Source: a virus (Duplodnaviria; Caudoviricetes). Taken from it: 64,000 nucleotides of DNA. Below are positions 1-64,000 of the stretch, one piece after another. The position numbers were made by a program, and so were the translations under genes. The DNA lies in the IMG/VR virus record IMGVR_UViG_2558309013_000001, positions 6,779-70,778 of that record, one strand, 5' to 3'. The first letter of the stretch is position 1; each line of letters opens with the position of its first letter. The notes under the pieces are model-generated. The model was not told the origin of the DNA, did no database searches, and saw only the letters and a program-made list of their open reading frames with translations.

Positions 1-112
1 ATGAGGAGCCAAAGAGAAAGGCGAGAAAGAAAAAAGAAGCAGTATAACATTACTGTTTTTTCGTTTGTATACGGAAAATTGTATTGTGAATGTAATGGAA
101 TAAAAGATAAAG

Positions 113-152
113 ATACCCTCGCCTAATGTGACAACATGTTAGGCGAGGGTAT
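113..152. terminator. Intrinsic-terminator-like hairpin
   Basis: 14-bp perfect inverted repeat ATACCCTCGCCTAA / TTAGGCGAGGGTAT downstream of the minus-strand gene. Confidence 0.6.
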
Positions 153-324
153 TATGTTCTTATGTGTGACTGTTAATTCGATGTTTCTCCTCAAAACGCA
201 AACATTCGTTGAAATAATAAAAATGTATTAAGTGATATAATAATAGTGCAAGCAAAAGTACAAAAAACGTTGAAAAGCTTGAATTATCGAGGATGTCATC
301 TATAGTTTTGAGGAAAAGCAGTTA

Positions 325-1941
325 TCATTTAAGACAGTCATTGAGAAGATTTAAGTAACCGGAAGGTGCTTGCATTGCTTCAAAAGGAGTTTGGTGCTTC
401 ATATCATATCCATAACCATACCAAGGAATTACGTTGAATTTTGAATCCCAAGCTGAAGATTCACTTACTTTTATATAATCTTCAGTATATCCGCGGAATG
501 CTATGCAGAAAGCTCCATTTCTATTTATATAACCATTATAATGGTACTGACTATAACCTATGTGATTTCTATCAAAATGCATCTGCATTTTTCTGCCATC
601 TTTCATTTCTTTATAAGGGAGTGTCAAATCTGCGTATTTATCCATTAGTTTTCTAATCTGTGAATCAGCAATTGTTATAGTTGCAGTTCTAACATTTTCC
701 TGAGATTTATATAGAGTTACAGTTACATCGACAGTATCACGAGCATTCGCAGCTGCACTTAATGTCTGAAGAGCCAAACCTGTTTTAACAACTCCATATG
801 AATGATAATCTTCACCCTCTAATTCGAGACTTAAAAATTCAGTCCAATTAAAATTAGAGTCTCTCTTGGTTAATTTATGTTCAATAGTAAGACCATTTGG
901 CCGAATATCATCAGTTGTTACAATCTTATATCTATAGCCTCCATAACAAATAGAACCAAGGGGATATGTGCTGTTTCCTGCTTCATACTTATTAGGAAGA
1001 TTAGGCTGCTGACGGTCTACACGTTCTAGATACCAGTTATCATTATCTCTTGAATCACTTCTTTGCCAAAGTTGAACACCAGCACAATTATCCATAGAAG
1101 AATTTGTAACTTCGAGTACTTTTTCACCATAACTATTTGCTGAACCAATTTCAACACTGCCATCAATCATAGGTCTGAATCTGAAGTTCTGTTCTGTATA
1201 AGAATTTAAAGCATAGTAAATCTTCAGATCAGTACCATTTGAATTTGCATCTTTTGCACTCCACAGATCAAAACACATATTCTCACAGTTCATTGGATAA
1301 ATTTTATAGAAGCCTGTGCTCTCATATTTAATTCTGAACTGCTGATTAGCACCACCATGTAATGAATGCTGTATTATTCTTGCGCCATTTTGAGTACCAT
1401 TTGATTCAACATCCATGTATTTGTTGGATTTCTTATTGCGAATGTAATAAATACCATCATATATAACATACGGTACAGGGCCATAGCTTGCTTGAGAAGA
1501 TGACGATGATGACGACGAAGATGAAGATGATGAAGATGATGAAGAAGTATGAGGTCTAAGTACAGCCTTCATTTTATTTCTGGAATTAGTTCCAAAATAA
1601 CCATCTGCTGTTAAACCATAACTGCTCTGAAACTTCAGAAGTGCTGTTTTTGATGCCGGACCAAAATATCCGTCAACACTTAATTGGGAAGTATTAAGAT
1701 GAATGCCATTGACATCTCCATTCATAACAAGGTCATTTATAGCACACTGAAACCACATTACGTCATCTCCGTACAGCTGTGAACCTCCGTTGTAATAAAG
1801 CTGACGAGTTGGCTCAGAATGATCCCAATATTGAAAACTGTTGTTCGCTGCAGAAGCAGATACAGGTAATACTGTTAAGATCATTAAAATACTTATGAAG
1901 ACACTTATGAATGGTTTGGAAATATTCTTCATTTTTAACAT
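325..1941 (-). CDS. Secreted protein: peptidoglycan-binding domain + poly-Ser linker + ricin-B-type lectin domain + unknown C-terminus
   Basis: Signal peptide ending ASA; VDGYFGPASKTALLKFQSSYGLTADG (PG_binding_1); NKKSNKYMDV...NQQF / VQLW...NDNW QxW-like ricin repeats. Confidence 0.8.
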   Translation of the reverse strand: MLKMKNISKPFISVFISILMILTVLPVSASAANNSFQYWDHSEPTRQLYYNGGSQLYGDDVMWFQCAINDLVMNGDVNGIHLNTSQLSVDGYFGPASKTALLKFQSSYGLTADGYFGTNSRNKMKAVLRPHTSSSSSSSSSSSSSSSSSQASYGPVPYVIYDGIYYIRNKKSNKYMDVESNGTQNGARIIQHSLHGGANQQFRIKYESTGFYKIYPMNCENMCFDLWSAKDANSNGTDLKIYYALNSYTEQNFRFRPMIDGSVEIGSANSYGEKVLEVTNSSMDNCAGVQLWQRSDSRDNDNWYLERVDRQQPNLPNKYEAGNSTYPLGSICYGGYRYKIVTTDDIRPNGLTIEHKLTKRDSNFNWTEFLSLELEGEDYHSYGVVKTGLALQTLSAAANARDTVDVTVTLYKSQENVRTATITIADSQIRKLMDKYADLTLPYKEMKDGRKMQMHFDRNHIGYSQYHYNGYINRNGAFCIAFRGYTEDYIKVSESSAWDSKFNVIPWYGYGYDMKHQTPFEAMQAPSGYLNLLNDCLK

Positions 1942-2624
1942 ACTCCTTATTTAATAAATTATTCAAAGACCAAATGAATAAAAAATATCATTAAAATATA
2001 ATACCTCCCCCTTCCTTTTTTAATTGTTAATATTGGATATTTAATTTTCATTTAGTCGAAATATATTATAACATATATAGTCGGATACGTCAACAACTTG
2101 TGTAAAAATAGTTTTGTATTTAATACGGTTATCCTTTAAATGATTTTCCATATAACGATAGACGACACATCATAATTACAGAGATCTTTGGGTCTCTTTT
2201 TTTATGCCTAGTCGTTGGTCGGATGCAAACCGACCATGTTTAAGATGTAGAAATAGTTAGGTAATATTTTGTTAATAGTATGTTAATATAAATAGTGCAT
2301 TATTACTCGTTTAACGATTAGATTTGCTTGTATTAGGACATAATTAACAAAAAATATGGTCGGTTTATTATCTATGTTAATGCTGTTTTGAAAATGATAT
2401 GATATATACACAGTCAAACGACTGAGAAAAGAATAACTTGCCCTGAGTGTACATAGAGGGTGCAGGATATTTCATACAGCTGATATATATTTTCTATTGT
2501 CAGCTGTCACTGTGATAGCCTTTCTCTGTGTACGCTCTTTTTTTGCAGTGTTAGGCTTATCCTGTAATTACTCTTCGGACGAAAGGACATCGTTATTAAT
2601 CACACTACAAATGGAGGAATTGAA

Positions 2625-2789
2625 ATGAACAAAAAACAGAGAAAGTACATGGCAGACGCGCTCATCTTTATAAGTGCAGTCGCGGATGAAATGGCAAAGC
2701 AATGCCTTATCGAGCAGGAAAACTCTAAAATGCCGCCGATAAACATGACAAATATGAAGGAGGACTGCAAAGATGTCGACGCTGTATGA
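2625..2789 (+). CDS. Small phage hypothetical protein (54 aa, not in ORF track)
   Basis: GGAGG RBS, ATG 2625, open to TGA 2787-2789, overlaps next gene. Confidence 0.55.
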   Translation: MNKKQRKYMADALIFISAVADEMAKQCLIEQENSKMPPINMTNMKEDCKDVDAV

Positions 2790-3237
2790 GATCGATTCTG
2801 CTATAAGCGGCTGTGTGGACGCTGATACTGGCGAAATAATCAACGAGGAAATGCTCAGTGCTCTGTTCATGGAGCGCAATGCCAAGCTCGAGAATGTGGC
2901 GCTGTGGGTGAAAAATCTTGAGTCGGATGCAGCTGCAATAAAAGCCGAGCGTGATGCACTTGACAAGCGCATGAAGATAGCCGAGAATAAGGCAGCTTCT
3001 CTAAGAAACTGGCTGTCAAATGCACTCTGTACCCAGTCGTTTGAAACTGCAAGGGTGCGTATCAGCTTCCGCAGATCGACTGCTACGGAGATAAATGCGG
3101 AACTTCTTCCAAAAAAGTGGAACGTGAAAAAGGTTACCTATACTCCTGATAAGGCTGCAATTAAAGCTGCTTTGCTTGCAGGAGAGGTAATAAAAGGCGC
3201 ACAGCTTGTTGAGCGTCAAAATATACAGATTAAGTGA
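2773..3237 (+). CDS. Siphovirus Gp157 family protein
   Basis: MSTLYEI..., coiled coil, DKAAIKAAL.AGEVIKGAQLVERQNIQIK C-terminus. Confidence 0.85.
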   Translation: MSTLYEIDSAISGCVDADTGEIINEEMLSALFMERNAKLENVALWVKNLESDAAAIKAERDALDKRMKIAENKAASLRNWLSNALCTQSFETARVRISFRRSTATEINAELLPKKWNVKKVTYTPDKAAIKAALLAGEVIKGAQLVERQNIQIK

Positions 3238-3249
3238 GGAGGGAAATAT

Positions 3250-4134
3250 ATGGCATTCAAAAAAGCTCAGCGAAAAGCCGCAAAAATGCGAGTGGCGCTG
3301 GCAGGTCCAAGCGGTGCAGGAAAAACACTGTCCGCATTATATCTTGCTTACGGCGTTACAGGTGACTGGAGTAAAATTGCTCTTATAGATACGGAACATG
3401 GAAGAGCTCAGTTTTACGCTGAAAGGAGTGATCTCGAAACAGGCTCATTTCTGTATGACGAGCTGGCTCCACCATATTCTCCTGACAGGTATATTGACAA
3501 GGTCAAGGAGGCTACTGCTGCAGTAGGACCTGACGGAGTAGTAATCGTGGATAGCTTCAGTCATGCCTGGGATAATGAGGGCGGCGTCCTGGATCTGAAG
3601 ACAGAACTAGAGCAGACACAGAATAAAAACAGCTTTACAGTTTGGAATGAGGCAGGCAAAATACAGAACCACCTTGTGAATACGCTGCTGTCTGCAGACT
3701 GCCATATTATCGTAACTATGCGCTCAAAAATGGCATACGCTATGGAGCAGAATGAGCGTGGCAAAACAGTTCCTGTAAAAATAGGACTTGCCCCTGTACA
3801 GCGCGAAAATACGGAGTACGAGTTCGATATAGTTTTCAATATTGCCAGAAGCCATACAGCCTCAACCTCAAAGGATACAACGTTCCTCGATTCATGGACA
3901 GGTATAATAACTCCTGAACTTGGTAGGCAGCTCAAGGAATGGCTAAGTGGAGGTGTTGAACCTGACAGGTGCGCTGACTGCGGAGGTCTGATTGTATCAG
4001 CTCAGGGCAGATCTGCTGAACAGATAGCTGACGGTACAATGAAAAACTTTGGTAGAAAGCTATGCTGGAGCTGCATGGCTCAGGAAATAAAGAAACGCAA
4101 GGATGGAGAAAATGCTCAGGCCCTATCAGAATGA
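3250..4134 (+). CDS. AAA_24 / Sak4-like ssDNA-annealing ATPase
   Basis: Walker A GPSGAGKT, IDTE, VIVDSFSHAW; C-terminal CxxC...CxxC. Confidence 0.8.
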   Translation: MAFKKAQRKAAKMRVALAGPSGAGKTLSALYLAYGVTGDWSKIALIDTEHGRAQFYAERSDLETGSFLYDELAPPYSPDRYIDKVKEATAAVGPDGVVIVDSFSHAWDNEGGVLDLKTELEQTQNKNSFTVWNEAGKIQNHLVNTLLSADCHIIVTMRSKMAYAMEQNERGKTVPVKIGLAPVQRENTEYEFDIVFNIARSHTASTSKDTTFLDSWTGIITPELGRQLKEWLSGGVEPDRCADCGGLIVSAQGRSAEQIADGTMKNFGRKLCWSCMAQEIKKRKDGENAQALSE

Positions 4135-5440
4135 TATTATAAACCGTGTTCGTAAAGCGTTTCTTACCGGTTATAAGGCACCATGCGTGGTTCTCCCATG
4201 CGGGGGCGGCAAATCAATAATAGTGGCAGAAATCGCAAAACGTACAACTGCGAAGAATAACAATGTTCTGTTTCTGGTCCATCGTCGTGAACTGGTGGAG
4301 CAGATACAGCGGACCTTTAGCAGATGGGGCGTGGATATGAGTAAAACGGAGGTCATGATGGTACAGACAGCATCACGAAGAGTTTCAAAGCTTATAAAGC
4401 CATCCCTGATCATAACAGACGAGAACCATCATTCCAAGGCAGCAACATACCGTCGTATTTACGACGCTTTTCCCGATGTGTGCAGGCTTGGAGTGACAGC
4501 AACACCTGTTCGGCTTGACGGTAGTGGTCTTGGTGATGTCAACGATATTCTTATCGAAGGTGTATCAGCTAAGTGGCTTATCGCAAACCATTATCTCTCT
4601 CCCTACGATTATTATGCGCCTACTATAGCAGATCTTACCGGAATAAGGATACTCCATGGCGAATACGAGACAAAATCAGCGGAAAAGGCACTTCTGAAAA
4701 CAGCTGTTTTCGGAGATGCAATACGTCACTATATGCAGCTTGCAGGAGGCAGACAGGCTATCTGCTACTGTGTATCCGTGAACCACTCCAGAACTATGGC
4801 TGATGAATTCAGTGCCGCAGGTATTACCGCAGCTCATATCGACGGAGGTACACCCAAAGCAGAAAGAGATAGAATAATAGCAGCCTTTAGAAGCGGAGAT
4901 ATAAAGATACTCTGTAACGTAGACCTGATATCTGAGGGCTTCGACGTTCCTGACTGCAGCTGCGCTATACTGCTCCGACCGACGAAAAGTCTCACTTTGT
5001 ACATTCAGCAGTCAATGCGGTGCATGAGGTATAAGCCGGGAAAAAGAGCTATAATTATTGATCATGTCGGTAATTATGCCCGCTTCGGAATGCCAGATGC
5101 AGACCGGAAATGGGATCTGAATGCAAAAAAGGCAAAGCGCGGGCAGTCTGAAGCTGTATCTGATGTAAAGGTCAAGCAGTGTCCGCAGTGCTATTATACA
5201 TTTGAGCCTCCATCATTCGGGAGATCTGTTTGTCCCGCCTGCGGATACCAGTTCTCAAAACATGAGCGCAGGATAGAACAAAAAGATAATGCCGAACTTC
5301 AGAAAATATCAGGCTTTATACTTGAATATGAGGACGCAGCTCAGTGCAGGAATATGCAGGAGCTTTCAGTATATGCCAAACGACACGGATATAAGCAGGG
5401 ATGGGTCTACTATCAGGCAAAGAATAGAGGATGGTTATGA
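4103..5440 (+). CDS. Superfamily II DEAD/DEAH-box helicase
   Basis: LRPYQ, PCGGGKS, DENH, TAT, EGFDVP, QQSMRCMR; zinc ribbon. Confidence 0.9.
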   Translation: MEKMLRPYQNDIINRVRKAFLTGYKAPCVVLPCGGGKSIIVAEIAKRTTAKNNNVLFLVHRRELVEQIQRTFSRWGVDMSKTEVMMVQTASRRVSKLIKPSLIITDENHHSKAATYRRIYDAFPDVCRLGVTATPVRLDGSGLGDVNDILIEGVSAKWLIANHYLSPYDYYAPTIADLTGIRILHGEYETKSAEKALLKTAVFGDAIRHYMQLAGGRQAICYCVSVNHSRTMADEFSAAGITAAHIDGGTPKAERDRIIAAFRSGDIKILCNVDLISEGFDVPDCSCAILLRPTKSLTLYIQQSMRCMRYKPGKRAIIIDHVGNYARFGMPDADRKWDLNAKKAKRGQSEAVSDVKVKQCPQCYYTFEPPSFGRSVCPACGYQFSKHERRIEQKDNAELQKISGFILEYEDAAQCRNMQELSVYAKRHGYKQGWVYYQAKNRGWL

Positions 5441-5754
5441 CAGAGGAACACAGAATACAGAATGAAATACGGCTTGCACTTGCGGATACCTGCGTGATGT
5501 TCAGAATTAACGTAGGCAAGGGCTATACTCCAGACGGCAGATACTTCGATACGGGAGTTCCCAAAGGTTTCTCAGATCTTTTCGGAGTACGCAAAGTCGA
5601 TGGCAGAGCCGTGTTCATCGAGGTAAAAACTACACAAGGCAGACCAACGGACCAACAGAATAACTTCCTCGAGACCATGCGTAAAAACGGTGCAATCGCT
5701 GGCGTTTGCAGAAGTCCCGAGGAAGCAGTACAACTTGTAACAGGAGGACAATAA
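5431..5754 (+). CDS. VRR-NUC domain nuclease
   Basis: EHRIQ, GFSDL, FIEVK, GRPT..Q motifs. Confidence 0.85.
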   Translation: MVMTEEHRIQNEIRLALADTCVMFRINVGKGYTPDGRYFDTGVPKGFSDLFGVRKVDGRAVFIEVKTTQGRPTDQQNNFLETMRKNGAIAGVCRSPEEAVQLVTGGQ

Positions 5755-5758
5755 TAAT

Positions 5759-6328
5759 ATGGGATTTTCAACGGATTATTCCGAGGTTAACAGCTTCGAT
5801 CTCATTCCCAAAGGGGAGTATGAAGTTATCATAAAAACCATCGAGGAAAGAACTACTCAGAACGGCGCAACAGGATTGAATCTGACACTGGTAATTCGTA
5901 ATGACGTTGAGCATAAGTATCAGAACCGTTTACTGTTCTATACTCTGTGGAAGCGCCGTGAGCCGTCACCGGCTGATATGCAGGTACAGGGATACAGCTT
6001 CAAACAGGTCATGTCTCTGGCAAAGGCGGCGGCACTACCAAGCGGTAAAAGTTACGAAAATGTGCAGGCGCTCTGTGATGAGCTGATTGGTCATGCAATG
6101 CGTGTGACCGTAGGGCATGACGAGTATAACGGACAGATGCGTGAAATAGTGAAATTCATGAATGAATCCAAATTTCCGGAGTGCAGGCACGTTTACAAGG
6201 ATAAGCCCACCGTGACTGTAGATACCGTGGCGCAGAAACCTGCAGAGGCTTTTGCAGGAACACCTGTGGATATGGGGAATCTTAGCGACTTTGAAGAAAT
6301 ACTCAGTGACGGCGATGTACCATTCTAA
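5759..6328 (+). CDS. DUF669 family, probable ssDNA-binding protein
   Basis: LIPKGEYEV start; acidic DGDVPF SSB-like tail; next to Sak4-like gene. Confidence 0.75.
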   Translation: MGFSTDYSEVNSFDLIPKGEYEVIIKTIEERTTQNGATGLNLTLVIRNDVEHKYQNRLLFYTLWKRREPSPADMQVQGYSFKQVMSLAKAAALPSGKSYENVQALCDELIGHAMRVTVGHDEYNGQMREIVKFMNESKFPECRHVYKDKPTVTVDTVAQKPAEAFAGTPVDMGNLSDFEEILSDGDVPF

Positions 6329-6388
6329 ATAATATATGCCCGTGGGACAGATAACACTGTCCCACATTACGGGCGAAAGGAGTAAAAA

Positions 6389-6820
6389 ATGAACTACAGA
6401 AACAGCGAAGGCTATGCAAGCCCAACAGAATATGAAGCACTCAGCCGTATCCAGCGTGAGGAACGAGCTGATAAAATAAAGAGAAAATACCGTCCATTCG
6501 TGTATATCTGTTCTCCGTTTTCTTTGGGAGATAGGGAGGAGAATATACGTAATGCCAAGCAATACTGCAAATTTGCAGTGGAGAATCATGCTATACCCTT
6601 TGCTCCGCATCTGCTTTTTCCGCTTTTTCTTAATGACGACATACCAGCCGAGCGTGAGCTGGCACTGTTTATGAACCGTATTATCCTTGCTAAATGCGAC
6701 GAGATATGGATATTCGGTAATATATTCTCAAAGGGAATGCAGCGTGAAATAAAGCTAGCAAGGCGTAAAAAACTAAATATACGATATTTCCCAGAAATTG
6801 AGTTTAATAACTACATGTAA
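6389..6820 (+). CDS. DUF4406-like / nucleoside deoxyribosyltransferase-like phage protein
   Basis: NSEGY..PT, VYICSPF, PFAPHL, CDEIW.FG...SKGM..EI. Confidence 0.7.
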   Translation: MNYRNSEGYASPTEYEALSRIQREERADKIKRKYRPFVYICSPFSLGDREENIRNAKQYCKFAVENHAIPFAPHLLFPLFLNDDIPAERELALFMNRIILAKCDEIWIFGNIFSKGMQREIKLARRKKLNIRYFPEIEFNNYM

Positions 6821-6831
6821 GGAGAAACAAT

Positions 6832-9108
6832 ATGTACGAATACATACCAAACGAAATGAAATCAGTTCCTAACTGGGTATGCTGGAAGGCTGTTCCTAAT
6901 GCAGCTTCCCATTCGGGTATCAAAAAAATCCCTGTAAATCCTAGAACAGGCGGACAGGCTATGTCAAACAATCCGCAGACCTGGTCCGACTATGATACTG
7001 CAGTACGTGAATCTGCTAAATACAACGGCATCGGCTTCATGTTTACGGACAGTGGTTTCTTTGGAGTAGATATTGATGACTGTCATGATGCCATTCAGGA
7101 CTATACCTACGACGGAGCAGAAAACATAATATCCGAATTTATTAATGGCCTTCAGTCATATGCCGAGACTTCTCAGTCAGGTAACGGAATACATATTATC
7201 TGCAAAGGAAGTCTGCCTGAAGGCGGCAGACGAAAAGGAAAGATAGAGATGTATGATAAAGGCAGATTCTTTATTATGACAGGCGATATCTGTTCTGAAT
7301 TCGCTGAAATAACTGACTGTACTGAAAGAATAAAGCCGCTCCATAGCAAATATATAGGCGGCAGCAAGCCTAGTACTATGCCTGATCAGCTTCCGTTGAC
7401 TCCAACAAACCTGACTGAGCAGGAGATAATAAGCAAAGCTATGACCTCACAAGGAAGTGAACGCTTTGCAGCCCTGTACAGTGGTGATATATCCGGCTTC
7501 CCATCGCAGTCTGAAGCAGACATGGCATTCTGCGGCATGCTTGCATTCTGGTGCGGTGGAGATACAAAGCTTATGGACAGCATATACCGGAAATCCGGTC
7601 TCATGCGTGATAAATGGGATAGGAAGCAGAGTGGCAGTACATACGGAATGATCACCCTTACGAGAGCAGCTGCCAGCTGTAAAAGCTTCTATAATCCGCA
7701 GCACAGATCTGACTATAATATATCCATAGGCGATTCACCGGCTCAGAAGTCTCAGCCGCTGCCAAAAATGTATTCTCTTGATGATACAGGAAACGCTCAA
7801 CGTATGCAGGAACTCAGCGGTAATATACTCCGCTACTGCTATGTTGATAAACGCTGGCTATATTATGAAAACGGAAAATGGCAGTATGATGTCCGTGGTA
7901 TGGTGTATGTGTACGCTGACCTTGTACTTGATCAGATGAAACGTGAGCTGCAGACGTGGGCTTCCCATGAAAACGGAAAGTTCCTGCAGGATTATCAGAA
8001 GCATATGAAGCGTACCCGTTCAAATGCTGCTAAAAGAGCTATGATAAAGGAATTTGAGCATATCGTCGCTATTAGTCCTGCAGAGCTTGACACCCATAAG
8101 ACCCTTGTAAATTCCCAGAGCGGTGTACTTAATCTGGATGACTGTTCTATCGCGCCACATAATAACAAATTCTATATGACTCGTATGCTGGGAACCTCAA
8201 TGCCTCTGCATCCGAAACGTCCTGTTTTATGGCTGCGCTTCCTTGATGATATATTCAGCGGTGACAAGGAGCTTATCCGCTATGTGCAGAAAGCTCTTGG
8301 CTATTCATTAAGCGGGCTTACCTCAGAGCAGTGTGTATTCTTTCTTTATGGAACAGGCAGAAACGGAAAATCCACCTTCCTTGAAGTTGTCAGAGCTATC
8401 CTGGGAGAATATGCGACAAATATACAGCCTGAAAGTATTATGATGAAATCAACAACAACTAACGCAAATTCGGATATAGCCAGGTTAAAAGGCGCTCGCC
8501 TTGTAACTTCAGTTGAGCCAAATGAGGGTATGAGACTTAATGAAGGTCTCCTCAAGCAGCTTACAGGTGACGACGTTGTAACTGCGCGAAAGCTGTACGG
8601 CGACGAGTTTGAGTACCGTCCCGAGTTCAAGCTGTGGATGGCTACGAACCATAAGCCAACTATCCGTGGAACTGACATCGGTATATGGCGCAGAATACAT
8701 ATTATTCCATTTACGGTTACTATACCTGAAGAAAAGGTTGATAAGAACCTTGGTGAAAAGCTTACCGAGGAACTGCCTGATATTCTCGCATGGATGCTGG
8801 AGGGCTATCGCCTGTGGCGGCACGAAGGTCTGAACAAGCCGAAGGTAGTTCTTGATGCCGTTAAGGAGTACCGCAATGAAATGGACGTTATCTCGGCGTT
8901 TCTGGACTCCGATTACGTTGCAGAGGGCGGCGAGGTCAAGGCTTCGGCGCTGTATGCGGTCTACTGTCAGTGGGCAGCCGAGTGCAATGAGTATAAGATG
9001 TCGAGCCGAAAGTTTGGTGTTGAGCTAGTAAAACGGTACAATAAAGTCCATAGAAAAAATGGCTGGACTTATATCGGCATTTCACTCTCTGGATTATCTA
9101 TAGGGTGA
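6832..9108 (+). CDS. P4-family phage primase/SF3 helicase
   Basis: N-terminal primase-polymerase motifs (GVDID, SQSGNGIH), D5-like region, GTGRNGKST, LKQLTGDD, ATNHKP. Confidence 0.9.
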   Translation: MYEYIPNEMKSVPNWVCWKAVPNAASHSGIKKIPVNPRTGGQAMSNNPQTWSDYDTAVRESAKYNGIGFMFTDSGFFGVDIDDCHDAIQDYTYDGAENIISEFINGLQSYAETSQSGNGIHIICKGSLPEGGRRKGKIEMYDKGRFFIMTGDICSEFAEITDCTERIKPLHSKYIGGSKPSTMPDQLPLTPTNLTEQEIISKAMTSQGSERFAALYSGDISGFPSQSEADMAFCGMLAFWCGGDTKLMDSIYRKSGLMRDKWDRKQSGSTYGMITLTRAAASCKSFYNPQHRSDYNISIGDSPAQKSQPLPKMYSLDDTGNAQRMQELSGNILRYCYVDKRWLYYENGKWQYDVRGMVYVYADLVLDQMKRELQTWASHENGKFLQDYQKHMKRTRSNAAKRAMIKEFEHIVAISPAELDTHKTLVNSQSGVLNLDDCSIAPHNNKFYMTRMLGTSMPLHPKRPVLWLRFLDDIFSGDKELIRYVQKALGYSLSGLTSEQCVFFLYGTGRNGKSTFLEVVRAILGEYATNIQPESIMMKSTTTNANSDIARLKGARLVTSVEPNEGMRLNEGLLKQLTGDDVVTARKLYGDEFEYRPEFKLWMATNHKPTIRGTDIGIWRRIHIIPFTVTIPEEKVDKNLGEKLTEELPDILAWMLEGYRLWRHEGLNKPKVVLDAVKEYRNEMDVISAFLDSDYVAEGGEVKASALYAVYCQWAAECNEYKMSSRKFGVELVKRYNKVHRKNGWTYIGISLSGLSIG

Positions 9109-9208
9109 CGGAAGTGACCCATAATCATCATTTTCTTACTTCTCTTTAAGAAAACCAAATATATTAGACTTATATGGAATTTCATAATTATAGGTCACTT
9201 AGGTCACC
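9104..9208. other. Putative replication origin (inverted iteron pairs around an AT-rich core)
   Basis: GGTGACGGAAGTGACC (9104-9119) and inverted GGTCACTTAGGTCACC (9193-9208), 14/16 match, at the primase 3' end. Confidence 0.55.
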
Positions 9209-9218
9209 AGGAGGTATT

Positions 9219-9635
9219 ATGAAAACACAAATAAACTTCAATGACAGCGATACCAGAAAACGCCTTGAACGTCAAGCTTACGACGGTACTATCGACGTTG
9301 CGGACTTCCCTCCTGCGGAGTATATGTACTTCTCGGAGCTTCGCAAGATATACTATGATTTCAAGTTCAATGAGCTTTCAAAAGAGGACGCAGAAAACCG
9401 CAAAAGAAAGCTTCTCAGGCGCTATAATGAAGCCGTTGCAGAGTACGAGAACTTCCGCAGAGTTTACAGGGAATATCAGGACAATCTCCGCAGAGCAGGC
9501 ACTCTCATTGCGCAGATAAACAAGTCCGAGAGCACCGAGAAAATCGCAGAGCTCGCCTGCACAGTCATCGGTCTTATGCTGGGCGACGACTCCTTTGCAC
9601 CGCGAATAAAAACGAAACTGGAGGCACTTCCATGA
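9219..9635 (+). CDS. Phage hypothetical protein
   Basis: GGAGGT RBS before ATG 9219; ATGA overlap with next gene. Confidence 0.6.
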   Translation: MKTQINFNDSDTRKRLERQAYDGTIDVADFPPAEYMYFSELRKIYYDFKFNELSKEDAENRKRKLLRRYNEAVAEYENFRRVYREYQDNLRRAGTLIAQINKSESTEKIAELACTVIGLMLGDDSFAPRIKTKLEALP

Positions 9636-10048
9636 CACCCCGAGAATACATGAACCGAGCAAATATACTGCTCCGCCGCATTAAACGCAAACGCCGTGAA
9701 GCCGAAGAAATACGCATTGCAGAGGCTTCTCCCTCGTCGCCTGTCCTCAGCGATATGCCGAAAACTGCAAGCCATGATAAAGACGGAATGTCCCGAAGAA
9801 TATGCCGTGCCATTGACCTCGACCATGAAGCAGACCTTGCCTTTGATGAGCTGGAGGAGCTGAAACGCTCCTTCCTCAGCTCCCTTGAAGCTCTCGACAA
9901 TCCCGATGAGCGCGACCTGCTCTACAAGCGCTATATTGAGTTCAAGTGCTGGCGGAAAGTTGCTGACGAAATAGGCTACAGCGAATCTCATACAAAGCGG
10001 CTCCACGCAATTGCGGTCAGAAAGATGATACTCCATGATACGCCATAA
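9632..10048 (+). CDS. ArpU/RinA/DUF1492-type late transcriptional activator
   Basis: C-terminal sigma-4-like HTH LLYKRYI...W..VADEIGYS....RLH..A; last gene before packaging module. Confidence 0.8.
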   Translation: MTPREYMNRANILLRRIKRKRREAEEIRIAEASPSSPVLSDMPKTASHDKDGMSRRICRAIDLDHEADLAFDELEELKRSFLSSLEALDNPDERDLLYKRYIEFKCWRKVADEIGYSESHTKRLHAIAVRKMILHDTP

Positions 10049-10080
10049 TACTTGATGATACGCCTGCTTTGTGATATACT
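10025..10080 (+). promoter_or_regulatory. Activator-dependent late promoter with four 10-bp-phased repeats
   Basis: ATGATAC/ATAATAC at 10025, 10035, 10045, 10055, then extended -10 TGnTATACT (10072-10080). Confidence 0.7.
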
Positions 10081-10172
10081 TTAAAATACAGGAACTATGA
10101 TATTGACTTTCGTATCTGGGATATGATATAATTTACTTGATATTCAAATCGGAATTCATAGGAGTTTAGATT

Positions 10173-10421
10173 ATGAAAAGAAGGAAAAGAGAACTCTTAC
10201 CCAAAACTGAACCGCTAAAGCATGATCCTATTGAAGATACAGAATACTTTAAATCTATTATTGAAGAAGTTGACAAAGAAGCTGAATCTTTAGTTGATCC
10301 TGAAATAAGGTTCGGAAGATTTTCATTCATTGAAAGAGAGAAAAAAAGAATATTAAAGGAAAAATATAATATAGATTGGAAAACAACAGAAGAAATGAAT
10401 CCTAATTGGGATTTCATATAG
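10173..10421 (+). CDS. Moron: hypothetical 82-aa protein with its own promoter
   Basis: AT-rich; TTGACT-18-TATAAT at 10103-10132; AGGAG RBS; preceded by AAATCGGAATTC. Confidence 0.7.
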   Translation: MKRRKRELLPKTEPLKHDPIEDTEYFKSIIEEVDKEAESLVDPEIRFGRFSFIEREKKRILKEKYNIDWKTTEEMNPNWDFI

Positions 10422-10472
10422 TGGTTGCAGTGTCACGCTGCAAATTCTTATCAGTAACTGAATAAAAATATA

Positions 10473-10497
10473 AGCAGTCTTCGTGACTGCTTTTTTT
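10473..10497 (+). terminator. Rho-independent terminator
   Basis: AGCAGTC-TTCGT-GACTGCT followed by T run. Confidence 0.75.
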
Positions 10498-10518
10498 AAT
10501 TCCTATGGAGGTTAGAAC

Positions 10519-10869
10519 ATGCCTCGAAAAGCTATGAAGCCCTGCCGACACTCCGGCTGCCCGAGACTTACTGAGGGGATCTACTGCGCAGAACATCTCC
10601 CCCTTCACCCTGACAGACCCTCTGCTTCAAAGCGAGGCTACGGCAGTAAATGGCAGCGATTAAGCAGGTCTTATCTCCGCAAGCACCCGCTCTGCGTCAA
10701 GTGCCTTGCAGAAGGTCGTTTCGTAACCGCTACCGTCGTCGACCATGTCATTCCCCACCGCGGCGACCACTCACTTATGTGGAGCGAATCCAACTGGCAG
10801 GCATTATGTAAGTCATGTCACGACAAGAAAACCGGAACTGAGGACAGCAGACCGGAATACACATACTAA
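10519..10869 (+). CDS. Terminase-associated HNH endonuclease
   Basis: PLCVKC, VVDHVIPH, NWQALCKSCHDKKT; directly upstream of terS. Confidence 0.9.
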   Translation: MPRKAMKPCRHSGCPRLTEGIYCAEHLPLHPDRPSASKRGYGSKWQRLSRSYLRKHPLCVKCLAEGRFVTATVVDHVIPHRGDHSLMWSESNWQALCKSCHDKKTGTEDSRPEYTY

Positions 10870-10970
10870 GCCCCGGGGGGTATCAAAATCTCTGCGAACT
10901 GCTCTCAGGAAGACCGGCGCCCCCTCTCACGCACAAAAACAGCATTTTCAAAGGGGGAATAACCCCGGCT
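10870..10970. other. Probable cos/packaging-initiation region
   Basis: GC-run-rich non-coding segment (CCCCGGGGGG...GGCGCCCCC...CCCCGG) between HNH and terS, the usual cos position in HNH-type cos phages. Confidence 0.45.
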
Positions 10971-11110
10971 CAGACAATAATCAAACCATGCCTGCAAATG
11001 GCTGAATACTGCAAATTTCTCCCGACAACACGTCGGGATTTTTTATGCTCTGCGGAGCTTTTTTCAAACGTTATTTGATTTCTTTGATTTTTTTCAAAGG
11101 AGGTGAACTC

Positions 11111-11665
11111 ATGGCAAAAGACGGTACAAAGCGCGGCGGAGCTAGACCTGGTGCAGGGCGCAAGCCTAAGGCTCTGAAGGAGAAATTAGACGCCGGCAAT
11201 CCCGGCGGTCGCAAGCTTACTGTCCTGGATATTCCCGAAACACTGGGAGCTGATATGGAAGGGGTCGATATGCCGCCTCCGGGAGAATACCTTTCCGCAG
11301 TTCAGCGCGACGGCGAGAAGCTCTGCGCCGCTGAAATATACAACCATACCGCCGCATGGCTTAAGAAGCTGGGCTGCGAAAAAATGGTAAATCCACAGCT
11401 TATCGAGCAATACGCCATGAGCGTTGCCCGATGGATACAGTGCGAGGAGGCTATCAGCAGGTATGGATTTCTCGGCAAGCATCCGACCTCAAATGCGCCT
11501 ATTCAAAGTCCATATGTCGCCATGTCACAGAATTACATGAAGCAGACCAACAATGCATGGTACCAGATTTTTCAGGTTGTCAAGGAGAACTGCTCAGTCG
11601 ATGCAACAGGTGCAAATCCTATGGACGACGCTATGGAGCGGCTTCTCCGCGCAGGTCGCAAATAG
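11111..11665 (+). CDS. terS: Terminase small subunit (P27 family)
   Basis: RGGARPGAGRK start, LIEQYAMSVARWIQCE, SPYV; GGAGGTG RBS. Confidence 0.85.
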   Translation: MAKDGTKRGGARPGAGRKPKALKEKLDAGNPGGRKLTVLDIPETLGADMEGVDMPPPGEYLSAVQRDGEKLCAAEIYNHTAAWLKKLGCEKMVNPQLIEQYAMSVARWIQCEEAISRYGFLGKHPTSNAPIQSPYVAMSQNYMKQTNNAWYQIFQVVKENCSVDATGANPMDDAMERLLRAGRK

Positions 11666-11677
11666 AAAGGAGTTCCT

Positions 11678-11791
11678 ATGAAGAAAGCTTCAAATCCCAG
11701 ACAGATTTACAAGCCCCAGCAGAATTACCGCAACATCACTGACACCCGTAAATGCCTGAAAAGAGTAATGAAACGGAGGAATACCCGATGA
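11678..11791 (+). CDS. Small basic hypothetical protein (37 aa)
   Basis: AAGGAG RBS; ATGA overlap with methylase. Confidence 0.4.
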   Translation: MKKASNPRQIYKPQQNYRNITDTRKCLKRVMKRRNTR

Positions 11792-13050
11792 AAACAACCA
11801 CTGAATTCCAGCTTGTCGCTACCGAGAAGCTCATACCCTACGTCAACAATGCCCGAACGCACTCCCCTGAGCAGATTACCAAGCTCCGCTCATCTCTGCG
11901 GGAGTTCGGCTTCATAAATCCAGTCATCATCGACAAGGATTACAACGTAATTGCAGGTCATGGACGTATCGCCGCCGCTAAAGATGAGGGCATTGCGGAG
12001 GTCCCCTGCGTCCTTGTGGACTACCTTACCGAGGCACAGAAAAAAGCCTACATACTGGCCGATAATCGCATGGCACTTGATGCAGGCTGGGACGAAGAAA
12101 TGCTCCGTATTGAGATTGAGTCCCTGCAGGCTGAGGCTTTCGACATAGGTCTCACCGGCTTTGACGACAAGGAGCTCGCCGACCTGTTCCGCACTGACGG
12201 AAGTGAAGCCCATGAGGACGATTTTGACCTTGAGGCTGAGCTTGAAAAGCCCTGCTGCTCCAAGCCCGGCGACATCTGGCATATTGGCAGGCACACTGTT
12301 ATCTGCGGAGACTCCACTCTCCCGGAGACATACACAGCTCTTCTCGGCGACACTAAGGTAAACCTGGTCTGCACGGATCCGCCCTACCTGGTAAACCTTG
12401 AAAGTAGCTCCGGCAGGATAAAAAATGACGACCTCGATGACGAGGCCGGCTATAAGTTCCTGAAATCCGCCTTTGAGCGACTTCACGACGCTATGGCAAA
12501 GGACGCAAGTATTTACGTTTTCTATGCAACTTCAAAAGCTCGGGTATTCCATGACGCATACGAGGACGCAGGCTTCAAGGTTGGCGCAGGACTGGTCTGG
12601 AAAAAGGACCGACTTGTTCTCACACGCACCGACTGGAAATACATACACGAGCCGATAATCTGGGGCTGGCGCAAGGACGGAAAGCATATATGGTACGGGG
12701 ACCAGAAACAGCGCACTGTCTTTGAATTCGACCGCATAAAGAACAGCAAAGACGACGGCTGCGGACACCCAAGCTCCAAACCTGTACCGCTTATTGCCTA
12801 TCTTATCTCCCAGTGCACCCAGTCAAACGGACTGGTGCTGGACTGCTTCCTCGGCTCTGCTTCAACGCTCATCGCCTGCGAGCAGCTTGACCGTATCTGC
12901 TACGGCGTAGAGCTGGAGCCTAAGTTCGTTGATGTCGCTGTGAAAAGGTACATAAAGCTCCACGAAGGCAGGTCTGATGATGTGTATCTTATTCGTGACG
13001 GTGAGCAGATTACATATGCAGAGATGATGAAGAATACCGAGGAAGTATAA
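11788..13050 (+). CDS. ParB-N fused DNA N4/N6 methyltransferase
   Basis: LIPYVNNARTH...IAGHGR ParB-like domain; TDPPY catalytic motif; HPSSKP; VLDCFLGS SAM motif. Confidence 0.9.
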   Translation: MKTTTEFQLVATEKLIPYVNNARTHSPEQITKLRSSLREFGFINPVIIDKDYNVIAGHGRIAAAKDEGIAEVPCVLVDYLTEAQKKAYILADNRMALDAGWDEEMLRIEIESLQAEAFDIGLTGFDDKELADLFRTDGSEAHEDDFDLEAELEKPCCSKPGDIWHIGRHTVICGDSTLPETYTALLGDTKVNLVCTDPPYLVNLESSSGRIKNDDLDDEAGYKFLKSAFERLHDAMAKDASIYVFYATSKARVFHDAYEDAGFKVGAGLVWKKDRLVLTRTDWKYIHEPIIWGWRKDGKHIWYGDQKQRTVFEFDRIKNSKDDGCGHPSSKPVPLIAYLISQCTQSNGLVLDCFLGSASTLIACEQLDRICYGVELEPKFVDVAVKRYIKLHEGRSDDVYLIRDGEQITYAEMMKNTEEV

Positions 13051-13055
13051 TATGA

Positions 13056-14105
13056 TCATTCTTTCAGTTTTACATATATCGGAATAATATCTAATTTAAA
13101 ATTTGGAGCTATTTTTGAAAAAGACTCTATTTTTGATTCAATTTTATTGCAAAGAGTTTCATTTATTTCAGGATACCTTGAAGGATTCTCAGATATTGTT
13201 ATTTCATAATTAAAGAAATGAAACATATCCACTTTAGCTATTATTCTATCATTTTTCGATTCTATGTTTATAGTAATATTATGGTCAGGTAAATTCATCC
13301 ATTGTTCCCATTCCTGATCATCCATTTTTTTATACAGAGGTTCACAAGTAGCATTAGTTGGTAAAATGTTATCGCCTTTTTTATCAAAGTTTTTCAAAAA
13401 TAATCTTATTGGTTCTGCTAAATCATCATCTAAATACTTCAAATCTGTTATTACACAAATATACTCATATGCCATTTTCAATGCCAAAGGATAACAGCAT
13501 TTTATCAAATAAGTAAGTTCCTCTTTACCATATGAGAGGAACAAAATCCTAGGTTTTTTTTCTAAAAATTGTTTTTTTTCAACAAAACAAGCCCCCTCAC
13601 CGCTATTATCCGAATGAGAATCTTTCTTTATATACAAAGCAGATACGGACACATGCTTGTATTTTTCAGACAGTTTGTCAATTGTTTTTTCAAAAAATTT
13701 TCTGAAGTTTTTTTCGTCACTTACTATAAGCTTTCCTTCGGCATAGTCATATACTCCCGGAATTGCGGTACATTTTTTGAAATATCCTTTTTTATCCATT
13801 TCCATAAGTACTTTAACATTCGTAACAATTCCTGGATTATCTTTGAACTCTAAAGGGTAAAAAGTTTCTGTTTTAGATTCTTTATATGGATTCGGAATTC
13901 CTTTCCTACCAGCTATATTTAACAAATATCTGATTCCAACTAATGTATCAGAAGCAAATACATCAACAGAGTCGCCAAAATTACTATTGCAATCTTCACA
14001 TACACATTTAAATTTTTTTTTACCGCCCAGTGACTTTAAGATAATATGTTCATCATTAAAAAAAGAATCATCTTTCATCTTCTTACAAAGAATACATATA
14101 CGCAC
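13056..14105 (-). CDS. Moron: HNH (HNH_5-like) endonuclease domain protein
   Basis: CILC, EHII..SLGG, VCEDCN; very AT-rich, antisense to phage operon. Confidence 0.75.
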   Translation of the reverse strand: MRICILCKKMKDDSFFNDEHIILKSLGGKKKFKCVCEDCNSNFGDSVDVFASDTLVGIRYLLNIAGRKGIPNPYKESKTETFYPLEFKDNPGIVTNVKVLMEMDKKGYFKKCTAIPGVYDYAEGKLIVSDEKNFRKFFEKTIDKLSEKYKHVSVSALYIKKDSHSDNSGEGACFVEKKQFLEKKPRILFLSYGKEELTYLIKCCYPLALKMAYEYICVITDLKYLDDDLAEPIRLFLKNFDKKGDNILPTNATCEPLYKKMDDQEWEQWMNLPDHNITINIESKNDRIIAKVDMFHFFNYEITISENPSRYPEINETLCNKIESKIESFSKIAPNFKLDIIPIYVKLKE

Positions 14106-14306
14106 GATAAAACCTCCTGTTTTTTCTGTTCATTTAAAATTATAAAATATAACAACCTATTTGTCAATATATAACTTGTAATATGCACAAATCAACGCCT
14201 CATGTTATTCACATATTCTCCGTATTACAGTATTGCTATCTGTGCAGTTCAGAGTTAATATGTGAATACGATAAAACACCGCATCAGCGGTACACAGGAG
14301 GTCACT

Positions 14307-14954
14307 ATGGAGATAAAATGCAACATTGAAAAGGACCAGCGAAAAGCACTGGCACAAAAAATCGGCGAGCTTGCAGACTTTGACATTCACTACTGCGGAG
14401 TTCCCACCTGTGCTTACGAAATCGGCTTCTTTACGCTGGACAAAGACGCAGTTCTTTCCTTCCCCGACAGAGAGAACACAGAAATCATAGAGAGGGTGCT
14501 GGAGGGGCTTCACGAAGCTGGCTACAACAGCGCTCCCGACGCACTTACAGTATCCATGCCCAAGAATATGCTCAATGACGAAGCCTTATTTAATCTGCGC
14601 CGAATCATAGCCAACAAGGAACAGCTCTTCAAGAAGGCATTTGACGCAGTTTCTCTTGAAATCACAGAGAGTGTGGAAACCATTGATTTCCCATGGTTCA
14701 CGGTTACGGGCGCAGAGGATACCGACGCATACACACGCTTTATTACAATGCTCTGCGAGTTTGCCAAAAACCAGAAACGTGTCAACAACAAGCCCGACAC
14801 CAGTGATAACGAGAAGTATTCCCTGCGATGTTTCCTGCTGAGGATAGGCATGATAGGCGATGAATACAAGTCCGCACGCCGAGTTCTGCTACACAGGTTG
14901 ACCGGAAGTTCGGCATTCCGCCATGGAGGTGCAAACAATGAGACTTCCAAGTAA
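14307..14954 (+). CDS. Phage 'virulence-related' family protein (function unknown)
   Basis: RKALAQKI, Y.GVPT.AYEIG, IDFPWF, NEKYSLRCFLLRIG. Confidence 0.7.
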   Translation: MEIKCNIEKDQRKALAQKIGELADFDIHYCGVPTCAYEIGFFTLDKDAVLSFPDRENTEIIERVLEGLHEAGYNSAPDALTVSMPKNMLNDEALFNLRRIIANKEQLFKKAFDAVSLEITESVETIDFPWFTVTGAEDTDAYTRFITMLCEFAKNQKRVNNKPDTSDNEKYSLRCFLLRIGMIGDEYKSARRVLLHRLTGSSAFRHGGANNETSK

Positions 14955-15174
14955 AACCGAGATAGAGCGCCTGCGGAAGATGTATCCACCTGGCACTCGC
15001 ATACGCCTTATATTCATGTCTGCGGAGCCGTATCCACTTCCGCCGGGCAGTATCGGCGAAGTTGAACTTGTCGATGACGCCGGCAACATAAACATGAAAT
15101 GGGAATGCGGCAGAGGGCTCTCACTTATCGCCGGCGTTGACAGCTTTGAAGTAATACCGGCAGCTCCGAAATAA
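14938..15174 (+). CDS. DUF4314 family protein
   Basis: YPPGTRIRL..M, G.V..VDDAG.I..KW..G..L.L..GVD. Confidence 0.75.
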   Translation: MRLPSKTEIERLRKMYPPGTRIRLIFMSAEPYPLPPGSIGEVELVDDAGNINMKWECGRGLSLIAGVDSFEVIPAAPK

Positions 15175-15361
15175 GAGAGCACCTATTCCATTGTATCCCA
15201 TATTACCATAGGATTGCAAGTATATCAAGTGTGTAAATACACCAATCATCAAAGTCGTGTATTTGCCTATATTCTGTAGTTTTAGCGGCTTGATATATCC
15301 TCCGTTCAGAGTTAATATGTACATGCCGAAAGGGAAAACACCCACACTGGAGGATACAAAA

Positions 15362-16306
15362 ATGACTGAGAAAACAGCAAGGCAGATAGCAAAAATGAAG
15401 GAGCAGACAATAGGATGCGAAGTTGAGATGAACAACATCACAAGGAACAGAGCAGCAAAGCTTGCCGCAGACTTCTTCGGAACAGGCAGATACGAAAACA
15501 CCGCAGGTCGCAACGGCTACTGCACATGGAGCGCATGGGACACACAGGGCAGAGAATGGAAGTTCCAGAAAGACGTCAGCATTTCCGGACCTGACGATGA
15601 AAAATGCGAACTGGTAACGCCAATACTTACCTACGCAGACATCGAGCTTTTGCAGGAGCTCATACGCCGCCTGAGAAAAGCCGGAGCAATCAGCCACGCA
15701 GGAGTTGGCGCAGGAGTACACATTCACATCGGCGCAAACGGTCACACACCGCAGACGCTTCGCAACCTTGCAAACATCATGGCGAGCCACGAGGAGCTTA
15801 TCGCGGAAGCCTTGAAGCTCAACGCAAACCGCATGGCAAGATACTGCCGCACAATTAATCCAGAATTCGTCAGACTTATAAACGCCAAGAAGCCCCGAAC
15901 AATGGCTCAGCTTGCAGACATCTGGTACACAGCAAACCACGCAACATACGGCAGAAACGAGCACTACAACGACAGCCGCTACCACATGACAAACTATCAT
16001 GCGGTTTTCACCAAGGGCACCATTGAGTTCCGACTTTTTGAATTTGAGAAGCCTGCAAACGGCAGAAGAAACGGACTTCACGCAGGTCGCCTCAAGAGCT
16101 ACATTCAGCTTTGCCTTGCACTCAGTCAAATGGCAAAGGATCTGAGAACTGCAAGTCCCAAGCCTCAGCAGCACGAGAACCCAACCTTCGCAATGAGAAC
16201 CTGGCTTATGAGAATGGGCTTCATCGGGGACGAATTTGCGACCGCAAGAGATGTTCTCACAAAGAACCTTACCGGCGACAACGCATTCCGCTTCGGCAGA
16301 CCTTGA
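15362..16306 (+). CDS. Amidoligase family (COOH-NH2 ligase-type) protein
   Basis: GCEVE, DVSI, ELVTP, GVHIHIG, TIEFRLF. Confidence 0.85.
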   Translation: MTEKTARQIAKMKEQTIGCEVEMNNITRNRAAKLAADFFGTGRYENTAGRNGYCTWSAWDTQGREWKFQKDVSISGPDDEKCELVTPILTYADIELLQELIRRLRKAGAISHAGVGAGVHIHIGANGHTPQTLRNLANIMASHEELIAEALKLNANRMARYCRTINPEFVRLINAKKPRTMAQLADIWYTANHATYGRNEHYNDSRYHMTNYHAVFTKGTIEFRLFEFEKPANGRRNGLHAGRLKSYIQLCLALSQMAKDLRTASPKPQQHENPTFAMRTWLMRMGFIGDEFATARDVLTKNLTGDNAFRFGRP

Positions 16307-16611
16307 AAAAGGTCTGCTGCCCACACAGGAGTCTCCACAACGCCCTGTAAGGCCGCCAAGACATATCACTCGCAAACTTTACCGTCTTCAAACAGAGCAG
16401 CCTTAAAAGCCATTCTGAGCAATCCTGAGCGAAGCCATATATTACACAAGAAGCTGTGCAAAACTGCAACGGATATTCTGTACATTCAGACACTTGATAT
16501 ATCCCCTGTAAAGAGTTAATATTTGACTACCGGAACGGAAAAGCCTAACACCGCCGCCATTGTGCGGCTTAAGGTGGTGAAGGCAGTCGCCTTCGGAAAG
16601 GAATGAATGCA

Positions 16612-17076
16612 ATGAATAAATATTACCTTGCCTATGGCTCAAACCTCAATGTCCGCCAGATGCGGTACCGTTGTCCGGAAGCACGCATTGTCGGTATAAG
16701 CGTCATCAAAAACTACGAGCTTCTCTACAAGGGAAGCAAGACCGGCGCTTACCTTACCATTGAAAAGAAAAAAGGAAGCCTTGTTCCCATTGCGGTATGG
16801 GAAGTTTCCGACGCTGACGAATCAAGGCTTGACATCTACGAAGGCTTCCCCGACTTCTACTACAAGAAGAATGTTCGTCTGCCGGTAAAGCTCATTAGGA
16901 ACAGCAAGACCAAAGAGCTTGACGCATTTGTCTACATCATGCATGAGGAGCGCAAGCTGGGAGTTCCCACAACTTCATATATCCGAACCTGCGAGGAAGG
17001 CTACCGTAACTTCGGCTTTGATAATAAGTTCCTTGATGAAGCATATGAGATCAGCGCAAAGGAGGTACAGAAATGA
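16612..17076 (+). CDS. Gamma-glutamylcyclotransferase (AIG2-like)
   Basis: YLAYGSNL...QM..RCP, LDIYEGFP. Confidence 0.85.
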   Translation: MNKYYLAYGSNLNVRQMRYRCPEARIVGISVIKNYELLYKGSKTGAYLTIEKKKGSLVPIAVWEVSDADESRLDIYEGFPDFYYKKNVRLPVKLIRNSKTKELDAFVYIMHEERKLGVPTTSYIRTCEEGYRNFGFDNKFLDEAYEISAKEVQK

Positions 17077-17273
17077 AAGAGCAGAACAGAGAACCAAGCA
17101 TATGCCCCATATGCGGGCAGAGCTTCAGAGCACATCCGGCGCTTTCAAGGATAGATAACGCTACTCTTATATGTCCGGACTGCGGAACAAGGGAAGCACT
17201 TGAAAGCATAGGTGTAGGACGCGAGGAACAGGACAAGATACTGGGAATTATCCATACAAAATACGACGCATGA
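17073..17273 (+). CDS. Small zinc-ribbon hypothetical protein
   Basis: CPICG...PALSR.DN...ICPDCG.REAL. Confidence 0.7.
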   Translation: MKEQNREPSICPICGQSFRAHPALSRIDNATLICPDCGTREALESIGVGREEQDKILGIIHTKYDA

Positions 17274-17334
17274 TAAAGTTTTCTGGTGCCGCTGTGGGAC
17301 AGAGATAATAATCTGCTGACCCACAGTTGGCTTT

Positions 17335-17505
17335 TTACTTGTCGAGACCTGATGTGTCAGGCGGCTTTTCAGGATTATAATCGCAAATTATCTCTTTTTC
17401 CATTACAGAATCGCCGCCATCATCGTCGCCATTTTTGCGCTTGTTCAGATTAATACAATTGTAATTGCGCATTTCCAGATAGATAAAATTCTCATAGATG
17501 TCCAT
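17335..17505 (-). CDS. Possible small antisense moron ORF
   Basis: AAGGGGG RBS before ATG 17505; ends at hairpin 17288-17335. Confidence 0.35.
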   Translation of the reverse strand: MDIYENFIYLEMRNYNCINLNKRKNGDDDGGDSVMEKEIICDYNPEKPPDTSGLDK

Positions 17506-17823
17506 GTCATTTCCCCCCTTTCTTGGCGCTATTATATCACCGTGATTGCAGTTTGGCAATAGTTTTGAGAAAAGTTCAGAGGATTATATAATAAATGTTT
17601 TAACTTAAATAATAATATAGATATTATTATATATTATATTATTATTTAAGAGAATTTTTCTATTTGTGCAATTTGCATATACAAAAAGGAATTATTACAC
17701 AACTGCCCCCTTTGTATTCGAGGCATTATTCTGTAGTTTTAGCGGCTTGATATATCACCAGTTCAGAGGTAATATGTGTGTACCGCAAGAACAGCGGAAT
17801 AAAGCCACAAAGGAGCAATTCAC

Positions 17824-18174
17824 ATGAAAATCTTAATATGCGAACCCGGCAAGCATCCATACGAAAAGGACATTGAACACACCCTTGAGAACCTACAGAA
17901 AATTGTCGGCGGATATATCCAGGCAATTTACCCTTACGATGAACAGGTCGCAGTTATTTGCAACGAAGACGGAATTTTCCTCGACCTTGAATGGAACAGA
18001 GTAGTTGAGAAATACGGTCCCATAAAAGGAACCTTCTTCATATGCGGTCTGGACTTTGACGACTTCTGCGACCTTACCGATGAGCAGATAAAACGCTATA
18101 AAAAACGTTTCTGGAATCCTGAGATGCTTATCCCGACACCTGACGGAATGATACAGGTTGTAATTTCCGAATAA
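17824..18174 (+). CDS. DUF3846 family protein
   Basis: EPGK.P, LENLQKIVGGYI, ICNEDG, IKGTFFICG. Confidence 0.75.
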   Translation: MKILICEPGKHPYEKDIEHTLENLQKIVGGYIQAIYPYDEQVAVICNEDGIFLDLEWNRVVEKYGPIKGTFFICGLDFDDFCDLTDEQIKRYKKRFWNPEMLIPTPDGMIQVVISE

Positions 18175-18192
18175 GAAAGCAGGTGCAGTATT

Positions 18193-18432
18193 ATGTGGAA
18201 GGAAGGCACGATTGGAATTCCGAAAAAGGAAGGCGGCTACACAGTAGTTCACTACTGCGCAAAGGTCTACAAAAAGAAAAGCAGGTACGGAATTGACGGT
18301 GGAAGGATCAGTAAGGCAACGCTGAAAATCAATGGCAAGGTTGTTTATAACTTCGACCGAGGGCTTGATGTCTCGCCGCAGACCGAGGCAGCTGAAAAGG
18401 CACTGGCGATCCTGATGTACGAATACAACTAA
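18193..18432 (+). CDS. Conserved phage hypothetical protein
   Basis: MWKEGTI, S.YGI.GGRISK, NFDRG.D. Confidence 0.7.
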   Translation: MWKEGTIGIPKKEGGYTVVHYCAKVYKKKSRYGIDGGRISKATLKINGKVVYNFDRGLDVSPQTEAAEKALAILMYEYN

Positions 18433-18473
18433 AAACACGAAGGCGGCTACCGGAGGGCAGCCGCCTTTCAATC

Positions 18474-19043
18474 TCATTCATTATCCTTTTCGCTCCACCT
18501 GAATGCTCTTTTATGATTCACATTCAGAATAGCATAGGATATGAGGTGTAGGCCTTTGAGATGCTCAAATACTTCATAAAACCGTTTTTCAAATGATTCA
18601 TAATCATCAAAAGCCAGATCATCTAACTGGATGTTTAATATCGGATAGATCATACCACGATTATCGCACCATTCAGGCTTGTTATCATACCAGTCGGCAT
18701 AAAGGTGCCCTTTCCACTTTTCACCATAGGAAGAAATGAGCAATCTCTTGTTGACATCTGGCTCTGATTCTCCATCTAAACATGGTGTGAATCTTATCAA
18801 CTGTGATCTATTTTCCGGATTCTCTATGAATACTCTCCCGCATGACGGGCATTGATATAAATTCAACTGAAACAGATCATCAATACGCTCATAAATTGCA
18901 TGACTATTTTCATGTGGCTTTTCAAGTTCTTCTATGCAGTCCCAGAACTCATTCCAATCCTGATCTGCAATGATTCTTCCTTTATAAGAAAGACAATCTG
19001 TGCTATCATGAAACCGATATCCACATTTACATAGAAAGTGCAT
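18474..19043 (-). CDS. Moron: Cys-rich hypothetical protein
   Basis: True start MHFLCKCG after GGGGGTG; YQCPSCGR; AT-rich, antisense, immediately before terL. Confidence 0.7.
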   Translation of the reverse strand: MHFLCKCGYRFHDSTDCLSYKGRIIADQDWNEFWDCIEELEKPHENSHAIYERIDDLFQLNLYQCPSCGRVFIENPENRSQLIRFTPCLDGESEPDVNKRLLISSYGEKWKGHLYADWYDNKPEWCDNRGMIYPILNIQLDDLAFDDYESFEKRFYEVFEHLKGLHLISYAILNVNHKRAFRWSEKDNE

Positions 19044-19112
19044 GGAAACACCCCCGTGTTCTTTTTTATTATCATAACCGAAAAAACGCAAAATGTCAAG
19101 GAGGTGAGGCGC

Positions 19113-20714
19113 TTGCGAAAGCTGAAAGATTATACACCGACGCAGTTCATGGCGGAGGATTCCCATTACGACAAAGCCGCCGCTGACTATGCGGTGCGGT
19201 TCATTGAGTGCCTTGCCCATACCAAAGGCACATGGGCGGGAAAGCCGTTCGAGCTGATCGACTGGCAGGAGCGCATCATCCGTGACCTGTTCGGTGTTAT
19301 CAAGCACAACGGCTACCGGCAGTTCAACACGGCATACATCGAAATTCCGAAGAAAAACGGAAAGTCTGAGCTTGCCGCTGCGGTCGCCCTGCTTTTGACC
19401 TGCGGCGACGGTGAGGAACGTGCCGAGGTCTACGGCTGCGCTGCCGACCGACAGCAGGCTGCGATCGTGTTCGATGTCGCCGCCGACATGGTGCGGATGT
19501 GTCCCGCCCTGAACAAGCGAGTGAAGATCCTGACCTCGCAGAAGCGCATCGTGTATGTGCCGACCAACTCCTTCTATCAGGTGCTTTCCGCTGAGGCGTA
19601 CAGCAAGCACGGCTTCAACATCCACGGAGTCGTATTCGATGAACTGCATACCCAGCCTAACCGGAAGCTCTTTGACGTTATGACAAAAGGCTCCGGCGAT
19701 GCCCGAATGCAGCCGCTGTATTTCTTAATCACCACAGCAGGCACGGACACGAACAGCATCTGCTACGAGCAGCACCAGAAGGCGCAGGATATTCTCGAAG
19801 GGCGCAAGATCGACAAGACCTTCTATCCGGTCATCTACGGCGCACCGGACGATGCCGATTGGACTTCTCCGGAGGTCTGGAAGAATTCAAACCCTTCCCT
19901 CGGTGAAACGATCGGCATGGACAAGGTGGAAGCCGCCTGCGAATCCGCCAAGCAGAACCCCGGCGAAGAAAACGCCTTCCGGCAGCTTCGTCTGAATCAA
20001 TGGGTTAAGCAGACCGTCCGATGGATGCCGATGCACAAGTGGGACGCCTGCAAGGTCGATTTCGACGAATCGCTGCTGGAAGGGCGTGTATGTTATGGCG
20101 GTCTCGACCTCTCGTCCACGACGGATATCACTGCTTTCGTGCTGGTGTTTCCGCCGACCGATGAGGACGACCATTATTATATTCTGCCGTACTTCTGGCT
20201 GCCGGAGGAATCGCTTGACCTGCGTGTAAGGCGTGACCATGTGCCATATGATCTCTGGCAGAGGCAGGGCTTCCTGATGACTACCGAAGGCAACGTTGTC
20301 CATTACGGCTTCATTGAGAACTTCATCGACGAACTGGGTACACGGTTCAATATCCGGGAGATCGCATTTGACCGCTGGGGTGCTGTGCAGATGTCGCAGA
20401 ACCTTGAAGAGCTGGGCTTCACACTGGTACAGTTCGGTCAGGGCTACCGTGATATGTCGCCGCCGACCAAAGAGCTGATGAAGCTGACGCTGGAGCAGAA
20501 GATTGCCCACAACGGGCATCCGGTTCTCCGCTGGAATATGGACAACATTTTCATCAAGTGTGATCCCGCAGGGAACATCAAGCCGGATAAGGAAAAATCC
20601 ACGGAAAAGATTGACGGAACGGTCGCCACGATTATGGCGCTCGACCGTGCGATCCGCTGTGGAAACGACACTGGCGACAGCATTTATGACGAGAGGGATT
20701 TGTTAGTGTTGTAG
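19113..20714 (+). CDS. terL: Terminase large subunit
   Basis: TTG start after GGAGGTG; PKKNGKS Walker A, VFDELH, ITTAG, GLDLS, KIDG. Confidence 0.95.
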   Translation: MRKLKDYTPTQFMAEDSHYDKAAADYAVRFIECLAHTKGTWAGKPFELIDWQERIIRDLFGVIKHNGYRQFNTAYIEIPKKNGKSELAAAVALLLTCGDGEERAEVYGCAADRQQAAIVFDVAADMVRMCPALNKRVKILTSQKRIVYVPTNSFYQVLSAEAYSKHGFNIHGVVFDELHTQPNRKLFDVMTKGSGDARMQPLYFLITTAGTDTNSICYEQHQKAQDILEGRKIDKTFYPVIYGAPDDADWTSPEVWKNSNPSLGETIGMDKVEAACESAKQNPGEENAFRQLRLNQWVKQTVRWMPMHKWDACKVDFDESLLEGRVCYGGLDLSSTTDITAFVLVFPPTDEDDHYYILPYFWLPEESLDLRVRRDHVPYDLWQRQGFLMTTEGNVVHYGFIENFIDELGTRFNIREIAFDRWGAVQMSQNLEELGFTLVQFGQGYRDMSPPTKELMKLTLEQKIAHNGHPVLRWNMDNIFIKCDPAGNIKPDKEKSTEKIDGTVATIMALDRAIRCGNDTGDSIYDERDLLVL

Positions 20715-20734
20715 TTGCTGAGGTAAATCTGAAG

Positions 20735-20920
20735 TTATTGAAACCTGTTATCGGTCACGGTTAAGCTTACATATTCATTATCCAGCTTATAATTTGATTT
20801 TGTATTTTTGAGAATGTTGTCTGACTCAATAGTTTTTTTCTCTTCATTATAGATCATAAGCCAATAGATAAAGTTAATTAAAAGCGCAACATAAACAACA
20901 CCGATAACGGGGTGTGATGA
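20735..20920 (-). pseudogene. Headless 61-codon 3' fragment of a membrane-protein gene
   Basis: Open frame SSHPVIGVVYVALLINFIYWLMIYNEEKK...RFQ* with no start; stop overlaps the cassette-end motif. Confidence 0.45.
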
Positions 20921-20924
20921 TCAA

Positions 20925-21671
20925 TTAAAGTTTCGGGAGATTGTTTAATTCATATGAAGGAATACATAACACATACTCCGCATTTACAGTGCGAATAACA
21001 GAATATGAATACGGTATCAAGTAGTGATCCAGTATAAAACTACCTATAACGGGTATCAGAGAAAAGAGGCTGCTTTTCTTCTTAACTCCGATTTTTGAAT
21101 ATGATGACGGAGATCCACTGCGTATCCAATGACGAGTTTTAGCCTTGTTATCCGACTCTGTCCATGGGCTCATAAGTGAGTATGGTATCCTTACTGTTCC
21201 GGTAACATCAACAAAATATAATGCCTCATTGTCAGTGTAAGTGAGGTACATACCATTCGTAAACGGATGATCCTTTTTCCGGTAGAAATCATCCTGTAAT
21301 GGCTTTGGAAATAACAGTTCTATTTCGTCACTGTCATCGGGAATATTCATTTCGGATACAGCCTTTGTACACATTTCTTCTGAGCGTCGCTTTACAGACG
21401 GCCTGCTGATCCATATCGCGCATATTGCCCAGACAAGTGGAAATCCGAATATTGTAAGCAATCCGAATAAAAAGATTAAGCCTGAATTCCAACCTGCAAG
21501 ATCGCCGCCGATCCATAGAATTGCCATGAAAACGACAAAGGCAATAGCGATCCACTTTGTATTTTTTTCTATCTTTTCGATCTTTTGATTATGTCTTGTG
21601 ATTTGTTCCAAAAGCTCTGGATTTGGGCGGCACACAATTAGTTCATCAGAGTCGAATACATTTTTCAACAT
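20925..21671 (-). CDS. Moron: membrane protein with 2-3 hydrophobic segments
   Basis: GGAGG RBS before ATG 21671; TTGACT-17-TATAAT promoter on minus strand at 21745-21717. Confidence 0.75.
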   Translation of the reverse strand: MLKNVFDSDELIVCRPNPELLEQITRHNQKIEKIEKNTKWIAIAFVVFMAILWIGGDLAGWNSGLIFLFGLLTIFGFPLVWAICAIWISRPSVKRRSEEMCTKAVSEMNIPDDSDEIELLFPKPLQDDFYRKKDHPFTNGMYLTYTDNEALYFVDVTGTVRIPYSLMSPWTESDNKAKTRHWIRSGSPSSYSKIGVKKKSSLFSLIPVIGSFILDHYLIPYSYSVIRTVNAEYVLCIPSYELNNLPKL

Positions 21672-21764
21672 AAAGAGGTTTCCTCCAGTAAAATCTAAGT
21701 ATAAATCTACATTATAATTATACCAAAGCCCATAAAAAAAGTCAACCGAAAGGAGCTGATGCAC

Positions 21765-23015
21765 ATGGGCATTTTCAGCGGACTGTTTCGGTCGAGGGAC
21801 AAGCCGAAGGACAGCTACGACAGCCCGTCCTACAGTTATTTCTTCGGACGGACACACGCAGGCAAGCGAGTCAACGACCGCACGGCTATGCAGATCATCG
21901 CAGTTTACGCCTGCGTGAGAGTTTTGTCGGAAGCAATCGCGCAGCTGCCCCTGCACGTTTATCAATATACCAATAGCGGAAAAGAGCGAGTGCCGAAGCA
22001 CCCGCTGTATATTTTGCTGCACGACCAGCCAAATCCGGAAATGACATCGTTCGTATTCCGGGAAACGCTGATGGCACATCTGCTGATCTACGGCAACGCC
22101 TATGCCCAGATCATCCGGAACGGCAGAGGTGATGTTATCGGGCTGTATCCGCTGATACCGGATAAGGTGCGTGTTGACCGAGATGATCGTGGCAGGCTCA
22201 TTTACCGCTATAGCCGATATGACGAACACAACCCAAATTTCAAGCAGCAGGGCGAGATCATTCTGCCGATGGAACAGGTGCTGCATATTCCCGGACTCGG
22301 CTTTGACGGTCTGGTCGGATACAGTCCCATTGCAATGGCGAAGAATGCTATCGGTCTTGCAGTTGCCTGTGATGAATACGGGGCATCATTCTTTGCAAAC
22401 GGCGCAGCACCTTCGGCGGTGCTGGAGTATCCGGGTACTATCAAAAATCCGGAACGTATCAGGGAAGCCTGGCACAGAGCTTATGGAAATGGTAACGCTC
22501 ATAAAGTTGCTGTTCTTGAGGAGGGCATGAAATACACACCTATCTCCATTCCGAATAATGATGCACAGTTCCTTGAAACCCGAAAATTTCAGATTGAGGA
22601 GATTGCGAGACTGTATCGCGTACCGCTGCATATGATAGGAGACCTTGACCATGCTACATTCAGCAACATTGAGCACTTGTCACTAGAATTCGTTAAGTAT
22701 ACACTGGACCCGTGGTTGGTCCGCTGGGAACAGGGAATGCAGAAAGCGCTTCTTTCCGATTCGGAGAAGGGGCGCTATTTTATTAAGTTCAACGTTGAGG
22801 GACTGCTGCGAGGCGACTATGCGAGCCGTATGCAGGGTTATGCTACTGCACGTCAGAACGGCTGGATGTCTGCAAATGATATCCGAGAGCTTGAGGACAT
22901 GAATGCTATTCCCGCAGAACTGGGCGGAGATCTTTATCTCTGTAACGGCAGCTTCACAAAATTACAGGACGCAGGCGCAGCATACGCACAAAAGGAGGAA
23001 AATACTGATGAATAA
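21765..23015 (+). CDS. Portal protein (HK97 family)
   Basis: AVYACVRVLSE, PNPEMT, GLVGYSPI, QFLETRKFQ, FSNIE. Confidence 0.95.
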   Translation: MGIFSGLFRSRDKPKDSYDSPSYSYFFGRTHAGKRVNDRTAMQIIAVYACVRVLSEAIAQLPLHVYQYTNSGKERVPKHPLYILLHDQPNPEMTSFVFRETLMAHLLIYGNAYAQIIRNGRGDVIGLYPLIPDKVRVDRDDRGRLIYRYSRYDEHNPNFKQQGEIILPMEQVLHIPGLGFDGLVGYSPIAMAKNAIGLAVACDEYGASFFANGAAPSAVLEYPGTIKNPERIREAWHRAYGNGNAHKVAVLEEGMKYTPISIPNNDAQFLETRKFQIEEIARLYRVPLHMIGDLDHATFSNIEHLSLEFVKYTLDPWLVRWEQGMQKALLSDSEKGRYFIKFNVEGLLRGDYASRMQGYATARQNGWMSANDIRELEDMNAIPAELGGDLYLCNGSFTKLQDAGAAYAQKEENTDE

Positions 23016-23802
23016 CAAATTCTGGAACTGGGTTAAAAATGAAGAAACCAACGAATCAGAGCTCATTTTCAACGGGCCTATCTCGGAGGATACATGGTTC
23101 GGAGATGAGATAACTCCCGCATTATTCAGAAACGAGCTTTCTAAGATAAACGGAGACTTTACCGTATGGATAAACTCTCCCGGCGGAGATGTTTTTGCAG
23201 CTTCGCAGATATACACCATGCTTCGCAATCATAAGGGTAAGGTAACCGTAAAAATAGACGGTATTGCGGCAAGCGCCGCTTCTGTGGTTGCTATGGCAGG
23301 AGATGAAACACTTATAGCTCCAACTGGTATGCTTATGATACATAATCCCGCTACTATAGCCGTCGGTAATAAATCCGATATGGAACAGGCTATACGACTT
23401 CTTGACGAGGTTAAGGAAAGCATTATAAACGCCTACGAAGAGAAGTCTCATCAGTCACGTGCCAGGATAGCCCATATGATGGACGAAGAGACATGGCTCA
23501 ATGCAAAAAAGGCTCTCAGCATGGGACTTGTTGACGGCATCCTTTTTAAAGATGATGCTGCAGATGACTCTCCGGCTGAAGAAGATCCGGATGAAAATAC
23601 ACCTGATGAGGATGAAAGTGAAGAACCTGACGAGGACGGTGGTAAGTTCAAGCGACGTAAAACTGACGATATTGCTGCTATGTCATATTCAGCTGCTTCT
23701 GCTATGGACAAGCTTATGAAGAAGATCTCAGCATCATATACACCTGTTACAGGTACACCAATCGACCAGCTGGACAAGAGATTGTCTCTGTTGAAACACT
23801 AA
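23008..23802 (+). CDS. ClpP-type head maturation protease
   Basis: INSPGGDVF, DGIAASAAS, MIHNP, ETWLNA. Confidence 0.9.
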   Translation: MNNKFWNWVKNEETNESELIFNGPISEDTWFGDEITPALFRNELSKINGDFTVWINSPGGDVFAASQIYTMLRNHKGKVTVKIDGIAASAASVVAMAGDETLIAPTGMLMIHNPATIAVGNKSDMEQAIRLLDEVKESIINAYEEKSHQSRARIAHMMDEETWLNAKKALSMGLVDGILFKDDAADDSPAEEDPDENTPDEDESEEPDEDGGKFKRRKTDDIAAMSYSAASAMDKLMKKISASYTPVTGTPIDQLDKRLSLLKH

Positions 23803-23815
23803 GGAGGAATGTGTA

Positions 23816-25009
23816 ATGACTATTCAGGAACTCAGAGAAAAAAGAGCAAAGGCATGGGATACAGCCCGTGATTTCCTTGATTCAAAGCGTAACGCAAGCG
23901 GACTTCTCTCAGAGGAGAACAGTAAAACATATGATACACTGGAACAGACAATAGTTGACCTCGGTAAGGAAATCGAGCGTATGGAAAGAGCCGAGCGTAT
24001 CGGACAGGAGCTTTCAGCTGCTACTACAACACCAGTTGTTGGAACTCCCGGAGCTCATATCACTGATACTCCCAAGCACTCTACAGGCACTGAGGAATAC
24101 AGCAAGGCATTCTGGAACAGTGTCCGTAACCGTAACTGGATCGACGTCCGCAACGACCTGCAGGTAGGTGAAGATACCGAGGGCGGCTATCTCGTACCGG
24201 ATGAGTTTGAGAAAAAGCTCATTGAAGCCCTTGAGGAGGAAAACGTATTCCGTCCACTTGCCACAAGAATACAGACTTCAAGCGGTGATAGAAAGATACC
24301 GGTTGTAACATCAAAGGGTGAAGCGGTATGGATGGAGGAGGAAGAGGCATATACTCTCTCCGATGACTCCTTCGGTCAGCTCTCACTCTCTGCTTACAAG
24401 GTCGGCACGGCTATCAAGATCTCCGAGGAACTTCTCAACGACTCCGTTTTTGACCTACCCGCCTATATTGCAAAGGAATTCGCCCGTAGAATCGGTGCAA
24501 AGGAAGAGGAAGCATTTGTCGCTGGCGACGGTGTCGGCAAGCCTACGGGCATTTTCGCGGCTTCTGGAGGCGCTCAGGAAGGTGCAACCTCAAGCGGAGC
24601 TACAATCAGCTTTGATGACATGATAGAGCTGTTTTATTCTATCAAGAGTCCATACCGTAAGAAGGCTATCTGGCTTCTCAACGAGCAGACCGTCAAGGCT
24701 CTCCGTAAAATCAAGGACAACACCGGCAACTATATCTGGCAGCCCAGTGTTTCCAACGGTATTCCCGATACTATACTCAATCGCCCCTATGTAACTTCCG
24801 TTTACGCACCTACAATAGAAGCAGGCAGTAAGGCTATCGCATTCGGAGACTTCAGCTATTACTGGATAGCAGACCGTCAGGGACGCAGCATGAAACGACT
24901 TAACGAGCTTTTTGCCATGAACGGACAGATAGGCTTCCTTGCTTCACAGCGAGTTGACGGCAAGCTTATACTTCCTGAAGCTGTAAAGGTGCTGACTATG
25001 AAGGCATGA
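23816..25009 (+). CDS. Major capsid protein (HK97 fold)
   Basis: GGYLVPDEFE, ISEELLNDS, FGDFSYY, RVDGK. Confidence 0.95.
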   Translation: MTIQELREKRAKAWDTARDFLDSKRNASGLLSEENSKTYDTLEQTIVDLGKEIERMERAERIGQELSAATTTPVVGTPGAHITDTPKHSTGTEEYSKAFWNSVRNRNWIDVRNDLQVGEDTEGGYLVPDEFEKKLIEALEEENVFRPLATRIQTSSGDRKIPVVTSKGEAVWMEEEEAYTLSDDSFGQLSLSAYKVGTAIKISEELLNDSVFDLPAYIAKEFARRIGAKEEEAFVAGDGVGKPTGIFAASGGAQEGATSSGATISFDDMIELFYSIKSPYRKKAIWLLNEQTVKALRKIKDNTGNYIWQPSVSNGIPDTILNRPYVTSVYAPTIEAGSKAIAFGDFSYYWIADRQGRSMKRLNELFAMNGQIGFLASQRVDGKLILPEAVKVLTMKA

Positions 25010-25278
25010 TAACACTTGCTGAAACCAAGAATTATCTCCGTGTAGACCACTGCGAAGATGACAAGCTCATCATATCGCTTATAGATACGGCAAAGCGCCT
25101 TGTGAAAGATGTGGGCAGAATGGATGATGCTGCACTTGCGGTAAATGAGGGAACCTCACGGCAGGCTATGCTGTATACTGTATCATACCTCTACGAAAAC
25201 CGCAATACTGCAGATTACCATAAGCTGACTCTTACACTGAGGGCGCTTTTATTTGCACAGAGGGAGGGCATTATATGA
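25006..25278 (+). CDS. Head-tail connector (gp6-like)
   Basis: LAETKNYLRVD..EDD.LI, YLYENR. Confidence 0.85.
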   Translation: MITLAETKNYLRVDHCEDDKLIISLIDTAKRLVKDVGRMDDAALAVNEGTSRQAMLYTVSYLYENRNTADYHKLTLTLRALLFAQREGII

Positions 25279-25631
25279 TGGAAATAGGAATGCTTAATCA
25301 GAGGATATCCTTCCTCGAGCATCATACGAAAACTGACAGTATCGGCAATCACAAGGCTCAGTGGGAGGAGGCTTTCTCCTGCTGGGCAGCCGTTACTCCA
25401 AAGTCATCAACTGAAACGACAGAAGCCGGTGTCACAAAGGAAATCTACTCAATAGAATTCATAGTGCGGCAAACCGCTGATACTATGCGGATTAATCCGA
25501 CAACGCACAGGCTTCAGTTCCGTGGGCTATCATATAACATTGACAGTATACTGCCGAATTACAAGTCTATGAACTATATGAAAATAACGGCAGGCACACG
25601 AAGGGCTGGTGAACAGGATGACTTCTATTGA
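25275..25631 (+). CDS. Head closure / head-tail adaptor
   Basis: LNQRI, D.IG, CWA, YNI.SI; synteny. Confidence 0.75.
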   Translation: MMEIGMLNQRISFLEHHTKTDSIGNHKAQWEEAFSCWAAVTPKSSTETTEAGVTKEIYSIEFIVRQTADTMRINPTTHRLQFRGLSYNIDSILPNYKSMNYMKITAGTRRAGEQDDFY

Positions 25632-25986
25632 CGACATGGCAGATGTAATTATGAAAGGTCTGGCTGAATACGCAGATCTTGCTGATACGGAAATGAAAAA
25701 GGCTGTCAAAAAGACAGCTGAAAACGTTAAAAAGGAAATATCTGCAAATGCTCCGAAGCGCAGCGGCAAGTACCGCAAGAGCTGGACGACCAAGAAAACG
25801 AAGGAGAACAGTCATACACTCGAAATGACCGTTCACTCGAAAGACCGCTACCAGCTTGCGCACCTGCTTGAAAAAGGTCATGCAAAGCGCAACGGCGGAC
25901 GTGTATCCGGCAAACCGCATATTGCCCCTGCGGAAGCGCACGGCGAGGAAATGCTCACGCAGCTAATCGAGGAGGCGCTGTCATGA
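25618..25986 (+). CDS. HK97 gp10 family tail-completion protein
   Basis: AP.RSG.YRKSW, LAHLLEKGH, PHIAPA. Confidence 0.85.
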   Translation: MTSIDDMADVIMKGLAEYADLADTEMKKAVKKTAENVKKEISANAPKRSGKYRKSWTTKKTKENSHTLEMTVHSKDRYQLAHLLEKGHAKRNGGRVSGKPHIAPAEAHGEEMLTQLIEEALS

Positions 25987-25993
25987 TTATGGC

Positions 25994-26344
25994 TTATACC
26001 TCATAATTGCATTTATCAGGAAAGCATTGTAATTTCTGAATTTGTCTGAGAAGTTTACACCAAAGGTGGACTGCCATAACATCATAGCCAATTGAGCACT
26101 TCAACCACGTATTAGAACAATTTTCTATGACAATATCACCCTTGTCATAAAGTTCGGCAAAAGAATCATTCGGAACGCCCCAACTATCAGAAAAAACTTT
26201 CTTTGAGATAATTATTTTTCCATCGCATATACGCTCGTCATTAAGATATTTTTTGTTATTATAGTTAAATGATGAATAGGCATATGTTACGTATTCATCA
26301 TTCTCATATAGCTTTTTGCAAAATGCACCATGTCCAACACTCAT
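25994..26344 (-). CDS. Moron: hypothetical protein
   Basis: AT-rich antisense ORF with AAGGAG RBS, inserted between two neck genes. Confidence 0.7.
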   Translation of the reverse strand: MSVGHGAFCKKLYENDEYVTYAYSSFNYNNKKYLNDERICDGKIIISKKVFSDSWGVPNDSFAELYDKGDIVIENCSNTWLKCSIGYDVMAVHLWCKLLRQIQKLQCFPDKCNYEV

Positions 26345-26411
26345 TATAATCAGCTCCTTTTTTTCATTATATACGATTAAAGGAGAAAAATCAATTACTG
26401 AAAGGGAAAAA

Positions 26412-26729
26412 ATGACCTATGAAGAAATCAATGAAATGATGCAGGAGATTGAGCTGCCATTCGCCTATCATCATTTTGCAGAGGGCGAGTATCCGAAACC
26501 GCCCTTTGTTATTTTTCTCTCACCCGGCGAGGACACCTTCGGCGCGGATAACCTGATGTATCACAGTTCCAAGCAACTTGATATTGAACTGTATACGGAT
26601 GAAAAGTCGCCCGATACGGAAAGCCGTGTGGAGGAAGTGCTGACGCAGCACAATATCTATTACACGAAAACTGAAAGCTACATCGAGAGCGAGAAGCTCT
26701 ACGAGGTGCTTTACGAAATGGAGGTATAA
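26412..26729 (+). CDS. Tail terminator-like protein
   Basis: LPFAYHHF, PPF, IELYTD.K, YIESEKLYEVLYE; precedes major tail gene. Confidence 0.75.
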   Translation: MTYEEINEMMQEIELPFAYHHFAEGEYPKPPFVIFLSPGEDTFGADNLMYHSSKQLDIELYTDEKSPDTESRVEEVLTQHNIYYTKTESYIESEKLYEVLYEMEV

Positions 26730-26731
26730 CA

Positions 26732-27364
26732 ATGGCACTGCAGAAGAATAAGGTAAAATTCGGTCTGAACAAGGTGCATTGGGCAAAGATCACAGCATGG
26801 AGCGATGATGGTGTTCCGACCTTCGCAACGCCTGTACGTCTGCCCGGTGCAGTTTCCCTGAGCATTGACGCGAACGGCGAAAACGAGAATTTCTACGCTG
26901 ACAACAGCGTTTATTATGTCATCAACAACAACGCAGGCTACGACGGCGATCTGGAGGTCGCACTCATCACCACCGACTTTGCAACAGCGATTCTCGGCGA
27001 ACAGCTTGATGCAAAGGGCGTTCTGGTGGAGCGCAACGATGCGGAAACATCGCAGTTCGCAATCATGTTCGAGTTCGACGGGGACAAGAACCACATCCGC
27101 CATGTGCTTTACTGCTGCTCGGCTTCCCGTCCTGCGACTGAGGGCGAGACTACCGAGGAGAGCAAGTCCGTCAAGACGGAAAAGCTCTCCCTCAAGGCAT
27201 CGGCGCTGCCGAACGGTCTGGTGAAGTCCAAGACCTGCGAAAGCACTGACCAGACGACCTACGACAACTGGTACAATGCGGTTTATATGCCGACTGCTGC
27301 AACCAATAACAGCACCGGCACACGTTCCACAACAACTAAGTCCGGCGGCAGCACGGCTGAGTAA
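26732..27364 (+). CDS. Major tail protein (phi13 family)
   Basis: NKVKFGL..VH, PGAVSLS, FYADN, FEFDGD, RP. Confidence 0.9.
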   Translation: MALQKNKVKFGLNKVHWAKITAWSDDGVPTFATPVRLPGAVSLSIDANGENENFYADNSVYYVINNNAGYDGDLEVALITTDFATAILGEQLDAKGVLVERNDAETSQFAIMFEFDGDKNHIRHVLYCCSASRPATEGETTEESKSVKTEKLSLKASALPNGLVKSKTCESTDQTTYDNWYNAVYMPTAATNNSTGTRSTTTKSGGSTAE

Positions 27365-27375
27365 GGAGGTACAGA

Positions 27376-27756
27376 ATGGCTATCAAAAAGACGATTACCG
27401 TTGACGGTATCGAAGTTCCGTTCAAGGCGAGTGCCGCCGTGCCTCGCCTTTACCGCATCAAGTTCCGCAGGGATATCTACAAGGATTTTGCTGCGCTTCA
27501 GATCTCTGTTCAGGAAGGCGACGAGGAAGGCTCTAACCTCGACATCGAGAGCCTTGAGGTATTCGAGAACATTGCATACATCATGGCGAAACACGCTGAT
27601 CCGGAGAACGTCCCGGACAATCCCGATGACTGGCTGGAGAAGTTCAACACGTTCTCCATTTACGAGGTGCTGCCGCAGCTCATTGAACTGTGGGGGCTTA
27701 ACGTGGAGACACAGGCAGAGTCTAAAAAAAACATCGCAAAACTGACCGCCCGATGA
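27376..27756 (+). CDS. Tail assembly chaperone gpG
   Basis: Synteny; A-run slippery site near the 3' end. Confidence 0.75.
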   Translation: MAIKKTITVDGIEVPFKASAAVPRLYRIKFRRDIYKDFAALQISVQEGDEEGSNLDIESLEVFENIAYIMAKHADPENVPDNPDDWLEKFNTFSIYEVLPQLIELWGLNVETQAESKKNIAKLTAR

Positions 27757-27920
27757 CAACGCCGTTGTTTCTCTTGAGATGCAAACAGCTCGGCCTAACA
27801 ATGACCGAGCTGGATATGCTTACGATAGGTTTAATCAACGATATGTTCACCGAGCGTGAAAATGATGATTATGAGGGTTGGCATGAGGTGGCTTCTCAAA
27901 GCGATATGGATGCGTTTTAA
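27753..27920 (+). CDS. Tail chaperone gpT part (-1 frame extension; not in ORF track)
   Basis: MTTPLFLLRCKQLG...ASQSDMDAF* in the -1 frame, open back to the A AAA AAC heptamer at 27726-27732. Confidence 0.75.
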   Translation: MTTPLFLLRCKQLGLTMTELDMLTIGLINDMFTERENDDYEGWHEVASQSDMDAF

Positions 27921-28246
27921 TCCTTATTGGTATCAATCATATTTTGAATATTTCTACCGCCGTAAAAGATACGAATTACGGTAACAATGGTTTTATCATG
28001 ATTGACAAGATAAAATATCTCATAATTACCGACAGAAAACCTTCGCATTCCCATTGAACTCCATGGTTCCCATTCCACAGAGGGATATCTATCAGGTGAC
28101 ACGTCTAGATCTTTGATTTCTTTACGAATTCTGTTTATTATATTCCTTGCTGTAGTACGTTCTTTCAAATGAAAAGCAATGTATGAGTAGATTCCTTTTA
28201 AATCAATTCTTGCAGCAGGTGAATATTCGATTGTATACTCTGTCAT
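27917..28246 (-). CDS. RelE/ParE family toxin
   Basis: YSPAARIDL..IY.YIA, L...P.RY, V.NY.IFY, V.VIRIFYG.RN. Confidence 0.85.
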   Translation of the reverse strand: MTEYTIEYSPAARIDLKGIYSYIAFHLKERTTARNIINRIRKEIKDLDVSPDRYPSVEWEPWSSMGMRRFSVGNYEIFYLVNHDKTIVTVIRIFYGGRNIQNMIDTNKD

Positions 28247-28557
28247 ATACCGAATTCCTCTGCAAGCTCATTATCAATTTCTTCGGTGGAATAGGTTTTT
28301 CCGCTTTTTATGGATTCAATTCCCTTTGCAAGTTCAGCGTCAAGTTCGGCTTGTGTCATGCCTCCGATAGCTGTAGGCTGTGGTGTTGGAAGATGAAGAT
28401 CGAACGGAATACCATTTTGCAGAACAATTTGGCTGTACAACATCTGAATTACACTGGAAGGCGTAATTCCAAGTTGTGCAAGAATAGCCTCGGCGTTTTC
28501 TTTTAAGCCTGTATCAATACGTGCATATACAGCAGTTGTGTTTGCCATAATGATCAC
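28243..28557 (-). CDS. RelB/DinJ family antitoxin
   Basis: ARID..LKE.AE.IL..LG...S..I.M...QI....GIPF; overlaps toxin start. Confidence 0.85.
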   Translation of the reverse strand: MIIMANTTAVYARIDTGLKENAEAILAQLGITPSSVIQMLYSQIVLQNGIPFDLHLPTPQPTAIGGMTQAELDAELAKGIESIKSGKTYSTEEIDNELAEEFGI

Positions 28558-28588
28558 ACTCCTTTGATGCTATTATACCACATATTAT

Positions 28589-28610
28589 TTGCAAATGCAA
28601 GCATTTGCAA
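28589..28610. promoter_or_regulatory. Probable TA autoregulatory operator
   Basis: Perfect palindrome TTGCAAATGC-AA-GCATTTGCAA just upstream of minus-strand TGTGGTATAAT. Confidence 0.65.
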
Positions 28611-28667
28611 GCAAATTTTGTGACTTATTCAGAAAACAGAGTTTTAATCCCGCTGCAGACGATCTGT

Positions 28668-28772
28668 CTGCTCACAATCGGAGTCGTGAATGATGTGTTC
28701 ACCGAAAAGGAAAACGACTAATATGATGGCTGGTCGGAGGTCGCTGGACAGGCGGACTTTGATGCGTTCTGA
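28668..28772 (+). pseudogene. Duplicated, diverged 3' end of gpT with internal stop
   Basis: LLTIGVVNDVFTEKEND*YDGWSEVAGQADFDAF* versus gpT MLTIGLINDMFTERENDDYEGWHEVASQSDMDAF*. Confidence 0.8.
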
Positions 28773-28868
28773 TTGACTTTTGCTCCCTGATGTGCTATAA
28801 TTTTGGTATGGTGAATGTATGATTCTTTCACTGCAAAAATGGAATTTAGTGAAGAAGGAAATATAATA

Positions 28869-30443
28869 ATGAAAAAAACAGTCACACTTCTTTTGATCCT
28901 TGCAATGACCTTATCCATGACTGCCTGCGCAGGCAAGCAGGAAAGCACTTCACAAGCCGATAGCAGTCCCACCACGGCGCAGACAGAAAACAGTACTGCT
29001 GAACCAATACAAACACAGTCATTATCGCCCACAAAGCTCACGAATAAAATGACAGAGAAAGAACTTGACACAGTGACAAAACACGCTCTCACTCTGCTGG
29101 ACGAGCCGCCAAAACTCAGTTCAGACCCGAATGCCGAACACAAGGTCAGTATCGAGTTTCAGACGATAGACCTTGAAAACTGGCGCTCCTCGATCAATGA
29201 GAACCGCGATGAGATGACCGATGACGAATATAAAGAAGCAATGAAAAAGATACAAAAGGCTGAAGAAACTGGAGAGGGCCTGCGGTATCCGCTCCCACCA
29301 ATTGTAGACGGCTATATCGTTGCAAATTCTGTCCCTGAGGCAGATGTATTTGAGGACGGCGGTTTATATAAGTTTACGACTTCCACTATAGACGAAAACG
29401 GCGAGTGGCAGGTCAAAGACCTTTCATTTGCTTCGTTTGAGGAGTATCTGGACTATATCCGGGAGCAAGATGCCAAGCAGGGCTTCACCGAAGAGCAAAC
29501 AGACCTTGATATCTGTTTTATGCAGCTTGCTTACGATGCGCTTCGCTCAGGCGATTACGAGGAACTCCCCGAGGGCTCGGTCGACAGGAGCGATGAATCT
29601 CTTTATCTATGGAGCTATTTTCACAATTACAGAAGCGATTGGGAATACAATCGCGAAGAAGTAGAGGAGATCAAGGATTCAGTTGACGAGATTTACATTT
29701 ACGATGAAGAACTGCAAAGGTCATTCACTGTCCATGTGACGCTCCCACCTGATTATGACAATCATAAGACCTATCCTGTATTCTTCCTGACGGATGGTAT
29801 CTGGCGCTTCGGCAACTGTCCCGCACTGAGAAAATGTATAGAAAACAAAGAGGCTGCACCGGTGATCCTTGTCAGCCTGTATTACAGCTACGATGTCACC
29901 GACCCTGACGGGGAACTGCGCTATGAGGATCTTGTCATCAATCGCAGTGAGCTGCTGGATTTTATCACCGACAACCTGATGCCGTATCTCTGCGAGAATT
30001 ACAACATCGACTGCGGAAATTCCACGCTGTACGGTCATTCGGACGGAGGCGTATTCACACACTATGCACTGTTCAATTCAGATCAGTACGAGAATCAGCC
30101 CTTCGGACATTACATCATCGGCAGCCCTGCACTGTGGGGGCTAAAGCATTATAATGAATATGAAGGCATCAGCAATGACATATATATGAATGATTACGAC
30201 TATTATGTCAGAAACGAAACGCTGAGCAAAACCGTATTCCTGTGTGCAGGTTCGCAGGAAGATCCCGATTATGCCGACAATTATCGTGAGGGAGATGATA
30301 CAACGCTGGAAGGCGCTGCAAAGCTGAAAGAGCGTCTTGAGTCACATAATGCAGACCTGACATACAAGCTGTATGAATCCCATCATTATCAGTACATTCC
30401 CGAAATGCTGATAGAATATCTGAAAGAAACTTATCCGTGTTAA
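28869..30443 (+). CDS. Cassette cargo: lipoprotein with C-terminal alpha/beta-hydrolase (esterase)
   Basis: Lipobox MTAC; V.LPP.Y....YPV....DG; GHSDGG nucleophile elbow; promoter TTGACT-17-TATAAT at 28773-28801. Confidence 0.85.
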   Translation: MKKTVTLLLILAMTLSMTACAGKQESTSQADSSPTTAQTENSTAEPIQTQSLSPTKLTNKMTEKELDTVTKHALTLLDEPPKLSSDPNAEHKVSIEFQTIDLENWRSSINENRDEMTDDEYKEAMKKIQKAEETGEGLRYPLPPIVDGYIVANSVPEADVFEDGGLYKFTTSTIDENGEWQVKDLSFASFEEYLDYIREQDAKQGFTEEQTDLDICFMQLAYDALRSGDYEELPEGSVDRSDESLYLWSYFHNYRSDWEYNREEVEEIKDSVDEIYIYDEELQRSFTVHVTLPPDYDNHKTYPVFFLTDGIWRFGNCPALRKCIENKEAAPVILVSLYYSYDVTDPDGELRYEDLVINRSELLDFITDNLMPYLCENYNIDCGNSTLYGHSDGGVFTHYALFNSDQYENQPFGHYIIGSPALWGLKHYNEYEGISNDIYMNDYDYYVRNETLSKTVFLCAGSQEDPDYADNYREGDDTTLEGAAKLKERLESHNADLTYKLYESHHYQYIPEMLIEYLKETYPC

Positions 30444-30472
30444 TTGTAGATTTGAATTCTGATTTAGTTCAT

Positions 30473-30602
30473 TAACTGAATATACACTGAGCAGTCCTTC
30501 GGGGCTGCTTTTTTCATGCCCTCACGGAGGAGTAGGTGAAACTGCATGGCAAACAGAATCAAGGGCATCACCGTTGAGATTGGCGGCGATACTACCAAGC
30601 TG
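30473..30602 (+). repeat. Direct-repeat copy of terminator + RBS + first 19 codons of the tape measure gene (other copy 31049-31174)
   Basis: TAACTGAATATACACTGAGCAGTCCTTCGGGGCTGCTTTTTTCATGCCC identical in both copies; MANRIKGITVEIGGDTTKL from ATG 30546. Confidence 0.9.
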
Positions 30603-30650
30603 GTCGGAGGTCGCTAGACAGGCGGACTTCGATGCTTTCTGATTGACTTT
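30599..30650 (+). repeat. Third copy of the gpT 3' end plus promoter -35
   Basis: GCTGGTCGGAGGTCGCTAGACAGGCGGACTTCGATGCTTTCTGATTGACTTT near-identical to 28729-28780. Confidence 0.85.
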
Positions 30651-30732
30651 TTCTTCCTTCTGTGTTATAATTCTGTTGTGAAGGAAACATGAAGCTTCCT
30701 TCGCTAAATCGGAATTTGTGGAGGGGTAGGAT

Positions 30733-31026
30733 ATGAAAAAAACAAATGTTAAGCTGATACTTTCATTTATAGCTTTTTTAGTTGTGAATCTTTGGCTTGT
30801 GTTTAAGGGGGCTGCGAAAGGAAGCGCTGATTTTTTCATATCTCCGACAGTAGAGGAAACCATACTATTTATTCTTTTACAACTATCGGTCATTGTTGTC
30901 TACTTTATTCGTCCCCTTACTGTAAAAAAGTCAAAAATAATCTACTGGTGTGTTTCCGAAATGTTTGTTCTGGTTACTGTTTTCTTTTGGGGGATATTTA
31001 TCGTTGGACCTATATGGTTTCAATAA
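30733..31026 (+). CDS. Cassette cargo: small membrane protein (3 TM)
   Basis: Three hydrophobic stretches; promoter TTGACT-17-TATAAT at 30643-30671; flanked by 15-bp inverted repeats. Confidence 0.75.
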   Translation: MKKTNVKLILSFIAFLVVNLWLVFKGAAKGSADFFISPTVEETILFILLQLSVIVVYFIRPLTVKKSKIIYWCVSEMFVLVTVFFWGIFIVGPIWFQ

Positions 31027-31117
31027 TATAAATTCTGATTTAGCTTAGTAACTGAATATACACTGAGCAGTCCTTCGGGGCTGCTTTTTTCATGCCCCAA
31101 TGAGGAGGTGAAACCGT

Positions 31118-34100
31118 ATGGCAAACAGAATCAAGGGCATCACCGTTGAGATCGGCGGCGATACCACCAAGCTGTCGAAGGCGCTGGAAGGTGTCAATAA
31201 GAATATCAAAAACACGCAGACGCAGCTCAAAGATGTGGAAAAGCTGCTGAAGCTCGACCCGACCAATACGGAACTGCTGTCGCAGAAGCATAAGCTCCTC
31301 GCTGATGCGGTGAAGGCTACCAAAGAAAAGCTGGAAACCCTGAAAACAGCAGCAGAGCAAGCAAATCAGGCTCTCGCCAACGGCGACATCTCACAGGAGC
31401 AGTACGATGCCCTGCAGCGTGAGATCATCGAGACAGAACAGGAACTGCAGAACCTCCAGCGTGAAGCGGAGGCTTCCAGCACTGCGCTTGCAAAGCTCGG
31501 TCAGGCGGGAGAAATGCTTGAAAAAGCCGGTGACAAAATCGCCGATGTCGGAACGACACTGACCACTCATGTGACCGTTCCCGTCATGGCTGCCGGAACT
31601 GCTGCTGTGAAGACGGCTGCGGATTTCGATTCTGCTATGTCGAAGGTCGCTGCTGTATCCGGTGCGACTGGTGATGAACTTGACGCACTCCGGGATAAGG
31701 CTCGTGAGATGGGCGCAAAGACCAAGTTTTCCGCTTCCGAGGCTGCCGATGCCATGAACTATATGGCGATGGCGGGCTGGAAAACCGGAGATATGCTGGA
31801 GGGTATCGAGGGCATCATGAATCTCGCTGCTGCTTCCGGTGAGGACTTGGCGATAACCTCGGATATTGTAACAGACGCTCTGACCGCTTTCGGCTTATCT
31901 GCTGCCGACAGCGGTCATTTTGCTGATGTGCTGGCTGCGGCATCGTCCAACGCTAATACCAATGTGTCTATGATGGGCGAAACCTTCAAATACTGTGCGC
32001 CAGTTGCTGGTGCGTTGGGATTCTCCTGCGAGGATACAGCAGAGGCAATCGGCCTGATGGCAAACAGCGGTATAAAGGGTTCTCAGGCAGGTACGGCTCT
32101 CCGATCCATGATGAACGCTCTCGCAGGAGAAGTCAAGTTCTGCGGTGAGTCTTTCGGTGAAATCGAAATTGCAACTACCAATACCGACGGTTCGATGCGT
32201 GAATTGAATGACATCCTGGCGGACTGCCGTGTGGCTTTTGCACAGATGTCTGAATCGGAACAGGCATCGGCAGCGCAGGCTCTGGTCGGAAAGAATGCGA
32301 TGTCCGGTTTCCTTGCACTCATGAAAGCTGCACCTTCGGATATTCAGAAGCTGGAAGGTGCGATCAGCACCTGTTCCGATGAGATTGACGGCTATAACGG
32401 TGTCACGGAAAAGATGGCTGCAGTTATGCAGGATAACCTTGGAGGACAGCTTACCATACTGAAATCACAGCTACAGGAGCTTGCCATTTCCTTCGGTGAA
32501 ATCCTGATGCCTGCAATCCGTGCAATCGTCAGCAAGATTCAGGGGCTTATCGATAAATTCAACGGGCTGTCGCCTGCGACAAAGGAAACCATTGTTAAGG
32601 TCGCACTTATCGCAGCTGCACTGGGACCGCTTCTGATTGTCGTCGGTAAAACTATAGGTACCGTCGGTAAGCTGATGCAGTTTGTTTCAAATATCCCCAC
32701 TATTATAGCAGGTGCCAAAACAGCTTTTTCAACATTTGGTGCTGCCATAGGCGGTATCAGTGCTCCAGTAATATCTGTTGTAGCGGTGATAGGTACGTTA
32801 GTCGCCGCATTTACTCACCTATGGAAAACAAATGAAGAATTCAGAAACAACATAACTGCAATATGGACTCAGATAAAGGATACATTCCATAACTTCACAC
32901 AAGGTATAGTTGACAGACTTAATGCACTGGGATTTAACTTCAAAAACATATCCGAGGTAATTAAAGCAATCTGGGACGGACTATGTAAGTTCCTGAAACC
33001 TCTGTTTGAAGGCGTATTTAAAGAAATTGCCGATGTATTCAAATTCATAACAGACACCATTCTCAGCATACTTGATATATTCATCGGTATCTTTACCGGC
33101 GACTGGAGCAGAGTCTGGGAAGGTATAAAGGGGATATTTACAGGTATCTGGGACTTCATAGTATCTACCATAAAGAACGTTTTCAATACGCTCGACAAGA
33201 TATTCGGTGGAGCACTCAGTAAAATCAAGGATGTTGTGGTAAATGTCCTTACAGCCATAAAGAATTTCTTTGTAAATATCTGGACAGCTATCAGTAACAA
33301 GGTCAAGGAGAAAGTCGAGTTCATTAAGCTCGTTATAACTACTGTCTGGAATGCTATTCACTCTGTCATCAGTACAGTTCTCAATGCGATAAAGGATGTC
33401 ATAAGCAAGGTATGGAACTCCATTTACAGCGTTGTTTCTCCAATCCTTAACGCGATAAAGACTGTAGTTGAAACTGTGTTCAACGTAATTCATACCATTG
33501 TAAGCGCTGTTATGGATTGGATTCACCAACATATAACTGAAAAGCTGGAGATTATCAAGGCTGTTTTTACAATCGTATTTGATGCCATAAAGAACACCGT
33601 AGGAGCAGTATTTGACGCTATCCACTCAGTTATCAGCAGCGTCATGGACTGGATTCATGATAATATATCCGAGAAGCTCGAAATGATAAAAGCTGTATTT
33701 ACAATTGTATTCGAAACAATTAAAAATACGGTAGAAACGGTATGGAATGCGATATCTACAGTTATATCCACTGTAGTCGATGCGATCTCAAATGCCATAT
33801 CAAGTGCGTGGAACTTCATTGTAGATCATATAAAAAATACACTTGATACGATAAAGGCTGTTGTTACTACAGTCTGGAATGCTATTAGCGACTTTATATC
33901 CGGAATTGTAAATACAATCAAGTCAGTTATCTCGAATGTATGGAATGCAATAAAAGACACGGTCACAAACATCATGAATGCAATAAAAAATACTGTCTCC
34001 AATATATGGAACAGTATCAAATCGGCAATATCTTCAACTATTGGCGGTATCAAGGATACCATCGTTAACGGTTTCAACAAAGCTGTAGACTTTGTTAAGA

Positions 34101-34564
34101 ACCTTGGAAAAGAGGCTTGGCAGTGGGGCGCAGATATAATCAACGGTATTGTTGACGGTATCAAGAGCTGTATAGGCAAAGTTGGTGACGCAGTTAAGAG
34201 TGTTGCCGATAAGATAAAGTCCTTCCTGCATTTCTCAGTACCGGATGAAGGTCCTCTTACTGACTTTGAGAGCTGGATGCCGGACTTCATGAAGGGGCTG
34301 GCAAAGGGCATCAATAAGAGCAAGAAGTATGTCGAGGCGGCTGTATCCGGTGTGGCTGATGCCATGACGCTGACGATGCAGTCCGGGCTGAATGTCGATA
34401 TGGACGGCATCTCCGGTGCGATGATGAACGGCGGCAGCGGCGGTGTGGTCAATAACTACTACAACAACGACAACAGCCGCACAGTGAATCAGACAAACAA
34501 TAGTCCGAAATCGCTGTCACGGCTGGAGATTTATCGTATGACGCGCAATGCGCTGAATGTGTGA
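31118..34564 (+). CDS. Tail tape measure protein
   Basis: TP901-type core (MGAKTKFSASEAA.AM.YMAMAGW); 11-residue W/F-periodic repeats; FLHFSVPDEGPL. Confidence 0.95.
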   Translation: MANRIKGITVEIGGDTTKLSKALEGVNKNIKNTQTQLKDVEKLLKLDPTNTELLSQKHKLLADAVKATKEKLETLKTAAEQANQALANGDISQEQYDALQREIIETEQELQNLQREAEASSTALAKLGQAGEMLEKAGDKIADVGTTLTTHVTVPVMAAGTAAVKTAADFDSAMSKVAAVSGATGDELDALRDKAREMGAKTKFSASEAADAMNYMAMAGWKTGDMLEGIEGIMNLAAASGEDLAITSDIVTDALTAFGLSAADSGHFADVLAAASSNANTNVSMMGETFKYCAPVAGALGFSCEDTAEAIGLMANSGIKGSQAGTALRSMMNALAGEVKFCGESFGEIEIATTNTDGSMRELNDILADCRVAFAQMSESEQASAAQALVGKNAMSGFLALMKAAPSDIQKLEGAISTCSDEIDGYNGVTEKMAAVMQDNLGGQLTILKSQLQELAISFGEILMPAIRAIVSKIQGLIDKFNGLSPATKETIVKVALIAAALGPLLIVVGKTIGTVGKLMQFVSNIPTIIAGAKTAFSTFGAAIGGISAPVISVVAVIGTLVAAFTHLWKTNEEFRNNITAIWTQIKDTFHNFTQGIVDRLNALGFNFKNISEVIKAIWDGLCKFLKPLFEGVFKEIADVFKFITDTILSILDIFIGIFTGDWSRVWEGIKGIFTGIWDFIVSTIKNVFNTLDKIFGGALSKIKDVVVNVLTAIKNFFVNIWTAISNKVKEKVEFIKLVITTVWNAIHSVISTVLNAIKDVISKVWNSIYSVVSPILNAIKTVVETVFNVIHTIVSAVMDWIHQHITEKLEIIKAVFTIVFDAIKNTVGAVFDAIHSVISSVMDWIHDNISEKLEMIKAVFTIVFETIKNTVETVWNAISTVISTVVDAISNAISSAWNFIVDHIKNTLDTIKAVVTTVWNAISDFISGIVNTIKSVISNVWNAIKDTVTNIMNAIKNTVSNIWNSIKSAISSTIGGIKDTIVNGFNKAVDFVKNLGKEAWQWGADIINGIVDGIKSCIGKVGDAVKSVADKIKSFLHFSVPDEGPLTDFESWMPDFMKGLAKGINKSKKYVEAAVSGVADAMTLTMQSGLNVDMDGISGAMMNGGSGGVVNNYYNNDNSRTVNQTNNSPKSLSRLEIYRMTRNALNV

Positions 34565-34609
34565 TGGGGGATTTTCCAGCCCCATTACTGCGGTAAATCA
34601 GAATTTGTA

Positions 34610-35023
34610 TCACAGAACCATCAGCAATGTTCCGGCTCCAATCAGGATACACCCTATCACTGACTTAAAAGTAAATTCTTCATGCAGAAAAACAAACGCC
34701 AGTATCAGCGTAATGACAACGGACAACTTATCAATCGGGACGACTTTTGAAGCGTCTCCCATCTGCAAGGCCTTGTAATAGCAAAGCCATGAGGCACCAG
34801 TAGCAAGGCCGGACAGAATCAGGAAAACCCAACATTTCTGGCTAATGTCTTTTATTCCGGCTTGCTGATGAGTAATAAATACCATTCCCCATGCCATGAT
34901 AACAACAACCATCGTACGGATCGCAGTAGCCAGATTCGATCCGACACCTTCAATTCCTATCTTTGCCAATATTGATGTCAGTGCGGCAAAGATTGCCGAA
35001 CCAAGCGCTAATAAAAACCACAT
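34610..35023 (-). CDS. Cassette cargo: EamA/DMT family small transporter
   Basis: FAALTSILAKIG, ATAIRT, SWLCYYKALQ.G.ASKV.PIDKLSV; flanked by 14-bp inverted repeats. Confidence 0.9.
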   Translation of the reverse strand: MWFLLALGSAIFAALTSILAKIGIEGVGSNLATAIRTMVVVIMAWGMVFITHQQAGIKDISQKCWVFLILSGLATGASWLCYYKALQMGDASKVVPIDKLSVVITLILAFVFLHEEFTFKSVIGCILIGAGTLLMVL

Positions 35024-35121
35024 AGTGATACTCCTTCAAATTCCGATTTAGCGCAGAGAGCCCGCGCTCCGTTTTTTCTATTATACCACACTCAAACCTA
35101 AAAAGTAAAGGTGATGCAACC

Positions 35122-35979
35122 ATGTTTTTTACACTTATTCTTGAAAATGCCAACGGCGATCGCATCGACATGACAACGACCGCCAACCAATATATGACCT
35201 CTCAGATAGAGGGCTTGTCGCCTCCGCCCGGAACTATCAGCACCTCATCCTACGCAGGCATGGACGGCAGCCACCTGAACAATGCCTTCATTGAGAAGCG
35301 GAATGTAGTAATTCACTTTGAGATGCGTGGTATTGATATAGAAGCTCGTCGTCACCAGCTATACAACGTAGTAAAGCCTTCTAGATATATAAAGATCTAC
35401 TATAAAACCGCAGGCATTGAAGTGTATACCGAAGGCTACGTCGAGACATGCGAGGTCAGTAATTTTGAACAGCTTACAACGGGACAGATCTCCGTTCTCT
35501 GCCCCGATATTTATTGGTACTCAACAAAGCCGGTCATAGCTCAATACAGCCATATTGTCGGTGCATTTACCTTTTCGTTTCCTTCTGAAACAAATCCTCA
35601 GCCTTTTGTGCTGGGTAAATACAACAGGGATAATACTATGAATATTGTCAACGAAGGCGATGAGACCGGCTTTACGCTGGTTATTGAAGCTACTGCAGAC
35701 GCACGGTCTCCCACACTGTATAACGCAGACACGGATGAGTACTTGCAGATCACAGGCGATATCCTAGCAGGCGATGTTATCACAGTCACAACCAAGACGG
35801 GCAATAAGACCGTAACTCTTGATCGCGGTGGTGTTAAGAGTAATATCATCAACAGGCTTGTTTCAGGCTCGACATGGCTTACTCTGCGTGAAGGAAACAA
35901 TCGTTTCTTTCTCCAAGGAACAGGACTTGAAAACCTGAAAGTAAGAATTATCCACACAAATGCTTATCTGGGGGTGTAG
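35122..35979 (+). CDS. Distal tail (Dit)-type phage tail protein
   Basis: I.GL.PP, DG......RN, CPD.YWY, N.GD..TG, L..G.N; follows tape measure. Confidence 0.8.
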   Translation: MFFTLILENANGDRIDMTTTANQYMTSQIEGLSPPPGTISTSSYAGMDGSHLNNAFIEKRNVVIHFEMRGIDIEARRHQLYNVVKPSRYIKIYYKTAGIEVYTEGYVETCEVSNFEQLTTGQISVLCPDIYWYSTKPVIAQYSHIVGAFTFSFPSETNPQPFVLGKYNRDNTMNIVNEGDETGFTLVIEATADARSPTLYNADTDEYLQITGDILAGDVITVTTKTGNKTVTLDRGGVKSNIINRLVSGSTWLTLREGNNRFFLQGTGLENLKVRIIHTNAYLGV

Positions 35980-35980
35980 C

Positions 35981-37099
35981 ATGCAGATTGAGATTTACAA
36001 TATGCAACCCGATGGCGATTCACTCGTTATTACCCTTGAAGCCATATGCGACAGCTTTTCCTCTCTTATATGGGACGTTGAATACTATAAATGTGGCAGC
36101 TTTGAGGTATATATAGCAGCAAGTCCATTGAATATAAGCATCTTCAGGACTGGACGCATTGTAGGGCGCGATGATGATAAAGAGCACTTCGGCATCATTG
36201 AGTCGGTGCAGATAGACACGGATACCGAGAACGGCGACTACCTTACAGTACGCGGACGTTTCCTAATGTGCCTGCTTGAACGGCGAATCATTCATCCAAC
36301 ACTAAGTATAACGAAGACGACGGCATACAGCGAAATCGTACGATCTTCGGTTACACTTAATGTGATACAGAATAATAATCGACGTATTCCGGGACTATCA
36401 CTTGGAACAGTCTCAGGTACTTGTTGGGAGCAGGCGGCTACACTGCAGGTATCATACGCCAATCTTATGGAATGGGTGTATACGATCTGTGAGAAGATCG
36501 GAGGAACAGCAAATATCCGGCTTGTGAAGGATACCGGAGAGCTGTACCGCATGGTATTTGACCTATCTGAAGGCAGCGACCGCAGCATAATGCAGGAGAA
36601 TAATCCTCATATTATCTTCTCCGATACATACAGCAATCTTCTGTCATTCAGCTATGCAGAGGATGCTTCTGTTGAACGCAATTTCGCATATATCTTCGGT
36701 CAGGGCAAGGGCGATGAACGTAAACGGACCACTTACTATAACGGTGACGAGCCTTCATATCTTTCCCGATATGAGGTGTATGTGGATGCGGATGATATCT
36801 CTGAAACAGAAGATGTTGATGGAGAAACAGTGCCTATACCTGAAGATAAATATATTGAACTGCTTAAAACAAGAGGCTCGGAACAGCTGGTACAGCCTAA
36901 AACGGTATCAGAATCCGAAATAGCTGCTAATAATTCGCAGTATCAGTATAACAAGGATTATGCTGTCGGCGACTATGTGACCGTGCAGCATAAACGTTTC
37001 GGTATGATTAAGCCGAAAATACAATTAATAGGTATGATAGAGTGCTTTGACTGCAATGGTCGTAGCCTCACACCTACATTCAAAAAGGAGGAACAATAA
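35981..37099 (+). CDS. Baseplate/tail protein (ReqiPepy6 Gp37-like)
   Basis: SLIW...Y..CG.FE, GQG.G..R, RYE.YVDA.DI, Y..DY.VGD.VTV. Confidence 0.8.
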   Translation: MQIEIYNMQPDGDSLVITLEAICDSFSSLIWDVEYYKCGSFEVYIAASPLNISIFRTGRIVGRDDDKEHFGIIESVQIDTDTENGDYLTVRGRFLMCLLERRIIHPTLSITKTTAYSEIVRSSVTLNVIQNNNRRIPGLSLGTVSGTCWEQAATLQVSYANLMEWVYTICEKIGGTANIRLVKDTGELYRMVFDLSEGSDRSIMQENNPHIIFSDTYSNLLSFSYAEDASVERNFAYIFGQGKGDERKRTTYYNGDEPSYLSRYEVYVDADDISETEDVDGETVPIPEDKYIELLKTRGSEQLVQPKTVSESEIAANNSQYQYNKDYAVGDYVTVQHKRFGMIKPKIQLIGMIECFDCNGRSLTPTFKKEEQ

Positions 37100-38496
37100 T
37101 GGCTTTTTACAGCGGATTCTTTAATTCAAATGGCTTTGACAGAACATATACAGCAGAGGACTTTACAGCATATCTGTCAAGTATTATCTGCAATGGCATA
37201 CTTGACACCTACGGCAGTAACTTCAGTCTGACGCCTGCGTCAGGCCTGAAGGTAGCTTTAGGTACAGGAAAGGCATGGATAGACGGTCATTACTTCATTA
37301 ATGACGCAGAATATACCATTGACCTGAGTCAGTATCAGGATGAGTCCCTTCCGCGATTTGTGGCTGTTTCTATTCTGTGTGATATTTCTGAATCTGTCAG
37401 AGCTGTATCTCTTGAGGTAGTACCGGGAACACCTGCAGAATTACCTGCCCTACCTAATTTTGATGCAGAACGGAATAAGACAAGGTTATTGCTGTATGCT
37501 GTAAGGATAGCTCCAGAAGCTATAGCATTAACGGCGCAGGATATTCTGGATTATCGTGACGATAACAATGTGTGCGGTTACTGCAGGTGCATACTGGGTA
37601 AATGCAAGGTTACAGATATGCAGGCTCAGATAGCGCAGCTCATAGCAGAAATGCAAGGATACAACGGAAAAATAAATGCGCTTGAAAATACAGTAATCGA
37701 GCTTAATGCCAAGGTAAATAACTTCTCAGGAGATATAGTCGGGTATGGTAAATGCGGCGATGATGTACATTATGCTTTATTCTCAGGCGGAACATTGCTG
37801 CTCAGCGGTTCAGGTGATATGTATGATTATGAAAGTGATAATAATCCGGATGCCAATTTATCGCCGTTTTTTAATCGTAATGATATAAAGTCGGTTGTTA
37901 TCTCTGATGGTATTACTTCTGTCGGTACCTTTGCCTTTACATTCTGTGATGAACTCAAAAATGTATCCCTGCCTAACAGCCTGACACGTATAGGCAGAAA
38001 CGGCTTTATGCCGCATATAGACGAGTATGTTGAGCATCATGTGCTTAATGGTCTGACAGCTCTTACACTGCCGCCAGATATCTCAGAACTTGGCAGGTAT
38101 GCATTCAGCGGTACAGCTATAACAGCTCTTCTTGTCCCTGCTACTGTAACAAATGTGAGTATTGAAGTGTTCAGCGGCTGTCAGGCTCTTGAAACCGTCC
38201 GTTATGAAGGCAGAATCATAGGAGACAGAATGTTTGCTTCATGTACTGCACTTCGGGAGTTCACTATTGCCGCAACTGTAGAGGAAATATCTGCAGGCAG
38301 CTTCAACTACTGTGATAATCTTGAACTTATTACATACGAAGGAAGCCTTGAGGCATGGGCTGCAATACGCAAATCAAGCGGCTGGGATGGCCATAGCGGT
38401 AATACAGGAAACAAAGGCCTTAAAAAGATACAGTGTATCGACGGATATATGGAATACGACTTTGAAAGCAGAGAATGGAGGGAGGTACATAACTGA
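37099..38496 (+). CDS. Baseplate protein fused to BspA-type leucine-rich repeats
   Basis: GFFNS...DR.Y.A and GKAWIDGH N-domain; G.L..SG.G.M.DY, I.DGITSVG..AF..C..L..V.LP.SL..IG repeats. Confidence 0.8.
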   Translation: MAFYSGFFNSNGFDRTYTAEDFTAYLSSIICNGILDTYGSNFSLTPASGLKVALGTGKAWIDGHYFINDAEYTIDLSQYQDESLPRFVAVSILCDISESVRAVSLEVVPGTPAELPALPNFDAERNKTRLLLYAVRIAPEAIALTAQDILDYRDDNNVCGYCRCILGKCKVTDMQAQIAQLIAEMQGYNGKINALENTVIELNAKVNNFSGDIVGYGKCGDDVHYALFSGGTLLLSGSGDMYDYESDNNPDANLSPFFNRNDIKSVVISDGITSVGTFAFTFCDELKNVSLPNSLTRIGRNGFMPHIDEYVEHHVLNGLTALTLPPDISELGRYAFSGTAITALLVPATVTNVSIEVFSGCQALETVRYEGRIIGDRMFASCTALREFTIAATVEEISAGSFNYCDNLELITYEGSLEAWAAIRKSSGWDGHSGNTGNKGLKKIQCIDGYMEYDFESREWREVHN

Positions 38497-39857
38497 TGTG
38501 GAAATTCCTTGTAAGGAACCAGAGTATAGAAGTTCTTGAACGTGAAGTGCTTGCAGACCACCAGATCAGGTATGTCCAGTTTAAATTCACCTTTGAAGGC
38601 GACTGGAAGCGGTTCCATAAGGTAGCGCAGTTCAGTCAGGGAGACGATACATACAGTATTGTTCTCGGATATGACGGGACAAGCTGTTATCTCCCTGCAG
38701 AGCTTCATGCAGGTGCTGTAAAAATGTCTCTGTTCGGTTATGACGCGGAAAGTGATACTACCGTCCGTGCAACCACTGTTCCTGTAACACTTAATATTCG
38801 CTCCTCTGGATTTACAGGCGATGATGATATTCCTATACCGCCGACACCTGACCTGTACGTTCAGTTGCTTCAGCAGATAAGGCAAATGAATACTGGCACA
38901 GCAGGTCAGTCTGCATATGAACTGGCAGTTCAGGAAGGCTTTACCGGATCACTGTCTGAATGGCTGCAAAGTCTGCACGGCAAAGACGGAGCTGACGGTA
39001 AGAATGGAGCTGACGGCAGAGATGGTATTGATGGTAAAGACGGACGAGACGGAACTGATGGTACAAACGGTCGTGACGGCATAAATGGCATAGACGGAAA
39101 GGACGGCAGGGACGGTATCGATGGTAAGGACGGCATATCGCCTGATATATCAGAAATAACCGCAATAGTCCGGCAGATGATAGAGCAGCTGCCGGATAAT
39201 GGACATTCACATAATAACAAGGCCTTACTTGATGCAATCACCGCCAGCTATACTACAGAGGAACGTCAGGGTATCCAGAATACACTTGCCTCTCTGCAGG
39301 CTCAGATAGATAATCTGCATGCAATCGATAGCTCAGTAACGCTGTTTAAATCCGGTAATACAGCTCTATCTGAATACGGTGAAAAGCTTTATACCTTCTA
39401 TGTTGACGGCTACCGCTCTCTTTCAGGCTTTGCAGATACATACCATAATTTCTGCAGCCAAGAAAACGACTATGCCATTTCATATAACCAGCCGGACTTC
39501 AACTGGGGAGCTGAGATATACACCATGTGTATAACGCCTGTGAGAATGTCAGCTTCGTCGAACGTACTGTTCAGCTATAAATGCGGCTTCAATGAAGACG
39601 GAGAAGTGTGGCTTGTACGAAAAGCGAGTACTGAGCTTTCTGCAGCAGAAACAGCCAGATATATTCACGAACAGATCATAAATGGCAGTGCTATATCAAT
39701 ACCATTCAGATGGCTGCAATCCGAAGACAGATATATTACGGTGCTGCTTTCAAGAGAAGACTTATCTGCCGATGAGTATTATCTTGCATGGAAGGCAGTT
39801 ACTGATAATACACATCCGCATATCAGACTCATAAAAATACTGGAGGTGACAACATGA
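38496..39857 (+). CDS. Tail fibre/upper baseplate protein with collagen-like repeats
   Basis: F.F..DW N-domain, PPTPDLY.QLL, G.SAYE.AV..GF.G...EWL.SL.G, 18 G-x-D/N triplets. Confidence 0.8.
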   Translation: MWKFLVRNQSIEVLEREVLADHQIRYVQFKFTFEGDWKRFHKVAQFSQGDDTYSIVLGYDGTSCYLPAELHAGAVKMSLFGYDAESDTTVRATTVPVTLNIRSSGFTGDDDIPIPPTPDLYVQLLQQIRQMNTGTAGQSAYELAVQEGFTGSLSEWLQSLHGKDGADGKNGADGRDGIDGKDGRDGTDGTNGRDGINGIDGKDGRDGIDGKDGISPDISEITAIVRQMIEQLPDNGHSHNNKALLDAITASYTTEERQGIQNTLASLQAQIDNLHAIDSSVTLFKSGNTALSEYGEKLYTFYVDGYRSLSGFADTYHNFCSQENDYAISYNQPDFNWGAEIYTMCITPVRMSASSNVLFSYKCGFNEDGEVWLVRKASTELSAAETARYIHEQIINGSAISIPFRWLQSEDRYITVLLSREDLSADEYYLAWKAVTDNTHPHIRLIKILEVTT

Positions 39858-40303
39858 AAGAGACGATATGTATGGTTATAGGCGCAATAGGCGGATTTAT
39901 CGCGTCACTGTTCGGAGGCTGGGATTCAGCTCTTGCAACTCTCATAATCTTTATGGCTATTGACTTTGCAACAGGCATGATAACAGCAGCTATGGGAAGG
40001 TCCAAACACACTGATACAGGCAAACTCAGCAGTAAAGCCGGATGGCTTGGACTGGCAAAGAAGTGCAGTATCCTTATGCTGATTATTGTAGCGGTAAGAC
40101 TTGATATTCTTCTGAATACCAACTATGTCCGTGACGCAGTCTGCATAGGCTTCTGCGCTAATGAGGTGCTTTCAATTATCGAAAACACCAGTCTTATGGG
40201 TATTCCATATCCACCCGCACTGAAAAATGCTATTGAGATCCTGCAGGAAAAAGCAGGCAGAAAGGATGATAATGATGACAATGATTCTGAAGGCAGATTC
40301 TAA
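39854..40303 (+). CDS. Phage holin (holin_4 / toxin-secretion type)
   Basis: GGWD..L..L..FM.ID..TG, LSS..G..GL.KK, NE.LSIIEN. Confidence 0.9.
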   Translation: MKETICMVIGAIGGFIASLFGGWDSALATLIIFMAIDFATGMITAAMGRSKHTDTGKLSSKAGWLGLAKKCSILMLIIVAVRLDILLNTNYVRDAVCIGFCANEVLSIIENTSLMGIPYPPALKNAIEILQEKAGRKDDNDDNDSEGRF

Positions 40304-41285
40304 TAATGTTATAAACGGAGTTCCGGTCAATGAGTATATGCTCACAAACCATAATCCCAATAATATCGAAATGCCCTCCGCTTCTATGGAGGGCAAAGTT
40401 ATAGGTATAACCATTCATAATACAGACTGGATAACTACAATAGAAGGCACAACGCCTGCTGAGCAGTATACCAGAGCTACTGTAAACGGCAATATGAAGG
40501 ACGTGCGTGTTCACTATTACTGCGACGACACCTGTGCATGGCAGAACCTGCCTCTAACACTCTCAGGCTGGCATGCAGCTGACGGAGACGGCAGCGGTAA
40601 CAGACGTACTATAGCTATTGAGTGTATTATGTCTTCTGCCTATAACGATACCGATAAAAAGTCTGAGGATAACTGTGCAAGACTTGCTGCAGCACTGCTT
40701 AAGATGTATAACCTCAGTATAGATAATCTCTATACCCATACATACTGGCTTAACGTTCGTGACGGCAAAAGAGGCTCTGTCGATGAGCTCAATGTTATGT
40801 ATAACAGCTATAAGATGTGTCCGGCATATATACTCCCGCACTGGAACGAATTCAAAGCTAAGGTACAGTTGTATATGGGTGAAACGGCTCCTGCACCCAA
40901 ACCTAAAACTGCAGCAAAGAAGGTACTCTATCGTGTAAGGAAGTCATGGAAAGATGCCAAGTCACAGGTAGGCGCATTTGAAGTACTTGAAAACGCTCTG
41001 AAGGCTTGTCCTGTAGGATATACCGTATATGATAATGCGGGAGTACCTATAAGCACTAAGGCCGTAGAACTGCAGAGAGGCGCTACAATTACACTTATTA
41101 ACGCACCTCTGTATGCATCATCTGATGCGGATCAGCCATCTAATACCGTTAATGGTACATACTACCTTTATGACGGAGTTAACTTCAATGGTCGAGTGCG
41201 TATAACCAATTCACCTGATAAATGCGGTAACACTCCAGTGGGGTATTATGTTACAGGATATGTCTCAATCGAAAATATCACATAA
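40272..41285 (+). CDS. Endolysin, N-acetylmuramoyl-L-alanine amidase
   Basis: ITIHNT, HYY.DD, GWHA.DG...GN..TIAIE, KMCP; C-terminal LYRVRKSW and SH3-like binding region. Confidence 0.9.
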   Translation: MMTMILKADSNNVINGVPVNEYMLTNHNPNNIEMPSASMEGKVIGITIHNTDWITTIEGTTPAEQYTRATVNGNMKDVRVHYYCDDTCAWQNLPLTLSGWHAADGDGSGNRRTIAIECIMSSAYNDTDKKSEDNCARLAAALLKMYNLSIDNLYTHTYWLNVRDGKRGSVDELNVMYNSYKMCPAYILPHWNEFKAKVQLYMGETAPAPKPKTAAKKVLYRVRKSWKDAKSQVGAFEVLENALKACPVGYTVYDNAGVPISTKAVELQRGATITLINAPLYASSDADQPSNTVNGTYYLYDGVNFNGRVRITNSPDKCGNTPVGYYVTGYVSIENIT

Positions 41286-41428
41286 TACTGACAATTATTA
41301 AGCTTTAAATCGGCTATATAACGGCATATTATTCGTTGACTTTGAGTGGAATACAGGGTAATATGTAACACGAAAGGAGACGGTGATATGCCGAAAACAA
41401 GCCAAATCAAGACTGAAAGGAGATTATC

Positions 41429-42253
41429 ATGGAATACAAGATATTGGTTATGGACAGAAAGGAACTTGTAACGAGGATGGAGCAGCTTACAGGAATACGG
41501 GCAAGATTCCAGCCGGGCAGAACATCCTCGTATAAGATCGACAGATATATTATTTCATGTAACAAGACACTTACTGTCCCTGATGATGCAGATTTCGATA
41601 TGCTGAAAATGCTGACTGATGAAGGGCTTATAGAGCCTGCAGCTACTGAGGAACAGATATCTGAACAAGGGGCTTTAGAACACGAAGAACCTAATGAAAA
41701 CAGTATTTACCTGCCGATGGGGGAATACACCGGCGTTACCTTGAGAAACCTTGTAAAGATACTGTATATCAGGGCAGTACTGATACAAAAGTCTACAGGA
41801 GCCAGAATTGAAGTAACTGACTCATTTATGAATTTCCTTAAGGATGATCGCTGTACCTTCTCTGTTCCGAACTTCCTGAAGGCAGTAGCAGAGTTTGAGA
41901 GAAAAAACGGAATCGGATGTAAAGGAGTATTTTTCACTGAAGATAATGTCATCATAACAGCGGAGCAGGATAATAAGGATGAAACCCATAGACAAGCTTA
42001 TATTGACCTTATTACCTGTATTAATAAAAAAGCAATATCAGGCAGACCTGTTATCTTCAGCAAAACCGATTTTTCAAACGAGAAGTTTGCGATGCGTATA
42101 TGGCTTGACAGTATAGGGATGACAGCTGAAGAGTACAAAATAAGCCGTAAGACGCTTATGAAGCCTCTAACAGGAAATTCTTCGCGTAAAACAAAGGAAC
42201 AGTTGGAGGCAAGTATCAGGAGGTATTTGGAAAGGAGAAAGGCGCATGTATAA
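41429..42253 (+). CDS. 'Virulence-related' family paralog upstream of the recombinases
   Basis: DRKELV, TLRNLV, NEKFAMRIWL..IGM....YK..R..L...LTGNSS. Confidence 0.65.
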   Translation: MEYKILVMDRKELVTRMEQLTGIRARFQPGRTSSYKIDRYIISCNKTLTVPDDADFDMLKMLTDEGLIEPAATEEQISEQGALEHEEPNENSIYLPMGEYTGVTLRNLVKILYIRAVLIQKSTGARIEVTDSFMNFLKDDRCTFSVPNFLKAVAEFERKNGIGCKGVFFTEDNVIITAEQDNKDETHRQAYIDLITCINKKAISGRPVIFSKTDFSNEKFAMRIWLDSIGMTAEEYKISRKTLMKPLTGNSSRKTKEQLEASIRRYLERRKAHV

Positions 42254-43910
42254 TTCTTCAGAAGCACTGGATTTTTCAGACCTACCTGATTTTTCTTCTT
42301 TTGCCTGTAATTTAAAAGAGGAAAGTATGCCTGCCCTTCTGAAAGTAGCCTGCTATATACGAGTCAGTTCCGACTCATTTGATCAGGAAAACAGCTATGA
42401 GGCACAGGAGCAGTATTTTACAAAGCTCTTGGCTTCACATGACGACTGGGATTCAGTTGGTGTGTATTCTGATTATGGTATATCAGGTACGAAGCAGGAT
42501 AACCGCAGCGGCCTTAAACGACTGTTAAGGCACTGCGAGGAGGGAAAGGTCAACCGTATCATCTGCAAATCCATAAGCAGGTTTTCAAGAAACACAGCCG
42601 ATACTATAGAAACCGTAAGACATCTGCTGAGTATCGGCGTAACCTGCTTCTTTGAAAAGGAAAATCTTGATACAGGTGATCTTAAAAGCGAATTTATACT
42701 GACAACATTAGCTGCACTGGCTCAGGAAGAGTCCAGATCTATTTCAGAAAACATCTGCTGGGGGCGTGGAAAACTTGCTCTGCGAGGTGATGTTCCTAAT
42801 GAAGAGCTCTATGGATACCGGTTTGGAGATTACGAGACGACTGAAACCGGCTACAAGCGCAGAACTGTAAAGATCATTGAAGAAGAGGCCGAGACTGTAC
42901 GAAGAATATTTAAACTGTATGTGGAAGGCTTCGGTCCGGTGGCTATCGCACGTATTCTTAATGAAGAGAATGCTCCTGCACCGAATGATGGCACAGGATG
43001 GACATCTAGCCAGATTCAGCTTATAGTTTCAAATGAGAGATACTGCGGTGATGTACTGACCCACAAGTCATATACCGAGAGTTTTTTAACACATAAAACC
43101 CGGAAGAACAGAGGCGAAAAGCAGCAGTTATATATACAGGACCATCATCCTGCTATAGTATCCAGAGAGATGTTTAATAAGGCGAAAAGCCGACGGTGCA
43201 GGGGCGGGTATGAGAAAAAAACAATGACTTATCCATATTCCGGCAGGCTTAAGTGTGCATGCTGCGGTTCCAATTATCACAGACTCGCTGGTAACTCAGT
43301 GTACTGGCTTTGTTGTAAAGTAGCACTGAGAAACGGGAAAAAGCTCTGTAATTCGAAAAGAATAAGTGAAGAATCACTTAATGTCATGTTCAGAAAAGCA
43401 GTTCTTACGAGATTCCAGACATTCAACGACCTTATGGCTCTTCTTGAAACCATGCAGGATATGGACTATGTGGAGCGTGACCGCAGTATTATGAAAAAGC
43501 AGATAGCCATAGCCGAAGCTGAGTATGATGATATACAGGCAGAATGTGATAGGCTTAAGGCGAATATTGAAGTGCAGGGACTGCGGAGTGAGCTTAATGG
43601 TGATAGTATAAATATCAGCGAAATGGCGGAAAAACTGGAAGAAAAGCAGAAAATAGCCGATAACCTTAGAAATGAGAAAGAATCCCTTGAGGTGGAACTG
43701 GATGAAAAAGAAAGCCGCTGGGAGCTTATGGAAAAGGATTACGATGCCCGGAAGACACTGGTGGAGATAATGGAGTTATCCACAGAACGGGAGCTGCTTG
43801 ATACGCTGCACCTTCATATTAAGGCTCTGGCGATATCAATTACGGTTCATAGTCCGACACATATTACGGTCCTCTGGTTTGATGAAACTCAGACTGATAT
43901 AGAAATATAG
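42246..43910 (+). CDS. Large serine recombinase 1
   Basis: YIRVSS, YSDYGISG, KSISRFSRN, AQEES.SIS.N, HPAIVS, C..CG zinc ribbon, coiled coil. Confidence 0.92.
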   Translation: MYNSSEALDFSDLPDFSSFACNLKEESMPALLKVACYIRVSSDSFDQENSYEAQEQYFTKLLASHDDWDSVGVYSDYGISGTKQDNRSGLKRLLRHCEEGKVNRIICKSISRFSRNTADTIETVRHLLSIGVTCFFEKENLDTGDLKSEFILTTLAALAQEESRSISENICWGRGKLALRGDVPNEELYGYRFGDYETTETGYKRRTVKIIEEEAETVRRIFKLYVEGFGPVAIARILNEENAPAPNDGTGWTSSQIQLIVSNERYCGDVLTHKSYTESFLTHKTRKNRGEKQQLYIQDHHPAIVSREMFNKAKSRRCRGGYEKKTMTYPYSGRLKCACCGSNYHRLAGNSVYWLCCKVALRNGKKLCNSKRISEESLNVMFRKAVLTRFQTFNDLMALLETMQDMDYVERDRSIMKKQIAIAEAEYDDIQAECDRLKANIEVQGLRSELNGDSINISEMAEKLEEKQKIADNLRNEKESLEVELDEKESRWELMEKDYDARKTLVEIMELSTERELLDTLHLHIKALAISITVHSPTHITVLWFDETQTDIEI

Positions 43911-43929
43911 GCGAAAAGGAGAGATTTAT

Positions 43930-45894
43930 ATGAATTCACAGATACTGACAGCATCAAATGTACAGGTGCTTCCTAAAAAGGAGCATAGGAAAAAGAATGA
44001 AAAGCTCAGAGCTGTCTGCTATGCCCGTGTGAGCAGTGAGCAGGACAGCCAGACGCTTTCCTATGAAAATCAGAAGAAATACTTCATCGACTATATCAAT
44101 AGTCAGGAAAACCTTGAATTCGCAGGATTTTACGGAGATGAAGCCATAAGTGGTACAAACAGAAAGCGCAGAGTACAGTTCAACCAGATGATGGAAGACG
44201 CAAAAGCCCATAAGTTCGACCTTATCCTGACTAAGAGTCTGTCAAGATGGGCGAGAAATACACTAGACGCCCTTGCCTGCATACGAGAGCTTAAAGCACT
44301 TAATCCACCGGTCCGTGTCATATTTCAGAAGGAGAATATTGACACAGCAAACGCGCAGGGAGAACTGGTACTTACCATTATGTCAGCATTAGCGCAGGAG
44401 GAATCAAGGTCTATATCTGAAAATATCCGCTGGAGCCTGCAGAAGAAGTTCCAGAAAGGAGAACCTGTACATAACCTGGATCGTACCATGGGGTATGAAT
44501 ACGGTGAAAACGGGGAGTGGGTAATTAATCCAACACAGGCATCCATAATCAGATATATCTATGAAAATTACGCAGACGGAATATCCTCAACAGAGATAGC
44601 AAAAAGGCTTAATGCACATGGTATCCTTACAGTTATCGGGAAGCCGTGGCGTTCAGATGCCATTATGCGAATACTGCGAAATGAGATCTATGCAGGTAAT
44701 CTTATCCTTCAGAAGAATGTAACAGTGGATTTCCTGACTCATAAATGTGTACCTAATGACGATATATCGCCAAAATACTTTATAGAGAACCATCATCCTG
44801 CCATTATAGAGCCGGAACTGTTATCCAGAGTGGAGAAAAGGCTTGATGAGATAAGGTACAGACAGAAATGTACCAAGACAAACGGACATATAGCGTTCCC
44901 GTTTACAAATCTTACACTGGTGGATGGAACACGTCTAGAGCGTGTTCCTTATCGAACAGCTGCTAAGGGATACACTGATGATGAAGGGAAAAGCGGCTAT
45001 TATTTTCAGAATCCGGTTGCAAAAACGGTTGATCTGAAGATAATACCGGGCTCAGACAGAACATACCTGTGTGCGGCTTCCATTGAGCAGAGCTTTATGG
45101 AGATGCTGTACCGGCTTAAACGAGAATATGAGGAAAAAGGTAAGGAAGCTGAGTTTTATAAGAGTGTGCAGCGTATTCTTATGAAGAATAGTCGGGGAGA
45201 CACAGAAAAGCATAAGCTTGAAATGATGGATGCTGAGCTTAAGAATACAGCAGAAGTATACAGGAAGGCGGCTGCAGGCAGGCAAAAAGCTGAAGTTGAG
45301 GGACGTGATCCTACTCCTTATCTGGAGCTTATGAGAGATATAGCGAGAAAGCTTGAGACACTGAAATCGCAGAAATCAGAACTTGAAAGTGTATATAACA
45401 CGGGAATGATCGAGGAAAATCTGGCGGCTTTTATACGGGAACTGGAAGAATTACCTACGGAAAACAAGCTCGGAAAGCCAATTGTAGTGAATGGACTAGA
45501 TTCTCTACCAATCTTTATATGTGAAGATGGCAGTGTTAATGAAAACCGTCTCCAAGGTTATCGCAGGGGATTCTTCCGCCTGACACCGGAAAAAGTGGAA
45601 GCAGCGCCTGAGATGCTGGAATTTAAGGACCTTATATACCGGAGATTTATAAAGAAGGGAACGGTATATGGAGATGTCATCGAGTATGATACCACATTGG
45701 GAATAAAGCTGCGATGCGGTGGAAACCTGCGAACTTTGCGTCAATTCTACGGATACAAGCGCATAAACAGTGATAAAACGCTTAGTGTGATACTGGGAGT
45801 GTGGGAAGTAAGGAAAAGTAAGCTTTTCCAGCCGGGACACAGGAAAAAGACGGCTGAGATTGAAAGTAAAGCTTTAGATGGAGTAATTGACTGA
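43930..45894 (+). CDS. Large serine recombinase 2
   Basis: YARVSS, DEAISGT, KSLSRWARN, AQEESRSISEN, HHPAII. Confidence 0.92.
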   Translation: MNSQILTASNVQVLPKKEHRKKNEKLRAVCYARVSSEQDSQTLSYENQKKYFIDYINSQENLEFAGFYGDEAISGTNRKRRVQFNQMMEDAKAHKFDLILTKSLSRWARNTLDALACIRELKALNPPVRVIFQKENIDTANAQGELVLTIMSALAQEESRSISENIRWSLQKKFQKGEPVHNLDRTMGYEYGENGEWVINPTQASIIRYIYENYADGISSTEIAKRLNAHGILTVIGKPWRSDAIMRILRNEIYAGNLILQKNVTVDFLTHKCVPNDDISPKYFIENHHPAIIEPELLSRVEKRLDEIRYRQKCTKTNGHIAFPFTNLTLVDGTRLERVPYRTAAKGYTDDEGKSGYYFQNPVAKTVDLKIIPGSDRTYLCAASIEQSFMEMLYRLKREYEEKGKEAEFYKSVQRILMKNSRGDTEKHKLEMMDAELKNTAEVYRKAAAGRQKAEVEGRDPTPYLELMRDIARKLETLKSQKSELESVYNTGMIEENLAAFIRELEELPTENKLGKPIVVNGLDSLPIFICEDGSVNENRLQGYRRGFFRLTPEKVEAAPEMLEFKDLIYRRFIKKGTVYGDVIEYDTTLGIKLRCGGNLRTLRQFYGYKRINSDKTLSVILGVWEVRKSKLFQPGHRKKTAEIESKALDGVID

Positions 45895-46042
45895 TATTGA
45901 CGGCGGAGATATGAAAAACAGCTATTTTAGCCTTTAGCTCCGCCGATTTATCAAAGAATTACTCAAATGACTTGAATTATTCTCCTAAAGATGATATAAT
46001 AAGTATTAAATCAAGACATTAGTTAGAAAGGAGAGTGAGATC

Positions 46043-47632
46043 ATGGGAACTTATTTAAATCCAGGCAACAGTAGCTTTATGAATAACTGTGATGAAAATT
46101 ATGTGGATAAGACTATGCTTATTTCGTTGATTAATGACACGATTAATAAATCTAAAAAGATGACCTGCGTCAGCAGACCGCGTCGTTTCGGCAAGTCCTT
46201 TGCTGCACAGATGCTTTGTGCTTATTATGACTGTTCGTGTGATTCGCATGAGTTATTTGACAATTTGAAAATAGCTCAGGACATTTCTTATGAGACACAC
46301 ATAAATAAATATGATGTGATTTATATCGACATGACGGGCATCAAGCCTTATTGTAATGATTATAAGACCATTCGCTCCTTTTTAGTTAGCAAATTGACGG
46401 CAGAATTGAAAGCAAAATATCCTGATGCTGTAGTAGATGATGATTTCCCCTCTACACTGATTAATGTGTATTCTATTTCAAATACCAAATTCATCTTTAT
46501 TATTGATGAATGGGATGCGCCAATCAGAGAAGCACAGGATAATCCTGTTATTCAGGAGCAGTACTTGGAGTTTTTAAGGTCCATTTTCAAGAATTCTGGT
46601 GTTACTGATCGAGTGATTGCTGCTGCATACATGACTGGTATTCTTCCAATCAAAAAGCAGAAGGGGCAATCAGCTGTATCCGCATTCAATGAATTTACTG
46701 TTTTAAAACCTAGAAAATTTGCTGGGTATGTTGGCTTTACTGAAGAAGAAGTCCAGAAGCTTTGCGCTGAGCATGACATGGATTTTGAAACCATGAAACG
46801 GTGGTATGATGGATATTCTTTTAAGGGCGTAGGTTCTGTTTATAATCCGAATTCGGTAATGCAGGCAATTGAAAACGATGATTTTGCTTCCTATTGGACA
46901 GAGACATCTGCCGCTGAAGGATTAATGGATTACATTAGTAAAGACTACAATGGATTGACAAAAACTATTGCAGAATTGATCGCAGGGATTGAAGTTGAAA
47001 TCGATCCGGAAGGTTTTGCGAATGATCTTACTACATTCAGAGGAAAAGATGATGTTCTGACACTTCTCGCTCATCTTGGCTATCTTGCGTATGATGCTGA
47101 TACAAGTACAGTTTGTATTCCTAACGAAGAAATCCGCAGGGAATTTCAGAAAGCTGTTCGTAAGGTTAATCACACTGAAACACTGAATCGGCTGAAGGAA
47201 AGCGAACAGCTTTTTGCTGACACGCTTGCAGGAAACGAAGAGGCAGTTGCTGCTCAGATTGAGAAAATTCATAGAGAAGAAACTGCTTCATTACATTATA
47301 ACAGCGAGAATAGCCTCCGCAGTGTAATCAAGCTTGCATACTACACATACAGAGATAACTATGTGCAGTGGGAAGAGATGCCTGCTGGAGATGGTTTTGC
47401 TGATGTTGCATTCCTTCCAAAGTATGATTCTGACTATCCGATTCTTGTGATTGAACTGAAATGGAAAAAAACTGCAGAAACAGCTATTCAGCAGATAAAA
47501 AAACGTCACTATCCCGATTCTTTCAAAGGCTACGGTCGGAACATTATCCTTGTTGGAATCACTTATGACAAGGATGATAAGCCAGGCGAGAGAACACATA
47601 TCTGTAAGATTGAAAAGGTTGAAATGAAATAA
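46043..47632 (+). CDS. AAA-ATPase-like + PD-(D/E)XK nuclease protein
   Basis: YVDKT, RPRRFGKS, IIDEWD, TGILP, YNP.SV; C-terminal G.AD...P...IELK. Confidence 0.88.
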   Translation: MGTYLNPGNSSFMNNCDENYVDKTMLISLINDTINKSKKMTCVSRPRRFGKSFAAQMLCAYYDCSCDSHELFDNLKIAQDISYETHINKYDVIYIDMTGIKPYCNDYKTIRSFLVSKLTAELKAKYPDAVVDDDFPSTLINVYSISNTKFIFIIDEWDAPIREAQDNPVIQEQYLEFLRSIFKNSGVTDRVIAAAYMTGILPIKKQKGQSAVSAFNEFTVLKPRKFAGYVGFTEEEVQKLCAEHDMDFETMKRWYDGYSFKGVGSVYNPNSVMQAIENDDFASYWTETSAAEGLMDYISKDYNGLTKTIAELIAGIEVEIDPEGFANDLTTFRGKDDVLTLLAHLGYLAYDADTSTVCIPNEEIRREFQKAVRKVNHTETLNRLKESEQLFADTLAGNEEAVAAQIEKIHREETASLHYNSENSLRSVIKLAYYTYRDNYVQWEEMPAGDGFADVAFLPKYDSDYPILVIELKWKKTAETAIQQIKKRHYPDSFKGYGRNIILVGITYDKDDKPGERTHICKIEKVEMK

Positions 47633-47663
47633 TCAGTTACTAAGTTAATAGCTGTAATATTAC

Positions 47664-47714
47664 AAAGGTCCTAAAAGGTCTAAAAAAGGTCCTAAAAGGT
47701 CTTAAAAGGTCCTA
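47664..47714. repeat. Five tandem AAAGGTC(C/T) units at 10-11 bp spacing
   Basis: AAAGGTC at 47664, 47674, 47685, 47695, 47705. Confidence 0.85.
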
Positions 47715-47720
47715 AAATGT

Positions 47721-47800
47721 TACCCGCTTTGCAGCGTCTATACTCCCTATGATTATCAGTGATGATAAGGCGAGGAAGTATATAGGTTGCTAGGCGGGTA
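47721..47800. repeat. ~80-bp hairpin element, copy 1
   Basis: TACCCGC...GCGGGTA outer stem; core TATCAGTGATGATAAGGC and tail TTGCTAGGCGGG shared with copy 2. Confidence 0.7.
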
Positions 47801-47901
47801 TAATTATACGCATAATTGAATATTTAATAAATAATGCACATCACTTATTTCAAAATGAAAAAGTGATGTGCTTGTTTGGGTTATGATCAAATCTATAATA
47901 A

Positions 47902-48114
47902 TTAAAAGAACCTGAGAAGCTGGAGATGTTTTTTATTCTTCTTCCTTTGTGCAAGCAATTCTAAAATCTTATCTCTGTCTGTAATATGTGACGTAGCAGG
48001 TGATGTAGGCACTCTTTTTGGCTCTTTTGCAGATTGGTCAAGTGCTTCTGCAAAAGCCTCAGCTGTTTTTCTGTCATTGATATTGAAACTTGCGAAGATA
48101 CTTGATGTTGCCAT
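47902..48114 (-). CDS. Small hypothetical protein, possibly an orphan antitoxin
   Basis: GGAGGTG RBS; MATSSIF...F..AL start. Confidence 0.55.
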   Translation of the reverse strand: MATSSIFASFNINDRKTAEAFAEALDQSAKEPKRVPTSPATSHITDRDKILELLAQRKKNKKHLQLLRFF

Positions 48115-48236
48115 AATAGCACCTCCAAATATAGATTGGCTATTAGCCTTATATACATTATAGGCTAAATTTATCGAAAAATCAAGTGCTTTTTCGATTT
48201 TTTACCTTTTGATATTTGATTTTAATATCTTTAAAG

Positions 48237-48281
48237 AAAAGGGAACAGAAAAGGGAATGGAAAAGGAAAGATAAAAGGGAA
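48237..48281. repeat. Four tandem AAAAGG(G/A)AA units at 12-bp period
   Basis: Units at 48237, 48249, 48261, 48273. Confidence 0.75.
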
Positions 48282-48304
48282 GATAAATAATTAAACAATA
48301 TGTA

Positions 48305-48382
48305 GCCTGCCTAGCGGCCTTAATGCTACCAAAGAATATCAGTGATGATAAGGCAAGAAAGAATAGTGCTTGCTAGGCGGGC
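48305..48382. repeat. ~80-bp hairpin element, copy 2
   Basis: GCCTGCCTAGC...GCTAGGCGGGC stem; same TATCAGTGATGATAAGGC core. Confidence 0.7.
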
Positions 48383-48491
48383 ATCTTTTTACAAATATAG
48401 ACGGCTATACATAAAGTTATAAGACTGCCCGTTATAGAGCAGAAGCACCCAAAGCGGATGCTCTGCTGCCTATGCGGGCAGTCTTATTATT

Positions 48492-48833
48492 TTAGATACC
48501 GTACTCCGAGAGGAGCTGTTTTAAGTGCTTAAGCATATCTACGAGGATTGTTTTTTCGTTTAAAGTGCATTCGTTCATAAGGTCGATTACTTCTGATTCG
48601 AGCTTTTGTGGGAGCGTTTCAAGGTAATCGACGAGGAGTTCATTAGATGATATTTTGAGTGCGTTGGCTATGGCGACTAAATTATCAATACTGGTTTTGC
48701 GTTCACCATGTTCGAGATAATTGAAGTGTCTCCATGAAACGCCGATAATATCAGCTAGTTCTTCCTGGGAGAGACCATTTTCTTCTCTGTAATGTCTTAT
48801 TCTTTCTCCAATAGTGTAATAGTTTATTTCCAT
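48492..48833 (-). CDS. XRE-family HTH regulator
   Basis: IGERIR.YR...GLSQEELA..IGVS......LE.G. Confidence 0.9.
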   Translation of the reverse strand: MEINYYTIGERIRHYREENGLSQEELADIIGVSWRHFNYLEHGERKTSIDNLVAIANALKISSNELLVDYLETLPQKLESEVIDLMNECTLNEKTILVDMLKHLKQLLSEYGI

Positions 48834-48968
48834 ATAAATTCAGCCTTTCTATGAGGCCCGCATTGGCAGTATATATATTACCATCTGTCAGGACACATAG
48901 CAAGCAAATTTGGAATATTTAAGATGGTGGTCATTTCTCCTCCAGCTGTTGCGCCATCTTAGCCCATT

Positions 48969-49020
48969 TTATGAACAATGAGTTCATAAGGAAATGGGAA
49001 ATTATGAACTGGTTGTTCAT
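48969..49020. promoter_or_regulatory. Twin palindromic operators ATGAAC-N5-GTTCAT
   Basis: Copies at 48971-48987 and 49004-49020 between divergent XRE and AAA genes. Confidence 0.65.
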
Positions 49021-49077
49021 GGTAAGATATCCCTAAGTACAGTATAATGATAATTGTATTAATAATGGCGGAGAGGA

Positions 49078-50073
49078 GTGCGATTTCCGGTGGAAATAAA
49101 GCTATTGACACTGTATAGTGACGTAACTGCTGTACCGGTAAAATGGTTATGGCATCCATATATTGCTATAGGTAAAATCACACTTCTCCAAGGAGATCCG
49201 GGCTGTGGAAAATCCTCTATGATGATGAATCTGATAGCAGAATTGTCAAATGGCGGTTCAACTCCGGATGGCAGAGCTTTCGGACCACCGCAGCGCATTA
49301 TCTATCAGTGTTCCGAGGACGGAGCTAAAGATACGATAAAACCTAGATTAATAGCTGCGGGAGCAGACTGTAGGAATATAGCCTTTATAGATGAAGAGGT
49401 TTACAGTGGACTGACTCTCGATGATGAACGGATAAGAGAGGCTATTACAGAATGGAGACCTCGGCTTGTAGTCATTGATCCTATACAATCATATATAGGC
49501 AACGACTCTGATCTGCAGCTAGCTTCGAAGGCGAGGAAGCTGATGCGCCGTATCGGTATGTGGGCATCTACATATAACTGTGCTATTGTCCTTATCGGTC
49601 ACTTCACTAAAAATGAAGGTGCAAAAGATCTGTATCGTGGATTAGGCAGTATAGATGTTGTAGCTGCAGCACGCAGTGTCCTTCAGGTCGAGAAAAGTGA
49701 AGAGGACGCCGAGGTGCGTATCGTTAAACAGGTGAAGAACAGTCTTGATTCCAATGGAGCTGACCTATCTTTTGAGATACGGCCTCATACCGGCTTTAAG
49801 TGGCTGGGAGTTGCAACAGAGGAATCAGATATGGAAGAAAGCCAGACTGTAGCTGCATTTGAAGCTCTGCCGAAGAATAAGCATGAACTTGCAGCCCTCC
49901 TGATTAAGCGTGCTCTGGGAAAAGGCGCGGTAGAGTCAATGGAGATAAGACGTATAATGGCAGAATACCGTATAGGCGAAAAAACTATGAATGAGGTAAA
50001 GGCGGAGCTTGGTATCAAGCCATATCGTAAGAGAAAGGCATGGTACTGGATACTGCCGGGATCGAATAATTAA
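49078..50073 (+). CDS. AAA_25 / RepA-like helicase-ATPase
   Basis: V.WLW.PYI..GKITLLQGDPG.GKS, ED, VIDP, LIGH..K, GS. Confidence 0.85.
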   Translation: MRFPVEIKLLTLYSDVTAVPVKWLWHPYIAIGKITLLQGDPGCGKSSMMMNLIAELSNGGSTPDGRAFGPPQRIIYQCSEDGAKDTIKPRLIAAGADCRNIAFIDEEVYSGLTLDDERIREAITEWRPRLVVIDPIQSYIGNDSDLQLASKARKLMRRIGMWASTYNCAIVLIGHFTKNEGAKDLYRGLGSIDVVAAARSVLQVEKSEEDAEVRIVKQVKNSLDSNGADLSFEIRPHTGFKWLGVATEESDMEESQTVAAFEALPKNKHELAALLIKRALGKGAVESMEIRRIMAEYRIGEKTMNEVKAELGIKPYRKRKAWYWILPGSNN

Positions 50074-50093
50074 ATTATGAAAGGGGAGTCACT

Positions 50094-51953
50094 ATGAACG
50101 TATCGGAAAAGAAAGCAACAGCTTCGGAACGTAAAAAGAAGATAAAAGACCGATATAAAGGCGCAGATCCGTCAGATATCGAAGTTATCCCTGCAACTGT
50201 TCCGGATGAAGTGAATCTGGCTGAACAGAAGCTCAAGGTTGCTGCATATGTTCGTGTTTCAACTCAAAATGATGAGCAGACTTCCTCTTTTGAATTGCAG
50301 GTCAATGACTTTACAGACAGGATCAATAATAATCCTAACTGGGAATTTGCCGGAATATATAGTGATGAAGGCATCTCCGGTACGGAATTATCCCATAGAA
50401 AAGGTATGCTCCAGCTTATAGAAGATGTAAAAGCAGGGAAAGTACAGCTTGTCCTTGCTAAATCTATAGCACGTTTTGCAAGAAATACCGTGGATTGCCT
50501 TTCGGTTATAGAAGAATTGAAGAGAAACGGCGTCGGTGTCAGATTTGATGAGAACAATCTCTATACAATGGACGCCACCGGCGTTATGGTCCTTACTCTT
50601 CTTGCATCAGTGGCAGAAGAGGAATCCCGTTCAAAGTCATTTATAATGAAATGGTCTGTACAGCGTAGATTCCAGAAGGGTATATTCCTTACTCCTGAGC
50701 TTCTCGGATATGATAAGGACGAGGACGGAAAGCTGGTAATTAACCCAAGTGAAGCTGAGACAGTAAAGGTAATATACTATCTGTACGTTAACGGCTGGTC
50801 AACACGAGAAATCGCAGATATTCTCACAGCCTACGGACGTACAACAAAGCTGGGCAATACAGAATGGGATCCGTCCACTATTAATGGTATTATTGATAAT
50901 GAGCGTCACTGCGGAGATGTAGTGGCTCAGAAGACACTGACTCCGGATTTTAAGACTCATAAGGCTGTAAAGAATACAGGTCAGCTTCCTAAATACAGGA
51001 AGCGGGATCATCATGAATCTATTGTGGATAGAGAAGTATATAACGCAGCAATGCTTGTCAGAGCTTCTTCTCTCTATAAACGAAAAAAGCACGCCCTTCC
51101 CGTACTGAGCGTGGTTGAAGATGGAATACTCCGCGGATATGTCCCAATAGACAGGAACTGGGAAGGCTTTTCAACAAAAGATTACCAGATGGCATGTGAA
51201 AGTATCAGCAATATTGGATTACAGGCTGATACAGAAACAAATAGAAAACTGAACCTAAAAGGATATCAGCTTGTAAATTCGACAATGTTTCCGTCTTCTG
51301 AAGATCTCAACCTTACGATCTCAGACGGTAAAATGTGGTTCAGTACAGCCTGCCTGAGGAAGTTCTCAGATGTAGAGTATGTTGAACTGCTCATAAATAC
51401 CGTAAATAACAGACTTGCGATCCGTCCATGTGAGAAGGATAATCCCAATGCTATACACTGGGGAAACCTCAGAAATAACAAGTGGGTAGTTAAAACTTCC
51501 AGTTGCCGTGGACTTGCAAAGGTATTATTCAGCCTTATGTCATGGGAAGATGACGGTAAATACAGGTTCAAAGGCCGGTTTATGGAGAAAGGTAATGATA
51601 AACTTCTTGTATTTGAACTGGAAGAGCCGGTTATTACGAAAATCATGGAGCAGGTCGTAGTTCCTGATCGTCCCGATGGAGAGCAGGCTGAAGAAATTGT
51701 TGTACAGGAAACAGTAAAGGTTTATCCAGCATCATGGGCAGCAGCATTCGGTATGCCGATAATGTCCGTAGCCCATGGAAATCTTTTAAGTCAAGTACAT
51801 TATGCAGGAGATTGGGACGTACTAAGACCTGCAACAATAATCGAAGAAATGAACGCACTCTCTTCCGGTAGGATATCAGAATTGATGTCTGAAGCGGAAG
51901 AAATCATGAAAGGATGGGATGATAATGGAGGAGATGAGTCAGCAGACCAATAA
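50094..51953 (+). CDS. Large serine recombinase 3 with extra C-terminal domain
   Basis: YVRVST, YSDEGISGT, KSIARFARN, AEEES..KS, HHESIV. Confidence 0.92.
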   Translation: MNVSEKKATASERKKKIKDRYKGADPSDIEVIPATVPDEVNLAEQKLKVAAYVRVSTQNDEQTSSFELQVNDFTDRINNNPNWEFAGIYSDEGISGTELSHRKGMLQLIEDVKAGKVQLVLAKSIARFARNTVDCLSVIEELKRNGVGVRFDENNLYTMDATGVMVLTLLASVAEEESRSKSFIMKWSVQRRFQKGIFLTPELLGYDKDEDGKLVINPSEAETVKVIYYLYVNGWSTREIADILTAYGRTTKLGNTEWDPSTINGIIDNERHCGDVVAQKTLTPDFKTHKAVKNTGQLPKYRKRDHHESIVDREVYNAAMLVRASSLYKRKKHALPVLSVVEDGILRGYVPIDRNWEGFSTKDYQMACESISNIGLQADTETNRKLNLKGYQLVNSTMFPSSEDLNLTISDGKMWFSTACLRKFSDVEYVELLINTVNNRLAIRPCEKDNPNAIHWGNLRNNKWVVKTSSCRGLAKVLFSLMSWEDDGKYRFKGRFMEKGNDKLLVFELEEPVITKIMEQVVVPDRPDGEQAEEIVVQETVKVYPASWAAAFGMPIMSVAHGNLLSQVHYAGDWDVLRPATIIEEMNALSSGRISELMSEAEEIMKGWDDNGGDESADQ

Positions 51954-52707
51954 AATGACAACTGCAGAGAGAGCCTCAGCAAAGGAATTGAGAAGACTTG
52001 AACTTGAACAGGCTTTCGGCAACTATCATTTTGTTGTAATCCGTAAGGAGCTGTTCGCTCATTTACGTGATCCTGCAGTAGTCATAAGAAACGGCAGCAT
52101 AACCTTTAATACAGCGTGTATCAATGATATGGAAGATGTCGTCTATGTGCAGCTCCTGATGTGCGAAGAAGAAAAGAAATTCGCTGTCAAAGCCTGTCAC
52201 GCTAATGACAAGGATGCACTCCGCTGGTGTATAGAGAAGCCAGATAAGCGAAAAAGCCGTAAAATGACGTGTCCGGACTTTACAAAAAAGCTTTTTAAGC
52301 TTATGAACTGGGATACAAGGTGCCGTTACAAGATACTGGGATACAAGATAGACTTCGAAGATGAGGCCTATTATGTATTTGACCTTATCGTCAAGGAGAC
52401 CTTCAGGGAAAAGCCTAAGAAGGGCGAAGTTGTTACAGAGCCTATTGATACAAGAAAAGGATATTATTCAGATGATATTGCCAATACATTTGGTATCCCA
52501 CTTGAAGAACATAGGAAACAGACTCTGGTATCTGAAAATAACGGATATATCAACGTTGCAATGCTTACAGGCAATCAAAAGCCTGTTGAAGAGAAACAGC
52601 TTACCTTGCCGGAGACAAATGAGGCATCACAGTATATTCCGACTCTTTATTATGGTGAAACAGTTCAGAAAGGCGTAGCCGAAGAAACGGAGGCGCACTA
52701 TGAATAA
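51919..52707 (+). CDS. Recombinase-associated hypothetical protein
   Basis: Similar to the C-terminal domain of the preceding recombinase (F.TAC, YV.LL, AV..C.......W, LF.LM.W....Y...G). Confidence 0.7.
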   Translation: MIMEEMSQQTNKMTTAERASAKELRRLELEQAFGNYHFVVIRKELFAHLRDPAVVIRNGSITFNTACINDMEDVVYVQLLMCEEEKKFAVKACHANDKDALRWCIEKPDKRKSRKMTCPDFTKKLFKLMNWDTRCRYKILGYKIDFEDEAYYVFDLIVKETFREKPKKGEVVTEPIDTRKGYYSDDIANTFGIPLEEHRKQTLVSENNGYINVAMLTGNQKPVEEKQLTLPETNEASQYIPTLYYGETVQKGVAEETEAHYE

Positions 52708-53101
52708 CATATCATGGGATAATGAAGACCTAGGTCTCAGTTTTGAAAAAGCATATGGAAGGATAACCATATTCAAAACAACGATAGAAGCCTTAGGTTA
52801 TCCAGCGAATTTCCGCTTCCTATTTGATGAGGATCATAAACAGTTTGCTATAGAGAGCTGCAGTTATGATGCCTGTGGATCTCATACGTTAGCAGAGATA
52901 ATACCTGATGAAACATATCAGCTAAAGAGTATGGATCTGGTACAGTTTATATATCATGCTTGTGACTGGGATGAAAACTACACGTATAGAATCAAAGGGA
53001 TAATAGTACCTATACGTAATATGGTGATATTTGACCTATCACAAGCAATAAAGTCGAAGGACCTGCGTGAACTCAAGATGATGGAAAAAGCAGGCTCATA
53101 A
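52700..53101 (+). CDS. Hypothetical protein, distant paralog of the same domain
   Basis: GRITI..T..ALG.P....FL......FAI, W.....YRI.G, FDL. Confidence 0.65.
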   Translation: MNNISWDNEDLGLSFEKAYGRITIFKTTIEALGYPANFRFLFDEDHKQFAIESCSYDACGSHTLAEIIPDETYQLKSMDLVQFIYHACDWDENYTYRIKGIIVPIRNMVIFDLSQAIKSKDLRELKMMEKAGS

Positions 53102-53150
53102 TACTATTATAAATAGTATATCATACTTATAAACAAAAATAAAGTCAAAA

Positions 53151-53198
53151 AAGCGTAAAAAAGCCTTCTACAGGTGCGTAGATTGCTCTTTTACGCTT
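53151..53198. terminator. Hairpin/terminator after the recombinase operon
   Basis: AAGCGTAAAA...TTTTACGCTT inverted repeat. Confidence 0.55.
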
Positions 53199-53215
53199 AA
53201 CTTATATTTTTTAAA

Positions 53216-53229
53216 AGAACATATGTTCT
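53216..53229. promoter_or_regulatory. LexA (Cheo)-type SOS box
   Basis: Perfect palindrome AGAACATATGTTCT matching Firmicutes GAAC-N4-GTTC. Confidence 0.5.
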
Positions 53230-53276
53230 ATACCAAGTGTTTACCCTTCTTAAAAAGTTGGCACAAGTAGATGCTA

Positions 53277-54654
53277 TGGCTTATGCAGGGATTATCTATA
53301 GATCAGCCCAAAGCAATAAAAAAGCTTGAAGGCGGCGTTGATATATGCTGAGTTTTGCACAGCGGATATGCACATAAATGTGGAAGATATTTCTCAATTG
53401 AAATACGCTCTTTTCCTTGAAAAATCGGGCGATTTGTGATATAATCTAAGTATCATAAATCACCTAATACAAGGAAAGGAGCGTATCATTATGAATTATG
53501 CTGAGCTGAAAAAAGCATATGATCTGGTAATACAGAAATGCTCCGCCCTTGAAAAAAAGTTGATGAATTAAAGAAATCCAATGAGGATAAAGACCTCCGT
53601 ATCGAACATCTGACCGAGCTTGTTGTGAAGCGCAATAAGATGCTGTTCGGACAAAAGAGTGAGAAATCGAAATTTATCAACGATGGACAGCTTGCTTTTG
53701 ATGGAGTTTTCAATGAAGCCGAAGCAGAAGCTGATACTTCTGCTCCTGAGCCTACAGCTGAAACAATTGCTCCGAAATCTAAGAAAACAGGACAGCATCG
53801 TGGCAGAAAAGAGATAAGAGCTGACCTTGAAATTAAAAAAATAGTATATGAACTTCCGCAGGAACAGCCGATATGTGAAGTGTGCGGAGGATCTCTGACC
53901 GAATATGCAGAGGAATACATTACTACAAGACTTGCCGTAACACCAGAAAAGGTGTATAAAATCGAGTATTACCGCAAGGTCTACAATTGCGTAAACTGCG
54001 ATAAAAACGGTACAAAGGCTAATATTATCGCAGCTGAAAACAAAACTCCTGTCTGTATTATCAAAAAAGGGCTTCCTGACGCAAGCCTTGTTGCAGGTAT
54101 TATGCAGAGAAAATATCAGCTTGGAGAACCGCTTTACCGTCAGGAGCAGTATTGGAAGCTGAGAGGTATCTATCTGAACCGAACATCACTGGCTAAGACC
54201 GAGCAAAGGCTCTGCCCTTGGCACGGCGGTTACTTATGCCTTAAAGCAGAAAGGAAAACTGTATCTGTTCCTGAGCAATCCTAAAGTCGAAATGACCAAT
54301 AATCTTGCTGAGCGAACAGTAAAGCCCTATGTTATCAACCGTAAAAACTTCCTGTTCAGCGATACCGAGAATGGTGCTGCTGCAAGTGCAGCAGTAATGA
54401 GTATCATAGAAACGGCTAAGAGAAATACCCTCGATGTCTACGGTTATCTGCTCTATCTTCTGACAATTCTGCCAGAATTGGGCAATGATCCTACAGAAAC
54501 ACAGCTCGAAGCTGTCATGCCTTGGAGTATGACTTTGCCTGCATATTGCAGGCAGATGTATAGTGAGATACATTAAAAAAATATGTCATTCAAAAATATA
54601 ATCTTTTATTGTAAAACAATTAAATTACTTAAAACAGTGATATTTGGCGCTTTC
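53277..54654 (+). mobile_element. Decayed IS66-family element
   Basis: TnpB 3' remnant WLMQGLSIDQPKAIKK...* (53277-53351); TnpC pseudogene; right-end-like TATTTGGCGCTTTC at 54641-54654. Confidence 0.8.
53491..54576 (+). pseudogene. tnpC: IS66 transposase TnpC, frameshifted and internally deleted
   Basis: LFGQKSEK, CEVCG, KYQL..PLYRQE, jump near 54195 to ALG.AV.Y and TNNLAER.VKP.VI.RKNFLF, SIIETAK. Confidence 0.85.
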
Positions 54655-54703
54655 GAAAAGGCACTTCCGATTACTCGGAAGTGCCTTTAAACAGCGATCA
54701 ATG

Positions 54704-55969
54704 TCAGAAGTACTCCTTCTTCGCCTTTTCAACGAAAGAAGAAGCTGCACTGTCAAGATCGGTCTTATCATAGATATAATCAGTTGCAGCCGCAAAGAAA
54801 TCGTCTATCAGCTTGCCGTTTTCCAGAACAGGTGACAGCTGCGGAAGGGTATGCTCTGCCATTTTCTCCGAAGCCTCAAACTGTATGCCCTGAAGCATTC
54901 CCTGCTCATTGAGTACCTCTCTTGCAGAGGCACTTAGCGGGATGCCCTTTTCAATGCCCTGAAGCTCAGCCATTTCTCTGCTGTTGAGCAGAAAATCAAG
55001 GAGCATTCCTGCTTCGGCAGGACGGTCAGTGTTCTTGCTGACAGCGTACATGGTGGCAGGCTTTGCATACCAGCCCTCGCCTGTATTGTTTCCGCTGATC
55101 GTGGTCTGGTCTGCAACTACTATCTCTCTTTCTTTGCTGACAGCTTCGCCGAAATAGCTTTCAGCGTCGCTTACCCATGCAACAGAACCTGCGTAATTTT
55201 CGTTATCCAGCTTTATACGCTCATAATGCTCAACAAGGGGCATTACCTTACTGTCCACAAGCTTTTTGTAGAAATCCATCATTACTGCAAAATCTTTTTC
55301 AGTAAAGTTAAGACTTCCGTTCTGATCAAGGATACTTTTGCCCTGTGCCTGTTCTGCATATGAAATGAGATACAGCCACATTGACTTGCTTGAAGCACTG
55401 AGCGGATAGATATTTGCAGACTTCATCGCATCTGCTGCTCTGAACAGGTCGTCCCATGTTTGGGGTACATCTGCCCCGTATCTGTCATATAAGGTCTTGT
55501 TGATATATACCGTCTCGGAATTCATAGCTATGGGAAGGGCATTGAGAACGCCGTTTCTCGTGCCGTAGCTCAGCTGTTCTTCAGTGAAATTCGATAGAGC
55601 AATATACTTTGAAAGAGCGTTGAGATCATAATATCCCATACCATCAGCTGAATAATCCGTGAGCCAGCCGTAGTTTATCTGCATAACATCGGCTTCTGTA
55701 TCCGACGCCATCCAAATCTTATTTCTTTTTTCATAGCCTGACCATTCGGAATAGCTGCACTTGACTCTTATTTCAGGGTGCAGCTCCTCGAACAATTCCA
55801 CAGCTTTAAGGGTATATCTGTTTCTTGCGTCATTTCCCCACCATGAAAACTCTATTTCAACCTGTGTTTTCTGACTCGACATAGTAGTCTTTTCAGAGCA
55901 GCCTGCGGAGAATATCATTGCAGCACAAAGCATAAGTGCTGTTGTTCTTCTGAATATCTTCATAAACAT
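54704..55969 (-). CDS. Sugar ABC transporter solute-binding lipoprotein
   Basis: Lipobox SAGC; FSWWGNDARN, FE..HP.I.V, DVMQIN..W. Confidence 0.85.
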   Translation of the reverse strand: MFMKIFRRTTALMLCAAMIFSAGCSEKTTMSSQKTQVEIEFSWWGNDARNRYTLKAVELFEELHPEIRVKCSYSEWSGYEKRNKIWMASDTEADVMQINYGWLTDYSADGMGYYDLNALSKYIALSNFTEEQLSYGTRNGVLNALPIAMNSETVYINKTLYDRYGADVPQTWDDLFRAADAMKSANIYPLSASSKSMWLYLISYAEQAQGKSILDQNGSLNFTEKDFAVMMDFYKKLVDSKVMPLVEHYERIKLDNENYAGSVAWVSDAESYFGEAVSKEREIVVADQTTISGNNTGEGWYAKPATMYAVSKNTDRPAEAGMLLDFLLNSREMAELQGIEKGIPLSASAREVLNEQGMLQGIQFEASEKMAEHTLPQLSPVLENGKLIDDFFAAATDYIYDKTDLDSAASSFVEKAKKEYF

Positions 55970-55981
55970 TGCCCTCCGTTC

Positions 55982-57454
55982 TCACATCACACTTGATACA
56001 TTGTGACCGTTTTTTACGGAAGCACAAAGTGCAGCATATGCTTTATAGTAGGTCTCGCGGAAATCACCTTTGCCAAAAGCAGCGGCGGAATCCGCAGTAA
56101 GCTCAAGGAGTCCCATAGTGCTTGTGTATTCCGACTCTCTGAACTTGTTGCAGACATCTTTTGCTCTGCTCTCGGAATCAGAACGGAAGGTCTCTTCGTC
56201 TTTTTCATTGTTTTTCAGCAGTACAGAGAATGAGTTCTCGCCGATCCTTCCGATACATTCAGCGTCGCTGAATACCTCTTTCAATATGGTTATCATTTTA
56301 CCCTTCTGCTTTTCGGGGAACGTCGGATAGAATTTTTCGATTATGTCATCAAAGTTATTAATGGCAACGAGCACAACTCCATAGCAATGATTAGGATTCT
56401 TCTTCATAAGGTTATCAGCCTTGTCGCGGAAAAATCTTCTTCCCAATATATTCTCGAATCCATCCTCGCTTATCTCATCTGACAGACCAGAGGTAACTGT
56501 ACCAATAGGATCCGCCATACGTCTTACGAAAAGCGCACCTGCACAGACTGCTATCAGCGCTACCAGACCTGCAAAGAGATAGATATATTTTCTTATATCT
56601 ATTGCTTCCCTGAGAATGACCTTTGTAGGTATGGAGCATATTATATACCAGTCGTCGTTTATGGTATTTAAGGTAGAAAGGTTCTCACGTCCGTTTATGA
56701 CTACCATGTCCTTGTTCCTGATATCATCAAGGAGCTTGTCAGGGATAACTGAACCGCTGCTGTCGCCCTTTACAGATGAGTATATCATTTTGTAATTTCT
56801 GTCCGTCAGACGTATCTCCATATCACTGAGATTCTCGGGATTCTCAAAGACGGAATCAAGCTCAGCGGTGTAAAACGAGATAAGAAAGATAATATTGTCG
56901 TTCATCTGTTTTACATAGTAGATACGCTCATAGTCGTCGTTATAGCCGGTGAACCAGCCGTCGTGAGTACGGCGTCGGGTGATCATTGTGGAAAGCTCAG
57001 AGTAAAGCTTGTCGCCGAAAAGCTTTATAGTACCGTTTGAAACCTTTCCTATCGTTTTGTTGTTTGCATAAACGATGCCATAGTCAACGAAATTCTCCAT
57101 AAGACACAGACTGCTGAGATCTGATGCAATCTGCTTTTCTATATTTATGGATTCGTATTCATCGTTTTCAGGTGCGGAAGCATCGTAGCTGTAGGCATTA
57201 TCCACCGAATAAGCCAGAGTTCCGATAGTTTCCATTCTGCTGAGGTATGCTTCAAGATTCAGCTTGAGCTGAACATTGAGCGTTGAAGTCATTGAGCTGA
57301 CCTTTTCCTTTGTCAGCTCATCGTATTTTGTGACAATAAAGGCTGTAATGCCAATGATCGCCGCAATAACGATAGCAGCGTAGCCTATTATCATAAGTAC
57401 GCTCATTTTTTTGATCTTCTCAAGACCAATAGTCTGGATTTGATCCCTTGTCAT
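55982..57454 (-). CDS. Membrane sensor: Cache-like extracellular domain + degenerate GGDEF-like domain
   Basis: Two TM helices; INNF..I....., GRIGENSF.V in place of GGDEF. Confidence 0.65.
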   Translation of the reverse strand: MTRDQIQTIGLEKIKKMSVLMIIGYAAIVIAAIIGITAFIVTKYDELTKEKVSSMTSTLNVQLKLNLEAYLSRMETIGTLAYSVDNAYSYDASAPENDEYESINIEKQIASDLSSLCLMENFVDYGIVYANNKTIGKVSNGTIKLFGDKLYSELSTMITRRRTHDGWFTGYNDDYERIYYVKQMNDNIIFLISFYTAELDSVFENPENLSDMEIRLTDRNYKMIYSSVKGDSSGSVIPDKLLDDIRNKDMVVINGRENLSTLNTINDDWYIICSIPTKVILREAIDIRKYIYLFAGLVALIAVCAGALFVRRMADPIGTVTSGLSDEISEDGFENILGRRFFRDKADNLMKKNPNHCYGVVLVAINNFDDIIEKFYPTFPEKQKGKMITILKEVFSDAECIGRIGENSFSVLLKNNEKDEETFRSDSESRAKDVCNKFRESEYTSTMGLLELTADSAAAFGKGDFRETYYKAYAALCASVKNGHNVSSVM

Positions 57455-58015
57455 TTTTTTCCTCCTGTTTTTTAATATCCCTTTTTGTCTGTAACGCTCC
57501 AAAGCACAAAGGACGTCCGAAAAATCGGCGCATGATCCGGAATCCATTATGTAAGCAGATTTATTTTACCATATATTTTTTACTTTGTCCATACATTTAT
57601 ATAAATAAATTTTTTTTGCACATTATGTTACCTTTTTATCGGGTATTTACTGCAAATCCTTGACATGGATAACTGTCTGGGATGTCCGTGACTGTGCGGA
57701 GAGGCCTTATTTATCTTAGTAGTGGATAGCAAACGTAAAAGAAAACAGCGATTGTTTTCCCAATTGATAACTGAAACGTTCACGCTTTTTTACGTAAGGT
57801 TGCACTGGCATAATCACAAAAATTGAGCGGAAATTATAGTCTTGTGAACCTGAAAAGTCATAAGTGACACAAATCAATACAATATATCACGTTATATCGT
57901 AGAACAAAGAGCTTATGTAAAAATGATAGCAATAATCGAATTGACACAAATGATAGATGATAGTATAATTTAACAATAAGATTGTATAAACAATCTTAAA
58001 TATTACAAAAAGGAA

Positions 58016-58384
58016 ATGATGGAAATGAAAAACATAATCAAAAAGATTGCTAGTATTGCTATGGCTTTTACTCTCTTGGGAACAGGAACAAATGTAACAA
58101 GGACTATCTTGCCTGAATCAAATAATACTATTGTTGCAAATGCTGGAACTAAAGACTATGATAATAAAGGGTCTATAAAATTGAAAACCGATGAATTTGC
58201 TCAAGGTATGGGAATGTACAATAACATAATATATTTTGTTACCGAAAAAGGAAATAGTAATTGTAAGTTGTATAAGAAAAATCCAAATGAAGAAACCCCA
58301 AAAACAATAACTATTAAAAACTGTGACCCCAATATAATTAGACATCCCGAAGACCGTGGAGCATACAAAATCCGGAATAAGTAA
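58016..58384 (+). pseudogene. Probably truncated secreted protein
   Basis: MKNIIKKIASIAMAFTLLGTG signal peptide; abrupt compositional change near 58345. Confidence 0.5.
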
Positions 58385-58411
58385 GAAGGCAGCCATACGG
58401 CTGCCTTTGCA

Positions 58412-58909
58412 TTATATGCTGTATTTCTCAAGTTGAAGCAATGTTTTCTTTTTATCCAGTCCGCCTGCGTAGCCAGTCAGATCTCCGTCCGCTCCGACTA
58501 CTCTGTGACAAGGAATGATTATCGAGATAGGGTTATGACCCACAGCATTGCCGACTGCCTGAGCTGACATACGCTCAATTCCTTGCTGCTCTGCAATGAT
58601 ACGGGCTATCTCACCATAGGTCATTGTCTGCCCGTAAGGTATCGTCAGAAGTATATCATACACAGCCTTGCGGAATGGTGTTGTTTGCATACTTATAGGC
58701 GGAATATAATCGGGAGCTTTCCCATTGAAATAGGTATCGAGCCATTTGCAGGTCTGCGCGAATATAGGCAGCTCTGCTTCGATACTTTCTTCAACAAGTT
58801 TATGGGGATAGTATTTCTGCCCGTCGAACCATAAGCCTGTGAGAGCTTCGCCGTCACTGGCGAGGGCTATTCCACTGAGGGGAGAGGTGTAGCGGAATAT
58901 GTTATTCAT
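58412..58909 (-). CDS. ogt: Methylated-DNA--protein-cysteine S-methyltransferase
   Basis: IPYG.T.TYGEIA, AQAVG.AVGHNP, PCHRV active site. Confidence 0.92.
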   Translation of the reverse strand: MNNIFRYTSPLSGIALASDGEALTGLWFDGQKYYPHKLVEESIEAELPIFAQTCKWLDTYFNGKAPDYIPPISMQTTPFRKAVYDILLTIPYGQTMTYGEIARIIAEQQGIERMSAQAVGNAVGHNPISIIIPCHRVVGADGDLTGYAGGLDKKKTLLQLEKYSI

Positions 58910-59261
58910 GGTGTTTGTTTTGTTGACTTGATATTTCTATCAGTTCGTCCATTGTGTACTCTTTATATCTGTTTGCAGAAAACACGGAATCCGTTGTATC
59001 GGGTATATTCTTCATGACTTTTTTCAAATCGATTTCCCGCGGCAATGATAAAAAGTTTCCTTCTTCATCTTCCGACTTTATTGCACAGAAGATAAACTCT
59101 CCGTTTTCAATATCGAACTCAAAATAATCTGAAACCTCAGTTGGTTCAACATCTAAAAAATCAGCTTGCTTCTCAACAAATGTTTCATAAATCAGTTCCT
59201 TTAAGGCCTTTTCGCTTATCTTTATGAGTCTGCCTTTATTCTTATCCATATTATACTCCAA
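58902..59261 (-). CDS. Hypothetical protein
   Basis: 119-aa ORF overlapping the ogt start. Confidence 0.55.
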   Translation of the reverse strand: MEYNMDKNKGRLIKISEKALKELIYETFVEKQADFLDVEPTEVSDYFEFDIENGEFIFCAIKSEDEEGNFLSLPREIDLKKVMKNIPDTTDSVFSANRYKEYTMDELIEISSQQNKHHE

Positions 59262-59824
59262 TCATAGCTTTAGTGCATTTCAGCAATGCTTCTATATTCC
59301 ATACCAACATCTCCATAGTTTTATTTTACTGCATTATCGGCAAGAAATCAACAACAATTCAAAGAAAATCTTGCCGATAAAAATATACCACAGGTTTACT
59401 TGACATTTCCATATTGACGTGATATAATGAGTTCACTGAAAGGGAAAGTTCCCGAAATTCTAACTAATGAAAGGGTGAAAACAATGAACACTATCATGAA
59501 CAACGCTATGTCTGCATACATTTGTGCTTTTGATTTCCAGCAGTCAAGCTATTTCTTCCAGCAGGAAGATAATGGCTCAGTTTTGCTGCGCACAGATCAG
59601 AAAAGTGCTTGTTCAGTTGCCCTGACAGGGTGAGCAGAGATAGTGTTGCATTGTTGACCATCTTCTGATAGAACAGAGCCGTCTGTGTGCAGTATGGAAA
59701 CTCACACAGGCGGTTTTTATTATTCTATTCAGAAAGGTGGTTATTTTTATGCCCATAGCAGCTCCGACTATCGATATGATAGCAACAGGCGCTAACATCA
59801 GAGCATTGATAAAAGGCAAAGGAC

Positions 59825-60403
59825 TCAAGGTGACTGATGTAGTCCTATTGTCTCAAAGTGAAGAAGATACATTGGGTTGCTCCCCTTTATAATGTATAGG
59901 CTATTGAACTGATCAAGCACAGTGAATGTGAAATTGCCCTCAACAGTCTCAGCCATGTACTGTAAGCTGTCAAAGTCAAGCTTACCTTGCTTCTCTATCA
60001 GTTGAACGCCAATGTAGCTATCTGTGTCAATATATGTGTTAGGTATGGTTCCGTCTTTTCGAAGTTCCTTATCATTCCATAATACTCCATTATGAGCGAA
60101 AGCAAACTCCTTATCAGCATGGCCGGCGAAAGGATGATTGTTGTAATTCTGCTTCCTGTCGCCTTGCGTTGCTAACCGCGTATGTCCCATAATCGCCTTT
60201 GTGCCGTCAGGCGCATTGAAATGTATCTTATGTGAAGGCTTGGGCCGTTTGAATATAGTGACTTTGCCATCTATTACGTAGCTGATACCTGCTGCATCTG
60301 TCCCTCTTTCTTCAGCTGCATTCGCCAGTGCCTGGGTAAGTTTCTTCAGAACCCTGTAAGGTACTATTCCTTTATAATCGAGCCATCCAAACAATGCACA
60401 CAT
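59825..60403 (-). pseudogene. Class II glutamine amidotransferase, C-terminally truncated
   Basis: MC.LFG N-terminal Cys, RG.DA.G, GHTR.AT.G, NNHPF, AHNG, DTDS; ends abruptly after KGSNP. Confidence 0.75.
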
Positions 60404-60406
60404 AGT

Positions 60407-60550
60407 TCATTTCTCCTCCTTATCGTCATTACAGCCGATAGCACCGCCTGCAATCAGTATTGTTGCTATCGTGCCAACAGCCTTCAAAACGTCTTTTATG
60501 TCCTGTTCTGTCTCAGGTTCGATATCAAAAATATCCGCTAAAAGTCCCAT
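60407..60550 (-). CDS. Small hypothetical protein (47 aa; not in ORF track)
   Basis: MGLLADIFDIEPE...; tightly coupled to both neighbours. Confidence 0.5.
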   Translation of the reverse strand: MGLLADIFDIEPETEQDIKDVLKAVGTIATILIAGGAIGCNDDKEEK

Positions 60551-61659
60551 CACATTTCCTCCTGTGTTTCAATTTCTTCGTTGATATAAAGCCTACGCTC
60601 TTTCAGGTACTGGATCAATTCAGGTTCTTTTACCGTATCTACGAACTCACTCCAGCTCATATTCGCTATGCCTTCATCTGTCAGACTGATAGCGAGATCG
60701 CAGATAGCGTTTACAAGCTCAAGCGCTGCAATAAGAGTGTTATACTTGAGCGTGCCTCTGAAAAGTCTGAACTCGATTGTGGTGTAATTCATTAAGTTCA
60801 CAGCTGCATATCTGCCGTTATTACCCTTTTTAGCCTTATCGAGAATTTCACGACCTGTCTTTTCAAAGCCATATCGCGCAGCCCAGCGGTTCATACTGTA
60901 CTCAGTTCGGCGACTGAACTTAAGCATCTCGTTCCAGTGATGTTCGATAAAGTACAAGATACGGGCAATAACTTCATCCTGTTCCTCACGACTATCACCT
61001 AGACAGCTTCTGTTGACGTGAATATGAAGTCCGCAGGTACTTGTCTGATGTGAGCGATATCCCAGATATATAGCCTTTTTCATGATATCTTCCCACTGAA
61101 ACTGTTTATGAAAATCCAGGCTCATGGGGTGTGTAACAAGCTCCATACCATCATCGAGACTGCCATCACCTTTGATGTATATGTGTTCATCGTCTTTATT
61201 GGCAATTAAGAGCAATTCATCAGCATTATCGCTGTCTTTACCTGCTCCGTCAATCTCAAGTTCAACGCCGAAATATCGCTTGGAATCACCGTAAAAGATA
61301 GGCTCAGGCTTGTAACCGTAATCATGGATAGAGCGGTTCTTATCGACTTCATCGTGGTAGCATTCCGAGCAGTAATCGTAACCGTCAAGATGATAAGCAT
61401 CATCTTCGTGTAAAAGAGCATCACAGCAGCTGCATCGGGTGTAATGGTTGTGATAACAGTGACTACAGAGCGTTGTATAATCATCACCATAGCTTTCACT
61501 TGTCCAGATTATAGCACCGCACCTGTCACATGTGGTAGTGTGCTGTTCTACGCAATCTGTACAAACGATTTCACCGTCAATAGTCTCATAGTCTTCGTCT
61601 TCGCTTATAACTGCTCCGCAGTGGGAGCAATACAGGACGTTTTCATTCTTTTCTTCCAT
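60550..61659 (-). CDS. Amidoligase family protein with N-terminal Cys-rich zinc repeats
   Basis: Repeated CxxC; FGVELE, DGSL, ELVTHP, CGLHIH, RYAAVN, TIEFRLF. Confidence 0.85.
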   Translation of the reverse strand: MEEKNENVLYCSHCGAVISEDEDYETIDGEIVCTDCVEQHTTTCDRCGAIIWTSESYGDDYTTLCSHCYHNHYTRCSCCDALLHEDDAYHLDGYDYCSECYHDEVDKNRSIHDYGYKPEPIFYGDSKRYFGVELEIDGAGKDSDNADELLLIANKDDEHIYIKGDGSLDDGMELVTHPMSLDFHKQFQWEDIMKKAIYLGYRSHQTSTCGLHIHVNRSCLGDSREEQDEVIARILYFIEHHWNEMLKFSRRTEYSMNRWAARYGFEKTGREILDKAKKGNNGRYAAVNLMNYTTIEFRLFRGTLKYNTLIAALELVNAICDLAISLTDEGIANMSWSEFVDTVKEPELIQYLKERRLYINEEIETQEEM

Positions 61660-61714
61660 TGTTAAAACCTCCGTAAATAGAAAGAACCAGCCCCCTAAGG
61701 GGCTGGCTTTACAT

Positions 61715-61999
61715 TCAATATTCCTCTGCTAAAAGCATCGTGCTGTGGTCTCCGTCATCTATGATATACAGCTTTTCTGTAATAGGTGTATCTGACGGTA
61801 TAAGATACGTCATACGGTATTCAGGCTCTTCCGAGCTATGTGTTATAGCTTGCATAGGACCAGCTGCACTCAGTTCAAAGACCTGTAGATAGTCCTTCGG
61901 AGCAGGCATACTCTCAACACACTCCCATAGAAACAGCTGCAGTTCCAATGGGATCGTACTATCAACTCCACAGGTCAGATAACGTTCGTTATCAAACAC
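61715..61999 (-). CDS. DUF960 family protein
   Basis: RYLT.GV...IP.ELQ..LW, DYLQVF.L, H..E.P.Y, IDDG..STMLLAEEY. Confidence 0.85.
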   Translation of the reverse strand: MFDNERYLTCGVDSTIPLELQLFLWECVESMPAPKDYLQVFELSAAGPMQAITHSSEEPEYRMTYLIPSDTPITEKLYIIDDGDHSTMLLAEEY

Positions 62000-62333
62000 G
62001 GTATCATTTCCTCCTTTCACATTTTGTTGGTGACAAAAGCTTCTGTCACATTAACAATATACATATGCAAAAGGAGAATAATAGGAAGGTGGCTGTGAAT
62101 TGGCCAAAAATGTAACAACAATTATCATTACATGATAATGATGTATATATCAAAAAATGAAATAATCGGAATTGCGCCTTTCCAAACCGTATTTGTACTG
62201 GCCATAAGCACAAAAACACCCTCTTCTTATTGTACAAAAAAGAGATTTATCGAATCCTATACTCGCATTTAGGAAATCTTAACAATGACATGGTATAATA
62301 TAGGTATACTCATAGCAGATGGGGGGATGAAAA

Positions 62334-62969
62334 ATGGTCTTTTTAGTTCTGGGAATAATTGCCTTGATTATTTGGGGTATTTGGTACCTTATTGATTCTG
62401 CAAGTTCTAGCGGTAGTAGCGGTGGTAATTACCATGATCCTAACATTTTTGACTGGAATCCTACTCCTGAGTACAAACAAGTCGGTATGCAGGGAGAAGC
62501 GACCGCTGTAAGAGCTATCATGTCCATTTTACGAGATGATGATAGGTTGTTTACTAATGTTCATGTTGAATATGATGGAAAAGAAACAGAGCTTGATACC
62601 GTAATCGTCAACAAATACGGTGTTTTCATAATAGAAGTCAAGAACTATGTTGGGTATATTACCGGCGGTGAAGATGATTATGACTGGATAAAGTACAAGA
62701 CTACTGATGCAGGTAATACATACGGAAATACTGTCAAAAATCCAATCAAACAAGTGAAACGCCAGATATATATTCTGGCCCGATACCTTGAGTATTATGG
62801 TTCAAAGGTATGGGTTCGGGGATATGCTCTTCTTATTCACGGCAACAGCCCGGTCGAAAGTGAATATGTCTTATGGAGTATTCAAGATATTGATAGAGCT
62901 ATCCATACACCTGACCGAAAGATGCTGAATAAGCAAACAATAGATGCTATATCTAAATTACTTTCTTGA
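62334..62969 (+). CDS. Membrane-anchored NERD domain protein
   Basis: N-terminal TM; G..GE, ELD.VIV...GVFIIEVKN, NPIKQ. Confidence 0.88.
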   Translation: MVFLVLGIIALIIWGIWYLIDSASSSGSSGGNYHDPNIFDWNPTPEYKQVGMQGEATAVRAIMSILRDDDRLFTNVHVEYDGKETELDTVIVNKYGVFIIEVKNYVGYITGGEDDYDWIKYKTTDAGNTYGNTVKNPIKQVKRQIYILARYLEYYGSKVWVRGYALLIHGNSPVESEYVLWSIQDIDRAIHTPDRKMLNKQTIDAISKLLS

Positions 62970-63003
62970 AAAGCTTATCATCAATAAGCTTTCCCTTTGG
63001 GAT

Positions 63004-63108
63004 AGGCGGCGCGCGATTGTTGTTATCACCACTTAGATCTCAATATACGAAAGAACTGAATATTTCCATATTTCAAAATCAGAAAGAACAACAATCACGC
63101 GCCGCCTG
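63004..63108. repeat. 21-bp inverted repeat around a ~62-bp loop
   Basis: AGGCGGCGCGCGATTGTTGTT / AACAACAATCACGCGCCGCCT, 1 mismatch. Confidence 0.75.
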
Positions 63109-63205
63109 ACGATAGCGTGTTCCAATCAATAGTTTACATTTTTGCATAGAAATCATTTTGTCCTTGTGCTATAATGCAAGTAAGAAAAGGGAAAGAGGCG
63201 ATAAT

Positions 63206-64000
63206 GTGCCGTTTAAGATCATAAGGAATGATATCACAAAGGTAGAGGCTGATGTGATAGTAAATACTGCAAATCCCGAACCTGTTGTCGGAGATGGAAC
63301 TGATAGTGCCGTATATCAAGCAGCTGGGAAAGAAAACCTTTTAGAGGAACGCATAAAGATCGGCAAGCTCTCTCCGGGACAAGCCGCTATTACCCCTGCC
63401 TTTGATATTTCTGCGAAGTATATAATACATACGGTTGGGCCGATCTGGAAAGACGGAAAGCAGGGAGAAGACGATATACTCCGCTCCTGTTACTCGAATT
63501 CTCTCTTATTAGCGGAGCAGGTTAATGCTGAAAGCATTGCTTTTCCGCTTATAGCTACGGGAGTATATGGCTTCCCGAAGAATGAAGCCCTTGATATAGC
63601 CCTTTCGGAGATTGGGAAGTTTTTGTTGACACATGATATGGAGATCATTCTCGTTGTATTCGATAAGGAGTCATTTCAGATATCTGAACAGTTGATGGGA
63701 GAAATCGACCAATACATCGATGAATTCGGTATCAAGGAGCTTTATACTGACGAATATACTGAACGAACCGATATGTATCGTCGGAGACGGTTGCAGGAGC
63801 AGGCTGATTATGAAATTGATGAAGAAATATCATCAGCATATGCACCGATAATTGCTGAGAATGATGACAGTAGTCTTGAGGATATTCTCGATAACACCGG
63901 TGAAACATTCCAACAGTGCCTGTTAAGACTCATACGCGAAAGCGGCGTTGATGAAGTTGAGATCTATAAGAAGGCTAATATCGATAGAAAGCTCTTCTGA
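63206..64000 (+). CDS. Macro-domain (ADP-ribose-processing) protein with probable C-terminal HTH; runs off window
   Basis: DIT....D.IVNTAN, G.G.D.A....AG, YIIHTVGP.W, SIAFPLIATG.YGFP; KKANIDRKLF. Confidence 0.88.
   Translation: MPFKIIRNDITKVEADVIVNTANPEPVVGDGTDSAVYQAAGKENLLEERIKIGKLSPGQAAITPAFDISAKYIIHTVGPIWKDGKQGEDDILRSCYSNSLLLAEQVNAESIAFPLIATGVYGFPKNEALDIALSEIGKFLLTHDMEIILVVFDKESFQISEQLMGEIDQYIDEFGIKELYTDEYTERTDMYRRRRLQEQADYEIDEEISSAYAPIIAENDDSSLEDILDNTGETFQQCLLRLIRESGVDEVEIYKKANIDRKLF

Follow-up and report, generated by a model that had tools for sequence, protein, structure and literature searches.

A phage moron is a promoter-gene-terminator unit inserted between phage genes. The attC sites of integron cassettes are imperfect palindromes, conserved in structure and variable in sequence, with one site per cassette. 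Among the known elements closest in kind to those described below are the prokaryotic MITEs and the MICs, of which MIC231 from the Bacillus cereus group is an example (PMC6199540, PMC6542083, PMC10969869). Others are the dif modules of Acinetobacter plasmids, in which inverted short recombination sites bound gene modules (PMC6449649, PMC13141974, PMC12907356), and the palindrome-targeting IS and MITEs, such as REP-targeting IS (PMC1525189).

Here, we analyze a stretch of 64,000 nucleotides from a virus of the Caudoviricetes (the window). A preliminary description had proposed that unrelated genes in it, each bordered by a shared inverted repeat, are promoterless single-gene cassettes. That interpretation is supported, and the motif system is much larger than first seen. 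As in MICs and MITEs, short terminal inverted repeats surround passenger genes (69 ORF-filled pairs), no transposase is among the cargo families listed, non-coding relatives share the ends and movement must be in trans, TA is duplicated at the outer carrier, and several copies, coding and non-coding, occupy unrelated places. Unlike those elements as described, however, the Ruminococcus repeats are just 12-14 bp long and enclose more than 50 unrelated cargos, placement between promoter and terminator is strict, one fixed end base tracks gene direction, and neither a parent IS with the same ends (G000; 12 IS630-type loci) nor an unoccupied target was found.

The units also recall integron cassettes: they are mostly promoterless single ORFs, tightly packed, with a site that overlaps the stop codon; they carry GNATs, small detoxifying enzymes and unknowns; and they occur in short arrays, one cassette appearing in different contexts. 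In contrast to integrons, the host is a Firmicute, genome G000 has no IntI above the cut-off (the best match to integron integrase TIGR02249 scores 48 bits against 265), and each cassette is served by the promoter and terminator of its own carrier rather than by one common Pc. Where attC varies in sequence, a conserved 14-bp sequence here stands inverted on both sides of the ORF. Like dif modules, the cassettes are discrete units shuffled among replicons, and they may likewise depend on site-specific recombination by an enzyme encoded elsewhere, as is thought for dif modules. The pdif site as described, however, is a 28-bp XerC/XerD site with two conserved arms, whereas the present site has 14 bp plus an outer stretch of 5-6 bp and an unconserved cargo side. 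The carrier MITE discussed below resembles palindrome-targeting IS and MITEs in lying in hairpin loops, with elements nested in each other's palindromes, but, unlike what is described for REP-targeting IS, it targets intrinsic terminators at their AT-rich loop, and along with the insert come a promoter, a terminator and a cassette site. By position (tail chaperone/TMP, TMP/Dit, early region) and anatomy the window units are morons; unlike in plain morons, the inner gene is a separately exchangeable cassette, common to chromosomal carriers.

Cassettes and cores

The features of the window are these:

10103-10132 (+): outside promoter of the 82-aa cassette, TTGACT-18-TATAAT with TG extension, 11/12
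10145-10158 (+): 5' core CAAATCGGAATTCA of the 82-aa cassette, from the motif search
10173-10421 (+): cargo, 82-aa ORF, no Pfam or PHROG match
10442-10500 (+): degenerate 3' core AAATTCTTATCA, then GTAACTGAATA with a terminator at 10472-10492; homology to repeat family D5
20713-20736 (+): weak family member GTTGCTGAGGTAAATCTGAAGTTA, 3' of the minus-strand terL-portal moron, 5 mismatches to the 24-mer consensus
28729-28772 (+): tail gene lying upstream, its 3' end (last letters ...TTCTGA), D2, second copy at 30599-30642
28773-28801 (+): outside promoter of the esterase cassette, 11/12
28835-28849 (+): degenerate 5' core AAAAATGGAATTTAG of the esterase cassette, from the sequence at the locus
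28869-30443 (+): cargo, lipoprotein with esterase domain (PF00756, 1.2e-14)
30453-30467 (+): 3' core TGAATTCTGATTTAG of the esterase cassette, from the motif search
30468-30516 (+): 3' module TTCATTAACTGAATATACAC of the esterase cassette with terminator (30489-30510), D5, 93%
30530-30602 (+): second copy of the tape measure gene's ribosome-binding site and first 19 codons, D4, 93%
30643-30671 (+): outside promoter of the 3-TM cassette, 11/12
30705-30718 (+): 5' core TAAATCGGAATTTG of the 3-TM cassette, from the motif search
30733-31026 (+): cargo, 97-aa membrane protein (3-TM), no Pfam match
31029-31042 (+): 3' core TAAATTCTGATTTA of the 3-TM cassette, from the motif search
31043-31092 (+): 3' module GCTTAGTAACTGAATATACAC of the 3-TM cassette with terminator (31065-31086), from repeat comparison
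31118-34564 (+): tape measure protein gene, slot neighbor outside any cassette
34594-34607 (-): EamA cassette, 3' core, CAAATTCTGATTTA on the sense strand, from the motif search
34610-35023 (-): cargo, EamA-family half-transporter, 137 aa (PF00892, 2.5e-23)
35037-35050 (-): EamA cassette, 5' core, TAAATCGGAATTTG on the sense strand, from the motif search
35051-35109 (-): TMP-Dit slot, leader hairpin with the outside promoter at 35109-35080

All repeat strings quoted in the preliminary description are present where it placed them. The pairs around the EamA gene (34594-34607 and 35037-35050) and the 3-TM gene (30703-30717 and 31030-31044) are clean. The 5' copy of the esterase cassette (28836-28847) and the 3' copy of the 82-aa cassette (10442-10453) are degenerate, but their flanks are homologous to clean ones (D2 and D5). 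The pair assigned to the terL-portal moron is weak: just the copy at 20724-20736 resembles the family, and it lies ~190 nt from the ORF end. The esterase lipoprotein likely starts at 28869, after the ribosome-binding site GAAGAAGGA, the mechanical ORF starting at 28815. The copy of the tape measure gene start at 30530-30602 marks a tandem duplication of the slot, and in a relative without these morons the joint is 28773->31104.

The 14-bp core reads TAAATCGGAATTTA on the 5' side and TAAATTCTGATTTA on the 3' side, the two inverted relative to each other, and a further inverted repeat of 5-6 bp is often present outside it. Each core contains an internal palindrome, TAAAT-N4-ATTTA, and nearly all cores have TA at both outer ends, a few outer ends being TG or TT instead. 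The left and right ends differ constantly at core position 7, which is G on the left and A on the right. This short, one-sided site, 14 bp without conservation on the cargo side, is unlike known tyrosine or serine recombinase sites.

Core pairs enclose single ORFs tightly, with a median of 14 nt between 5' core and start codon and of 2 nt between stop codon and 3' core. The ORF-filled pairs, 69 in number, come from G000 and from fetched loci, and 20 of them use the TAA in the 3' core as stop codon. The earlier proposal that repeat polarity follows the gene held in this larger set: 64 of the 69 pairs have an upstream CGG form and one has it downstream, most loci having been baited with the CGG form, which guarantees a CGG copy but not its side of the ORF. 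The full CGG-up/CAG-down combination occurs in 47 pairs, and the reverse in one.

Core pair and ORF are flanked by an outside promoter on one side and an outside terminator on the other. A promoter outside the upstream repeat, also part of the preliminary description, is borne out at four cassettes (82-aa, esterase, 3-TM and EamA), where the best promoter-like sites of the region (10103-10132, 28773-28801, 30643-30671 and 35109-35080), each 10-11/12 with a TG extension, lie just outside the repeat. Both cores of the window cassettes are inside the predicted transcript; in some other carriers (C11:3001, C5:220934) the -10 box abuts the repeat, so that part of the repeat would escape transcription. 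The motif exceeds background. With at most one mismatch, AAATCNGAATTT matches 12 times in the window versus a shuffle mean of 2.81 (sd 1.61, largest 7), and 0 of 100 window shuffles reach 12. Across the whole genome, the 24-mer consensus (at most six mismatches) matches 28 times versus 3 in a reversed-sequence control, and convergent core pairs no more than 2.5 kb apart number 19 versus 1.

Distribution, carriers and reassortment

Of 161 genomes assigned to the genus Ruminococcus (R. flavefaciens group), 97 contain the exact 14-mer, with four control matches among those listed; a 16-mer occurs in 10 of 24 genomes of the same genus and in none of 16 other genera of the order. Carriers of the motif include rumen or gut MAGs and 41 viral contigs. 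The cassette system is not phage-specific, however, for the majority of copies lie on the chromosome, either in MITE-like carriers or as short arrays. More than 50 unrelated cargos were seen, among them GNATs, esterases, hexapeptide transferases, CrcB, EamA, nitroreductase, NUDIX and DUFs, a spectrum of the integron-cassette kind; the 25 Pfam families listed for 52 cargos include no transposase.

Four kinds of carrier were seen: a MITE-like 'expression shuttle', which is the commonest, short tandem arrays inside integrated elements, prophage moron slots, and the 5' UTRs of ordinary genes. The shuttle has its own 20-bp outer inverted repeats and sits, with a TA duplication, in the loop of a host terminator hairpin. 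At one orthologous site, G058 has the intact hairpin GAGCTGACC-ATAAA-GGTCAGCTC, and G000 holds at that position a 790-bp element with TA on both sides; on this sequence comparison the outer carrier MITE is shown to duplicate TA on insertion. Locus-specific inverted flanks surround 16 of 16 such carrier elements.

Small accessory genes that this rumen bacterium and its prophage carry between the 14-base inverted repeats are mobile plug-in cassettes, because the same gene is found between the same repeats in quite different places. The EamA cassette is 100% identical over 457 bp between the window and G058, another species; the identity spans query positions 301-757 (window 35050-34594), core to core only, and the flanks are 52 and 50% alike. 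In G058 this copy belongs to a chromosomal three-cassette array. In metagenome data a match to the EamA region has a loose end at 34595, in the 3' core. A rumen metagenome contig matches 30705-31050 (the 3-TM cassette) with 0 differences in unlike flanks. The EamA and 3-TM cases bear out the expectation that the same cargo would recur elsewhere with the same borders. A kinase-like cargo is shared by G009 and G000 C11 in unlike flanks, and the C5 cargo recurs (97%, core to core) behind another promoter in G009:C20, in the 5' UTR of an ordinary gene. The cargo of G000 C11 cassette 2 is found in G024 within C5-type flanks. In all, at least five cases of one coding cargo in unlike flanks were seen.

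The converse also occurs. G024:C5 and G000 C5 have like flanks and different cargo. Among 61 cassettes, a single 5' flank family is combined with 30 cargo families and a single 3' flank family with 24, the dominant flanks being conserved over ~120 and ~95 nt. Cassettes and carriers reassort with breakpoints on the cores: homology breaks at the motif both where cargo is kept and flanks change and where flanks are kept and cargo changes, as expected of promoterless single-gene cassettes moved between sites. At the TMP-Dit slot, four related prophages have four different cargos between homologous core-bearing flanks, in line with the predicted cargo swaps at the motif; but in ~22 of 27 insert-bearing TMP-Dit slots of related prophages the moron lacks the motif, and the cores are therefore not required for a moron at that slot.

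The same cores also bound non-coding MITE-like elements, at 26 places in G059, 18 in G097 and 0-4 in most genomes. Near-identical copies lie at no fewer than 20 different loci in G059, with unrelated flanks at several, and look like transposition into new sites rather than exchange. One orthologous 5' UTR has four different non-coding fillings in four species with identical junctions, and empty species carry TA exactly at the position of the right junction.

How the cassettes might move

How could genes with so short a site in common be placed so precisely? The explanation we favor, at a probability of about 0.45, is that the motif is the end sequence of genus-wide non-autonomous cassettes, MIC- or integron-like, that are exchanged between already existing core pairs. 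A cassette consists of a 14-bp core, a ribosome-binding site, one ORF and an inverted core, without promoter or terminator, both of which the surrounding carrier supplies. A trans-acting enzyme would recognize the cores and swap the content of one left-right pair for that of another by crossing left core with left core and right core with right core, in the manner of recombinase-mediated cassette exchange. Owing to the G/A difference at position 7, a cassette would not invert on itself and would keep a set orientation to its promoter. The non-coding elements that share these cores behave like MITEs and have multiplied in some genomes. That no unoccupied core target was found, a search of 161 genomes giving 2 weak matches versus 5 in the control, supports exchange over insertion into naive sites. 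Against this explanation weigh the short, one-sided site, the near-identical non-coding copies in G059 and the motif-free morons at the TMP-Dit slot, and the comparison with assembled contigs showed no excised or circular form.

The preliminary description had such cassettes captured at phage expression slots by a trans-acting enzyme. The slots are confirmed, but the cassettes are mostly chromosomal and the enzyme was not found. Nor did the suggested co-occurring recombinase appear: neither a recombinase nor a transposase was linked to the cores, and although two arrays have ordinary phage-type integrases nearby, single cassettes do not. A more specific version, which we offer tentatively, is that R. 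flavefaciens-group Ruminococcus has its own integron-like cassette-exchange system, in which a recombinase would swap single promoterless genes between any two left/right 14-bp site pairs, the one-base difference would make the pair heterospecific and fix direction, and the sites would be spread on self-inserting shuttles, integrated elements and prophage moron slots. If so, phage morons, chromosomal accessory genes and element cargo would share one pool of more than 50 gene cassettes.

A possible but doubtful alternative is plain cut-and-paste or copy-and-paste transposition of an element AATCGGAATTTA...TAAATTCTGATT with 12-bp terminal inverted repeats, the flanking TA being a target duplication as in IS630/Tc1-mariner elements and MITEs. 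A transposase encoded elsewhere, or lost from most genomes, would move cassettes and non-coding copies, and selection would retain only insertions behind a promoter and in the right direction. The TA that borders nearly all cores on both outer sides fits, and may be a target duplication that the preliminary description overlooked; some outer ends, however, are TG or TT. The multiplied elements in G059 and G097 look as after a transposition burst, the carrier MITE provably duplicates TA, the G009:C20 cassette lies in an ordinary gene's 5' UTR, and the empty species have TA at the right junction of the orthologous UTR. On the other hand, no unoccupied target of the common carriers was found, and none of the core-bounded elements yielded a clean pair of empty and filled sites. 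An IS630-type DDE_3 transposase is absent from G000 and present in 28 of 161 genomes, but those rich in the motif are not among them, and neither the cores nor the outer repeats occur at 12 fetched IS630-type loci of the genus. If insertion were random, that alone would not account for 64 of 69 cassettes lying with a -10 box immediately on one side and a terminator on the other.

It is unlikely that no dedicated enzyme is involved, the cores serving expression by pairing the 5' and 3' UTR copies in the mRNA, which would protect its 5' end or make an RNase III site, and the cores with their 80-120-nt promoter/terminator modules being substrates on which ordinary or phage-encoded homologous recombination shuffles cargo. 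Such an arrangement would resemble the promoter-stem-loop cassettes of T4-type phages. Both cores do lie within the predicted transcript, and in 54 of 62 cassettes position 7 gives a G:U pair in the sense strand, where the opposite strand would have an A:C mismatch. Of the compensatory or strand-specific changes that would keep pairing in a structured RNA, only this one at position 7 was seen. Elsewhere there is no sense-strand wobble excess (G:T 14 versus A:C 19 in the core, 53 versus 78 in the outer extension), the nearly invariant core leaves no covariation to count, no Rfam family matches, and the repeat would be partly untranscribed in the carriers where the -10 box abuts it. The conserved flanks of ~120 and ~95 nt would suffice for RecA-type exchange within one flank family, but transfers across families (EamA, the C11 cassette 2 cargo) share just the 14-bp core, with flanks 50-52% alike, and a shared stretch of that length would not allow homologous exchange to work efficiently at the two ends. 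The first entry of each cargo between cores would also be left unexplained.

Finally, although the half-sites TAAAT and ATTTA four bases apart, and a 5' copy in the classic repressor position between -10 box and ribosome-binding site, recall the operator of a DNA-binding regulator with incidental mobility, this is very improbable, since a copy after the stop codon makes no operator sense, no regulator gene was found to travel with the cassettes, the motif coincides with homology breakpoints, and non-coding repeats are bounded by the same cores.

Borders and contents of the cassettes

The window carries single-gene cassettes, each consisting of a 14-bp core, a ribosome-binding site, one open reading frame (ORF) and the core in inverted form, placed within flanks (the carrier) that supply promoter and terminator. 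The relevant features are:

10145-10500, cassette of the 82-aa ORF with the terminator that follows it
28835-30467, cassette of the esterase lipoprotein
30705-31042, cassette of the 3-TM gene
31118-34564, + strand, tape measure gene (TMP)
34594-35050, - strand, cassette of the EamA gene, in the moron site between TMP and Dit (the TMP-Dit slot)

Every border string quoted in the preliminary description is present in the window where it was placed. With up to one mismatch, AAATCNGAATTT occurs 12 times, compared to a mean of 2.81 and a maximum of 7 in 100 dinucleotide-preserving shuffles, none of which reaches 12; four copies of the motif are exact, and these form both borders of the 3-TM gene and of the EamA gene. 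Similar borders had been assigned to the esterase and 82-aa genes, but the 5' copy of the former and the 3' copy of the latter are degenerate. Their flanks are nonetheless homologous to those of the clean copies, as seen in an alignment and in two direct-repeat families, D2 (28729-28847 and 30599-30717, 78% alike) and D5 (30450-30521 and 31026-31097, 93% alike). The moron between terL and portal, also proposed to be motif-bounded, is a weak example. As had been suggested, promoters lie outside the cassettes: of the promoter-like sites around these genes, the best four sit just beyond the upstream repeats, and terminators are located just beyond the downstream repeats. The full core is 14 bp, TAAATCGGAATTTA on the 5' side (the CGG form) and TAAATTCTGATTTA on the 3' side (the CAG form; sense strand), and there are often 5-6 bp more of inverted repeat (TTACT / AGTAA) on the outside, three unpaired bases away from the core.

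Cassettes are not confined to the prophage. In the whole genome that carries it (G000), a 24-mer consensus with up to 6 mismatches gave 28 matches versus 3 in a reversed-sequence control, and convergent core pairs no more than 2.5 kb apart numbered 19 versus 1 in the control. Cassettes on other G000 contigs are:

C11:1219-3448, array of three cassettes, each with a promoter (TTGACT-N17-TATAAT) and a terminator of its own
C11:20764-21245, GNAT cassette
C13, two cassettes
C5, one cassette

G000 and the loci fetched from other genomes together hold 146 convergent core pairs, 69 of them filled by a single ORF of at least 60 aa that spans at least 80% of the interval between the cores. The proposal that polarity follows the gene is borne out in these 69 pairs, with the CGG form upstream of the ORF in 64, the combination of CGG upstream and CAG downstream in 47, and the reverse combination in 1. 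The median distance is 14 nt from the 5' core end to the start codon and 2 nt from the stop codon to the 3' core, and the core's own TAA serves as the stop codon in 20 of the 69. At core position 7, the two ends pair as G:T in 54 of 62 cases, as Watson-Crick in 7 and as A:C in 1. A Pfam scan of 52 cargo proteins uncovered five GNATs, esterases, alpha/beta hydrolases, hexapeptide transferases, CrcB, an MBL-fold protein, EamA, isochorismatase, FMN reductase, nitroreductase, GyrI-like, NUDIX and DNA-alkylation repair proteins and several DUFs; the 25 Pfam families listed for these 52 proteins include no transposase or recombinase.

Of 161 genomes of the genus, 97 contain the exact 14-mer; the matches listed for a backwards control number 4. 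A 16-mer was found in 10 of 24 same-genus genomes and 41 viral contigs, and in 0 of 16 other genera of the order. A search for a 20-base form, with each species represented by one genome, returned 70 stretches, nearly all labelled Ruminococcus (including R. flavefaciens) or rumen/gut Oscillospiraceae and Clostridia MAGs, and four labelled otherwise. Exact cores are often found 4-320 nt from the end of a contig, as at 186-253 nt in five contigs of one genome (G097); these repeats therefore break short-read assemblies, and copy numbers are underestimates.

Reassortment of cargo and surroundings

What lies between the cores reassorts with its surroundings. Recurrence of the same cargo elsewhere with the same borders had been proposed as a check, and EamA does recur in this way. 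When its region plus 300-bp flanks on each side was compared to the genus, a match of 100% identity was found in a second genome (G058:C7:249170-249626) that covers only query positions 301-757, with edges at window 35050 down to 34594, that is, core to core. The G058 copy occupies the middle position of a three-cassette array with promoter-terminator spacers of the C11 type, and the contexts beyond the cores are 52% and 50% alike. A rumen metagenome contig agrees with the window from 34595 onward, the preceding sequence being unlike, and a 505-nt rumen metagenome contig contains the 3-TM cassette (30705-31050) with zero differences and ends unlike the window. Further cargos behave in the same way. 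A kinase-like cargo from C11 recurs in G009 with 91% identity and flanks 56% and 69% alike, and two other loci (L111 and L127) share a cargo at 92% with flanks 62% and 61% alike. The C5 cargo is found in G009:C20, 97% identical from core to core, between another promoter and an ordinary gene's ribosome-binding site, and the cargo of the second C11 cassette occurs within C5-type flanks in G024. The EamA cassette seems to be widespread in many contexts. Summed over contigs, the depth of its bins (34594-35050) is higher than that of most TMP bins (32586-34174) by a factor of several to about 100 in three rumen metagenomes and one metatranscriptome, contig depths being a rough guide only.

The converse arrangement, with different cargos in the same flanks, is seen at the TMP-Dit junction. 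In 35 related prophages, the two genes are 3-4 nt apart in 7 cases, one case is ambiguous, and 27 have a moron on the reverse strand, with a conserved leftward promoter adjoining Dit. Core pairs occur in about five of the 27 (four or five loci and the window). The slots of G000, L073, L078 and L090 have homologous flanks, including the cores, and different cargos, and they break at the inner core edge, cargo-swap breakpoints having been expected at the motif. Among 61 cassettes taken with 80-nt flanks, one 5' flank family joins 30 cargo families and one 3' family joins 24; four cargo families have at least two 5' families, and three 5' families have at least two 3' families.

Metagenome relatives without morons have the TMP stop joined straight to the Dit start, and the stop of the upstream tail gene joined to the TMP ribosome-binding site (28773 to 31104). 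The second joint shows that GCTGGTCGGAGG...TTCTGA belongs to the upstream tail gene, of which it forms the 3' end, and rules it out as a TMP gene remnant. The slot between tail chaperone and TMP is duplicated in tandem (window 30530-30644 and 31102-31174), and for this reason it holds two morons; in the duplicated stretch, the final ~45 nt of the upstream gene are fused to the ribosome-binding site and opening 19 codons of TMP.

Carriers and non-coding relatives

The dominant cassette flanks, about 120 nt upstream and 95 nt downstream, are bounded by a second, outer inverted repeat, G.TACTCATAAAGAAGTTT, which also ends a 240-300-bp MITE (roughly 30 pairs in G000). Every one of the 16 cassette carriers that have both outer repeats is framed by inverted flanks that are specific to its locus and include an A-run and a T-run; in other words, it sits inside a terminator hairpin. 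At one of these hairpins, the orthologous site in G058 is empty (...AAAAAAAGAGCTGACC-ATAAA-GGTCAGCTCTTGATTTTTT...), and the loop in G000 contains a 790-bp element with TA on either side. This comparison settles the nature of the carrier, which is therefore a MITE that targets the loops of terminators, duplicates TA there and supplies promoter, cassette site and terminator; the outer carrier transposes with TA duplication. Arrays and prophage slots provide other carriers. A phage-type integrase adjoins the G000 C11 array and is 3.3 kb away from the G058 array. The ~30 MITE copies are spread over G000 contigs C1, C2, C3, C4, C5, C6, C7, C9, C13, C14, C15, C21 and C27, each inside a locus-specific hairpin with A-run and T-run, i.e. 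in a terminator loop; their ends are TA plus ACCATGATACTCATATAGAAGTTTTAT, and C2:222414-222666 is one example.

Cores also enclose non-coding DNA. They terminate elements of 160-190 bp, composed of palindromic modules and REP-like GTAG hairpins, in two genomes, G059 with 26 exact cores and G097 with 18. G000 also has non-coding fillings, plus a minimal form in which the cores are 9 nt apart. The loops of the perfect terminal palindromes of otherwise near-identical copies from two genomes (L011-L050) come as complementary pairs, GAA/TTC, GCA/TGC and TTT/AAA. This flip-flop pattern shows that the terminal palindromes invert. One orthologous 5' UTR has four different fillings in four species with identical junctions, and no element in at least eight other species; a right-core remnant is kept in two. 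In L249, six tandem GATTACT copies occupy that UTR. No clean empty site for a non-coding element was found at two orthologous loci tried: at the first, element-free species exist, but their UTR has diverged so far that no duplication can be read, and at the second every close relative carries the element or breaks there. In G000, REP-like doublets (GTAG then a G+C-rich hairpin, in inverted pairs) lie inside an A/T core variant, TAAATCA[AT]AATTT, some of them in 5' UTRs of ordinary genes:

C3:317850-317984, REP-like doublet
C27:7455-7589, REP-like doublet
C3:34449-34798, REP-like doublet
C21:2703-2967, REP-like doublet

Candidate mechanisms and related systems

How might content move between cores? 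We tentatively favor, with a probability of about 0.45, a trans-acting enzyme that would act at the cores and exchange the content of core pairs already present. Exchange between existing pairs is suggested because unoccupied targets were not found, placement and direction are strict, and content is replaced at a fixed 5' UTR site. The fixed difference at position 7 would block recombination of a left with a right core, so that direction would be preserved.

Plain transposition is a somewhat unlikely alternative, even though it would account for the TA at both outer core ends, the MITE-like bursts at unrelated sites in some genomes and a cassette within an ordinary 5' UTR. If core-bounded elements had gone into a TA within palindromes that already existed, empty forms would be expected, but the predicted palindromes gave 17 weak matches versus 29 in the control (G000 and loci), 2 versus 5 (161 genomes) and a single match, to an unrelated palindrome (5 genomes), and this model was rejected. 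Recombination without a dedicated enzyme, driven by a role of the cores in expression, is less probable still. Both cores are within the transcript and position 7 is a G:U on the sense strand; however, away from position 7 there is no strand bias (14 G:T versus 19 A:C) and no covariation, and the 14 bp are all that cross-family transfers have in common. An RNA-level stem was ruled out as the leading explanation by these pair statistics and by the lack of an Rfam match. A core that functions as an operator is highly improbable.

With regard to the enzyme acting at the cores, neither candidate tested is supported: IS630-type (DDE_3) transposases are absent from G000 and present in 28 of 161 genomes, with unlike ends in the 12 loci read, and no integron integrase in G000 scored above the cut-off.

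Mobile insertion cassettes (MICs) and MITEs are nearest by anatomy, with no MIC-defining parent IS found for the Ruminococcus cassettes, and integron cassettes and Acinetobacter plasmid dif modules are nearest by logic and cargo. The integron hallmarks of IntI, attC and a common promoter are absent. No earlier description of such repeats or cassettes in Ruminococcus or R. flavefaciens was found in the literature searched, supplements aside.

Rare illegitimate recombination is the usual explanation for the entry of morons into phage genomes and for the movement of small accessory genes among phage, integrated elements and chromosome. In the present case the exchanged unit has a defined 14-bp border, which ties together phage morons, chromosomal accessory genes and element cargo; an identical cassette (100%) occupies a prophage tail-gene slot and another species' chromosomal array, and dozens of unrelated integron-cassette-like genes share one ready-made promoter-terminator carrier. 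Since the sites are known, direction is predicted to depend on one base, and genomes with non-coding bursts are available, the process is testable; those genomes also point to where the enzyme may be found. The system would also offer a natural plug-in expression site for a rumen fibre degrader that is hard to engineer. If the enzyme is an ordinary transposase, the cassettes would constitute a rich new MIC/MITE family, still useful for annotating these genomes, whose assemblies are broken by the repeats.

Finally, the early region of the prophage contains a separate family of direct repeats (D1, D6), which include GTTCAGAGTTAATATGT, are 42-79 nt long and 72-74% alike, and recur every ~1.2 kb (window 14222-14263, 15269-15347, 16473-16551 and 17726-17804).
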